The position numbers were made by a program, and so were the translations under genes. The notes beneath the pieces were generated by a model. That model worked only from the letters and a program-made list of their open reading frames with translations, did no database searches and was not told the origin of the DNA. A stretch of 64,000 nt of DNA from Euprymna scolopes (Eukaryota). The stretch lies in assembly GCA_053919585.1 (NCBI GenBank), contig CM132809.1, one strand, 5' to 3'. Below are positions 1 to 64,000 of this stretch, piece after piece (the first letter of the stretch is position 1; every line of letters begins with the position of its first letter).

Positions 1-1782
1 TCCATTTTGTGTAAAATGCATGCTCTCCTTTTGAATACTTGGTTTACATAAGCTTTGTGTTGTTCTTTACTAGCGCTTTTCATTAACACACCGTCATGTA
101 CCCTACAGCGAAATCTGTCCCATGTAACATAATGTCCATAATTTGCTGAAAAATCGAAGGGGCTACTTTGACCCAAAAGGAAAGTCTATTAAAATTGTAC
201 AATTCCTTATGGGTATTAATACATATCAGCTTTGAACACTCCTCATCGACTGAAACTTGTAAGTACGCCTCATTGAGGTTGATTTTAGAAAAATATTCCC
301 TCCACTCGATTTCGCAAATATCTCTTCAGGGCTCGGAGGAGGATAATGGTGAACTAGTAATGTCCTGTTTTAGCCTGTCGCGAAGTCCGCCCAAACGCAA
401 ATCTCCTTACTCTTCTTTATGATGTAAACTGTTGGTGCAGCCCACGACTGTGATACATTTTTCCGATGACACCCATATTTTCGAGTCTATTTAATTTACC
501 GTCTATATGTTCTTATAGCGGCGTATTGCACATTTATTTTCTTTCTGAACACTGGCTGTTCATTTACTTTTACGTCAAATTTTGCTACCGCTGTTGTACA
601 CCTTCTCAATCCGCCTGAAAATACGTCTTGGAACTGCTCGTTTAACTCCCTCTTGAGCTGTTCTGCCTCCACATTCGAATCCTTAACCTTTTGGCAAAAT
701 GAGGTTAAAGTCAAATCCAATAGTCTAAACTTTTCGCACAGATCAGTTTCAAAGAGGCTGTTTAATTTTCACATGACAAAAATGCTTGCTTTTTCTGCCC
801 TCTTCTGGAAAAAATATTCGTCAATATTTCTCCTTCGAAGGTAATTTTTCGCCACTGACACTTCACGCCGTTTATGTGATTTAATCATAATGGATCTCCC
901 AAGCCTCTTCGGTCCCTGTACATTAATAATAGAAATGTCAGACTCACTATCAAGCTGTAGCCTTACTTTCTTTTTAAACAGTTTGACCTGTACATATTTC
1001 CGGATATTTTTTCTCAGGTTCAATTTTTAATATGGCACACTTCTCTTTCCTCTATCTCACGACTGTCTTGTTTCAAGACAATAAACCGTTCACAGTCTTC
1101 CGCTAAGTTTTGTAGTTTAAATTCGGTTCGTTTTCGAGTTTATTTAAAACACGACCCCTGACTTCAGCGTTTTTATTTAAGACCACCCCTTGCACAAATA
1201 TTAAACATTTAAAATTATCTGATGATAATTCCTCCATTTTAAAATCGTCGCAATGCTTGTTTACTATACTTGCATAAGTAGTGTATGCAGTAGCGCCTTC
1301 CTCTCTTCTAGTAACATTCATATCGACTATGGAAAAGAGACGTTTTTGCAGAAAACATTTCTGTAAGTAACATAACTATTTCTTGGAAGCTCAAGTCACT
1401 GGTCTTTTTTGGGAGAATAAAATTCACGAACTTTGTATACTCGGTTGTTCCCAATCTCCTTATCAAAACCCCAACTTTTTTCGCGTCTTCTGAATTATGA
1501 TTGAAATTTTCAATAGCGGCAAGTTTGAGAAAATGCGTTATGATCATTGTCTGCTTTAGTTAACTGTGTCTCCTCAAGAATTTTTCTTTGTTCTTCCTGT
1601 GTTTTCATCAATATTTCCCCGAAAAGTTTCTGTTGTTCCAGCATTTTATCTTCAAATGCTTGTTTAAATTTCTCTTCTCTTTCTACTTGTTGTTGAATTT
1701 TCTGCTTTTGCAAAGCGAGATTTTGCTCTGCCTGGGATTGGGACAATTCCAACATTGCATCTTTGAATTTTGCATCCATCAC
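1..1782 (-). mobile_element. Ty3/Gypsy LTR retrotransposon internal region (K02A2.6-like gag-protease-RT), degraded, continues off the window edge
   Basis: Frameshifted minus-strand ORFs in order: gag (LIRRLGTTEYTKFVNFILPKK, FKCLIFVQG), aspartic protease (VRLQLDSESDISIIN), then RT (FQDVFSGGL..CT, WAAPTV, FSKINLNEAYLQV, KVAPSIFQQIMD). Confidence 0.88.
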
Positions 1783-2593
1783 ACGAATTCAGTTTACAAT
1801 GTACGCTTGTATTAAGAAAATATTCCTTAGTAAAAAAAAATAAATCAATCAAATTTTCTTTCTCAATACTTTTGTTTGAAAAACAGCAGTTTAGCAGTTC
1901 TTTTGTTACTTTATTTGTTGAACGCTATATTTCTAGTCTCACTATAAACAATCCACGGGAATAAGATGTTTATTATTTTTCCACGCGTTTTTACATATCA
2001 AAAATACAATCCGTCGCTTAAAATAACCGACGAATTCGTATGGGAAACTTTTAGTTTTTTTTTCTTGTTTTTTACCCTCTTTTCCTTTTGCAAAAAAAAA
2101 ATGACTTGATTCTTTACGTGTTTGCTAAGCACAAATGACGTACACGAATAATTATTATCCACGGCCTGTCCCTTTTCTCTTAACAAAGTCAATCGTGTTT
2201 TTTTTTCAAATCCCAGATATTATCGAAATAACGATAAGCTTACACGGTAGTTGGTTTTGGACATTTAACTTTGCATAAAAATATTCTTACCGTAGGAAAA
2301 ATGGATACTGCTGAAGAAATTATGAACCCTTTTTCCCTATCTAAAACACTTGGTAAGTGTGTTCACTTATTAAATAATTGACAACATTCGTGTTTTCGCT
2401 GTAGATTTCGGTAGCAAGTTTTTTCCCGTCTCCAAATAACTATTGTAGTAATTAATCTGCTGTTAATCCTTGCGTATACAAATATCTGTTGAAATGATAA
2501 AGGTGTTCTGCCGTAACGATTTTACGAATTTTTATTCCAATCACTTTTAGTGATTCTCTGCAGTGACGGTCGTTCGACTCCTTGTGACCAATC

Positions 2594-2811
2594 TGTTGTG
2601 TTGTGAAACAACAGTAAAAATAAGAACAATGCAGTCGAGGTTCGGTTAAGGAACAAGTGTATTAACAATAATGTACAAAGTGTATATCTACTGGACACTC
2701 GGCTAGCAGTTGAAGTGCAGTCGCATCTCTATCACCGTTGTTGGAATTACTAGCGCTATTTATACAGCTAATCGATGTAAATCCCCCTGTTCAAGGAAGG
2801 CTAGTATAACA
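2594..2811 (-). mobile_element. Putative 5' LTR of the Gypsy element with adjacent PBS-like sequence
   Basis: TG...CA termini (minus strand TGTTATA...CACAACA), internal TATAAA, followed by GAT-TGGTCACAAGG resembling a TGG-starting primer binding site; about 800 nt upstream of gag. The partner LTR is not in the window. Confidence 0.5.
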
Positions 2812-3804
2812 CGTAGCTATTCAGCAATTATTCTTTTTAAAATGCCCGAAATAGCCCCTTGTTTTATACAGGTAGGTAGAAGATTAACGAATCTTGTTGG
2901 TGGTTTTATGTATTTGTTATATATTTTATTTTGTCGTAAAATTACGGAGAACGCTTTGTTTTTCGGTTGTTTTAAAAATGGAACAGGAATTAAAAGTCCG
3001 TTCCTTTTTAATCGCTTCTAATTGCGCAGGCGTCCCTAATTCGAAGATAATTGATAAAATAATAAAACTTAAGCTATAAGCACAAGTAGCATATCTAAGA
3101 ATTTTTTTTTATATTTGAAACAAGAATACTTTAGTAGGAAGTTTCTCATTAAACATGGATTATTGCCTAAAACAGTCCTATGGAAGAAGTGCAAAATTCC
3201 GAAAACCGTGCTTAACATCGGGGAGGTTGTGTATGTCTATTCTGAAAGCAGTTCTTAATATTAGGTATTTATTGCTTGTAAGCATACCTGAAAACCTATA
3301 AAAGTCGCCATTTCCGAAGTGAACTGTGAGTTGTACTCATGTAAAATAAAAAACAAAATGTATACCAATTTTTGTTTGTTTAAAAATAAAATTATTTAGT
3401 TTTTCTTAAAGTAAGATTTTTGTATATCATTCTTTCGATTACTTTCGATTTTTAGGTCTCATGTTTAATTTTACAAAAAAGAAAAGAAATGTAAATTTCC
3501 GGTCCATTTTTAAAGCAACCGCTAAACAAAGCGTTCTTCACAAGTGCTACCGAATGTTTACCCTTTCTTTCGTTTGTTGGATTCTTTGCTAAATCGTCGG
3601 GAATAGTTGGCTTCTTTTGTAGATTGTAATTAGATGTAATTTAGTACGCTTTGTTTTGAGACCCGTAACCAGAGTCAATCTGCAAAAGTTAATGATGTCA
3701 GCAGGTTACATAGCTTTTTTTTCCTCGGCTTCCTTAATATATTTGGTAGTAAAATTATGCTGAGCAGAGACACACGTGTACGTAGATTACTGTTCTTTTA
3801 AGAG

Positions 3805-3806
<2 letters not shown>

Positions 3807-3878
<72 letters not shown>
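3807..3878. repeat. Compound (TA)n(GT)n microsatellite, one of many in the window
   Basis: Read directly. Other (TA)n tracts include about 4177-4203, 4318-4374, 22883-22924, 33233-33301, 35337-35367, 37909-37961, 38358-38430, 53579-53614 and 56570-56620. Confidence 0.95.
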
Positions 3879-3881
<3 letters not shown>

Positions 3882-4103
3882 AATGTATGTACGTAGCTAT
3901 TTGTTTACGTCCAAAAGAATACGAGCGATTTTTCGTAGGGAGAACTAATTTCCTGATCTCGTACATAGGAGACACTAATACCGAATATTTAATTATTGTT
4001 TAATAATCAACAGAAAAATCGAAAAAATAACAAATAATAGCAGCAAGCATTGTAATGCGATGGTGTAAGCACTCGCAGATATATCCTATGAGCTAGTAAA
4101 ATC

Positions 4104-4151
4104 ATGCTACTCTGATGAGCTGTAGAGCGACGAAACATGTGTGTGTAGCGT
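4104..4151 (+). ncRNA. Degenerate type I hammerhead-ribozyme-like motif
   Basis: atgctac-t-CTGATGA-gct gtag agc-gac-GAAA-catgt...gtagcgt. Intact CUGAUGA, 3-bp stem II and ACATGT palindrome, but extra bases before GAAA and an unclear cleavage triplet. Followed by AATAAA and (TA)n. Confidence 0.45.
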
Positions 4152-4171
4152 TTTCAAAGTAAAATAAAATA

Positions 4172-4203
<32 letters not shown>

Positions 4204-4230
4204 TTTATTTTACTTTTCGACGGTGATTCT

Positions 4231-4294
4231 TGGCCTGAAGACTTAATCCCCCAACGCGGGTGATTACAGAAACATGTATGCACATATGTAGCCA
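4231..4294 (+). ncRNA. Type I hammerhead ribozyme motif
   Basis: Stem I tggc/gcca; CTGAAGA 4235-4241; stem II taatc-ccc/ggg-t-gatta with closing pairs mismatched; GAAA 4269-4272; near-palindromic stem III catgtatgcacatatg; GTA triplet 4288-4290. Confidence 0.7.
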
Positions 4295-4312
4295 TTAATG
4301 TTTGTATAAATA

Positions 4313-4377
<65 letters not shown>

Positions 4378-5849
4378 CGACAGACTTGTAAAAGGCTAAT
4401 CTTTCGTACTGTCGTGATTGGTGCACACCCGTTGGCATTCAAACGATCAAGCGTTGTTTCCTTCCTGAGTCACGAATTTCTAACTTTCGAATGTTGGTAA
4501 TTCGTGAATAGGTTCGCTTAAAAATGTTCGCTTTTTATGTTTGATTAAGCGCCATTGCATAATTCTCCCTTCAACTATTTTTACTTTTTTATTTCGACTG
4601 AAAAAAGTGTGTCTTTCTTAATCGACCGAAATCTTAGCATTGCCGGAGGAACGATAGTGTGTGTTTTAATTGGTTGAAACGTATAAGTTATATTGCACTA
4701 AAAATAATAAAAAATAACAAAAAATAAATTAAAGCACGGGATCTGCGAAAGTTAACACATTCATCACCATTCATATTTTTAAAACTTTACGTATTTATGA
4801 CCCTTCTGTTTGCTATTCGGAGATATACGCACTGGCTGTTCCTCAATAATATTTTTCTTTATTTATGTTGTTTTTCCTTTACATATGTAATCCAATGGAA
4901 ATTGAATTTTGACAATAATTGTTTATTACAAATATTAACCCCCTTATTAAAATTAATTATATCCTTATATTTTTATAAATCTACAACAATAATGATTAGG
5001 CAACTATTGATTTTATATCTAGTCATTGTTTTAGTTAATATATAATTATGAATATGTTTATGTCTGAGTAAAAGTTAGGATTGCAATGCTAGTAATTAAT
5101 TGCACTAAGTTTAATAACTGTAAAGTTTATTCAATATTGTAAGGGTGCCTTAGTTACACATGGACTGCTTTCTTATTTATTTAAAAGAAACAATCACACA
5201 TTTTGTAATAAAATACACTTTGTATATTTATTTAATACTTTCATCCTATACCCTAATGAATGTTTATATTTCAGTAAAAATCGCTTGGTAGTATATACCG
5301 GGTATAAGTATAGACAACAATTACAAATTGGCACACATAAGAATACATCTTATAAACCATTATAGCAAACAATTAAATAACTGATTCATAGTAATTAGCA
5401 TTAAAAATACTGGGATTGTTTGGGCTTTCCAGATAATGTATCGTTATTCTAAGGAATCAAACTAGACATCATAAAATGTGTTATTTTGTATTTGTTGGAA
5501 AATTGGGCTTGGTTAATGAACACAGATAATGAGCAGATAATAACACTACATATTGTGAAAGGTATCTACTATTCTCAAACTATTATTACTGTTATTAGCA
5601 GTTTGCATCTCGATTCGTATGAGTTTTTAAATGGTATTATAATTTACTGGGTTTACATAAAGAACCTCGCATGCCAGTCGTTGTTAAAATAAGAACCATA
5701 ACTATTTAGTGTGTATCCATTTTTTCCATACCTAATTGTATTTATCCATCTCTAGTCTCTACTCACTATTTTCATATCGGTACAAATAGTTTTTAATTTC
5801 CGTTATTGTATAGCGTTATAATCTACTGATTGCTATATTCTATATTATA

Positions 5850-6900
5850 TTTATTCGCCGTTGGCGTATTTTGAAGCTCGTAACTTTGATGACACAGATG
5901 TTTGGAGCAATTGTTTAATATTAACCGAGTACAGTGGCTACTAGCGCATCGTGTGAAAATCTGTTGAGTTTAGGTCAGCTAGTGTACGTGGGGTGTAACT
6001 CGTTCTCTTATGCACCAATCCATTTCTCTTAATGTGTATTGCTGTTGCCACATATTGCTTTGACTGATGCTATGAGCAACTTATGAATCTGTTATTCAAT
6101 AATATGAATAACGGATTCATAAGTTGCTCATAGCATCAGTCAAAAGCAATATGTGGCAACAGCAATAGTGAGAGCTGAAGTGTAGATACTGTATATTATA
6201 CGCTAGTTTTCTATATACAGTTGGCATAAACCTCTTACCAGTATCGGTTCTCAGCATAAGGAGTAACGATATTTGGTTATTATGTTTGCATTCCGTTTTG
6301 AATTATAGAGTAAGAGCGGAGAGAGTTCACATAGATAAGAACATTTTAATATATATTTTTGTGTAATATTGTCATATGGAAACCACATTGCTTTTAAAAG
6401 TATTGTTGAACCCAGCGTCTTTTTCTATCATATTATACATTGGCTAGAACTGGAAAGCCAACTATAGCGTAAAACTCTATACGTGACTAGTATATATTAG
6501 AGCGGGGGCTCTTATAAATATAGGTCGATTTTCTCCATGCAATTTAAAACATATAGCAAAGCAGGGTGTATATTTTCAATCGTAAATATTAATATAATGA
6601 TTATTGATTGTGCAACTTTAACTCGAACTAAGTTGAATCATCATTTGTCAGAATATTCTAGTGTGAACTAATTAAGACCGCAAGAATATTTGTTTATGCT
6701 GATATTTTGAATCCATAGAATAAAACTAACTCTTCATGCGTGACTTGTCAAATGCGTTTTCGCGCTAGTATTACAGAATAAGGAGAAATACGCTATTTTA
6801 TCTTAGGCTTGCTGACGAATAACAGTCAGTGTTAAAGAATAAACGGGTCTTTTGTTAAACCAACCTTATAATGCATCTGAGTATGAAATGTTACCGACGT
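5850..6900 (-). mobile_element. Penelope-like element remnant (RT plus GIY-YIG endonuclease), heavily degraded and internally deleted
   Basis: Minus-strand peptide relics read across frameshifts: (H)KVGL..RPV, SMD...TNI, PVLANV, WF.YDNI (YVDD-like), then KQYVAT...HKR...TLAD (GIY-YIG-like). Boundaries approximate. Confidence 0.55.
6037..6167. repeat. Near-perfect inverted repeat (62/63-nt arms, 6-nt loop)
   Basis: Arms 6037-6098 and 6105-6167 differ only by one G-T pair and a 1-nt bulge. Confidence 0.95.
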
Positions 6901-9888
6901 CAATTGAATTACAAAGAGAGGCTGTAATATTTCAGAAAATTAAAAAGAGAGTATGCAGAAATCCCTATGTGCCTAATTGATTGAAACCCTATATCTCTGA
7001 TTCGATCCTCATAGGGTTCAATAAAAAGTCTACTGCGCTTGGGAATAGCATGAAACTAGAATGACTTAACTGCTATGAATACAAAAGCAAATTCTCTCCT
7101 AGAATGTAGAGCTTTTAGCATTACATTATCCTACCATTATACATATCACGTTAAAGTATCACATCATATTAAGTAACACAGAGAAAAATGAACGTCTATA
7201 AATGTAAATTAAGGTTCTTTAATATTAGTCAAATGTTTTTGTAATGCAACGCATTAGACAGCTTAGAGCGGGAGTTTTCCCAGGTGTGTAGTGGACCATA
7301 TTTTTCACTTTTTAACTAGCTTTACAGAGGAACAAAGTATAAAACGACAGTTACACGTTTGTTACATCAAGGGATAACATGATGTTGGCTGTTTTCGCGG
7401 ATTTTCTATCGAGTTCTCGGAGTTATTTCTTTGGATTTTTTTTACATTTTCAATTTAAAAAAGAACATTTCATATAACTCGAACGTCTGACAGATTAAAA
7501 TACATCCACGTCAAACGACGTCGCACTGTCAACTGAATCACGGTTATTCCTTTCGTGTCGAAACGAGAAAGATATAAATCATGAATTTTCTAAAAGTATA
7601 CACAATTTTTGTAATGGATTACATTTTTTTCTGCTGTATACGGAATTTCAGTTTGAGTAAAAGAAAAAATACGAAATGATCTAATCTAATGACGTAGAAA
7701 TGATGTAATGAATAGAAAAGGGACGGGGGCGAAAATGCAACGGAAGAAACTACAGTTTACGCTGCCGTCTTTGGTTCTGGACAATGATAGAATTAACGAA
7801 CATATAACGCTAAATATAATGGCACTTATTGATTGAAATGCGACAGTTTTCTTTAAAGATGACAAAAAGATTATCATCAAAGTTTGCATTCACGATGTTC
7901 CTAAACACATTACATAAAGTGACATACACAAAAATCGGTATATGTTGAACTCTCAAATAGACGTCATTTCTTGCTGAAATATTTCAGTACATCAATTTGA
8001 TTTTAAAAAATGTTTGCATTATGGTCGAGTGTAGAAAATGTAAATACGGATTCGCTTGGCGTGTTTTCCGTGCGTACGAAAGCATACGGCCTTATCTCTA
8101 GGTTTCTTTGTAACGCAGTGAACACCCGCTAATTTAAATATCTCCCGTGTTCAATAACAAATTAAACTTATATGTGTTTACAAATCAGGTTTATTTTGAC
8201 ATCCAGGTTATGGTTATGGAGAAATATATTGAGTTTGGCTGGGGCGGCGATATTCCGCGTCTGGTCTGCGGTAAGCTCGTCTCTTCCATTTGATCGATTT
8301 ACCAGAACATCAGTGTTTTTAATTTTTTATTTTATTATTAAATCGAATCTCTCGGCGTTTTCTTTGTCTTGTATTGACATCGACCTCCGGTCAATTTTTA
8401 GAATAGGTTTACATCGCTGTTCTGTTTATATCATAGGGAATTTGGTGTTGTACAAGATCATCCAATTAACACCCCAGCACGATCCAGCCATATTCAAATA
8501 ATATAAAATAACTCTCGTAACATAATTAGCTATAAAATCCTCTCTAAAATCTTCCAACTAACAATCCTCGCTAAAAGCTTGATTCGAAGAAATTTTATGG
8601 CTTAGTTATAATCGCATCATTCATTGTGACGCAGGGACGTATACTGTTTACTGGTGTTCACACTGCGGGAAATAACAAACCTATATTTAGCATCAAATAT
8701 TTCAAACAATAACTCGTTTGATCATAGGATTATTGGGAAGGTGGATTTTTTTCTGTAATTCAAGTGTATAAATGTTCATCTAGGCTTCAAATGTTTCGGC
8801 TGACCAGGATTTTTATTTTATTGAGAGATTCAACGCAAAATAACCGAGCTTGGGTTTTACACTACATTCGTGGGAGAAGGAAATGGTAATTGTTTGTTTT
8901 AATTATTAAAATGAGGAAATGATGTATCAGCTTATAGCTTATCGTTTTTTCTTTTAACATTTCAAAAAGAAATCATTAAGTTATAGATTTGAATGCGCAC
9001 AACCATTAAAAAACAAAAAAATTGCGGAATGACTCGGAAGCAAAACACGCAAAGTTCTGTCAGTGTCAGGATGAAAACTACTACCGCTGCTACTTCTGCT
9101 GCTGCTGCTGAGCATGATGCCGATGGTACGGTGGTAAGAGTAGTAATAGTACTGTTGGCGATACAGTAACAGGAAAAACAGCATTAACAGTGACATTAAA
9201 GACCATTTTTTGCATATGTTTGTTTTTTGTAATAGGCACCTTTCAAACTTGTATAAATAGTTTATTTTTTAATAAAACTGTTTCTTTTACTAAAACCTTT
9301 TGGCGATTGATTATTGGCATGTTAAATTTACTTTTGTTACTATTGTCGAAAATGCTCAGGTAAACCACGTATAAAACTTACACGGGACAGGGGACCACCT
9401 ATGAATTTACTTTTCCCTTGATTATGACGATGATGCCCCTGATATTGAAAACGATAATGGTGACGAGTGTGATGATAATGATGATGTCGACGATGACGAC
9501 GATGTTAGTTATGTACCGATAGTAATAATAGTAGTAACATCAGCATTAAAATTATTTTAAATATTTCCGATATAAATATCCGGTTAATATCTAAATTCTA
9601 TTTTTTTTCTAATAACGAATGTAAAGCAATATTATATTTCTTGATTGTCACGACAAAGTTGGAAAAAGTTGTCTCGCAAATCTTATTTGGCAAATCATGG
9701 AAAACTTTTTCAGCGATTGGGGACCGCCTGTGAATTTTACATTTCTTGACACTTGCTCTTTCGAAGGAAGCCAGTTAAACGCGCAGGAATTGTCTATATG
9801 ACATATAGTTTTAGTGTAATGTTCAGAAATCGGTTGAATGACGATTATTGATAGAATAAAGGATGAAATTTGGAGGTACTGTTCTCAC

Positions 9889-9933
9889 CTGGAGTAAATG
9901 TATTTGGTTTGTTTCTAACTTTTCGAGTCACCT
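9889..9933 (-). CDS. Candidate 45-nt exon of an unidentified host gene (VTRKVRNKPNTFTP)
   Basis: ttctttttgcag acceptor, CAG|gtgaga donor, phase 1-1 open frame. Confidence 0.25.
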
Positions 9934-10306
9934 CTGCAAAAAGAACCTAAGCACCTTCCCGGGATTCTGAAAAAAATGCTTCTGTTCCAACAGATTATCC
10001 TCGCAAAGAAGAATACCCCCGTTTTTGAGATATTAAGCATTATACACCTTAAATAAAGCCCAGAGTCAAGACTCATTTGTATCTATTTACGTTGTCTATA
10101 CCGCATGTTAATTAAGATGTAATGTGTGTTATATTTTTTTTTTTAGTAATTTTTGTTTCTAAAACAATGACCTGTATTTGTAAATTGGATTTTAAATATT
10201 TTGTCGATAAAGACAAATAATTTTTCCCCTGGCACTCCTGTCGTAAAACACCTCTTTTTTTGAAGGACTCGTTTATATGAAGGTAAATTTAAGGTAAATA
10301 ACTTAC

Positions 10307-10400
10307 GTTCAGATTTTGTGAAAATGATGTTAACTGCGTCACAGCATGACGTTTGCAATTGATCGAAACGGAAACGAAATGAATCCGCTGACATCGATAG
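10307..10400 (-). CDS. Candidate 94-nt exon (LSMSADSFRFRFDQLQTSCCDAVNIIFTKSE)
   Basis: NAGNAG acceptor tttacagtag, gtaagt donor; phase 0-1, compatible with both neighbouring candidates. Confidence 0.3.
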
Positions 10401-10873
10401 CTACTGTAAATGAACTCCTTCTTTTGTGTTTACTAAATGTGGATTTTAAAATAGAAGTTCATGACAAATAAGTCAAGAGCCTATTGGGTTTCATAAGAAA
10501 TAAATTAGAGAGGGTCCATTTATTATTTTAACAGCTAATGAGTTCAAGAGATATGAGTAATTCCATATACTACCACCACGAACGAATTATATCAAAATAA
10601 ACGAAAACTCTAAAACATTTACTGTGGTCTAATATTGGGCAGTCACTGGAGAAAATATTTATTGAGTGAGCATATCGTCTAATAGGATAGATTATGAATC
10701 GTTTACAATAATAAATAGGAAATAATGTAGCAATTTGTGATTGCAGTTGAAAGAGATGATTATAACTTGAAAATATGCATCGAAAACTTGTATGTTTTCG
10801 ATTAATAAGTGAACGTAGGGTTTGTAAGTTTGAAAAGGTGAAATGTAATCCTATTTCTCTCTCACTCTCTCTG

Positions 10874-10912
<39 letters not shown>

Positions 10913-11159
10913 ATGTGTGTGTGCTTAAGAATAGTGTAATGCAATAGATCTGATATGGAAATCCAGTGATTATTGGTCTTACAAAATACTATTGGCTGTA
11001 ATAGTTTATAAAGACACTCCCGGATAAATAAAAAAAGGCTCAACATTCCAGATAGAGCAAATAAATCATAAATTAGTAAATAAAATGCTATTACATGAAA
11101 CGGTGTTTTATTATATAAAAGACAACGAATACAATTCAAGACGTATATCTCCTTTACCT

Positions 11160-11750
11160 ATGCGCTTTCGATGTCTACCCATCTCTTCAGAGGAGAAAAT
11201 GTTAGCACATATTATAATGGTGTATACCTAATTTACTAAATACAATAAACATAGGAAAGCATAAATAAAAGTTTTTTTAAAACATAGAGTAAGGGAAATT
11301 ATATATTTATTCAAAATGAAAAGGATATCGAATTTCGCATCCAAATTATATGGTAAAATCTGAAGTGACAGTTTTTTGTAGCAGTGAGGTAAAGGAGTCC
11401 AGCCCGTATTTTGAATCTTCACCAGGGCATTCAGCATAATTTCTTGGTTTCTCATGACTGCTCCAACTGTACTTGCCATCAGATTTTGTTATGAAGTTAG
11501 TTTCTGTGCACCTTTCCAGCTTCATGTCTTGCTATTATTTATGCGTATACCAACTTTTTTTTACTATTTTATAACTATAATGAAAGAGTAATCATGTGCA
11601 GTTTCTGAGAGCTATTATAAACTGGTCTGAAAAAGTCGGAACGATGGGCTGCCTTCTGTTTTTTTTTAAATAGTGTAGCAAGATTAAATAACTGCTTTAG
11701 ACTAAAATTTTAGATTGGTTGAAATATGCTAACAAGATGAACTGGCTGAA
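11160..11750 (-). mobile_element. Possible piggyBac transposase relic
   Basis: Relics across frameshifts in piggyBac order: RNCT.DYSF (RNITTDNFF-like), VGAVMRNQEI (VGTVRRNRKEI-like), HYN...GVDI-like. Confidence 0.3.
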
Positions 11751-13294
11751 GAAGGACAAAAGGTGAGAAAAAGCACGTAGCGGAGAAAGAGAGTTATTAA
11801 ACAACTTCGTGACAGGAAAGTATTGCAATGCTAGTGCCGTTGCTGCAGCAATGTTTTAAGCTTTTATTTCAACTGAGTCAAAATTCTCGTTCTTATTACG
11901 TTGCGAGATTTCGTACACGACGCCGAGATTTCAATTCATAAAAAAGTTATTACTTTCGATTTTTACCATCGATCTACTCGCTGCATATACTGATAATGCA
12001 TTGAATTTGAGGTTAATGTTGCAATAACACATGACGAAGTACACTAAATCAATTTGATGTTAAAACATTTGTAGATAATCTGTAAACCATAAATTCAAAA
12101 TGAGTCGCTCGTGCAGATATATTTTGCCCACTTAAAACTTTATACAATCGTTTTTAATTTCAAGAACTGTCAAATAAAGATCAGTTAAGTACGTGAATAT
12201 AATTAAATGTATCAATTGAGATATGTTCGTTTAGCTTTAATAAATTGGTGTTCCTACTTGTACTAAAGTGCATATAATTTATCAATGATTCTACCGTGTT
12301 GGCTTTTTGTGGTTACTATATCTTTGGAGATTTGTCTTAAAGTATTTCTTTTAAGGTGAATTTGAATGGGCTTTATTATAATTCGAATTATACTAATTGA
12401 AAATACAGCGAAAAACCAGGTGGATTTGATTTCAGAAAAATAGATAGGACACGCGTAGTGAATCACTATATTTGCAGGTCTTTATTTATTAGATGTATAA
12501 CAAGCGAAGAGTGTCGAGAAACCATGGATCCATAAATAGATCTGAATACTTACCTCCATAATAGATGTGTGATTGGAATTAAATGTTATATACCCCAAGT
12601 AGAAACATTTAATTAGAATATTTTAAATAGCATATAGTTAACTTAGATTTAGAAAATCTGTTAGGACTGTTAAATCGAATCGAGAAGTGCTTGATGAAGA
12701 ATGCATTATTTCGTTGTGCCATTATTTATCTTGCATTTCAATTATACATTATAACGTTGAATCAGTTTAAAATTGTCAGTAAAGTATGTTTAATCTGTTT
12801 AAATAAGCATTAAAGTATGTATTATAACTTTTGATCAGTTTAAAATTGGCATTAAAACGTAAACATATTTAGTAGTGATATTATCATCCAAAGAAATAAA
12901 AAATAATATATTTTCTGAAAACGCATTTACAAGTGTAAATATTTCAATAAATATAATCCAAAGTCTCCGTTTTGGATTGCGCCCAAATCAAGAAAATTCG
13001 ATAATTTTTATGATTTATGTTGAAAAAAACTTTATTGTAAAATGAATAAATCATTTATGCACCATCAACATCGTTATCAGACAAATATGACGTTGCGAGC
13101 CTGTCTTTACTCTATCCTTATTTTGACGGTTAGTGATCGGCTGAGCTCCAATCTCTAGTAGACCCTTGAAAACGTTTCACGACAAACAGTCGTTTAGTTG
13201 AAACCACTATTAATAATTTACCCCACTCTTTATCTTACTTGAACATAAACGTTGATTCTACGATTTCTATAGGTTTCTTTTTTAAAAGTCCATT

Positions 13295-13470
13295 CTTTCA
13301 GCTGACTTAACTATGGTCGTCTTCAAGTCCAACATAAACAAGTTTTTAATGAGCCCTCTTCTTAAGTAATCCTATTTACCAAATTTCCTCTACTTACGAT
13401 TAGTACGATATTGTCCTATTGACCATCGTACACACACTAACCCTTACCCTCGAGTGGCAGACCATTTTAG
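13295..13470 (+). mobile_element. CR1 LINE 3'-end fragment
   Basis: Encodes SAD..MVVFKSNINKFLMS, matching the C-terminus of the 59381-60016 ORF. The 3' UTR (aacccttaccctcgagtgg) matches that copy's 3' UTR. Confidence 0.8.
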
Positions 13471-14491
13471 TTGTGGCGTATTTATAAAATAACAATAAGA
13501 AGATCAATATCAATAGCAATTCTCAATTAATTTATACGACGAACCGATACCAAGTAAACGTTATTAATGTTCAGGAAAAGGCCTTCAGGCATTATGATGT
13601 TTTTTTTTAATTTAAATATATATTTTTTTTATTTTAATAAACTTTGATACAAATGGTAATAAATGCTGCAAAATTGTTGTGGAAATACTGATTTGTTTCA
13701 GCGGATATTTGGTAATAGGTTGTTTTCCTTTCATTGTATTTATAGTCGAATATCTGTTGCACAGGAAATTTAATTTGCGTACGCCTCAATACAAGTTAGT
13801 CTCTAATTAAAAAGACGTGCCTGCCACACAAGTAATAAAAGGAAGTTTTAAATGCCTCGCTTCAACAATATTGCCTCTTGCTCGACGTTTTAATTGCCCC
13901 GTTTATAAGTGTCCAAGTTTTTAGCGTTTTTCTAATATTCTAATTAATCTTCTTCAAAATTATACGGCATTTTAAATCTTTTTATTTCATAATTCATTCA
14001 ATTATATTATTTTTCCAAAGAAAATTGTCACTCAAAAATATCTTAAGATAAATTTTATTAGGACATAATTTTCTTTTATGAATCTCTTTTCTTTTTATAA
14101 CGCTTCTATAGAGATACTTCTCACAAAATTAAATTGTCTAATAACTAGGCAATCGATAGCATTAGTTTGCATAATTTTGCTTAAATCAGTCCAACAATAA
14201 TACACACAATAGCGGGAACAATAAATGGGCACACACACACTCACACACACATAAACCCACACACACAGGCAAACACGCATCTCTTAGTAAACAGTTTAAA
14301 GAATTAAGTAATGATATTCCTATCAATTCGAGGAGCAATAATAGGTTGTTATAAGAATATGCTTTTTAGATTATTTTGCCCTCATCGTATACACCAATGT
14401 TTTTTTTTTAACTAAACGCTCATTGATTGTACAGAACGTGGATTAAAAAACAACAATTTTGTTATAATCAAAAATCTGAGGTTTTACTCAC

Positions 14492-14599
14492 CTTAACAAT
14501 AATCCTTTCTACTTTCGGAACTCTTGTACAGTTTTGCAGATCCGTTTCTTTACAAAGATTAATCAATATGTTTACGTCAACATTTAATAATTTGTTTCC
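14492..14599 (-). CDS. Candidate 108-nt exon (GNKLLNVDVNILINLCKETDLQNCTRVPKVERIIVK)
   Basis: U-rich tract plus ctag acceptor, AAG|gtgagt donor, open 36-codon phase 0-0 frame in AT-rich DNA. No recognisable family. Confidence 0.4.
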
Positions 14600-14889
14600 C
14601 TAGACTCATCACAAAAAACAAAACAAACAATTCTTATGAAAATTGTCCTACGTTGTAATAAAAAAGATAAAGAATAGAAGTAAACAAAATACTTCCCTTG
14701 TTCACTATACACTGCCATATTAGTTTTATCTTAGTTTCATCGGAAAAAGGCATCTGTATCCTTGTTGCAGCATCGTTTGAAATTGTTCATTATATCTATT
14801 TCATGAAAGTATGTTCTAGTAATGTTCTTCTGCATTGCAGAAATTGCTATTTTTATTACATTTTCACCCCAAACAAGGAACATTGCCAC

Positions 14890-17165
14890 TTTTATGTAGG
14901 GGGCTACTATCATGGACATAAGCTAAGGCGTACTATGGGGGGAGTTGGGCAACAAGATGTTGGTTCACGTTACACTTGAACTTCTGCATGTTAGTACAGT
15001 TGGGGAAGCAGGAACCCGGAAGGGAATTCCAAATCTAGCCGCTATTGGGAAGAGACTACTGGAGTAGAAGGCTCTCTTATACCTAGGGGTCTCAACTGTG
15101 AGGGGGTTGGATTTTGCTGCCTGTCAGGTTTGTCGGGGGTATTTACGTCCAGGGGATACAAGTGCTGCAATTCCTCGGAGCATTCACCGTTAACTTAATT
15201 GTACAACAGGCAGAGAGATCCAACATTTCGTCGATGGGACAAAGGCTGAAGCTTATATGACATTTAAGGACCTATCAGATTAGCGACTCTCTTTTGAACC
15301 TTGTCTAGGAGTGAGAGACTGGTTGCAGATGCACCACCACAAATATGACAACAATACTCCATACATGGGCGAATGGTAGCCTTATAGAGGTACAGGATAC
15401 TTTCGGGCGTTAGTAGATTTCTAGCACGGTAGAGACAATCTACCTTTTTCACAGCGGTGCTGAAAATGCACTCAATGTAATTTTTCTTACACATGTATCC
15501 TGTGAACGTTGAGCCGAGGAGTTTAAACGATGTAATTTCAGATAAAGAGGCTAAGACCATTGCTATTGGTGGTGATGAACATTTCTTGTACATTGTCTTA
15601 TTGAAGGAAACAAGTTTAGTCGTGGCAGCATTGAATGTGGCCATCCATTTTTGTCTCCATTCCACTACAGATTAGTGTTTCTGCCATTTCTTTAGATATG
15701 TGTGCATTTGTTTTTCTGTCGTGTCTGTTATAGAACGTGGTGTCATCAGCATATATACCCATCTTAGAGAAAATTTGGACAGGGGGGGTAATTTATGAAT
15801 ATTAGGAATAATAGATGGTCAAGGAGAGACACCTGAGGCACTCCAGTTTTTATATCATATTTTTTAGATGTACAACCATCGAGGACAACTTAGATTTTTC
15901 TTATCGAAGAAGGATTTAATTATGTTAAGTATTCTTCCAGTGATACCGTATGATCTGATTTTCCTGACAAGACTTTCATGGCATACCCTGTCAAAAACCT
16001 TAGATATACATAGAGCTACAACTCTATCCTCACCTGCTTTGCCCAGTGAATGGTATATACGCTCAGAGACAACAGTGAGGATGTCTGTTGTGGAACGGGC
16101 TTGCCTAAATCCATATTACTGGTCGGTCAGAAGCTTAGCATCTGTAAGGTGATGGACTAGAGCTTGGTTAATTATGGACTCAAATATTTTGGCGAAAAGT
16201 GGGAGGATGCTAATAAGGCGGTACTTTACTGGGTCAGTTCTTTCGCCAGAATTCATGAAAATTGGTAGCAAAGAAGCAGTTTTCCAGCAGGCAGGAAAGC
16301 ATGGTCCCTTAAGGCATTTGTTGTAAAGTTTGGAGAGAACTGGAGATACATCGGTAGAACACTTATTTAATAACACCGCCGGGATCAGATCAGGCCCACA
16401 TGCTTTTGAAGGGTCAAGATTTGTTATGATAGCATGCACCTAGGAAGGGGTGATTTTCAGATTGTCTAGTGCGGTGTCTGTCCGCAAAGGAAAGTCAGGG
16501 TCCAGTTTGGAGTTTGAGGCACACCAAGTGGCAAGTATGGTATCTTTCTCGGTTGCTGAGCAAACAACCTTACGGTTGTTGGATAGTGGAGGAATTGTTG
16601 ATTGCCCATTATTTACTACACTGTTTTAGGTTTTCCAGAAGTCACGGGTTCTTAATTTCTGTGCTTCGGTGCGTTTTTTGGTGGGTTCAGTAAATTCTAT
16701 CTTAGCTGTCGCTATTTCTTTGTTACAGTTACTTATGTCGGTAAAATCTGTGGTACGCGTGCTGCCTTGCGCGATGACAGCTGCACAAGTAGATGTAAAC
16801 CATTGGGGAGAGTAGGCCTTTCTAAAAAAATCCCGCGTGGGAACATGTGCTTCAGTTGCCGTTTTGAACTATTCAGTGGTGTCATTTACGCACTGTTCAG
16901 GAGGAGGTGAAAAGACATTTCGCAACGGGGCGTCTCTGATGACTTCCCATTCAGCCTTTTTATAATATCTCGTTGTTTTGAGCAATGCCTCTTTAGTTTT
17001 GGCTCTAGAGGTTAGGGCGATTTCAACCATTATAAATACATGACTAGTGTTCCCAAGGGGCTGTAGGCATGTATAACACAATCATCTGTGGTCAGAAACA
17101 GATCTTACAATGATGCGTAGTATTCTTGCTGGACAGGGAAACGGATTGGAAACGTAACTATCTGT
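14890..17165 (-). mobile_element. CR1-clade LINE, 5'-truncated and degraded (end of APE endonuclease plus RT)
   Basis: PLGNTSHVFI (SDH region), LDPSKACGPD, YRLISILP, YADDTT, LYKATIRPCMEYCCHI; multiple stops and frameshifts. Confidence 0.9.
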
Positions 17166-17299
17166 GGTATGTAAAATGTGATAGTTTAAGCTATTTTGGC
17201 CAATATAAGATATTATTTTTTATAACATAACTATAATATCTTAACGGATTATTCTGATTGTACAACTTGTTTAAAACATACACCCCCTTAAAATATTAA

Positions 17300-18400
17300 A
17301 ATCGTGTCGCATATGTTGTGGATATATGCTTATTTGTTTTTTTTCTATATTTTGCTGTTTGATCACTTATTTTATTTGTTACATGTCTACTGAGATAATT
17401 TAAGCTAACCGACCTATAAGATTAACATTCATTTTTAAGTGCGTTATAAATATTCCGCATTTATTTGCTGATCTACAACATATTTTATATTCTTCGACCT
17501 AGTTAGTCTGGGACGAAGGGTACATAATTAAGTGTATGCAAAAATGTTAAATTACTTCCTCTATTTTGTTTAATTAGTTAACATTGTATGATTATAGAGA
17601 GAAACCTTAGCACCTAGGATTTATTTGCTCGGTATTTTCTTATTCTACGTAACATCGAATATTTAATGTAATATTTCGCGCAATTCTTCTCCAACCATTG
17701 CTCGGTTAGTTGATTTCTCATGTGCTCATCGCCAGGTGTTCTAGTCGAGCTTAGTTATTTCTGTTTCATTATTCATTATATATTACCATTCGCTGGCTTA
17801 TCTGTAGATTGGTTCGAATGTTACTATATTTATGTACTTTTACCATTAGATTACAATAACATCTTACTAAACATTTAATCTCTTCATATAATCTATCCTT
17901 TTTATCCAACATACTTCCTAGTTATCTAATTGCCATAGTTTTGTTACGTTTCTAAGCTATATAGGTTTAAGAAATGTTTTGTTATCAGTGTTTTCCTGTC
18001 TCTATTTATCAGTTTACAATACCCATCTTAATTGTTACTAAATTTATTTATGTTTGGTATGTCCAATTATGTATCTTGGTTTTAGTTTGTTGATATTTCA
18101 ATGCAGTTTTCCCATCATTTATATTTGATTAATATTTTCTCAATTAAGCATAAGTTGTACTCTGATCTTGTTTTGCTTCTCACCTTCCTTATGCATATTT
18201 TTGCTTATTTATTTTTAAATATGTTATTTTCGTTTTTCTTTAGTCTAATGTGAACATTAATTATTCTTATATAGGACACCGTGCACTTTATCTAGGCGCT
18301 TATGAATACATTCTCCTGAGATTTTATTATGTGATATGATTCAAGGATACAAAGGTAATATTTTTTCTATATATTTGGTGTATACTTACAAGCTCTCGTC
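17300..18400 (-). mobile_element. Possible very old Penelope-like remnant
   Basis: Weak relics only (VPFVP...RI, CGIFI, IRII). Boundaries uncertain. Confidence 0.25.
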
Positions 18401-18908
18401 AATATGGGTGATGTTAATTTATTTTCAGTTTTATTCCCACGGGATTTACTAAGAGATTTACCGAGTGCTCTGTTTTATATCTTAATAGCTTTTCTGTTTC
18501 TATTATTCATTAAGGTATTACTACTAGTATCATTATTATTTCATTCTCACTGTGGTTGCTGTTTGTTTCACCACCTATTTTAACTTAAAATATGTAAAAT
18601 TGTTACCGACTCTATCACTGAATAAGCGATATATCTACCTCAAGTACACTTTACTAATTTTTAATTATAACTTCATATATATAGTTAAATATTAATGCTT
18701 AAGTTTGATGCATGAAAGCCTATGTTTGGAGTTTGATATTGAAGTATAATAATCGCTGCGAAACTTACATGAAACTCTAATCAATACGGGAAGTTAAAAA
18801 AAAACATTAAGAAATACGACCCAACATAAGGATATCCATATAAATGTATAACGGATGAAAAGGAGAAGCATTCAAAATATTTGTTTAACGCTTTACATAC
18901 GCACATAG

Positions 18909-19042
18909 NNNNNNNNNNNNNNNNNNNNNNNNNNNNNNNNNNNNNNNNNNNNNNNNNNNNNNNNNNNNNNNNNNNNNNNNNNNNNNNNNNNNNNNNNNNN
19001 NNNNNNNNNNNNNNNNNNNNNNNNNNNNNNNNNNNNNNNNNN
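18909..19042. other. Assembly gap; others at 24392-24531, 31744-31874, 35754-35884, 36438-36569, 38522-38680 and 58016-58157
   Basis: N runs of 131-159 nt. Confidence 1.
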
Positions 19043-19256
19043 CGAAATGATCCGAGATTATAAAAATAAGTATATTATAAATATTAAAGAATCAATATTT
19101 ATAAATTAATCTCAACCAGATGTAAAAGCTCGATAAAATCAAATAGGAGATAGAGCTTATAATAAGAGCAAACAGTTAAGAAAACATGTTAACACACTTT
19201 GAAAAAGAGTTAAAACATATTTATTCTAAAAAGGGCACACTTGATAAGTGGATAGT

Positions 19257-19305
19257 CCTTAAGCGGAGTTTTGAAGAAATATTTTCCTTCTCATCAGAGG
19301 GTAGG
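19257..19305 (-). ncRNA. Degenerate hammerhead motif in the inverted pLTR copy
   Basis: cct-CTGATGA-gaagga aaatat ttcttc-AAAA-ctccgct-TA-agg; G12 of GAAA lost. Confidence 0.55.
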
Positions 19306-21328
19306 AATTAGGCAGACTGCGGAATCGGATTTTGCATACAAAATTATTTGATGAAACTTCAGTCAAAGATTTCACTTGATAACAAAAGGTGAAGCAGAGG
19401 GAATATGGTGAAAAAAAGGTGATTACACGTTAACGGATAGTCTGGTGAAAGGTAAATTATCCAATGACGGTAATATCCAAAAATATAAATCTAAGAAAGT
19501 TAATTGAATTTTCATTCGCACGAGTAAAATCCAAGGAAATCACGTAATTGGAAGATGGCCCAAAATAATCTACAAGGCCAAAATCCATGGAATTATTAAC
19601 AAATATGTACATGGATCATAAACCTAATTTCTATGACAACTCCTCCATCAGTTTGATCTGCCCATCTAACTCTGACTTTGGTGCTGTAAGCCAAAATATC
19701 TCATCATCCCTTCATCAAAAAACAAAAATAGATATCATCCCTTCTATTAAAGAAAAATGAAGTTTCTCTCTTTGGCTAAATTCAGATTCCGTAATTAATT
19801 GATTTGTCTCCCTTAAAAATAAAAACCTCCTTAACTTCATAACATTTGACATCCAAAATTATTGTCAATCAATTTCTCTTATCCTGTTAAACAAGCACTA
19901 ATCTTTGTTAAAAGAGATTCTGACTTAACTAATTTAGAAATTAAATTAATTCTCCTAACGAGAAAGTCCCTTATACAATTTAACAATAAGCTTTGGACTA
20001 GAAAGGACACCCTTGATAATTTAGACATCTTGATGGGGAGGGGGGCTTCTGACTCTGTAGAAGTAACTGACTCTTCTTACTGAAAGAACTTAAATACAAC
20101 TTTAAACATATTCAAGTGGCCTTTATAGAGACGATGACTTTTTTACTACAACAACCAGACCAAGAGAGTACAACACAATTAAAAAGTACATAACTTCTTT
20201 AATAACTTTGGTTTTTCTATGATTATCGAATCAAACAAAAAAAACTTCAAATTTTCAAGATTTTATACTTAAACTTAACACCTAAACTTATAGCCCCTAT
20301 CATAAACCCAACCTTACGCTTTTATACGTCCATAAATCTTCTAACCACCCCAACTCAATAATAAAATCTATAGTACCATCCGTCACTAGAAGGATTTCTA
20401 CTCTTTCTGTTGATAACACAACTTTTAATCAAAATGCTACTTTCTTCAATAATGCCTTAGGACTCAGGGCACGAGGAAATATTAAATGCAACCATTATGC
20501 TCCTCCTGTAGGCCGCCTTAAATCTGTAATCACACACAATATGACTCGTAAGAAACCAGTTAAATAACAAGATCTGCTGCTATCAATTAAAATGAGCCAG
20601 TTTACATATATAATCTCAACCAAAATACTAACCGTAATTTCTCTAACCCACCCAGTCGCATTAGGAGAAAGAAAAATATTTGGTTTACTCCTCCATTTAG
20701 CCTAAATGTCAAAACTAATATACCTAAGGAATTCTTCAACATTGTACAAAACCCTTTCAGATACCAACACATATATAGGTCTATTTTCAATAAAAACTCA
20801 ATCAGGATTTCTTATTCAACAATGCCTAATTTAGCACAAAGAAGCTTAATATCTAATAATAAAAAATTAAATCCGCCCCAAAAATCGCTTTTCCAATTAA
20901 ACCCAAAACTAAATAATAAATAATATGTAAATGTAATAACAAACATATTTGCCCAAAAAATGATGATTGCATCCATAAATATGTTATGTATTCATGCACA
21001 ATTACTGAGCTCCCACGCAATCCTCCCAAAACAACCACTAATAGTTCGTATTCAAGTTATCCTTCTCCCCATCCCCCATATGTTGTAGTTACTAATCCAA
21101 TATACCACTCTAGCAGCCTCTCGATCTACAATCATACAACTAGCAATAATAATAATAATAATAATAATGATAATAATAAATGATAATAATGAGAATAATA
21201 ATATTTCTCCTAACAGCCATGCTAACACTAACAACACTCATTATCCCCTCCAAAATAGTTCTCGTACATTTGTTTAACACTGTGAACAAATTTCAAACTA
21301 TTTAACTAATACAAATCAGCAAATTAAT

Positions 21329-21380
<52 letters not shown>

Positions 21381-22737
21381 TCAGACCTCGAGCTTTTAAT
21401 AAAGTACATACATAAATCGACGCTACTTCCACATTAATTAAGAAAACATATCAAATCAAATTTCTTCTTTTAACATGCATAATTCTAATCATAATCAAGG
21501 GACTTCTCTAACCACTTTAATTTAAAAACTTAACTCTAACAATACCCCTATATGGACTATCATAAAAAAGTTATGCCATACTCGAGGCTCTAAGTCATGT
21601 CGCCTCTGCACAACCGAAGGTATAACTATAATTACTTCTCAAAGTAACAATATAATACATTTTAAAAACGAACTGATCTCTTTCTGTAAACATAATCCAA
21701 ATTTAATTATAGTAATTTTGAAACGACATAGTTATTACTTTAACCTTTCAGATGAATATATCATTTTTCTTTAGTATTATCTTTTTTTTTCTACACAGTT
21801 TTTTTTAATATTTATAATTTAATAATCCTTTATTTTAATTCTTTATTATTTCTTTGCTTGACCGATTTTTATCTGAAATTTTCGTGTTAGTCTTAAAATA
21901 TTCCTAGCTATCTAACATATCAATCTATCTACACATTCATATCCTGTATGTATATTTACTTATATCTTACTGTATGCATTTACTTACATACTTACTTGCT
22001 TTATCCGGAATTTGCAGATACTGGCCATCCTCTCCCCTTAACAATTGTTTCTTATTTTATATTTTATTCTTTCTTTAATTGTATTCATTATATATCATTT
22101 ACTTATTTATTTATTTATTCCATTTAGCGTCTATTAACAATCTTGCTGACAGTTTCTTAAGTAATAACCTGTACATTTCAATTGCCCTATATTTTTTTAC
22201 CTACATTTTCCGCGCATTTTAACATCAGTCTGTCTGGATCATTTTGACATTTGCTTTTCTATTTTATATTCTATTCTATCACCGTTTAATTTTTTTCACT
22301 TCTTCTTCACTGGTTTTTCTCTTCTTCTTCCCTGATCATTCCTAATTACATTATGTCTCGGCAGCCGTGCCAGATGCATATATTTTTTTCTATTATTAAT
22401 ATTATTTGAATGTTCCCCCTTTTCCTTGTACATATTTGTAAATTATTCCATTGATTTCGACCCTTTGGATTATTTTTGACCATCTCCCAATTTGGTGATT
22501 TCTTGGATTTTACTTGTGCGAATGGAAATTCAATTAAGTTTCTTGGATTTGTATTTTTGGATTTTACCGTCCTTGGATAATTAACCTTTCACCAGACTAT
22601 CCATTCACTTGTAATCACCTTTTTCTTCACGATATTCACTCTGTTTCACTTTTTTTATTACCAATTAAGATCTTTGACTTACTTGCAGTTTCATCAGATA
22701 CTTTGTATGCAAAATCCGATCCCGCGTTGTGCTAATT

Positions 22738-22789
22738 CCTACCCCCCGATGAGAAGGAACATATTTCTTCAAAGCTCCGCGGATTAAGG
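22738..22789 (+). ncRNA. Degenerate hammerhead motif in the 3' pLTR
   Basis: CCGATGA-gaagga acatat ttcttc-AAAG-c-tccgcgga (palindrome)-t-TA-agg. This copy and the inverted copy together suggest an intact ancestral consensus. Confidence 0.55.
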
Positions 22790-22880
22790 ACTATCCACTT
22801 ATCAAGTGTTTTCTTTTTAAAATAAATATGTTTGAACTCTTTTTCAAAGTGTTTTTAACATTTTTTATTAACCGTTTGCT

Positions 22881-22924
<44 letters not shown>

Positions 22925-22928
<4 letters not shown>

Positions 22929-23800
22929 TTGATGCTAAATAAGTAAATACCGTCATATTAATAAACACATGTACTATACATACAATGTGGGAACTTTAGA
23001 GAATCTGGACGTTTCTAGGCCTTGATAAACTGCCAAGTTTTCAAAAAATTATAATTAATAAAATATTATAGACGTTAATGCAAACATTGGCAGAAACACC
23101 TATACGCAAGTTTTGGGGAATAAACTCGTATTATTTGGGAAAATGAGAAACAATTTATTCATTTGTTCCTTGTAAATTGGGCGTATCAGTTGAAATAATA
23201 TGACTTACAAACTGTTTTGATCACTTAATGAACTATTATTATATTTTTCATACAAGCTTTTCTTGGGAATTGGGCTCTTCTAGTTGATGTTTTTGTTCTA
23301 TAGGAGTTGGCACTGCGCCAAATATTTTCATAAATATTGAAGATTCTTAATATTAGATCGCTAATTACCAAGGAGAAGTCTATATGTGTTATTCCCAGTA
23401 AAGAGTACCCGCAGAACAGTAAAATTCTTTATCAAAAAGACTATATCACTTATGATAATCAATTCTCTTTAGTGTATGACACTCAACTTGTGCAACCATT
23501 AACTAATCGATATCCATAGTCTTACAACATATTGCACCATGTTTTGATTTATATATCCTAATTTAATTGTGCAAATATATATTCAATCATATATACGTGT
23601 ATAATTATAGTCATTTTAATATGTAGTTCCTGATTTTGTTCGTTGATATACTCAATATTATTCTAGTTGCAGACGGTATGTCGTATTTTTTTCATTATGA
23701 ATCACCTCGATTCATTCATTAATGTTGGACTATAATCAACAGTCTTACATATTCAAATTATTTACATGTAATTAATTAGTTTGATAGCTTTTTGTGCAAA
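22925..23800 (-). mobile_element. Possible degraded Penelope-type RT remnant ending at (TA)n
   Basis: Relics IFGAVPTPI (GxPMGSPIS-like) followed by QFVSHIIST (YVDD-like). Confidence 0.35.
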
Positions 23801-24875
23801 ATAACGCTTTATATTATAGTCTGATCATACATAACATGTATGCCGTGCTACACGTCCGGAAAAATTGAAGAAAGAGGTTGGTAATTATCTTTATAATAAA
23901 TAGATTAATCGGCGGATTACGTAGATTGTTTTACTCAACTAATGATAGTGTAGTCTGTTAAACCGTGATGTGTTAGAATTGCACGATATTTAAATATCAC
24001 ACTATAGAATGTTAAAGATATTGAAGTTTTCTCTCCATTATGCATAGCAATAAAACATTAGTTAGCATATCATAAATAACGTGATGCATGTGAAATGACT
24101 TAATGGGGTTTTATATGTGAAAGTTCACGGCGTAAAATCTATTGATAACCCGAAAAAGGCGTTAAGTGATGCTGAATAGAAAGCAGAAATAATAGCCGAA
24201 TGCAGACGAAAGTAGATGTGCATTTCTTCCTGGAGATTGAAGCAATGGTTTTCAGATAATATCAATATATGAATCTTAAAATATCGTCTAAATATGATGT
24301 TGCTATTGATTGTCAAACGGTTGGGCTCGAAGCCAATTCAATTCCGATTAGAATTTTACTGGAATATATGTTTTGTCCAATCCGTTTATTCNNNNNNNNN
24401 NNNNNNNNNNNNNNNNNNNNNNNNNNNNNNNNNNNNNNNNNNNNNNNNNNNNNNNNNNNNNNNNNNNNNNNNNNNNNNNNNNNNNNNNNNNNNNNNNNNN
24501 NNNNNNNNNNNNNNNNNNNNNNNNNNNNNNNGCGAGTTTTATCGAAATCTGATGTGATTTAAAGATTTGTTGTTGTCAAACATATACACACGGCCCTCTA
24601 TTTTTAAACTATGTTAGAACTATATGCATTGTTTTATAATAGAAAAGGCAATAACGATGGAAATAAAATGTGAGTAATTAAACCCTTGAAACCAAAGACA
24701 TTATGTTATTTCATAAATTGCTTCAAATTATATTGCTTGTCGCTTATTTTATCATTTTCAATGCATACTTGCCACACACACGTGTGAGATAATTTATATT
24801 TCTTTAACTTGATGAATTTTACAATATACCTTCATAAAAGCGAGTTTATAAATGCTAAGACATCAGAACGAATGC

Positions 24876-25201
24876 CGTTAGGTAATACGTGTAAGCCATG
24901 TTTAGTTTTAGAAAGTTTCTGATGGTTCATTGTTCAAGTCCGTGGAGGTAAGTGGTTAACAGTAGACTGTTCTCAAGTTGAAATCCACAGAGGCAAAAGA
25001 TTCATTCCGTGTTGACACGGAGAAAACACATGTGAAATCGCTACAGAAAGGTTTAATATTTATGGAGCAATTCTGGTTTCTGATTGGTTGGTAGCTGAAC
25101 GTGAATTCATTCGATTCGTCAGTTCTAAGCAGCATCGTTTATAAATAGAATCACTAGATTGTGCGGAATCATACCCGATTTCACTAAAGCATATTGTAAC
25201 A
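24876..25201 (-). repeat. Copia 3' LTR
   Basis: Diverged direct repeat of 29164-29487, ending tgtaaca on the plus strand. Confidence 0.88.
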
Positions 25202-28200
25202 CCCCTTATTTTTTATAATGAGTAATCCCGTTGCATGATTCTGCTCAAAAAATAAATATATATTTTTATATTCAATTATGCATAAAAAATTAAAAATCAT
25301 TTGGATCTTAAACTTTTAGCGTGTAAGAAGACGCCATTTTTTATTGTGTTCAAATGTCAAACATAGATATATGTGTGTACAGAAAAGAGAAATGAAAGAA
25401 AATGGAATTTATTTTTAACTTAAAAGGGTATGGGCATGTACAAAAAGAAGGCATTTCTTAAATTCGATAATGAAGTTTGGTTCAAAAATGCATGCATATA
25501 AATAAATATGCATATAAATAAACATGCATGCGACATTTACCCATTTAAAAAGAGAGTTTTATTATTTGTTAATTAAAACAATGCAAATAATAGGACATAT
25601 TTTGATGAATAAACAACAAAACTAATATGCACAGACCCGTGAAAAATTACTCAGTCGAATTCTCCAACAAGTTTTGAAGCAAAACGCTTTAACTTTATTC
25701 TTGTTAGGTGTTTCTTTAATACATCAGCGATATTTCGGTCTGATGATATGTAATTCAAAATAGTGGAGTCTTTTCACCTCGGTTTTATGAACTGGTATTT
25801 AATATATATATGCTTGGATATTTGTTTGATTATCGTGTTCTTGTCTAAGACTATACTGGCTTGATCATCACAATAAATTACTACGGGGATTTTTGTTAAT
25901 TTTCGCCTTAAATATTTTTTTAGAATATTTTTTTAAGGTACATTGCTTTGTGGGTCGTGTGTGTGATCGCGACAAATTCTGTTTCACACGTAGATATATA
26001 TACAATCTGTTGCTTTTGAGATTTCTATGAAATAATAGTCCCATTTTCTGATAGTCTGAAACTATATCCAGATATACTTCGATCTTTGTCGGTTTCCTAA
26101 ACTGAATCTGAAAATCCTTCTAATTTTAGGGGATTTTTTAAAATACTAACCTCTGTTATTTAGTTATTTTAAAATAACGAAGGACCTGTTTAGTTCTGTT
26201 TAAATCCTTCATTGTCGGTCTTGATAATGTTTGTGACAGCTTTGCTACTGTATAGAATAGGTCGGGTCTCGTCGCAGTCATTAAATATACAAGACTTCCT
26301 ATGATGTGTCGGTATAAGATATCGTCTATTATTTCTGATTTTATGCGTATATTTTATTAATATCATATTCGACCAGTGTAGAGCGTTTCTTTTAATCTCA
26401 CATTCCAGATTTTAATAGTATTTTGTCAATGTATCTCGATTGATTCATCGTAATAATATTTTCCTTTTGAATAAATTCTATCCCGAAAAACCAGGATATT
26501 TTGCCAAGATCGGTCATTTAAAATCTTTTACTTAATTTGTTCTTAACATCGGCCAATCAGAATTTAATGCGATTAAATTATCACCCACCCATGAGACCAA
26601 AATCAGTAGTTTATTGTATTTGTGTTAGGTATATAAGCCGGGTCTGCAGCTCATTGTTTAAATTGTTGTTTAATCATATAATCATTAATACTTCAATCCA
26701 ACACTGACCACTCTGCTTTAGACCGTACAATGAATTGTTTAGTCGCCACAGGCTATTTTATTTTTACTTATACACCCCTCTGGAGGGGGAATATAAATTT
26801 TACAGTCTATTAGGACACTCAAATAAATATTTTCCACGTCCATTTGATGGATGTTTAGGTTATATTGCGATACGATTTGCAATAAATTCTGATTGTCGTA
26901 AGGGTTGTGGTCGGTGAAAACGTAGAAAAATATTCTATACCGTAAATCTGAGAGGATATTTTAGCAACAAATCTAGCTTTGTACTGTTCAACGCCTGATG
27001 CTTTAGTCTTTTTTGTAAAGACCCATCTTGTAGAAATACCACGTTTTCTTTTAGGAGAGGTACTACCATTTAGGTATTATTTTCTGTCAAAACATCTATT
27101 TCTTATTTTATTTTCCATTCATCAAAATGTTCTTAATTAATTGCTTCGTTTATGTTTCTCTGGAAAAAAGTACTAAATTCGCTGGATTGTTTTTATCGTA
27201 TCCAACAAATATACCTCTATCGATTTTAATGTTTAATTTACTCTTTGTATCTATATATGCGAAACAAGTTGAAGCAAATACATGCATCCGGCTTAAATTT
27301 GGTTTTCTACCGCAAAAAGCTTCATATGGGGTTTTACCTAGTGTTTTGTTAAAGCACCTGTTATGGCAGCCGCCATAATTGCGTACGCCCAGAAGCTTTT
27401 GGGGAGTTTTGATTCAATGAGTAGACATCTTTCCATTTCAAAAATGTTCACCATACTCTTAGCGCAGTCCCGTTTTGGTGTGTCGATCTAGCGGCTGATT
27501 TGTCATGCTTGATACGATGGTAATTAGTAAAATTTCAAAGTCTGTATTAGTGAAATCCGTACCATTGTCAGAGCGAATACACTTTACTTCACCGTAAGGA
27601 GCCATGCCGGCTAAATAATTTTATTTGTTAACATTGTATCAGATTTGTTTTTTTAACAGTAAACCATTATTAAACCTGAATGGGCATCTACGAAATTCAA
27701 TACATATCTATAATGTTCTCTGGTTATCGATTCCACAGGACCGTTCAAGTCACGATGCACCAAAGAAAGGATTTTCTCAGCCTTCTTCTCAGGTATCTTG
27801 TTTTTATAGTTTGTCATTTTTTCCCTGTGTAGAGAAAGGTTTAATATTTATGGAGCACGTTTTTTATGTTTATATTGTCATTCCATTAACTACAGTCGGC
27901 AACTTTGTGATATCAGGAATATTGCAGTATCCAAGTATTTTAAGCCATTTCTCTAAATCATGGCAGGTGGATCGGACTACGCTATTTAAATAATAGAGTT
28001 TTCATTTTCTTTAATGTCGAATACAGTTCCATTCGTGTACACAGGTTTTGATTTATTGGAGCTAAAGTTTATAGATTCATTTTGTTTAATGGCGTCTTGT
28101 ACAGAAATATATTTTGTTTAAATTTCGGGATTAGAAGAGCGTTTTCCAGAATACAGAAACATAGTAATTTTTTATTACCGAGATTTTAGCATCACCTCCT

Positions 28201-29163
28201 TTCAAAACGATATCATTTACTCGACTGCCGTCTGCAAGTTCTACAAAATAATTTTGTGGCTTAAAGTTGGGATCCAAATTGATATAATCAGATTCCTTTG
28301 TAATCACATGTGCCGTTTCACCACAATCGACAAGAAAATTATTATTGTTTGTGGAAGCGTTAAACGTGCATAAAAATAAGAATGCGTGTTCACTAACGGA
28401 GCTCAACCCATTTTTAATGGAGTCTCACTTTAGAGTCCTGTATCTACATTGGACACTCTTGTGATTAGGTCGTCAACAATTATAGCAAATGATTGTTGTA
28501 CTTTTCTTAAGCGAAAAATTGTTTTTGGCAACGTTGCAATTTTTTATTCCCGGCATGGGTATAATTCAATTTTGGTGTTTTTAAGTGGGCATTTTTAAAT
28601 CTTATGATATTTGTAGATTCGTTTTTTTTTTTGCGTCCATTTTTTTCAGTTTCCTCGTAATGGGCTTTTCTTTCTGGATTATCACGATGGTAAATGGCTT
28701 AAAGTCACACGGTAACCTCTTGAGGAACATGAAAATTAACATACTATCGCTAATAACTTCACCATACATTTTTAAACAATTTGCAATCGTGCAAGCTCTT
28801 ATAATATAATCTGTAATGGTTTCGACTTGCATTTATTTTAGAGAGGTCAGTTTAGTATATAAATAAATAATTTTGGAATTTCCTTTCGATAAATAATGCT
28901 CTCTTAATATGTTAACTACTTTGCAGCCATCGTCAGAAGCTTCTCTCATTACCAGTGATAGGCTTCGATCATCTAAGCACTGTATTAATTCTGCAAAGAG
29001 TTGCGTTCTTTTTAATGAAGCCGTGGTTGTTTCTGTTTGCAGGTTGTGTTTGAAGTACTTTGTGTAGCTTTTGAATTCGTAGATATCCTAGAAGTTCGAC
29101 TAGCCACAATTCGTATTTTGATTAGTATCCATCGAAACAAAGACGCACGCTGAGCCCAGCACC

Positions 29164-29487
29164 TTTAGAAATGTAAGCCATGTTTAGCTTTAGAAAGTTT
29201 CCGATTGTTCCTTGTTATACACACGTCGTGGGAGGTGACTGATTCGCAGTAGACAGTTTTTGAGTTAGCTTCCACAGAGCAAAAGATTCTTCCCGTGTTG
29301 GCACGAAAAAAACATATGCGAAATTCCTACAGAAAGGTGTAATATTTATGGAGCAGTTCTGGTTTCAGATTGGTTGGGAGCTGAACGTGAATTTAATCGA
29401 TTCGTTAGTTCCTTGCAGCTTCGTTTATAAATAGAATCTCCCGACTCTGCGGGACCATACCTTATTACATTAAAAAACATTGTAGCA
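29164..29487 (-). repeat. Copia 5' LTR
   Basis: Diverged direct repeat of 24876-25201, adjacent to the PBS-like motif. Confidence 0.88.
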
Positions 29488-29897
29488 GATGTACAGCGCG
29501 AACAACTCCCCAGTTACTTCGTGATTATAACCAACATCTAAAAAGTATAAATAAATGTGTAACTTCTGTTCGATGTCCACGAGTCTCGCTAGTGTATTAT
29601 TATAGAATCAATCATATGTTCTATATTACGATGGAAATACTTTGACCGGTGAACTAAATGGAAAAAAGGAATCTATAATGACCATGTAGTTCACTAAATT
29701 CCAACTGTGTTTTTTTTTTTTTACAATATTACGTCAGCTATTATTTGGGATCGACGATGAATGCCTTAGAAAATTCGCTTCTGATTAATGTTTAATTTTA
29801 AAATATGCAATCGAAGAAATGATTTGTGACGATTTTAAATGGTACTAATTTCTTCATAGTAATTTAAACTGGTTAATAAAAAATAAATAAAGTATAA

Positions 29898-30266
29898 TTT
29901 AGGGTACAACAGCGCTTCCACATGGGGTCATTCGATCTGTAGTCGAACGCTCTTCCTATACGCTATAGCTCCAGATTATAAGAAGCTTTGAAAATGAGAA
30001 AGTATTAACTTTGATGTTAACATCTCTCTCTGGTCCATAAAATATTCCCCTGTAATCTTATGTATCTATAGCAATGAAAAGCTTTTTTTTAAGATCGGAT
30101 TTTTTTCGGGTTGTCTATATACACCGGATTAATTTCTTAACTAAACATATTTAAGAACTGCCAGACATATAAATTAGCTTTCGGTAAAATTTGTAGAGGA
30201 TTGCCTCAGCTGTTTTGAAACCCATGGGGTAGGAACTCACACACGTAATGTGACTTTTATATTATA

Positions 30267-30271
<5 letters not shown>
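29898..30271 (-). mobile_element. Possible short non-autonomous Helitron
   Basis: Minus strand begins A|TCTATTATAATATAAAAG (Helitron-like TC 5' end) beside (GATA)n. The 3' hairpin and CTRR end are only vestigial. Confidence 0.3.
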
Positions 30272-30297
<26 letters not shown>

Positions 30298-30714
30298 GAT
30301 AGACAAGGTGCATTTGGAATAATTAATTTAATACCTACAACCACAACTGTTTCATGCTTTTGAAATCATGCATTTGTCAATACTGATGTCCAACAAAGTT
30401 CGATCTCCTTTACCTATTAGACACCGTAAACTGCCAACAGGATCAATGAAAAATTAACATTTATTAAGCCAAATATAGACATAACTTTATTAAGACGATA
30501 TATAGAGCATGCGCGACCAAAAATCGAGTTGTCGCACAAATCGAATGCTAAACTTTCAAGAACATACAAATAAATTAATTATCAACTGTAAGCAATTGAG
30601 CCTATACTAACACACATTATTCTTTCGCAATCATCATTGCCGAGAGTGATGATTACAGCTGATCAGAGGATACGAACCATGCTCATATTGAATATGTGAG
30701 CAGCACAATGTTCG

Positions 30715-30845
30715 TTTACATTACACTTAAATTTCTGCATGTCAGTACAGTTAGGGGAGCAGAAACCCGGAAGGGTATTTACAAGTTTAACAGTCTTAGT
30801 GAAGAAACTGCTGGAGTAGAAAGCATCCTAACGTCTAAAGGTTTG
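30715..30845 (-). mobile_element. CR1 3' fragment, same family as 14890-17165
   Basis: ttctgcatgtcagtacagttaggggagcagaaacccggaagg matches about 14982-15024. Confidence 0.8.
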
Positions 30846-31874
30846 TAAACAGATTGAAAAAGTTGCAAAAATACAATAAAACACCAAACGATAAGTTTTG
30901 TATATACATTTTCCCCAAATTGATCAAAGCTTATTGATCATAAAATGTTTCAAGCACATAGAATAAACTTTATTTTGAATCTTGGGAAAGTAAATGTTCC
31001 AATTCAAATTTTGTATAAAATATGTGATTGTTGAAAATTATAAAAAAACACGCTCGTTTCCTACTACTAACCCTGAGTTTCGGTGGCACTACTAAAAATA
31101 AAGAAATTATATGTGATTTAATTGCTTAGCTGATGTCGGCGAAAAAGTAACCTCTGTTTGTGAAAACTGCCCAATTGAGAATTAAGGAATGAATGTTCTG
31201 ACTGATTTTCGACATTTGTCCTCCAAGACATCGTGCTTGAAAACGATACCGATCTGGTTAGGATCCATTGTGTATGTCAAAAATCTTTAGCAGACATACA
31301 AAGATAAACACACATTCTTCCTTTTATATATACACATATAGCTGAATCGAAAAGAGAAAAGAGTTCTTAGGATCGTGTATGTAATAGTTAGATATGGTTG
31401 GTGTAATAACAGAATTTGCGGAACGTGTAAGATTTGTATCAGAGACAAATGGTAGCAGTGGTAGAAATAAATATTTAGAGAGAAAAATCAGGACTCGTTT
31501 CTCTAAAGATGATATTTGATTTTGATGGCGTTTCTCTTTGGATGCACGGTCGCATTTTATTATCACGATTGCATGTGTTTAAAATGGTGTTCGAAAGCTA
31601 CATAAGATAGTGAATATTAGTATAGATGCATTGCATTTTTATGTGGCATCTGTTGTTGTTGCAAACTTACAAAAAGTATATATATATATAAATATAATTA
31701 TTTTTTTACTATAATAATTAATTAAATACCTATAGACACTAGTNNNNNNNNNNNNNNNNNNNNNNNNNNNNNNNNNNNNNNNNNNNNNNNNNNNNNNNNN
31801 NNNNNNNNNNNNNNNNNNNNNNNNNNNNNNNNNNNNNNNNNNNNNNNNNNNNNNNNNNNNNNNNNNNNNNNNNN

Positions 31875-33253
31875 AACGGTCCAATAGATATCATATTTAG
31901 TCAATAGAATCTCATAATATTTGTCCAAATCGAAGGTTATTATGTAGTACTATATGCATTGAAAACCGCTCTTTCCGATGCAACATTTTATTTCTAAAAA
32001 ATTGAATACTAAAGAAATAACAAAATATTTTTTTTAATTAGTGTGTTCAAAATTATTGGCACACTTTTTTTTATTTTCATCTATTACCAATTTCATGTTT
32101 TACATGGTTTCGTTAGTTTTTTATAGCGTTGCCATGCTTATTAAATGGTAATGTTTAAACCTTTCTTTTTCAGATAATTTTTAGAAAGGGTTTGGTTTGA
32201 ATTAATTTAAGCTAAGGAATTGTCGTTATGTTTTAATCTAAGGAACACAGCGAAGACCTCAGGAAGCGTGTAATTGCGTGTCATTCCAAAGGGGAGGGCT
32301 ATGATAAGATTTCTTAGAAGCTAAACCTTCCAAAATTCACTGTTCGAGCCATTGTAAAGAAGTTCAAATCACAAGGTCACGTTATGAATTTGGAAGTTTG
32401 GGGAGTGTTCGACGTGTCAACAAAACAGAAGCTCTGAAGTGAAAATGTCTCGACCCACACTTGGTTGAGTTTTGAAGAGAGCTGGTTTGAATGCATGTCG
32501 CCCGAGGAAGACTCCCTTACTGAAAAATGTGCATCTGAAAGCAAGGCTAGAGTCGCAAAGCGCCATGTCGATAAAGATGCTGTCTTCTGGAAACATGAAA
32601 CATTGTTCGACGAAACGAAATTTGAGTTATTCAGCCATAATAGTGTTTCATCTGTTTACAGGAAATCTGGCGAAGCCTTCTTGCCTAAGAGCACCATACG
32701 AACTGTGAAGCAAGGCGGAGGCAGTTAAGTTAAAGTCATTGACATCATGAAAAAGAAGGAGTATGTTAAAATCATGAATAAAAACCTAAAGGACTCTGCT
32801 AGAGAGCTGTCACTTAGTCGAGGTTTGTGCTTCATGCAAGATAATGGCCGAAATCATTCGCCGAATCTGATTAAGAAATGGCTTGAGGACAACAATATAA
32901 ATGTTTTGGAATGGGCATCTAATGGCCCGGACGTAAATCCACTTTAAAATTTGTGGAGGATTTTAAAATTGATGGCAATGGAGATGAAGTCTTAGAATTT
33001 CGCACAGTTGCAGGATTATTCTCGGAAGGAATTAGCTGAATTTACTGCTGAAGAATGTTAGTGGAAAACTATAATAAACGACTACGAGATGTAATTAAGG
33101 CTAAAGGTCATACAATCGATCGTTAGAATTACGGTGCAAATAATTTATTAACAAGGGAATTCTGCAATGCGTTTGTAATTTCTTAATTATTCATTTTTTG
33201 AAATTCGATATTTTAGTTGACACGAGCAGTTAATATATATATATATATATACA

Positions 33254-33304
<51 letters not shown>

Positions 33305-33396
33305 CTTTATGATTTCCTTTGATTTGACCCTTTTCTGAAGGATATTATAGACAAAATGAGGTTTTTATAAGGCCGTGCCATTAAATATGAGTATGA

Positions 33397-33398
<2 letters not shown>
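31875..33398 (+). mobile_element. Tc1/mariner DNA transposon with long IR-DR-type inverted repeats; left end probably in the N gap
   Basis: attattggcac (32052-32062) is mirrored by gtgcaaataat (about 33134) and gtgccattaaat (about 33375). About 31895-32030 aligns loosely with the reverse complement of about 33165-33360. Confidence 0.8.
32228..33125 (+). pseudogene. Tc1-family (Sleeping Beauty-like) transposase pseudogene
   Basis: M..SKEHSEDLRKRVIACHSKGEGYDKIS HTH region, RPRKTPLL, FDETKFELF, TVKQGGGS, FMQDNGRNHS, WASNGPDVNPL*NLW; stops and deletions. Confidence 0.9.
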
Positions 33399-33417
<19 letters not shown>

Positions 33418-33427
<10 letters not shown>

Positions 33428-35331
33428 CACAGTGATCACCACTTATCAAGGCCCGGAAGCCACTCAGGGATAAGGGTTATTGCAAGTACATCACGTTAGT
33501 GAGGAGATTTTATGAAGTGTTTAATTAGGGGGGCGGTTCATTAGGAATTTGTTAACATTAGACCTGAAGACATCTAAGTTGTAGTCCGGAGGGAAGCAGG
33601 CAGACGGAACAGAGTTCCACAGGCGTGCAGTTCTAAGAAAGAAGCTTTGCTCATGAAATCCGCGTTTTGATTTAGGCACAGATATAGAGTGGGGGAAATT
33701 TTTCACAGTGGATTCAGCTAGACGGGTGTTTTTCGTGAAAGTTTGGCGAGGGGGGACCAGGGATTGGAGTTCAGACGAGCACCTGCCATGAAAATAACGA
33801 TAAAACAAGGATAGGCTCGCAACGTCTCTTCTGTGGGAGAGGGGTTGCAGGGTAGAGAAAAGGGCATCCCCCACTAAACCACGAAGTCTATTTTGTACTC
33901 TGTCAAGGCATGATAGGCTGTTTTTGGCAGCTCCTGCCCAGATATGGCAACAGTATTCCATCCTTGGCCGTACTTGGCTTTTATATAGATAGAGAATTGC
34001 ATCAGTAGTGAGATATCTTCTGGAGCGGTAGAAGGATCCCACCATCTTTCCTGCGACCTTGGCAACAGACTTGATGTACGTTTTCCATTTCAGATCAGGA
34101 GTAAAGGTCAAACCCAGAAGCTTGTCAAAACACGGGGCCTCACCCAGACGAGAGCCATCCATCATAATTGATGCCAGCTGGGGATCAGAGCGTTGATGAT
34201 GTAAGGATAGGAGTTTGGTTTTAGATGCATTAAAGGTAACTAGCCACATCTTCCCCCACTGAACCACGAACTCGAGATCAGAGGAGAGAGAATCCGAGAG
34301 AACTTCGTCATTTACAGCCTTTGATGTGTTGCCGTAGATGGTCGTGTCATCAGCATAGATGTCAATGAATGATTTAAGTATGTGTTTAGGGAGGTCATTG
34401 ATGTACATCAGGAAGAGAGTTGGGCCGAGGATTGACCCCTGAGGGATTCCAGCATTTATATTGCAGGCCTCCGATTTTTGTCCATCTACCACTACTCTTA
34501 TGAGCCTATCGGACAGAAATGATTTAATGATTGAGAAAACATTTCCAGTTATACCGTAGCTGGAAATCTTGTGAAGTAGACCCTTATGCCATACTTTGTC
34601 AAAGGCCTTTGATATGTCAAGAGCAATTGCCCTAGAAAGGAAGCCTTTGTCAAGAGATTCACTAATCCTGTGGGATATAACCGTCAGCACATCTGCGGTA
34701 GATCTTGCAGAGCGGAAACCATATTGTGTGTCACTAAGAAGGTTGTTTCTGCTGAGGTGGTTGACTATTTCTCTATTTAATATTGATTCCAGTAACTTAC
34801 TCATAACACAGAGAAGACTTATTGGTCTGTATTGAGAGGGAGATGACTTATCACCTGAATTCTTTAATACAGGGCAAACTGATGAGGTCTTCCAGGGGGT
34901 CGGAAAGCACTTCTCCTTAAGGCAGCGCTTAAATAGTTTCGTAAGTATGGGAGCAAGTTCTGGTTGAAGCTTTTTTAACACTATAATTGGGATGCTATCA
35001 GGGCCAGTTGCTTTACTGGAATCTAGGTTTTTTATTAGCTTGGCGACCTCATGCACGGATATTTGTATATTACCTAGCTTGTTCTGTGTTATAGGAGGAA
35101 ATATGGGGAGTTGATGGCCTTCGTCGCATAGGGTAGAATTAGCTGCAAAGTTCTTTGCAAATAGTTTGGCCTTGTCTGACGCTGACGAGATAACCTCTGG
35201 TCCATTGATAATGGTTGGGATAGAACGCACACTTCTGTTCAGGATCCTATTTGTTATTTGCCAAAACTGGTGGGAACCAAGCCGCTGATCAGCTACCTTG
35301 GATTTAACAGACTGAGCATATAGCTCTCTTG

Positions 35332-35335
<4 letters not shown>
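33418..35335 (-). mobile_element. Young 5'-truncated CR1 LINE with (TA)n on both sides
   Basis: Poly(A) at 33418-33426, then 3' UTR and an uninterrupted ORF2 portion. The frame stays open upstream to the (TA)n at about 35336. Confidence 0.95.
33521..35230 (-). CDS. CR1 ORF2 reverse transcriptase portion (569 aa, no endonuclease domain)
   Basis: ATGPD, YRPISLL, QYGFR, LDISKAFDKVWH, GIPQGSILGPTLF, YADD, LLGLTF, RPRMEYCCHIW. Confidence 0.92.
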   Translation of the reverse strand: MRSIPTIINGPEVISSASDKAKLFAKNFAANSTLCDEGHQLPIFPPITQNKLGNIQISVHEVAKLIKNLDSSKATGPDSIPIIVLKKLQPELAPILTKLFKRCLKEKCFPTPWKTSSVCPVLKNSGDKSSPSQYRPISLLCVMSKLLESILNREIVNHLSRNNLLSDTQYGFRSARSTADVLTVISHRISESLDKGFLSRAIALDISKAFDKVWHKGLLHKISSYGITGNVFSIIKSFLSDRLIRVVVDGQKSEACNINAGIPQGSILGPTLFLMYINDLPKHILKSFIDIYADDTTIYGNTSKAVNDEVLSDSLSSDLEFVVQWGKMWLVTFNASKTKLLSLHHQRSDPQLASIMMDGSRLGEAPCFDKLLGLTFTPDLKWKTYIKSVAKVAGKMVGSFYRSRRYLTTDAILYLYKSQVRPRMEYCCHIWAGAAKNSLSCLDRVQNRLRGLVGDALFSTLQPLSHRRDVASLSLFYRYFHGRCSSELQSLVPPRQTFTKNTRLAESTVKNFPHSISVPKSKRGFHEQSFFLRTARLWNSVPSACFPPDYNLDVFRSNVNKFLMNRPPN

Positions 35336-35367
<32 letters not shown>

Positions 35368-35370
<3 letters not shown>

Positions 35371-35683
35371 CGCATATTTTATTTAAGAGGATCTTCATTC
35401 TTCTTTTTCTGATCTTTCTTTCGAATTTTTCTTGTTTTCGTACAAGTATTTTTGTTGTGGGATCCAAAGTTCTTATAAAGTTCCCTAGTTTACCGAACAT
35501 TTTCGGTCTCGATTGACCATCATTAGGGTTGTTCTTCCTGTGCATCCTACTTATTGATTGATTTGTTATCTATTTTTATTACTAATTTATTATGTGTAGT
35601 TTCGCCTAATTTGAATTTTTCCTTTCTCTTCACCTTTATCGTGTTAGAATAGGTGTATATTATAGGCTTTACTATATAGCAAG

Positions 35684-35686
<3 letters not shown>
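35368..35686 (-). mobile_element. Solo PLE pseudo-LTR with hammerhead motif and start of ORF, flanked by (TA)n
   Basis: MFGKLGNFIRTLDPTTKILVRKQEKFERKI...ILLNKIC resembles Penelope-type ORF N-termini and starts inside a hammerhead motif. Confidence 0.7.
35492..35530 (-). ncRNA. Minimal type I hammerhead motif (core CUAAUGA)
   Basis: acc-CTAATGA-t-ggtc aatcga gacc-GAAA-atgt-TC-ggt; G5 substituted. Confidence 0.6.
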
Positions 35687-35720
<34 letters not shown>

Positions 35721-36003
35721 CCTTGTTATATAGTAAAGCTTTGATACAATAAANNNNNNNNNNNNNNNNNNNNNNNNNNNNNNNNNNNNNNNNNNNNNNN
35801 NNNNNNNNNNNNNNNNNNNNNNNNNNNNNNNNNNNNNNNNNNNNNNNNNNNNNNNNNNNNNNNNNNNNNNNNNNNNNNNNNNNNAGACATAAACTGATAC
35901 TTTAACAGTAATCCCTTTGTTTATTGGCGAAATGCCTTAGTAAATCAATGAAAGGCTATATCGATTCTCAAGGGTGCTCGAGCTGTAAAAACTGAGCTGA
36001 AAC

Positions 36004-36058
<55 letters not shown>

Positions 36059-37128
36059 TGTGTGTGTATGTGTGTGTGTGTGTCTATGCACGGGTGTGGA
36101 TTTATTTGCTTCCCCACTGATCAAATTAGGCACAAGGCCGCTTTTTAATGTGGAGAGAGAGGGGGAAGGGGTACCAGCACTTGAGAGGTGGGAAATGTAC
36201 CTGTGTGTAGATGTATTCTTATGGGTTTGAGCTCTCATACGGAAAATGGTATAGGAATTGCTTATCAGAAAAAAAAGTTGAAACTTTCTGGAAATTGACG
36301 ATTGTTTTGTAGAATTTACACCAGTATGTTACTCAGGTTATGCTATTCAAGAGATGCTCGATGGTTTAATTCCAATCTCTTCTTGCGAGACACGCTTGTT
36401 GGTGCGACCGTATATAAGTGATACATCGAAGCAGTATNNNNNNNNNNNNNNNNNNNNNNNNNNNNNNNNNNNNNNNNNNNNNNNNNNNNNNNNNNNNNNN
36501 NNNNNNNNNNNNNNNNNNNNNNNNNNNNNNNNNNNNNNNNNNNNNNNNNNNNNNNNNNNNNNNNNNNNNTTCTGGGAACAATACATTTAGTTAAGTTTGT
36601 TTGTACGAAAGATCATAAAGGTAATGATGAACTATTTTACTTTCTGTACAAAGATTGATTGACGGATATTTTTTATTAAGTGTAAGCACTCTTATGTAAA
36701 CTTTCGTGACTTTACTTTTGTCACGCACGATCTCACTTATTATCAATTTACTTCTCATTTTTCTCTCATTCTTTCAATCTGTAACTTTTTCGATTTTAAC
36801 CGTCTCTTACTTTTTCGATTCGCTGTGTATATGCATACAATCGCACACATGCGGACACACACACACACCCATATATATATATATATGGGTGTGTGTATGT
36901 GTGGGTGTTTGTGTGCGTGTGTATGTGTGTGTGCTTATCTGTTCAGTTGTTGCCTCTCTCTTTCTTACCGATTTCTCAATTCAGACTCAAGAGACATTGG
37001 GCACACCTAAAAGGTAGTTCTGTGTTGCAATTTTGACGCAAAAGTTAAACCAGACCTCCATTGAATTAGCAATGCCTGGAGAGACTGGGGATTGAATAGA
37101 AACAATTACAAGATAAGCGGAGAGCACG

Positions 37129-37191
37129 TGCAGCACAGGGAATTGCCAAATGGTCACCAATTTTAGTACTGAGCAGGCCTAACTTGGCTTA
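37129..37191 (-). mobile_element. 5S rRNA-derived head (SINE3-like remnant or 5S pseudogene fragment)
   Basis: TAAGCCAAGTTAGGCCTGCTCAGTACTAAAATTGGTGACCATTTGGCAATTCCCTGTGCTGCA aligns ungapped to the 3' half of animal 5S rRNA (about 43/63 by hand against a remembered sequence); 5' part cut off by (TA)n. Confidence 0.65.
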
Positions 37192-37904
37192 TATATATGT
37201 GTGTGTGTGTGCATACACACACATATATATATATATATATTTATATGTGCGTCTGTTTGTCTGTTATGCACACACATATATGCATGTGTATATATATATA
37301 GTTTCTCTAAATGTTTTTTTCTATATATATTAAATAATTCTATCTATTATATGTTCGAGCCTAGTTATTTATAAATGCACACTAGTAAGCCTATGCACAT
37401 ACACATATACACAAATATACATACATACACACATGCACATATATAAACGCCCAGTAGACAGAAATATAAATACGTGCCTATGTAACATTAGATATATACA
37501 CATGCACAGGCAGGTATTCACATTTAATATTAAGTTGAAAATGTATACTTAGATCTACTAAATAAGCTTCCAGCAAATTTATCTTTCTATTTTTCTCACA
37601 TGGTCACTCTCATTTATAGTCCGCCATATTCAATTTCGATTTTCCTTCTATATTCTTCTTAATTCTACGATTCAATTTATATCAATTAATTTTCTGAGTT
37701 TTGATTCCCATAACAGTTTTGGGAACCTTAAAAATACCTGGATAACACGTAATTTATGAGTTGAATATCCATCTAATCCTAAATGATATTTCGCCGATAT
37801 TTCAGCATGCGTTGTGGTAACAATGTTAGAACTAAGAATTAATGCTATTCTTTTATTATATGGAATATTTACATTGAGTTTACCTGAGTTAAAGTTTACC
37901 TTGA

Positions 37905-37960
<56 letters not shown>

Positions 37961-37965
<5 letters not shown>

Positions 37966-38353
37966 CATCTGAGAGTGCTCATCGATAAGTGACAATTTTG
38001 TTAAAGAGGTTGATTTATTATTTACTATAATAATTATTAATCACCTACAGACACTAGCGTTTCATCCTTTTGCGAATCATAAGTGAAGGATGTCACAGTA
38101 AACGCCAGTCGAGAGACTCGAGTCTCGGCAACAGAAGTCATGTCTGGCTCATTAGCAAATACCAGAACAATTCAATTACCGTCCACCACGAGATATACTG
38201 TTAAATTTAAACATTTATTCTTAATAAATGCTTTTAACGTCAGTCAGAGTGATCTAATCATTGTATGACGATATGCGCATATAAGATAAGTTAACATACT
38301 TTACTACAACTGACAGTGCTCAACGATAAGAAACAATTTTCTTAAGGGGGCTG

Positions 38354-38357
<4 letters not shown>
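37961..38357 (-). mobile_element. About 400-bp (TA)n-flanked element carrying a hammerhead motif
   Basis: (TA)n on both sides; a related, more decayed copy lies at about 30320-30470. Confidence 0.55.
38044..38089 (-). ncRNA. Type I hammerhead motif (core CUUAUGA)
   Basis: Stem I ccttca/tgtagg; CTTATGA; weak stem II; GAAA; near-palindromic stem III acgctagtgt; GTC triplet. Confidence 0.6.
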
Positions 38358-38434
<77 letters not shown>

Positions 38435-38680
38435 TGTTTATTGACATTTAATTCCGAAATATTTTTCTTTTACTATGACTTTTAAAAGGCTTCTCTTCAT
38501 AAGTACAATATCTGAATTGTGNNNNNNNNNNNNNNNNNNNNNNNNNNNNNNNNNNNNNNNNNNNNNNNNNNNNNNNNNNNNNNNNNNNNNNNNNNNNNNN
38601 NNNNNNNNNNNNNNNNNNNNNNNNNNNNNNNNNNNNNNNNNNNNNNNNNNNNNNNNNNNNNNNNNNNNNNNNNNNNNNNN

Positions 38681-39685
38681 ATTAAAAATCAGTTTCATAA
38701 GAAGGAACAACAACAAAGTCAATTATCGTTGGTTTAAATTTAATAAATATAAACCACCTTAAATCATTCAAAATTACTCATTAGTAAAAATAGATTACTT
38801 TTTTTTTTTTAATAAATTAAGTTAGACCAATTACCGCCCTTAGACTCGTAAATCAAATAATAAATAAAGCCAATAACACATGGCAATTATCTCCCCTTAA
38901 GAACTTGCAAAATAAATAGTCTCTCTATATAGATATTAACTGTAGCGTCTTTAAATCAAAATACGCTAACGGAAACAATTTACTGCACGAGCGTCGCCCT
39001 TTTAAAATTCATCATTCAATAAAATAAAAAGCTATAGCAAACATCTAAATGCCTACTTTAAATACAGTTCCTGATTTCAAAAAAAGAAAAACTAAAAGGT
39101 AACTATATCTATATATTTTTAAATCAAATTTATTATGTAAATTCAAAAAAATATATATTTTTTCTACTCATTTCTATCTCTAACCTATACTAATTTTCTT
39201 ATAAATTTTAAATCCAAACCTTTTACTTCAATTTTTCAGATTCATCTGCCTTACTTTTAATGCTAGGTTTATTTTTGGTGTCTTTTCAATTCAATAGAAA
39301 TCCTCCTAAATTTGTTGATGAGGAGACCGTGCTTACCAAAAAAACTATGTATAATTGTTCTACGTGACTTCATGTATACCACAAATAAAAAGCACGGATT
39401 TCCGAAACGATCGTACAGATAATTGACTTTGTTGTTGTTCCTTCTTATGAAACTGATTTTTAATTTAATTAAAATTTGATTTTTAATTAATTTTTTTTTT
39501 TTTTAATTTTTAAATTATAAATCACATTACTTAATATTGAATTAGCTCTAGGACATTTAACTATCGAGCTTATTATATATCTAAATTACAACGAGCATTT
39601 CCTGTATTTTAATTAAACTAGTAATTTCACTATTACATTAAAATACACTAAGCTCTTTAGACTATTATTCTAATCTCCTTTAAAT
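38681..39685 (+). mobile_element. Internally deleted PLE with hammerhead-bearing pLTR and a short inverted pLTR copy, ending at (TA)n
   Basis: Weak RT relics (VRPIT, IQTF); hammerhead at 39310-39420; 38681-38727 is the exact reverse complement of 39418-39464. Confidence 0.55.
39310..39420 (+). ncRNA. Type I hammerhead ribozyme with extended stem II
   Basis: Stem I atttg/cagat; TTGATGA 39315-39321; stem II ggaga-ccgtgctt/aagcacgg-a-tttcc around a 55-nt loop; GAAA 39404-39407; perfect palindrome ACGATCGT; GTA triplet ending at 39415. Confidence 0.75.
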
Positions 39686-40229
39686 TATATATATATATAT
39701 ATATATACATACATATTCGATAAGATATTTAACATACATAAACATATCCACGTGCATACACAGATACAAACGCATTCATATATATATAAAAAGGTAGATA
39801 AAGATACATTTATACTGTAGCACAAAAATATTATCTCGGTATAATGAGGGAAACAGAGAAAGTAAATAAAAGTAAAAAAAAGGAAGATAAAACTTTATTG
39901 CTTAATTATAAAACACACACACATATATATATATTTATATAAGGAATTAAAATATAAATAAAGAACAAATATGAGTGACGTTTAATAAAACAAAATAAAA
40001 TATTTAAGTGAAGAAGGAAACGTGGACATAAAATTGTAATACCATAACAAATATCAATATTGAATGTGGATATTCGATTTCTAGAACGCAGAAAATGTAA
40101 AGTTCAATTTCACAAGCGGCAAAAACTATATTACGCAAATATAGACAATTAGAACAAAACTCTGAAAATGTAAAGAAACACAGCATACAAGTTAGAAGGA
40201 GATATTACGCGTGAAATCTTACAGAAAAA

Positions 40230-40327
40230 AAATCGATTTGTGTAATTACGAGAAATATTAAAATCGATTTGTGCAATTACGAGAAATATTAAAATCGATT
40301 TGTGCAATTACGAGAAATATTAAAATC
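40230..40327. repeat. 31-bp tandem repeat, three copies
   Basis: aaatcgatttgtgcaattacgagaaatatta x3 with one substitution. Confidence 0.95.
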
Positions 40328-40499
40328 AGAGGTGCATACTTGCAAATCCCGGAATGAGAGCATAATTTTAACCATAAATAATATATCTGTAGATAGTTAG
40401 ATAAGACATATGTGTCAAACAAAATATCAACTATTAATATAAAGAGTATTTTATAAGCTGAGGGCCAGAATTTTGCGTATTGAAATTCCTTTTAAGGTG

Positions 40500-41850
40500 G
40501 CTAATAGAAATGTATTTTTATTTTTATTAATAGTGTTGCTATTACTATTTTTGGAAAAGGATACTATGAGAGTAACTTCCGAAAAGTAAAGTTAGCAACA
40601 CTAACTAATGGGGTAGTATGACTTGCAAATGGCCTTACGTAAAGAAATAGTATATTCCTAGACAGAATGTTTCGAAAATTCTTCGTAAAAGAAGTTATGC
40701 GTTCCTTCTATTTAAAAACAATGCGTGGTTTGATTGGAAACTTTGGTGTCATTATTTTACGGGGTTTCAGGGCGATAAGATTACCCATATGTATTGACAG
40801 TATATTTGAAAGAGAAGCATACGGTCCAATATTGTTAGGGGTCGAGTAAAGAGTCAGATGAGTGATTTATAGAATATATTGGTTGGTGGATTCTCGGGAT
40901 AGCCTACACTCTATATATGGTATGCTTCGTTAAAATCTTTGTTAAAATGTGTAATACTTTTAATAGACATAGGTAGGGAATATGATTTATGTTTAGCATT
41001 ATTGAAGACACTTCATTTACAGTACATACGTAAATTGCACCTGTTTTTATACAAACCTTATTAAATGGTTCATTTTTTGTATGATTCATGTTTTACTATA
41101 GAAATTAATGATTGCTTGTGCTAAATATACTTTAGTTGAAAAGGAGATTTCGACTGTTTTTATTAAGTATAGCATTAAATGCATGGGGTTGCTAAAAGAA
41201 AGTTTAGCATTTTTATAAATCATTTAAGGAGTTCGGTTTTACATTTTTAGTGCAATGTGTTAAAAATGTGATGTATCTTTTCTGTTTATTATGCCGATCT
41301 GTCTTTATATTTTAATGTGGTGTTAGTCTTTTTTAAATCACCAATTACGCTTCTTAAATTTGTCCTAATGCGTCACAAAATCCATGTAATTCTAAGGATT
41401 GTGGGAATTGCATTAGACGTTAGGAATTTCTTTGGAGTAAACCGAGATGATAGAGACATTTTTATAAAAAAAAAATATCGTGCTGTTCGAAATAAATTGG
41501 TTGGCTTAATATTTAGTATTTTCTTAGATACATATATTATCAACATAGCATAATGATAACTTTTTCCATGGTATATCAAATCAGAAATAAGTTTTACGAC
41601 GGAATTAATTTTCTCATGTAAACATTACAAGTTTATCCGAACTTTTAAAAATGCGAATGTCAATATTATTTTTCCCTTCTACCTCTTGCTCTAGTAAGGA
41701 AGAGAGAATTATATTTGTATAAGCCACTGCCCCAATCCCTGTGTTCTTTATTTGGTTGTAAATTAAAAAAAAACATACTAAATCAGTAATTCTGGTTGAT
41801 TTAATTGATCCCATGATACTACCAACAGCGTATTTTATCTCGTCCAAATA
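40500..41850 (-). mobile_element. Degraded Penelope-like (Naiad-type) RT/GIY-YIG remnant
   Basis: IMGSIKSTRITDLV (MGSYDGAEVCELV-like), IIYVSK, KRYITF...KNVK.N, KNEPFNKVCIKTGAIYVCTV, in the same order as the 19.6-21.7 kb element. Confidence 0.65.
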
Positions 41851-42185
41851 TGCCTTATTTTTTTAATTTCTCTCTCATCCCCGACCTCATCACATAGATG
41901 ATAAAATAAATGTATATATATATAACTGTTATTGTTTTTTGTTAAATTTATTCATGAATTACCTATCTTTTAAATTCGAAAGATCGACTATTAAATGTTC
42001 ATGCATGAGGTATACGTTCATGTGTCAAAAAATAAAATTTATTCCCGGCGTTTACAAGACAGTTTTCCACTTAAAACACTTCTCTACTGTGATTATGATC
42101 CCTAATCTTATTGTGTAAGTCACCTTATGCTATGTACTTTGGGTAATCTGTAATTGTATCTTTTATTGTATGAAACGCTTATATT

Positions 42186-42238
<53 letters not shown>

Positions 42239-44464
42239 TTAATCATATGTCTTCTAATAAGGTATCATAACCTGTTAGAAGCGTATATTTATGTTATGAA
42301 ATGAATGATTCCTGTTGTACCTGGATTTTAAAATCAATTCAAATCCGATATGTAAGACAAATAAGCTTTGAAAATATATGTATCAAATAATTAACTTTAG
42401 TTATCTCAAAAATGAAACGTGTATTATTCAAATATAATACAATAAATAGTTTGAGAATAAAGTAGAAAGAACATGCATCGTCTGTTTATTTTATACTGGA
42501 CCAAAATCGAGTAAGTCCCCATAAAGCAAGTGCAATTAAAATCAATCGAACATTTTTACAATTTTGTCAATATACTTATACATATGTGTACTAGGGAAAT
42601 ATATAGCTGGCCTGTATTTATTTTCGTCATCTTATTAATTATCTTTGCGCTTTCTATATCGTTAATACATGGTCTAACTTCCTCTATCTTTAAAAAAATA
42701 AACTCTCACTTAAACGGTACAAACTTAGTATGTGTGTAGATTTCCTTGTTTATATGTGAGCACGTTTTTCAGTGTGTACATAATATAATATATCATGCTA
42801 TTTTTAGTGATAGAATTTCATTTTACAGTAATGTATAAAATTAATAAGATGATAAAAATAAGTATAGACCAGTTATATTGCTCTAATATACAATGTATTT
42901 GCTAGAGCCATAAAGATAAGATTACAATCAACTTGGAGCTAACACAAGATGACTATAAATAATCAAAAACAATATAACAAAGTGTTTCCTCGCCGTTTAA
43001 TATTTGTTGACATTTCACTTGAAGAAATGACGGAGATATACAGTTATATTGAAGAGAAACCACCAGTATAGAACAAAAAGGAAACGGAAATAAACAAAAA
43101 GGTTGTGGTAGGAACACAATGGGGGAAAGATGAACAATATATAGATCCTAACTATATACTCTGATTATTAAGAAATTCTCAAAACGGGATGACCTCTTGT
43201 TCTATATTTAATTTTCGAATTGTAACTATATATATTACAACCACCTACCCATTCTTATTGGACAATAACTAAACTTTGTAATAACATTAGTGCACGATAT
43301 GTTTTGAAACCCTATTTTTCACATTTTATGCCAATGTGGTTGTACCTTTTTATCCCTTACTAGTCCGTAATGTTTGAATCTCTTAAAATAATTATAATAT
43401 TTCCGTTATAAATCTGTGTTTAAAAATGCGTCTTACTATTATAATCTTTTGTGTTGATCGTGTAGATAAAGTTTTTACTCAAGGGCGCAAACAGGGAGGA
43501 AATTACTTTAAGCAGTCGAATATTCTAAACAAGGGGCACCGCCTGGCTCTTGTATCTCACAATATTCTGTGGTATTTATAATTAACGTGCAAACCTCTTG
43601 CTTTCACTATTTTTTATTTTACGATTTTTATTTGTTAACAAATTTATAATTTCACGTATTTCTACAATATTTTTATCTTTACATATTTATGACATATTCA
43701 AATTATTTATAGATTTGTGAAAAGTGAGCAAGGTTACATTATAGTGAGGTAAGACAATAAAGCGTTCGAATACAATAAACCGTACCGGAGTAATATTAAA
43801 TATAAATTGTTTACTGAATAATAAGCACTACGATAATAAATGTTCACATTAAAACAACAATAACATACTAAATTTTTATTATTTGCATTTAAAACACATG
43901 AATAAATTGTAACATTTGGCTGATCGTTCATTTAATCAGATCATACAAGTAGCAACCAATTTATTGTCTTTCTATTTTTAAAATTAAGATAGTTATGTGT
44001 ATTATTTGTATTATTCCGAGAACTGTTTAGCTGATGTAACCGTCGAAATTCGTAGGGCTTATCTTGTCAGATTCAGTTATCACTGTGTCGAACTCTAGAG
44101 TGTTATTAAATTTTGATATGCTTCAGTTGAACTCAGAAATCCTCGTAGTATTTCAAAATCACATATTTAATTCACCGATTAATACATGAATCGCTTGACA
44201 GGAGAAAAGTGCTACGAAATATTTAGTCATAATTGAAACACTCATAAAGTTTAAAGCTTCAATCTTTAGTGTTTCAAACTTATTATAAATACAATTACGT
44301 AATTATACAGACTTCTAACTAGTCTTGCCTGAATGAACAATATCACGCTAATTATATAAAGGCATACAAAATTACCGTTCAAAATATTATGCAGATTTAT
44401 GAGTTCGAGAGAAATTTTCTCGAGCATGAATTACATAACTAAAGAAAGTCGGAACACACTTTTT

Positions 44465-44810
44465 CAGAATAAGCTGATTAGAATAACATAGATGAAAATG
44501 ATCTCTTTTGCACTTGGGTCACCAGGAATATTAGTTAGGTAGGGCTGCAGGTTCTTCTTTATACGCCCTGTAGCACCTATAATAACTGCTATGGTTGATA
44601 TCTCCCCAAGGTCTATCATTAGACCTTGATATTTGGCCTGTTTCTCTCCTTCAGATCTGTACAGACCTGCATCATTAGGGGCATTCACTTAAACCAAGAT
44701 TGACACTCTTTCTGACTCATTCCATATAACTCTCAGTCTTGGCAGCAGCATTTGCAAGGTAGTTTTCTGTAGGGATTACATGGTCGTAATGTATGGTAGT
44801 CTTAAAAGTC
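44465..44810 (-). mobile_element. C-terminal restriction-like endonuclease fragment of an R4/Dong-type non-LTR retrotransposon
   Basis: APNDAGLYRSEGEKQAKYQGL...IAVIIGATGRIKKNL..YL..IPG; upstream IHYDHVIPT. Confidence 0.75.
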
Positions 44811-45630
44811 ATAGGAACAAGAAGACGCAAAACTCTATCTATCTGTGAGTTAAAAGGGGGACTACAATGATAAGTATTTGGTAAGACCAGCCGCAGTCGA
44901 TGAGGGCTGATAACTTATTCCTTAAATCATAAAGTCCAGCAGATCTTGGAAGAGTAGTAACAATGTAAATGAAGCAGATTGCCCTTAGGATTAAATATTA
45001 AAATAAAATCAAAACATATGGGAAATGTGATTTAGAAGTGCAAAAATGACGTAAAGGTAACTACTCGCATTTAAGATGAAAATCGGAAAGGTATCATAAA
45101 AAAACTACCTCTGAAATCAACAGCTGAGTAAACATTTTGATATTTCCCGGGTGCTATTTTAGATTTATATGCACAATCTCTTCGATTTCGAACAAAAATA
45201 CGATTAATATTGGGAATATCCGTTTATATAATTTTGTTTGCTATAAAATATGTTTTAATAAACATATACTCAGACACATGTGGACACCCACATAGAAACA
45301 TACACGCACAAACTTACATATGGGCGTGTTTGTGTGTGTGTGCCCGTGTGTTCCCCTGTGTGTGTAATTTTATTCTTGTTTGTTTAATTTTTTTCTCTTC
45401 TGAGCTCAATATTACTTCTTTACTTCTTTATTTATATATATTATGCATCTCTTAGAAAGGTAAATTTTATTTTAATCAATGTCCGTCAATATTTATCACG
45501 GAACTTTTGTTTCATATCTCACCAATAAAAAAGGGAACTTAACTGTTTACTAAGTTTATTTAACATAACACTTACAGGATATGTAAAAATAATACAAAAA
45601 AAAACAAATAAATTTTCTTAAATTTTAGCA

Positions 45631-45711
45631 AAAAACACGAGTATATAAATAAAAAACGAATACATTAATAAAAACACGAGTATATTAATAAAAAAACGAA
45701 TATATTAATAA
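45631..45711. repeat. About 20-bp imperfect tandem repeat, four copies
   Basis: aaaaa(c)acga(g/a)tatattaat units. Confidence 0.85.
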
Positions 45712-45991
45712 TTTTCCTTCGATGATAGACGTTATTCCATAATAACGGTTAACTAAATATAGCTAGATTAATGATGCTGTTCTAACGCACAGGCATATTA
45801 AGCACTACATGTTCAATTTTATAATGACAGCTATAGAAATTTACTGGTGAAATATGGTGTTATTTGTGTGCTTCTTAAATTACATAATATTACACTAATA
45901 TATATAAATATGTACTTGCAAAGATTAAGAAAACGAAACTCGATACTTGCATGTATTTTAAATTGAGAACATAAGAGCACAAGTAACCATG

Positions 45992-46043
<52 letters not shown>

Positions 46044-46759
46044 CGATATAAATCTTACCTTAATTGAAATATAAGATAAGCGAGACAATCCATTAGAAAG
46101 TGCTCTCTTAGGCAAAGGCGTATAGTTCAATCTATCTCAAGAATACTTCCACGCTAAAGTTTTCGCCGTGCTATAAACACATTTACAAAAAAAAAAACAA
46201 AAAAACAATTATATATTTATCGCTTACTTTATGTTTTTTGTTAAGTTCCCATTGTGTACTTTGCTTGTTTAATTGTGTATCTTTACAGTTTATATTGTAT
46301 GTCTATTTTCTATATCTATGAAAGATGTGAGTTAGTATAGTCACAATAACCCGCGCGTAAAAGGCATTTTCGAAATGTAAACTTGGTGCGTCAGTTATCT
46401 GGGCCAAGTTGATGCCGTAGGTCATTGAAAGCAGAATCAAAGAATCGAGTCGATGAAATTACCGCGGGTATGATGCCACATGAGAAAAACAAAAACGAGA
46501 GAGAACGATTAAATTATCAAATCAAGTCTTTGTGACAACTGTAATCGAACGGTCGCTTAGAAATAGATAGAAACTCCAAAAATGTTTCCTACCACAAACG
46601 ACCCTCTGTCTGTGTTTACTCTATCTATATAACCATCTATAGTTTGCATAGAAATAAAACTGCCATAATTAAGGCAACACTTAACTTTTAATTAATTTAT
46701 TATTTTCTCTTCATATCTTCATTAATATGCTGTCTTTACTTTTTATTTTTATATTTTTG

Positions 46760-47025
46760 TCGGTTGTTTTTTACGGCATATCAATCGTTTTCAGGTTATT
46801 TAATGCTGAATCCAGTGATTTTGAAGTATTTTTTTTAAATAGAATACATGTGTTTTTTCAAGTCCGCTTTTATTCAACCCACAGTTGAACCCTAAAAGGT
46901 ACTACCACTCGGGGTCAGAGTGGACATGAGATCAATGGCAATTAAAGGCTGGCTCCACACTTCTCAAAGGCCGCAAGCTGGGGCCCCTACCATCGGATAT
47001 AGTTAAAGGTCATATCCAGGACCTT
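46760..47025. mobile_element. SINE-like interspersed repeat
   Basis: GC-richer island ggtactaccactcggggtcagagtggac...gtcatatccaggac resembling invertebrate SINE bodies from memory; single copy here, family not identified. Confidence 0.45.
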
Positions 47026-48709
47026 TTATTTTTATAACACAATATGGAATTATATGCATAGTAAGGAAAAACCTAGAAAAAACTAAAGAAAAACACGTAT
47101 GCCACTATGAGAAAGGAAGAAACAGGTAGGAGACGTAATAAAAGATCTCCATCACTAAAAAAGAAGAAAAACAACCTAGACAACTTACGCAACGTATAAA
47201 ATAGAGCCAAGTAAAAGTAAAGTTGAAAAAAAAAAACAAGACATATTTGAGTTCGAAAATAACGACAAACATGGCATTTACTATAACCGCTTAAATTATT
47301 ACGTAAGCGTTTACATTTTTGTTTACTGCTGAAACCTTGTTTTTTAATCTGTGTGATTGTATGTTTATATGTCCATTTTTACTGTTTTTATTCTAATTTG
47401 TTCACTATTTAAACAAGTCTATTTCGTAATAAAACGTATCCAATATTTTCATTAATCTTATTTTCCTTTTCCATTATTATGTTTAGTGTTTAACTTCATG
47501 ACTTTCTTGTTATCTAATTGTGTTTTAATTTAAAATAATCTTTGCATTTTTGTTGACTGCTTACTTATTTTGTTTATCCCTAAAATGTTCGTGAATTATT
47601 ATGTTCACATACTACTTCTAATTTTTTGCATTATTATTTTTGCCTTATTTTCTTTTGCATTTAACTTATGAATTCCGATGAATATATGTTACATGCGTGT
47701 CGAGTGTCATGCTGAGCAGGAAGGGCGCCCGTAAAAACAATTTGTCTTAAAATTGCACATTTTTTAAAGTAGATAACTACCTTGTTTTATCAATATATTT
47801 TTACAAAATGCATGTTGAAATTTTTAATACGGAGAAGATTAAACGCTGAATCTCGCAAAAAATATGGTTGACTGACGAATTATGTATAAGCGTATTTATG
47901 TATGTGTTCCTTTGTGTGTGATATTTCATTATGCTATCTAAAGCATTGTCCAGGTGCCATTGTCAATTTTGCGTAGGTGTAATACATCGATTACCTCTTG
48001 ATCAAAACAAATCTAAAGTGATCGTATGCCACTCTCAGTAGAATAAATCTACCGGCCTACCCCAGCAAATATAATGCATTTTGCATTTAAATGAATTAGG
48101 ATTAAAGCGAACGCACGCATGCGTAGTGAAGCCGATAGAAATCAGATCGGGGATCATCAGCACTTGATCTTGTTTGATTGTGATACTAGAAGTCTCTTTG
48201 TTTGAACGATTGGATTATGTTGAGGCCTAAAAGCGAATGGAACACATTATATGTCGAAATTGGATAACGACTTTTGATACGGAATTCAATTATTAATTAT
48301 TACTCATGATTCCCTTTTTCTGAAGATACGGTTCGCTTATTACTTGAGGTCTTTCATAGAATATGAATGAGCACAAGGCAAAAGTTAAGGGTGTGTATTA
48401 GCCTATGTTGATAAGGTCATCGGCACGTTTACCGGTGCCCTTTTGCCGCGTTTGGAATTGAAAAAGCTATTATAAGAAAGTTAGTAAACGATGTATAATC
48501 ATGATTCTCTGGTAGTTGAAGAGTATGATTATTTAGACATTACATAATTAATAGAAGACTCATTTTTTTATTAAATAAAATAAGCGTTACATCAGCAATA
48601 TATTGTTATAGCTGCGATACGTGAATAATTTTATTTTTTATTTTATATTCTTAATATTAATATATATAAATGTAAAAATGCAGACATACATAGTTTATAT
48701 ATACATACC

Positions 48710-48745
<36 letters not shown>

Positions 48746-48754
48746 GCATTAATT

Positions 48755-49560
48755 TTATTTTCTGCAAGCCATGTGCCATTGCAAAGTTTATGTTGGTTTA
48801 TATTTCGCAACAAAGTAATAAATACGCCAATTTCAGTTGCAGTCCATACGGTGGTATCCCTGGCAAATTTCAATATTCAGTTTGATAACAAACTAGTTCA
48901 TTTGCTTTCCGAATAGTGTCGACGGACTTGTGTGTGACTACCTATCTTGGAATATTAAGCTGGATAATATCAGTTAAGTTTATGGTCGTCTTCTTTTTTC
49001 TTGGGCTGCAAGAATATCTCGTTCACTTAGCCAACTGAATTTTTTATAATTGATTTGCATATCTGAACTATAAGCTATTCATTAACCCGTCTTTTAATGT
49101 AACTAAATTACAGAATTTATGAGGCAACAAAATTTGCGCTTAACTCGAATCAGCCGGCGCTTTCCGTTCTACATGTTGAACAATTGATGCAAAAATATAT
49201 GTCTGTGGATCGATCGTTCTTCAACTGGACACTCATATTATGAGTGAAACCTAATGTCTTCACATAGCGCCATAAATAGAATATTTAAGGCTAGCATATA
49301 TTTCATCCGCTGATGTTGATTGAGAAACGTTTATCTGAAACTTTTTGCAAGCAATATTATTGCATTCCAAAATAATGTGTCATTGTCACCCACATCTTGT
49401 AAGGGTCGATCAAAAGCTTCAAGTGATTTTGTGCCATTGTGCAAATGTTTTTCTATACTGGATGTTTGGGAGATATTGAACATAGGAGTTCTAAAAATTG
49501 AATGTTTAATAGAAATTTCGAAGTAGAAAACTGTTTTTAGTCGGTAGTCAGGCCGTAGAT
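48755..49560 (-). mobile_element. Helitron PIF1-family helicase remnant
   Basis: SLEAFDRPLQDVGDNDTLF..AIILLA.SFR, TSADEIYASLK, IGVFITLLRNINQHKLCNGTWL. Confidence 0.85.
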
Positions 49561-50036
49561 ATTCTGCACGAAGCAAGAGCTATGTCATTTTCTCATCGAA
49601 TGGTTGCCAAAATAAATTTAACTAGAAGATTTTATCAATTCTTCCTGATGCTTTTTCAAATTAGCAATAATTTTCAAATAACTTTTTATTCTTACTCTAC
49701 GTAATTTAAATGACTAAAACAAGATTTATGTATGTTTTGATAATACATTATTCATTATAAATAATTTAGGTGACTAACATCTGGTTGGTTCAAGTTTACA
49801 CAATGCCTTATTAGCAGAAAGTAAATTAGGTGATTATAATATTATTTATCCATATTTCATAATGTCTTACTTATGTAAGCAATTCACGTGGCTAAAATTG
49901 GATGTAATCATGTTTTGACAATACTTTATTCATCGCAATTCATTTAGGAGCATTACAAGTAGTTTTCATCCATGTTTTTAGAATGCTTTTATCACTGTAA
50001 GTAATATAGTTTACTAAAATAGGAGGATAATTAAAT

Positions 50037-50376
50037 AGAGATAAATAGAAATGGAAGACAGAGAGATAGCGTTCGAAAAAGAGAAATATTGAGGAATATA
50101 GAGAAAGAGAAGGAAAGAGAAAGAGGCAGAGATAGAGATAGATTGACTGATAGAGACAGAAAGAAACAGAGGGCGGGAGAGACAGAGGCAGAGAGATACA
50201 GAATAAAAGAAAGAGAGAGAGAAAGAGAGATATAGAGGGAGTTAGGGAAAGAAATGAGCTCAAAGAAAGGTGGAAAGAGTGATAGAGAGAGAAATATGGG
50301 GAGAGACGGGGAGATAAAGCAAATACTGATGGAGAGAGTGGGAAAGAGGGAGAGAGAGGTGCGGAGAGAAGCAGAG
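50037..50376. repeat. Purine-rich degenerate (GA)n low-complexity tract
   Basis: Read directly. Confidence 0.9.
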
Positions 50377-50698
50377 GGTTAACTACACTTCACTGTTTTT
50401 GTCATCGATCAGTGGAGGAGAAATCCTGCTGGACTGAGGCATTTTTATTTGTGTTCCTCTTCCAGGTACCACTTTTAGTGGAGCTAAATTTTTGCACACA
50501 TTAAAAACCGACCTTGTGCCTTACTCTGCCCTCCAAAATACACACACAATTACTGCTATTCGTTTATGCTTCTTGTACGGTTCTCTTGTAGCATAAAAAT
50601 GAACGTTTAAAACATAATTTAATATTTGGTGCAATGTAGTTATGTAAGAAGTATGATCTAATATATTTGGTAATTTAACTATAAACAAAAGAACACAG

Positions 50699-50740
<42 letters not shown>

Positions 50741-50768
50741 TCAATTTGTCTTTACATAAGCAGTTATT

Positions 50769-50838
50769 TGTTGCTACACAATCATGAGCTTGTTTCGGTA
50801 TTCTAGAATATAGTTACTAGAGACCATTTCAGGCAACA
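50769..50838 (-). ncRNA. Type I hammerhead motif within an about 345-bp (TA)n-flanked unit (50742-51087)
   Basis: Perfect 6-bp stem I tgttgc/gcaaca; CTGAA-AT (G8 missing); stem II ggt-c-tctag/ctaga-at-acc; GAAA; 16-nt partly palindromic stem III centred on tcatga; GTA triplet. Confidence 0.7.
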
Positions 50839-52232
50839 GCGCTTATTTTCGAATACGGAATTCTGAATGAAACTTGCTCTACTTACGTATTGAACACTCT
50901 TAATTTACCTCGTTATATTTCATTATTATTAGTTTTCTTAGATTGTCGGTAACGAATAATCATACTTATACAATACCATTTATATAGATATGTAAAGAAA
51001 TTAATAGTTTTTATATTTTAATTTTATTCAGAAAAATATTTTTAAAAAAGATGTATTATTAAAACATAGAAAACAATTGAAAGTAAATTATATATATATA
51101 TATATATATGTGTGTGTGGGGGGGTGCGTGTGTGTATTCAATAATGTTAATCGAAATTCCAGCATATATTATTCCCGATATTAATTTTAAAACTTCAGTT
51201 AAATTAATTAGCAGTATTTTAAACTGCTGTACCGGCGATTATTTGAGTAACTAAAATACGTGAAAATTTTAAAATGAGATTTGAAACGAAAAAAATTGGC
51301 CTTGTAATCAATTTGTCTCCTATTTAAGTTAGAGGATCACAGCCACGGGGGGTGCGGCACATTAATCTGATGCAGAAGGATTACTGGTGTGCTGTGAAGA
51401 GGTAATCGTTAGAAATCATTTCATTCTATTTTCTACGAAGAGTGTTATTCTCTTAATAACGGTGAGACCAACCAATTTAAATTGCCGCATTTCCAGAATC
51501 TAAACGTTTTTCGCTTTCTGTGTAGTAAACCTTTTTTATAGTTTACATTAGTAAAGCAACCATACCATTGACTATCAATATTTTTTCAATGTATTGAGGA
51601 TCAGTTTTGGAACTGAATAATTCAGCACTTATATTGATGCCTACCTTTTTCTGAAAGATGTAAGGGACAAAATTACTTTCAAGCTAATCTAAGTTTATAC
51701 AGAAGGTATTAACTATGAAAAATAGTTATGTCAAGTGAGATAAGCAAACCTTTTGTGAAATTATATACGCACAATTTTCCTTTGATACATTTAGGATTTA
51801 TTTCATGGGCGTGTATCTAATCCTACATAAAAAATTACTAAAATCTTACTACAATTCTCATTTTCGAATGTATGTAAGCTGACATTTACTAAACTTAATC
51901 TCATAAAATAACGTAACACTTCACTTAAAAATAGAGAAGAATAATTAAAAAGATGTCTCTCTCACATTCACCCATATATTGCTGCATATATTAATTTATT
52001 TTAAATTCGCTTATGATTAAAAAAAAGTTATATTTGCGATAAGTGTGCAGCAAACAATACAAACAGTTTGGTGCTCTCCCGGAATCTCAAAATGATTGGG
52101 GCATTGCTTTTTTGCAATCTGAATCTCATACAAATGTTTGTAAAATATTTTTATTAGATTAACTTATTTTTATAAAGAAGCTTACGATTTTTAGACTAGG
52201 AACTTTACAGTACTTTTATATAATGGAGGGTA

Positions 52233-52281
<49 letters not shown>

Positions 52282-53573
52282 AATAGCGTTCGTGTGTGTG
52301 TGTTGTCGGTGTGTACAACTACCTATGATCAACGAAATATAAAGTGTCTATAGTGGGTGTACAGCTCTCCTGCTAAAGAAATATTAATGCCCATTGTAGG
52401 ATAGTTCTGTCATTTATTTTTATGTGTAATTCTAGATATAACATTCTTCACATCACATATCCATCGACTGAGTTATGGTTTTTAGCATATCATATTAAAT
52501 TAAATCATTGTAAATAATTAGCTCGATTATATTACTGATTCGACGTAATAGCCTCGTTCATCATATCTTATCGCAATAGGAATAAACCCATCGCATGGCG
52601 GTGCTTTTTGCCTCAAGTTCTTGGTTTTAGCAATGAGGACCCAATCAGCAGTTTTCCCTAAGGTGGTGCATCGTTTGTACCTCTCCACATAGACATAAAG
52701 GTGGGGTGTCTTGGCCCCACTTGTGGAGATTGTCTTTTGTTTTGCCTACTTTCGTTCTGGCTCTATTTAGAGTCACCCAGTTTTTTCTACCAAGGTTTGA
52801 ATCCTGGGGGAGTGTTTCATTTGGTTCTGGTAGGGCTTCATTTTTATTCCTGCTGTTATAGTCTCACCATCGTTCCATCCTATAGGAGGAAGCTTGCCTG
52901 AGATCGATTTTCTCTATATTGATGAAGCTACTCCGGGATTTTAGTCTTTGTCTCACTGATTGGTGGCCAAACAGTGAGCGCCTGTGGTCGTTAAGCTGTT
53001 CGCACCGTTCTATTCTAGTGATAACTTTTCGCCTGATATGTGGTGGTGGAATACCAGTTAGGCAGTATATAGCTGGCAAGGGAGTTGGTCTTAGGGCACC
53101 AGTTATGGTCCGGTATGTTGTTCACTTCTACATCAATTTTATGTGCATGGCATGATATTGTCCACACTGGGGCACAATACTCTGCTGTGGAAAGGCACAG
53201 TGCGAGATCTGTTTGCCTCAGTGTTTTGGGGTCGGCCCCCCAATTGCTGGTGGCAAGCTTACTGAGACGGCTGTTTCGTGATGGCAGCTGACCTTTCAAT
53301 TTGGTAATATGTTTTCTAAAAGAGCGTGTTCTATCCAGAGTAACCCCCAAGTAGACTGGGAAAGGTTCATGTGTAAGCATGTTGTCATTCTACATGACTC
53401 TTAGTCACCGATTTGTTTGGTGATTATTAAGATGAAAGGCGTAAACCTGGACTTATTTGGGGTTTGCATTAAGTACAACGTTTTGTAGTACCTAGAGAGA
53501 GTGGCTAGTGTATCACATAGTCTTTCTTCTATGATGTAAAAACTATTTGTCTGGGTGGCGATGCATAGGTCAT

Positions 53574-53615
<42 letters not shown>

Positions 53616-54002
53616 TAGCTGTACCCGGCCACGCGTTGCTGTGGCTCAGTGTGTTAAAATGGAACACATATGAAAGTAGAGAAAAGTTTGATTCTTTTTT
53701 TCAAGAGAATGTACAAATTATTGATTTTTTTTACAGATGTTTAGAAAATAAACAGAAAAATACTTCCATCATTAATTATGCAAAAAAATAAATAAAATGT
53801 TGATTTAGTGTTTCAATATGCTTATAAATTGCGATAAAACTTGCTGAGTATGCACTGTTTTACGGTTGTTGTAAAAATAGAACGGAAACTTAAATTTCGC
53901 TTCATTTTAATCTTTCTTAATTTTTTAATTGTGCCCCCCAAACGAATATAATCGAAACAGTAACATTCAACAAGTGTACTTTATGTATATAAAACACAAA
54001 AT

Positions 54003-54597
54003 GGGTGTGTGTTTACTGTACACATAGATTCGAAAAAGTTGTCAAAAAACAAATATATAACAAATAAATGTTATCAAAGGCAAGATAAGTTACTTTTTTG
54101 ACAAACTGGATATATTTTTTGTGTTTTTATTCAATGTAACATATTTATTCAGCTCGAAAAACATACAGTGTTTACCGATGTATTCGAAAATTCAAGATGG
54201 CGTATCACACCCTCTTTAACACTGAAAGTATGGAAAAAGGTGTTATAAATTAAAAAAAACTATACAAAATACTATTAAAAACCCGCCGAATATATATCAA
54301 CCTATGTCACGGTAACATATATTGAGCGAGTTTTTAACAGTATTTTATCCGGTTTTTTATTTATAACATCTTTTCCTACACTTACCGTGTTAAAGAGAGA
54401 ATCAGACGCCATCTTGAATGTTCCAATACATCATTAAACACTGTATGGTTTTCGAGCTGAATAAATATGTTACATTGAATAAAAACACGACAAATATATC
54501 CAGTTTGGTAGAAAAGTAACTTATCTTAACATTTATTTGTTATCTATTTCTTTTTGGACAACTTTTTCGAATCTATGTGTACAGTAATACACACCCC
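54003..54597. repeat. About 600-bp imperfect palindrome inside the Helitron
   Basis: About 54003-54295 pairs with about 54316-54597; a third partial arm copy lies at about 55921-56003. Confidence 0.9.
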
Positions 54598-54723
54598 ACA
54601 AAATATTAATTAATTTTTTTTTTAAGTTAATAACGAAAGGGAAATAATTCCATTTTTAAACGAAAAAGTCAGTTTACCTAACTTACTGTATTAATGCTAT
54701 TTTTTTAAGCAAGAAAAAAAAAA

Positions 54724-55331
54724 GGTAAATATCCAGATACGCTACTACAGAACACCGACTACTCTAATTTGTTTTTTTATAGGTAATTGAGGTCGCTGAC
54801 AACGAATCAGATAGTCAAACTTAGGGCAAATTTACCGTTTGCATCGTATTTACCCCTGGACCCACGACTTTCTTTCCACCATTTTGCAGCATCCGTTTAT
54901 GCTACGCGCATGCACGCTGTAGCATAAACGACGGCTTCACCAAGCAAACTATGTTGGGGGGATTTTTTTCAAGGACATAGAATTTTCTAATTTTCAAAAA
55001 TACATTATAGCGCTTTTTGGGCGGAAAATTTAAAATTAGCTGAAAAAGAAATAAAATAAGAAAAGGAAAGCACACCAACTTGGAGTAGGGGGGTAATTTA
55101 CCTGTTTTTTGTTTTACCTGGAACATCGAATTTTCAAATTTTCCGTAAGTAACGCACCGACATTTACCCATTAGAACACCATTTAACATTTTCCGAAGAT
55201 TTTACTTTGTACATTGGGGGCGCGAGCGGGGGGGTGGATGTGATGTTGACGCGCGCGCGCCCACACATCACATCCCCCCCAAACAAATTAGAGTGGTCGG
55301 TGTTCTGTAGTAGCGTATCTGGATATTTACC
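54724..55331. mobile_element. MITE with 51-bp TIRs (Merlin-like GG termini)
   Basis: 54724-54774 and 55281-55331 are inverted repeats with one mismatch; both flanks A-rich, so the TSD is unresolved. Confidence 0.85.
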
Positions 55332-56571
55332 AACAAAAATATTTAGGTTTGGCTATAAATTCCTAAACTCTTCACCCTAAATATTTTAGGTGACTGAAAT
55401 AGGAATCTAATTGAATCTTTAATTTCCTGAATAGTATCCGATAATTCATTTTTCTTTGAGTTACATCGAATACATTATTACGGACTTTAGGGGCTTTTTT
55501 CGTAATGTTACTGTAAAATTTTTTTTTTATTGTTACAAATTACGATGCTTTAAAAAAAAGCAAAAATAAATTCTTGCGTTTTTTTTTTACTACTGAAAAC
55601 CATAACTTTAGTAAAGGTATTTTTTGTTTAAACAAAATAAAACATTTTCACCAAGAGTTAAGTAAAAATGATTAGTTCATTATATTCTGCGATCATTATT
55701 TGAAAAATACTGCAATTTTCATTAAAATTCGTTAATTTCCTGATTTTTGGTGAATTTTTAAGTACAAGGCGGAATCAAAATGTGTATACACATTGAGCGT
55801 CGGCATACATTTTGCGACCAGGTGTGGTTAATTTAAATTAAAGTTCAATCACATGGTTACATTATCAATAAACCCATTGAACATTTACCGATATTGTAAA
55901 CACATTCTGTTTACATTAAATGTAACTTATCTTGCCTTTGATAACATTTATTTGTTATATATTGTTTTTTTGACAACTTTTTCGAATCTATGTGTACAGT
56001 AATAAAAACCTGTGTGCAGTAATGCAAACCCCTTCGGGGAGATTACATTGCCCCCCACCTAAAATGTACTTGGAAAAATCGATTTTATAGTGAAATTTAA
56101 GAATGGTTAGTCGAAAAAAAGGTGAAAAAAAACAAATAATCAATAAATAATTGTTACTAAAGGCAATAAATGCTACTTTTTTTTACTTACATGAATGAGT
56201 TTATTTTATGTTTTAAAGTATTTCCAAGCAATCTCATGCGGGTGTGTGGGTGCCAAATACCTCCCGATTTTCTAGACTTTCCCGCTAGATTGTAAACGAA
56301 ATCTCCAGATCTAGCAGGAAAACCGCTAAATTGTAACATTGTTCACGTGACAGGAAGCGGTAATAAATAATTGTCCCTAAATAAAAAATGGCCTCTCGAT
56401 ACAAAGAAATCCAGCTATTTATCATAGAAAAATTAAGTATAATGTTATAATTAAAAAGAAATATATAAAAACACACATGGATAAAGTAAACATATTATAC
56501 CAAAACGTGGAAACCATCCGCCCAGTAGTTTTTAGACAATTAACTCCGAACTAACCAACATTTCCATTGTA

Positions 56572-56622
<51 letters not shown>

Positions 56623-58444
56623 TTGTATATTTTGGTATTGTGGTAGGTCGTTAGTGTAGATATTGAATAGGGTTGGAGCCAGAACTGAACGTTGTGGGCG
56701 GCCATTGTTTTGGATCAACCATCTACTCTTTTTTCCATCCATCGCAACATGGGAACACCGATTACAAAGTAGACATTCAATTATGCTCACCAATGATGAA
56801 TTTTGTATCATTTGGGCTACTTTTAGTATGATTGCCCTATGGTTGACAGTGTCATAGGCTGCTGTAAGGTCTACAAACACAGTATCTGCTATTTTTTAGG
56901 TCTCAAATCCATCCTCAATGTATTGGGTCAGATTTAAATCTGGCTACAACATGACCGACCTTGTCTAAAGTCAGCTTGGACAGCTGAGTGTTGTTTTTCC
57001 ACTGTGTCTGTTATTCTGGCAAGTATCATGCGCTTATATAGTTTATAGAGAATGCACAGTAGGGAGATAGGTCGGTAGATCTTAGGTGATTTGAGGTCGT
57101 TTCAAGGTTTTAGAACGGCTACTACTCTTGCCTTTTTCCAGCAAGAAGTCAGAAGTAACATCGATATGACACACAATAGCAAAAAAAGCGTGGATAACTA
57201 TAAAAAAGGTAAACTCAGAAAAACATCCTCAGTCCCGAATTGCAGCCGTGACACACAACCAAGTAGACCATCAACTGCTACTGAATGGCAAACCGCAACA
57301 AAAAGAAAAAAGATAGAAAAAGAGAATGAAAGCAAAACTTAGCCACATCATGCAAAACAGCAATACCCATCTACAACCATTCTCACAAGCCGAAATATCG
57401 CAGCAATATCTTTACTAAAAAATGGAAAGGCATCGGGCCTTGATGGAATAACCACAGAGATGGTAACACACTTTGGAACAACTGTAAGAAGTGGTTACTG
57501 ACCTTAATAAATAACTGTGCGTCATCCCTCAAACTCCCTTAATAGCCTCGTTAATACTGTACTATTTAAAAATATAATTTAAAATGTAATTATTTAGTTT
57601 ATTTCCATTTCAATTTATATTTTATTTAATTTAAATTTACTTATTATTATCGTAAATCTGAAACCTTTTCATTTTCAAACCAGAAAACCAAGGTAAATAA
57701 CTGTGATAGTTTGAACACGTTATTAAATATTTTCTAGAATAGATTTTTTTTTTTTTCATTTCGAAATATGCTTCTAAGCTGAATTATTATTTTTATTTTT
57801 TATCCGGAGGTAATTTTCGCTTATTCTTAATTTTTAAGTAACCTTTTGGTACTCATGCACAGAGTGAACTCAGAGTCCACCTGGCATTCTCCGGAACATG
57901 GCGCCAACAGTCGGAATAAACTGAGCGTCGCGGAGGAAATTAAGCCGAGCGTCGCTGATGAAAGCTTAACAAAAAAAGAAAATCTACCTTTACTTTTAAA
58001 TGTTATTAATTGTAANNNNNNNNNNNNNNNNNNNNNNNNNNNNNNNNNNNNNNNNNNNNNNNNNNNNNNNNNNNNNNNNNNNNNNNNNNNNNNNNNNNNN
58101 NNNNNNNNNNNNNNNNNNNNNNNNNNNNNNNNNNNNNNNNNNNNNNNNNNNNNNNNNGATCCGTGCTAAGATAGTAACGTTATTATAAAAAATGCATTCT
58201 TTACATGGGGAGAGGAGGGTGTTTTGTACCTATTCTGTACTTTAACTTTACAATTGAATAAAAAAAACATATCATAAACTTTAATTAAACGTGGACACAC
58301 GATTTAAAAATAGCGTGGCTCACTCTCTGCAGTAGCACCACACATTTTTTAGATAAATAATGTTAAAGATTTTTTGGTCAACGTCAAGTTTCTTTCCAAC
58401 TCCTCAAACAACTTTAAGATGGCGACTTTTATACGTCTTCGGTT

Positions 58445-58868
58445 TTTTTTGTTTGTTTTTTTACAAGGTGGTCAACACTTATCAAGGCCTGGAAGCCACT
58501 CGGGGAAAATGGTTTTTGCGTGTATAGTACGTTAACGTTGAGATTTGATAAAGAGTCTACTTTAGGGGGCGGTTCATCAGGAATTTGTCTATTTTGGACT
58601 TGAAGACATCCAAGTTGTAGTCAAGTGGGAAACAGGCAGATGGAACAGAGTTCCACAAGCGTGCACTTCTAAGAAAGAAGCTTTGTTCATGGAATCTACG
58701 TTTTATTTTTGGCACAGATAAAGAGTGGGGAAAATTACTGACAGTGGTTTCAGCAAGACGGGTGTATTTCGTAAATTATGGGCGAGAGGGGACCAGGGAC
58801 TGGAGATCAGACGAGCACCTTCCATGGAAGTAACGATAAAACAAACGCTCGCAAAATCTCTCCTGTGG
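58445..58868 (-). mobile_element. CR1 3' fragment, same family as 33418-35335
   Basis: cacttatcaaggcctggaagccactc 3' UTR and ORF2 C-terminus match 33440-33835. Confidence 0.9.
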
Positions 58869-59251
58869 TGAAAAAAAAAACGAATATCACATTTACATTT
58901 GGGGCGTGATATAAAGAAATTACTTTTTTTAATGTGACGTAAAATGAGCGCCCACTTTCTGGCCACATAAAAATTTCTTCATATCATAAAACAAATGTAA
59001 CTGTGATTTTCGTTTTTAGCACCCCCGCAAACCGGCGCTGTTTTCTTTTTTTTTTAAATAAGAGATTCGTTCACTTTTTTTATGGGTTAGGACGCTAATA
59101 ATGCCGTCAGTAAGGTTACATGAGCGGTTTTTTTAGGCGAGTATCAGTTATAGAACTTGTATAGTTTTTAACAGCTGCTTCTCTAGTTGAATTAACCCTT
59201 TTTCCGTAAGTAACGTGCCGACATTAACCATTAAACTATTAAAACAGAATC

Positions 59252-62200
59252 TTTTTTTTACATAGGCAACACAACATTATCAAGGCCAAGAGACCACTCA
59301 AGGATAAGGGTTAAAGAGTGTACAGTAGAAATTGGACAATATAGTAATCAATAGTAATGAAAATTTGGTAAATTTGAAAATTATATGGAACGGCTCATCA
59401 AGAACTTATTTACGTTAGACTTGAAGACAACTATATTGTAGTCAGCCGAAAAGCAGGAAAACGGAAGACAATTCCACAGGCGGGCAGTTCTAAGAAAGAA
59501 GCTTTGTTTATGGAATCTACGTTTAGGTTTAGGCACAGATAAAGAGTGGGGGGAATTATTGATAGTGTTTACAGCTAGACGAGTGTTTCTTGTGAAAGTT
59601 TGGCGAGGGGAGACCATAGATTGAAGTTCAGTCGAACACTTTTCATGAAAATAACGATACATCAGAGACAAACTCGCAACATCTCTTCTGTGAGATAGAG
59701 GTTGCAAGGAAGAGAAAGGGACATCTACGAGGCTACGAAGTGTATTTTGAACTCTATCAAGGCAGGCCAAGTCCTTTCTATCAGCTCCTGCCCAGATGTG
59801 GCAACAGTATTCCATCCTTGGACGTACCTGGCTCTTATATAGATAGAGAATAGCATCAGCAGTGAGATATCTACCGGATCGATAGAAAGATCCCACCATT
59901 TTTCCAGTGGCCTTGGCAACAGATTTGATGTACGTTTTCCATTTAAGATCAGGAGTAATGGTCAAACCAAGAAACTTGTCAAAACTTGAGGCCTCCTGAA
60001 GACTAAAGCCATTCATTTCAATTGATGCCAGATGTGGATCAGAATGTTGATGATGTAAAGAGAGGAGCTTGGTTTCAGATGCATTAAAAGTAACCAGCTA
60101 CTCCTTCCCCCATTGTACTACGTGCTCAAGATCAGAGGAGAGAGAATTGGATAGAACTTGGTCGTTTACTGTCTTAGATGTGCTACCATAAATGGTAGTG
60201 TCGTCAGCATAGATGTCTACAAATGATGTAAGGATGTAATTTGGAAGATCATTTATGTAGATCAGGAAAAGAGTTGGGCCCAGGATCGACCCCTGAGGGA
60301 CACCGGCATTAATACTGTGAGTTTCTGATTTTTGCCCTTCAACTACTACTTTTATGAACCTATCAGAAAGAAATGATTTAATAATTGAGAAGACATTTCC
60401 AGCAATACCATAGCAAGAGATCTTATGAAGTAAACCTTTATGCCATACCCTATCACAGGCCTTAGATATGTCAAGAGCAATTGCCCTAGAAAGGTTGCCT
60501 CCGTCGAGAGATTTGCTAATCCTATGAGATATAAATGTAAGCACATCTGCTATAGATCTAGCAGAATTAAAACCACATTGAAAGTTATTTTTGTTGAGAA
60601 GGTTGATTACTTCTGTATTTAACACATATTCCAGCAACTTACTCATGACGCACAGGAGACTTATTGGCCTGTACTGAGAGGGGGATGAGCGATCACCTGA
60701 ATTCTTAAATACAGGGCATACTGATGAAATTTTCCAGGGAGATGGGAAACTGTTCTCCTTAAGACAACGTTTAAAAGTTTTGTAAATATAGTTGACGTTT
60801 TTTTTTAGTACTATAATTAGAATACCGTCAGGGCCAGTTGCTTTACTGGAATCAAGGTGTTTGATTAGCTTGGCAACATCACGTACATATATACGTATAT
60901 CACATAGCGTGTTTTCTGATACAGGAGGAATATTGGGGGTTGGCGGCCTGGATCGCAAAGGGTAGAATTAGCTGCAAAGTTCTTGACAACGAGTCTGGCT
61001 TTGTCTGATGCTGACGAGATTACCTCAGGTCCATTGATAATATTTGGGATGGAGCACACGCTTCTGTTCAGGATTCTGTTTGCAATTTGCCAAAACTGGT
61101 GGGAACCAAGCCGCTGCTCAGCTACTTTGGACTTAACAGATTGAGCATAAACTATCTTGCATTCTTTATTACTTTCTTACAATGGTTGCTGGCAGTCCTG
61201 AAAGCGGCTTTAGTTTTCATACATCTATTACGTTGGAAACAGTGGCAAAAGTGATTTCTGTGCGCAATGGCAGCAGCACATTCGGGAGAGAACCATGGTT
61301 GGCTGTTAGGTATTTGCTGAAACTTTTTCGAGAGTATGAAACGGTCAATACCTACAATTAACCATTCCGTCAGGTCTAATACTATAGAGGACACATCCTT
61401 TTTAAACATGGAATGCAGAGGTAGATCAGATATAAATGTACGGAAGCTATCCCAGTCAGCCTTAGTGTATCGATATACTGTACGATGGAGAGGTACGTCT
61501 GGGGACGTATTGCATTTCATTTTTAACTTAATTGATACAACAGAGTGGTCGGAAGAGCCAAGAGGCGACAGAAGAGAAACTGAACATAGTTCAGGGCAAG
61601 TTGTGAGAAAAAAGTTAGGCTCGCATACTGGCCGTCATTGTCGGGCAAACGGGTGATTTCCTGAACAATCTGAGTGAGGTCATAGGCAATGGAGAAATCA
61701 TGACACTCTCCCCTCATCATCGGTCTTGTAGGAGTGGGTCAACCATTCGACGTTGTGAACATTGAAGTCACCACATACATGAATGTTAGCTGAAGGATAA
61801 GCAGATAAGACTTGGTCAATTTTCTCAGATATGCTTTGAAAGATAGTAACTCCGTTGTTATGGGGGTGATAGAGAGTAAATATAAATGCCGTAGTGTGAG
61901 CTAAAGCAACCTGGAAGCACATATAGGGTAAGTTGGCATCTTCCCTGGAGATGCCCCTACTACATGGAAAGTTATCCCTAATATAGGCACATATTCCATG
62001 CCCATTGCGATCTTGGCGGACAGATTTAGAAGTTACGTTAGAGTATCCTTTAATTGCGAACTCTTCTAGGGAAATAGCTAGTCCAATGCAAGTTTCAATT
62101 AAAAATAAAAGGTCTGGTTTAGTCTCCTGTAATTGGGTTTAAACCTCTGGAAGGTTAGAACGTAGACCCCTTATGTTGGAGAAAGAGACATGGTTGTAGG

Positions 62201-62811
62201 GGTCTACGTTGGAAGTTGGAGAACCGGGTTTAATCGTGTATTTTTTCTTGAAACTTGTCATGATGAAATTTTGGAATTTGTGGACTAGGTCGTCAAATTT
62301 ACGTAGAACAGGACAGTGAGGGGAAACTAAGAGAGAAAAAGAAACAAAGAATTTGTTTTGTAGCTAATGATAAGGTAAAGCCGTAACAATTACCCACTAG
62401 TATGGCATCGAGAGGCCCCACCAGAAGCTACTGCATGGTCCAGAATCCATTCACCAAATGGCAATACAGCAGCCCCAGTATTTTGCACCTGCTGATAGGA
62501 CAGCCTCCTTAGTTGTTAATCCAAGGTTCGGGTCCCTGACTATCAGGCGGATAACATCAGCCCAGACAAAACGTTTACCTCCAGCACCCTTACTAGTGAC
62601 ATGGCTACAAGGATAGACATAGAAACAGAAAATTTCCGCCATCTCTGCCAACTGTTCGCGCAAAATACTGCCAACCTAGAAAACAGCTTTTTCTTCTCCC
62701 TTTGACAGAAAAATCACTCATTAAAAAATGAGGACTGAGGGACAAAGAAGAAGAAGCGAGAGTAACAGGAGCTGCCGATAACGTATCCACAATGCGTTTT
62801 CTACTCTCCAT
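59252..62811 (-). mobile_element. Near full-length CR1 LINE (APE endonuclease plus RT), frameshifted, no canonical ORF1
   Basis: ORF2 from about 62261: MTSFKKK...FSNIRGLRSN, LIET, CGDFNVHN, PLGSSDH, RT GVPQGSILGP / YADD, stop at 59381; poly(A) about 59252-59258; about 550-nt 5' leader. Confidence 0.93.
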
Positions 62812-63233
62812 TAAAAAAAAATATTAAGTATTCTACTTAATAAAAGTCCAACAGACGTGTTTTAGGAAAAGTATGGTGATAGATTCCCCTCTCACGAACT
62901 AAGAATGAGTACAAATTCGTAATCTATTTTTGCAATCAACTTGGTAGATAAATAAACATTTATGGACGAGAAAAAAGCTAGCATTTAATAAATCAGAAAT
63001 ACATAAATTAAATACTGAAATAAAATGGAGTTATTAATATTTCAATCTAAAAATAAAAAGTATGATTAAAATTGAAATCACTTATCTCAACAAAAACACG
63101 ACCGTCTCCAAAATGTAAACTTAAGTGAGGAATTTAAGTTAACAGCGTTCAAAAGATGTTTTTTTTAATTAACCGTTAAAAGAAAAGCGTGATTTTATTC
63201 TGAACTTTAGCTAGTCAGGTTTTAACAATCGTT

Positions 63234-63311
63234 TAATATTTCACGTAAATTCTGTTTACATTAGAGGGATCCACAGCCCCCTAATGTAAACAGATTTTTT
63301 GTGAAATATTT
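63234..63311. repeat. Imperfect hairpin with about 35-nt arms
   Basis: aatatttcac...tctgtttacattagaggg / ccccctaatgtaaacaga...gtgaaatatt. Confidence 0.85.
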
Positions 63312-64000
63312 AACTGTTGAAGCACCTGGTAACAATTATACGAGTTGTATGATGAAAAAATTATGATTTTTTTAACCTACTGACAGCATAATTAGCGTCC
63401 TAAATTATACGATGAAAAAATAAAAGAATCTTAGTAATAATAAAACAAAAAACAACGCCGGTTTTCGAAGATGCTGAAAACGAATATCAGTGAAATTTGT
63501 TTTAATATGAAGAAATTACTACGTAGCCAGAAGGTGGGTGCTCATTTTACGTTGAATGTATATAGGAAAGTTATCCCATACTTTTTGAAAAAAAATTCTT
63601 CGTATCATGAAAACTACTAATCTGCCCCAAATTAAAATATCATATTCGTTTTCAGCACCCCCATACGCATTAAAATGTTTTTTGAGGAGTTGGAAAGAAA
63701 TTTGACATTAACCGATTTTTTTTATTCGAGAAAGGGTTCAGAGGTAAGTCAAATAAACAATTATTTTTTTGTATAGATTTTTTTTTCAAGAAAAATAGAA
63801 AAAAATAGCTTTGTTTTTGTGGGTGTCATTTTTTTATTTATTCATTTTTTTCCTCAAGGAAAAACCTGAAAACTAGAAAAATTGAAACAAAACTGGGTGG
63901 TATAGTTTTTTTTATTCATATTCAATCAGATATTGCATTTATTTCCTCTGACAGTTAGGGTGTGTGCGTAAATTTTATTCCACATTCGCGCTGGAGGTCT

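What the first reader, a model, noticed from the sequence alone, without database searches (positions are those of the whole stretch)
4104..50838. Swarm of hammerhead-ribozyme-bearing elements anchored on (TA)n microsatellites
Seen: eight type I hammerhead-like motifs (4104+, 4231+, 19257-, 22738+, 35492-, 38044-, 39310+, 50769-) at seven loci whose flanks show no obvious similarity to each other. They share the CUGAnGA / GAAA / NUH layout and mostly a palindromic stem III. At every locus the element runs into a (TA)n tract about 25-270 nt downstream of the motif, and five are short units of about 120-400 bp with microsatellite on both sides. Known: PLE pseudo-LTRs and retrozymes carry minimal type I hammerheads with palindromic stem III that can act as dimers, and some PLEs target microsatellites. 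Inference: this genome hosts a diverse (TA)n-targeting PLE system with solo-pLTR or retrozyme-like non-autonomous members, about one locus per 9 kb here. Each copy has a core or stem defect, so these are probably fossils.
Basis: partly seen in the sequence, partly recalled or inferred. Interest (0 to 1): 0.85.

Follow-up and report, generated by a model that had tools for sequence, protein, structure and literature searches.

The report
Hammerhead-ribozyme retroelement fossils in (TA)n
The eight motifs are real but mutated copies of seven small, non-coding mobile-repeat families, each carrying a self-cutting hammerhead RNA near a 3' end that sits in a (TA)n microsatellite, as Penelope-like retrotransposons and their dependants do. 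The kind is known, but this 5.9-Gb mollusc genome holds thousands of copies and a very young Penelope-like element.

Summary
Observation confirmed. All eight motifs lie at the stated coordinates. Each belongs to a dispersed repeat family; sites 19257- and 22738+ are the same family.

Motif scanning alone proves little. Rfam finds no hammerhead in the window, my strict descriptor finds none, and a 1-mismatch descriptor barely beats simulated sequence.

The proof comes from other genomic copies. In every family the majority state restores the canonical CUGANGA / GAAA / UH core that the window copy has lost. For site 7 the count is 5,117 exact C-variant 25-mers against 14 of the window's T variant.

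The families share these traits:
- a common 3' end at (TA)n
- variable 5' truncation
- head-to-head 5'-truncated partners
- optional tails
- in one family, tandem arrays

The genome also holds at least 150 copies at 99-100% amino-acid identity of a GIY-YIG-bearing ORF, often 835 aa open, whose 3' end also abuts (TA)n.

In three families, copies begin exactly at the predicted cleavage site far more often than at control positions. This is a genomic record of cutting in vivo.

This is a new member of a known kind, and the scan has already flagged it elsewhere in this genome. Which helper element mobilises which family is not shown.

The parts
4040..4176 (+). Site 1: decayed copy of an old family. 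It has a head with a tRNA-like T arm seen by eye, a minimal hammerhead and a short tail. Hammerhead at 4106-4150.
   Evidence: One search finds 14 other copies at 72-95% identity. In the alignment the majority reads GCTACG CTGATGA GCTGTAGAGCGAC GAAAC ACGT GTA|CGTAG, followed by about 25 nt and then (TA)n. The window copy has lost the ACGT palindrome, A17 and one stem I pair. The Rfam tRNA model does not match this family's head.
4177..4203 (.). (TA)n between units 1 and 2
4204..4317 (+). Site 2: 5'-truncated copy of a young element of about 390 bp. Hammerhead at 4230-4294, predicted cut after 4291.
   Evidence: Copies are 97-99% identical. The majority reads TTGGC CTGAAGA C-GTAATCCCC..GGGTGATTAC-A GAAA CATGTATGCACATATGT A|GCCA. 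The window copy has G->T in stem II. The minimum-free-energy fold is the three-way junction.
4318..4374 (.). (TA)n at the 3' end of unit 2
19043..19615 (-). Site 3: copy of the site 3/4 family. Body 19158-19615 and tail 19043-19157, running into gap 18909-19042. Hammerhead at 19255-19305.
   Evidence: The window has CAAAAC where the family has CGAAAC (G12 lost).
21383..22882 (+). Site 4: longer copy (at least 1.5 kb) of the same family. Hammerhead at 22738-22791. (TA)n at 22883-22924.
   Evidence: The majority reads CTGATGA GAAG..CTTC GAAAC TCCGCGGA TTA. The window has CCGATGA and CAAAGC. Copies have varied 5' ends and a common 3' end. No ORF was found.
35368..35655 (-). Site 5: copy of a family of about 300 bp with a minimal, dimer-type hammerhead at 35488-35532. 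(TA)n at 35337-35367.
   Evidence: 90-93% identity, with inverted partners; 250 genomic matches, majority CC CTGACGA T GGTC AATCGA GACC GAAA ACGTT C. The window has CTAATGA and ATGTT.
37966..38295 (-). Site 6: copy of a 283-bp family plus a 47-nt tail. It has a T-arm-like GGTTCGAAT box seen by eye upstream of the hammerhead. Hammerhead at 38041-38093. (TA)n at 37910-37965.
   Evidence: about 85% identity, tandem arrays with a period of about 343 bp; majority CCCTGCA CTGA[T/A]GA TTCCCGAAAGGAT GAAAC ACTAGT GTC TGTAGG. The window has CTTATGA and GCTAGT.
38681..38727 (-). Inverted partial copy of 39418-39464, joined head-to-head to the site 7 copy. It starts 2 nt after the predicted cleavage site and runs into gap 38522-38680.
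38728..39685 (+). Site 7: 5'-truncated copy of a very abundant young family. Hammerhead at 39308-39424, with a 13-bp stem II and a 55-nt loop. Predicted cut at 39415|39416. (TA)n at 39686-39707.
   Evidence: The window core is TTGATGA. The exact 25-mer with C occurs 5,117 times and with T 14 times.
50741..50900 (-). Site 8: copy of a family at 88-90% identity. Hammerhead at 50770-50837. (TA)n at 50727-50740, then (TG)n.
   Evidence: The majority reads GTTGTTGC CTGAAGA GGTCTCTAGT..ACTAGAAGACC GAAAC ATGCTCATGACTGT GTA|GCAACAA. The window has CTGAAAT. One subfamily has G-C changed to A-U at pair 10.1/11.1. The minimum-free-energy fold is the three-way junction.

Best explanation
The window holds eight mutated insertions from seven families of non-coding retroelements. 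Each family carries a type I hammerhead ribozyme 25-300 nt upstream of a 3' end that abuts a (TA)n microsatellite.

They are either 5'-truncated 3' parts (pseudo-LTR fragments) of Penelope-like elements or short non-autonomous, retrozyme/SINE-like dependants of them.

Likely working (inferred unless stated):
1. The element is transcribed by read-through, or by Pol III where a tRNA-derived module precedes the ribozyme.
2. The hammerhead cuts the RNA. Families 2, 7 and 8 have a stable stem III and could cut as monomers. Families 1, 3/4, 5 and 6 have only a short palindrome as stem III and would need to pair as dimers.
3. A GIY-YIG endonuclease / reverse transcriptase of a Penelope-like element nicks a (TA)n tract and copies the RNA from its AT-rich 3' end.
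4. A second, inverted copy is often made. This gives head-to-head pairs, partial tandems and optional tails.

Shown here: the family cores, the shared 3' end at (TA)n, the inverted pairs, a young GIY-YIG-bearing element that also ends at (TA)n, and an excess of copies whose 5' end is the nucleotide after the predicted cut.
For: 1. The family majority restores the canonical base at each core defect of the window copies, except for the mispairs listed in the Against line. For site 7 the count is 5,117 C-variant against 14 T-variant exact 25-mers, with 0 for the backwards control.

2. Stem sequences differ between families while the core is constant. Stems I, II and III pair in families 2, 7 and 8, and the minimum-free-energy fold of their intact copies is the hammerhead junction.

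3. Common 3' end at (TA)n. In family 3/4, 20 of 29 alignments have (TA)>=5 within 40 nt 3', and others have it after the tail. At the 5' side the figure is 10 of 29, against a background of 2.5-7%. The same holds for families 2, 6 and 8.

4. Head-to-head 5'-truncated partners. In family 2 they occur in 13 of 30 loci. In family 7, 25 divergent pairs, 0 convergent pairs and 4 direct pairs about 3.5 kb apart occur among 100 listed sites. Families 5 and 8 also show them.

5. Young helper-type element. L048:3-695 encodes a C-terminus with VVYKFVCQCGADYVGKT.... The protein atlas gives 0.97 to GIY-YIG/HTH_animal clusters. Homologs carry PF26215, and one also carries RVT_1. The genome has at least 150 copies at 99-100% amino-acid identity, recurrent 835-aa open frames, tandem spacing of about 2.7 kb and inverted pairs. 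Its DNA stops at (TA)n in all 40 scored copies.

6. Record of cutting in vivo:
- Family 7: among copies where the base before the cut-site 19-mer is not A, about 60 of 77 are junctions to inverted, (TA)n or unrelated DNA. At a control position 20 nt upstream the figure is about 5 of 75. The denominator is 5,789 intact copies.
- Family 2: 37 of 39, against at most 10 of 100 shown at its control.
- Family 8: 13 of 20.
- The window's own inverted piece starts 2 nt after the cut site.

7. Literature: PLEs have pLTRs, an inverted 5'-truncated copy, tails, a hammerhead near the 3' end and (TA)n as preferred target (PMC8557442). Minimal PLE hammerheads have a long helix II, a short helix I, an unpaired nucleotide 5' of stem II and opposite-strand pairs 100-700 bp apart (PMC4209133).
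Against: - Rfam models find none of these families, even in intact copies at E<=10. Only a different family in this genome reaches the Hammerhead_1 threshold.
- Several majority motifs are imperfect: a C.A mispair at 10.1/11.1 in family 2, an irregular stem II in family 1, a C.U mispair next to the palindrome in family 3/4, and a weak stem I (3 bp) in family 5.
- Family 5 shows no excess of copies starting at the predicted cut (3 of 19).
- The young GIY-YIG element sampled (L048) has no hammerhead that I could recognise in its 250-nt 3' UTR. Its link to these families is therefore by shared behaviour, not shared sequence.
- No RT/GIY-YIG ORF of Penelope type lies in the window. The two RT ORFs there carry only Pfam RVT_1 and look LINE-like by eye.
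Confidence: 0.85

Rival explanations
1. Chance resemblance: an AT-rich 64-kb window read by eye will always yield some CUGANGA...GAAA strings with a few defects, and (TA)n is common here.
For: Rfam finds nothing. My strict descriptor finds 0. The 1-mismatch descriptor finds 5 loci against 1.4 +/- 1.3 simulated, and four of the five are not reader sites. There are 27 (TA)>=6 tracts in the window. One extra CTGAAGA..GAAA near 33047 has no stems.
Against: Every site is a member of a repeat family. In every family the majority base at the window copy's core defects is the canonical one. Chance matches would not be repaired by the family majority. The excess of junctions at the predicted cut in three families also argues against chance.
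Confidence: 0.02
2. Ordinary LINE-dependent SINEs or LINE 3' fragments with a (TA)n microsatellite tail. The hammerhead would be a passenger, and the inverted pairs would come from twin priming.
For: LINE-like RT ORFs are present in the window (33521-35230-, 60098-60958-, RVT_1), and one lies next to site 5. One family in this genome has a tRNA-derived module like classical SINEs. 5' truncation and a simple-repeat tail are also LINE/SINE traits.
Against: In the inverted pairs both arms carry the same 3' region, each ending outward in (TA)n. Twin priming inverts an upstream part of one RNA and does not do this. (TA)n occurs on both flanks. A GIY-YIG element in the same genome ends at (TA)n and forms the same tandem and inverted arrays. 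All seven families keep a hammerhead at the same relative place.
Confidence: 0.08
3. The elements are Penelope-associated, but the hammerheads no longer cut. Copies starting at the 'cut site' would reflect a transcription start or a template-switch hot spot at that place.
For: PLE minimal hammerheads cleave poorly in vitro (PMC4209133), and their role is called unclear (PMC8557442). Family 5 shows no junction excess. A lineage of site 7 with U3 still made at least 14 copies. There are no RNA data.
Against: The excess falls exactly at the nucleotide after UH in three families with unrelated flanking sequence and not 20 nt away. The canonical core outnumbers the U3 variant 5,117 to 14.
Confidence: 0.1

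Closest known systems
[quoted passage not shown] 2021, PMC8557442)
   Same: Type I layout; a short or purely palindromic stem III (families 1, 3/4, 5, 6); a long helix II and short helix I; an unpaired nucleotide 5' of stem II (families 2 and 5); opposite-strand pairs 100-700 bp apart; a position near the 3' end; a (TA)n target; an inverted 5'-truncated partner; tails; tandem units about 3 kb apart.
   Different: Families 2, 7 and 8 have a stable 5-6 bp stem III (family 7 a 2-bp stem with a GAUC loop) and long stem II inserts, so they are not 'minimal'. The tails here are 47-180 nt, not 30-40 bp. No coding part was tied by sequence to any of the seven families.
Metazoan non-LTR retrozymes (Cervera & de la Pena 2020, PMC7229834; Li et al. 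2026 preprint, doi 10.64898/2026.07.22.740005)
   Same: Non-coding, AT-rich units of 150-450 bp with a type I hammerhead. Tandem arrays occur for the site 6 family (period about 343 bp) and for the Rfam-positive family (period 410 bp). The preprint proposes dependence on PLEs.
   Different: Most copies here are dispersed single or head-to-head insertions in (TA)n rather than tandem arrays. Circular RNA was not tested.
SINE-like hammerhead repeats of Schistosoma (Sm-alpha; Ferbeyre 1998, cited in PMC4209133; details from my own knowledge)
   Same: A Pol III-type tRNA-derived module next to a hammerhead in a short dispersed repeat, found in a genome that also has hammerhead-bearing PLEs.
   Different: Different phylum and sequence. 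Here the Rfam tRNA model matches only the family found by Rfam's hammerhead model (33.5 bits). In site 1 and site 6 families only a T-arm-like box is seen by eye.

Membership tests
Hammerhead ribozyme, type I | Conserved core CUGANGA ... GAAA ... U-H at the cut site, in type I order | tested here: met
   Met in the majority sequence of all seven families. Not met in most window copies, which are mutated.
Hammerhead ribozyme, type I | Three helices around the core, kept by different sequences in different families | tested here: met
   In families 2, 7 and 8 all three stems pair and the minimum-free-energy fold is the junction. Stems differ between families. One G-C to A-U change occurs at 10.1/11.1 within family 8. 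In families 1, 3/4, 5 and 6 stem III is only a palindrome, so a dimer would be needed. Stem II of family 1 and stem I of family 5 are weak.
Hammerhead ribozyme, type I | Match to the curated covariance model (Rfam RF00163 and relatives) | tested here: not met
   No hammerhead match at E<=10 in the window or in intact family copies. The model does find another family in this genome at 42-57 bits.
Hammerhead ribozyme, type I | Self-cleavage at the predicted bond | tested here: inconclusive
   The support is indirect: an excess of genomic copies starting at the nucleotide after the predicted cut in families 7, 2 and 8, and none in family 5. No biochemical or RNA test was possible.
Penelope-like element (PLE) or PLE-dependent element | Insertion anatomy: common 3' end, 5' truncation, partial tandems, adjacent inverted 5'-truncated copy, tail | tested here: met
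Penelope-like element (PLE) or PLE-dependent element | Insertion into microsatellite, (TA)n preferred | tested here: met
   (TA)n lies at the 3' end in all families and is enriched at the 5' flank. Five window units are bounded on both sides. Empty sites were not examined, so 'target' as opposed to 'carried tail' remains an inference.
Penelope-like element (PLE) or PLE-dependent element | ORF with reverse transcriptase and a GIY-YIG endonuclease bearing the CCHH motif | tested here: inconclusive
   Present in the genome: the GIY-YIG-like C-terminus with C-x-C and H motifs at L048:3-695, atlas and homolog support, and 835-aa open frames. Pfam's own GIY-YIG model gives no hit, and the RT part was not read. 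It is absent from the window and not tied by sequence to any of the seven families.
Non-LTR retrozyme | Short non-coding tandem repeats, each with a type I hammerhead | tested here: met
   Met for the site 6 family (arrays with a period of about 343 bp). Some family 8 copies are 387 bp apart. Not met for the window copies themselves, which are single.
Non-LTR retrozyme | Expression as circular RNA | not testable with these tools
   RNA-seq contigs of several studies hold the site 7 sequence.

The most novel reading that the evidence does not exclude
Hammerhead cutting defines the 5' end of the RNA that is copied into DNA, and the genome keeps a countable record of it. In families whose ribozyme has a stable stem III (2, 7, 8), about 1% of copies begin at the nucleotide after the cut, often as palindromic head-to-head junctions. 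A family with a minimal dimer-type ribozyme (5) leaves no such record. Together with a very young 835-aa GIY-YIG element, this would make the open question of what Penelope-associated hammerheads do directly testable in one genome.
Probability: 0.5. Interest if true: 0.6.

Novelty: new member of a known kind. Interest (0 to 1): 0.4.

Why it matters
The function of hammerheads in Penelope-like elements is called unclear in the literature (PMC8557442), and they cleave poorly in vitro (PMC4209133). This genome offers three things together:
- many sequence-unrelated hammerhead families
- thousands of young copies
- a near-identical population of a GIY-YIG-bearing element

The junction counts suggest that the cut RNA end is used in vivo. 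Practically, the result also shows that Rfam-based annotation misses nearly all of these ribozymes. It also suggests that such insertions, with their inverted pairs in microsatellites, coincide with assembly gaps: three of the window's seven gaps touch an element.

Tried and rejected
- Rfam at the gathering threshold and at E<=10, on the window and on 19 loci with intact copies, gave no hammerhead.
- My own idea that a truer relic lay at about 38110-38160(-) was wrong.
- ARAGORN finds no tRNA in the window or in 11 loci. The Rfam tRNA model matches only the head of the Rfam-positive family.
- BLAST of the Rfam-positive family against the window matched only microsatellites.
- An extra candidate at 33047 (CTGAAGA..GAAA near (TA)n 33233) has no stems.
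- I looked for an ORF in the long site 4 copy and in L036 and found none.
- I looked for a hammerhead in the 3' UTR of the young GIY-YIG element (L048:696-945). I found only a stable hairpin and a CAGACGA..GAAA string.
Families 5 and 7 were therefore sampled only through short pattern matches.
- The family 2 control was clouded by sister families that share the 20-mer.

Full report
**What the sequence is.** The window is G000:C27:5146001-5210000 of a 5.9-Gb assembly in 925 contigs. It is AT-rich, at 23-41% G+C, and has seven N gaps. Labels of public runs that hold the sequence point to a mollusc. TRF and a regex find 27 (TA)>=6 tracts.

**Checking the observation.**
- Taken alone they are weak. 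Rfam finds no hammerhead at the gathering score or at E<=10. My strict type I descriptor finds none.
- A 1-mismatch version finds five loci against 1.4 +/- 1.3 in simulated sequence. Only 39315-39415 is a reader site, and two others are one repeated LINE segment.
- The motif rate by itself therefore does not carry the finding.

**Family evidence.** Each site was searched in the whole genome, and all are members of dispersed repeat families. Sites 19257- and 22738+ are one family. In every family, the positions where the window copy departs from the hammerhead core carry the canonical base in most other copies.

| Family | Majority sequence | Window copy |
|---|---|---|
| 8 | GTTGTTGC CTGAAGA GGTCTCTAGT..ACTAGAAGACC GAAAC ATGCTCATGACTGT GTA\|GCAACAA | CTGAAAT |
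| 1 | GCTACG CTGATGA GCTGTAGAGCGAC GAAAC ACGT GTA\|CGTAG | lost the ACGT palindrome, A17 and a stem I pair |
| 3/4 | CTGATGA GAAG..CTTC GAAAC TCCGCGGA TTA | site 3 CAAAAC; site 4 CCGATGA and CAAAGC |
| 5 | CTGACGA T GGTC AATCGA GACC GAAA ACGTT C (250 pattern matches) | CTAATGA and ATGTT |
| 6 | CTGA[T/A]GA TTCCCGAAAGGAT GAAAC ACTAGT GTC | CTTATGA and GCTAGT |
| 7 | 25-mer with CTGATGA, 5,117 exact copies | TTGATGA, 14 exact copies |
| 2 | CTGAAGA..GAAA..GTA\|GCC | one G->T in stem II |

In the family 7 searches the backwards control pattern gave 0 matches. Intact copies of families 2, 7 and 8 fold into the three-way junction as their minimum-free-energy structure. Families 1, 3/4, 5 and 6 have only a 4-8 nt palindrome as stem III. 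This is the dimer-type minimal form described for Penelope-like elements (PMC4209133).

**Anatomy of the insertions.**
- Copies share a 3' end that runs into (TA)n and differ in their 5' ends.
- In family 3/4, (TA)>=5 lies within 40 nt of the 3' end in 20 of 29 alignments and of the 5' end in 10 of 29. The background is 2.5-7%.
- Each family also has a longer form in which a family-specific tail of 47-180 nt follows the usual end and itself ends in (TA)n.
- Head-to-head partners are frequent. They occur in 13 of 30 family 2 loci.
- Among the first 100 family 7 sites on contig C1 there are 25 divergent pairs, no convergent pair and four direct pairs about 3.5 kb apart.
- The site 6 family also forms tandem arrays with a period of about 343 bp.
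- The one family that Rfam does detect forms 410-bp arrays. It has a tRNA-derived module (Rfam tRNA 33.5 bits, model positions 10-63) directly upstream of the ribozyme.

This is the anatomy that Craig et al. describe for Penelope-like elements: pLTRs, an inverted 5'-truncated copy, a tail, a hammerhead near the 3' end and (TA)n as preferred target (PMC8557442).

**A helper-type element in the same genome.**
- One fetched locus happened to hold an ORF end, L048:3-695. Its sequence (…NNGYP…VVYKFVCQCGADYVGKT…) I read, from my own knowledge, as a PLE-type GIY-YIG endonuclease with the C-x-C…H…H motif.
- Pfam gives no hit.
- The protein atlas places it at 0.97 with GIY-YIG/HTH_animal clusters. Sequence homologs carry PF26215, and one also carries RVT_1.
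- The genome holds at least 150 copies at 99-100% amino-acid identity. Many have 835-aa open frames. They show direct spacing of about 2.7 kb and inverted pairs.
- The element's DNA stops at (TA)n in all 40 scored copies.
- I could not recognise a hammerhead in its 3' UTR. No sequence ties it to the seven families, so which enzyme moves which family is not shown.

**A record of cutting.** In the window, 38681-38727 is an inverted copy of 39418-39464, joined head-to-head to the site 7 copy. It begins 2 nt after the predicted cut at 39415|39416. To test this genome-wide, I asked for copies in which the base before the post-cut 19-20-mer is not the expected one. I then sorted the matches by eye into point mutants and true junctions.

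| Family / position | Junctions among non-canonical matches |
|---|---|
| 7, cut site | about 60 of 77 (about 56 loci; many read AACAAAGTCAATTAT\|CAGATAATTG, others (TA)n\|CAGATAATTG) |
| 7, control 20 nt upstream | about 5 of 75 |
| 2, cut site | 37 of 39 |
| 2, control | at most 10 of the 100 shown (128 matches; clouded by sister families) |
| 8, cut site | 13 of 20 |
| 5, cut site (minimal ribozyme) | 3 of 19, like a control |

For family 7, 5,789 copies have the intact junction. I read this as evidence that the ribozymes with a stable stem III cut in vivo, and that the cut RNA end is copied. It remains indirect.

**Limits.**
- The counts were sorted by eye from the first 100 listed matches.
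- No RNA evidence was obtained.
- Nothing was inferred about the letters in the gaps.

**Comparison and verdict.** The elements behave like PLE pLTR fragments or PLE-dependent retrozymes, and they meet the structural tests for that class. The coding test is met for the genome but not for these families. The kind is known (PMC4209133, PMC7229834, PMC8557442, and the 2026 preprint on animal retrozymes). Earlier notes of this scan describe the same class elsewhere in this genome. I therefore rate it a new member of a known kind, with moderate interest, raised somewhat by the junction record and by the very young GIY-YIG element.

Noticed in passing
window 33521-35230 (-) and 60098-60958 (-): Two RT ORFs (569 aa and 286 aa) match Pfam RVT_1 at 8e-36 and 7e-26. 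They look like LINE copies by eye. The first lies about 100 nt beyond the (TA)n at the 3' end of the site 5 element.
   Followed up: partly
window 6061-6142: An almost perfect 80-nt hairpin-forming inverted repeat. It scores as a false 'mir-873' on both strands, well below the gathering score.
   Followed up: no
window 35664-35741: A (AT)16 tract flanked by 23-nt inverted repeats (AGGCTTTACTATATAGCAAGACA / its complement). These may be two element ends facing each other across one microsatellite. Gap 35754-35884 follows 13 nt later.
   Followed up: no
L048:1060-1140 (-): Another hammerhead unit with a tRNA-like head (…GGGTTTCGATCC… GCCGCA CTGATGA GCGATGAAACAGC GAAAC AGTACT G…) turned up by chance in a locus fetched for another reason. 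This shows how dense these elements are.
   Followed up: no
L056:967-1084 (-): A 5S rRNA match at 50.9 bits, above Rfam's gathering score of 38, lies next to (TG)n/(TA)n near a family 2 insertion. It may be a 5S pseudogene or a 5S-derived repeat.
   Followed up: no
genome-wide: The 20-mer CATGTATGCACATATGTAGC (stem III plus cut site of family 2) is shared by older sister families. Their upstream part reads about AAATCACAGCTGAAG and has G/T/C in place of A15.1. Their structure was not worked out.
   Followed up: no
genome-wide: The window's site 7 copy belongs to a lineage of 14 copies on 11 contigs that share U3 (TTGATGA). Some are 100% identical over 201 nt. A lineage with a weakened core therefore still spread a little.
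   Followed up: partly
window 31702-31742, next to gap 31744-31874: A 41-nt fragment (88% identity) of the site 6 family's 3' region ends at an assembly gap.
   Followed up: no
3' ends of all families and of the L048 element: The last bases before (TA)n resemble each other across families: AAATTTAATAT, TTTAAATTA, GGAATTTAT, AAATTAATA, AAATTGAATAT, AAAATTTACTTA. This could be a shared priming or recognition motif, or just AT-rich microhomology.
   Followed up: no
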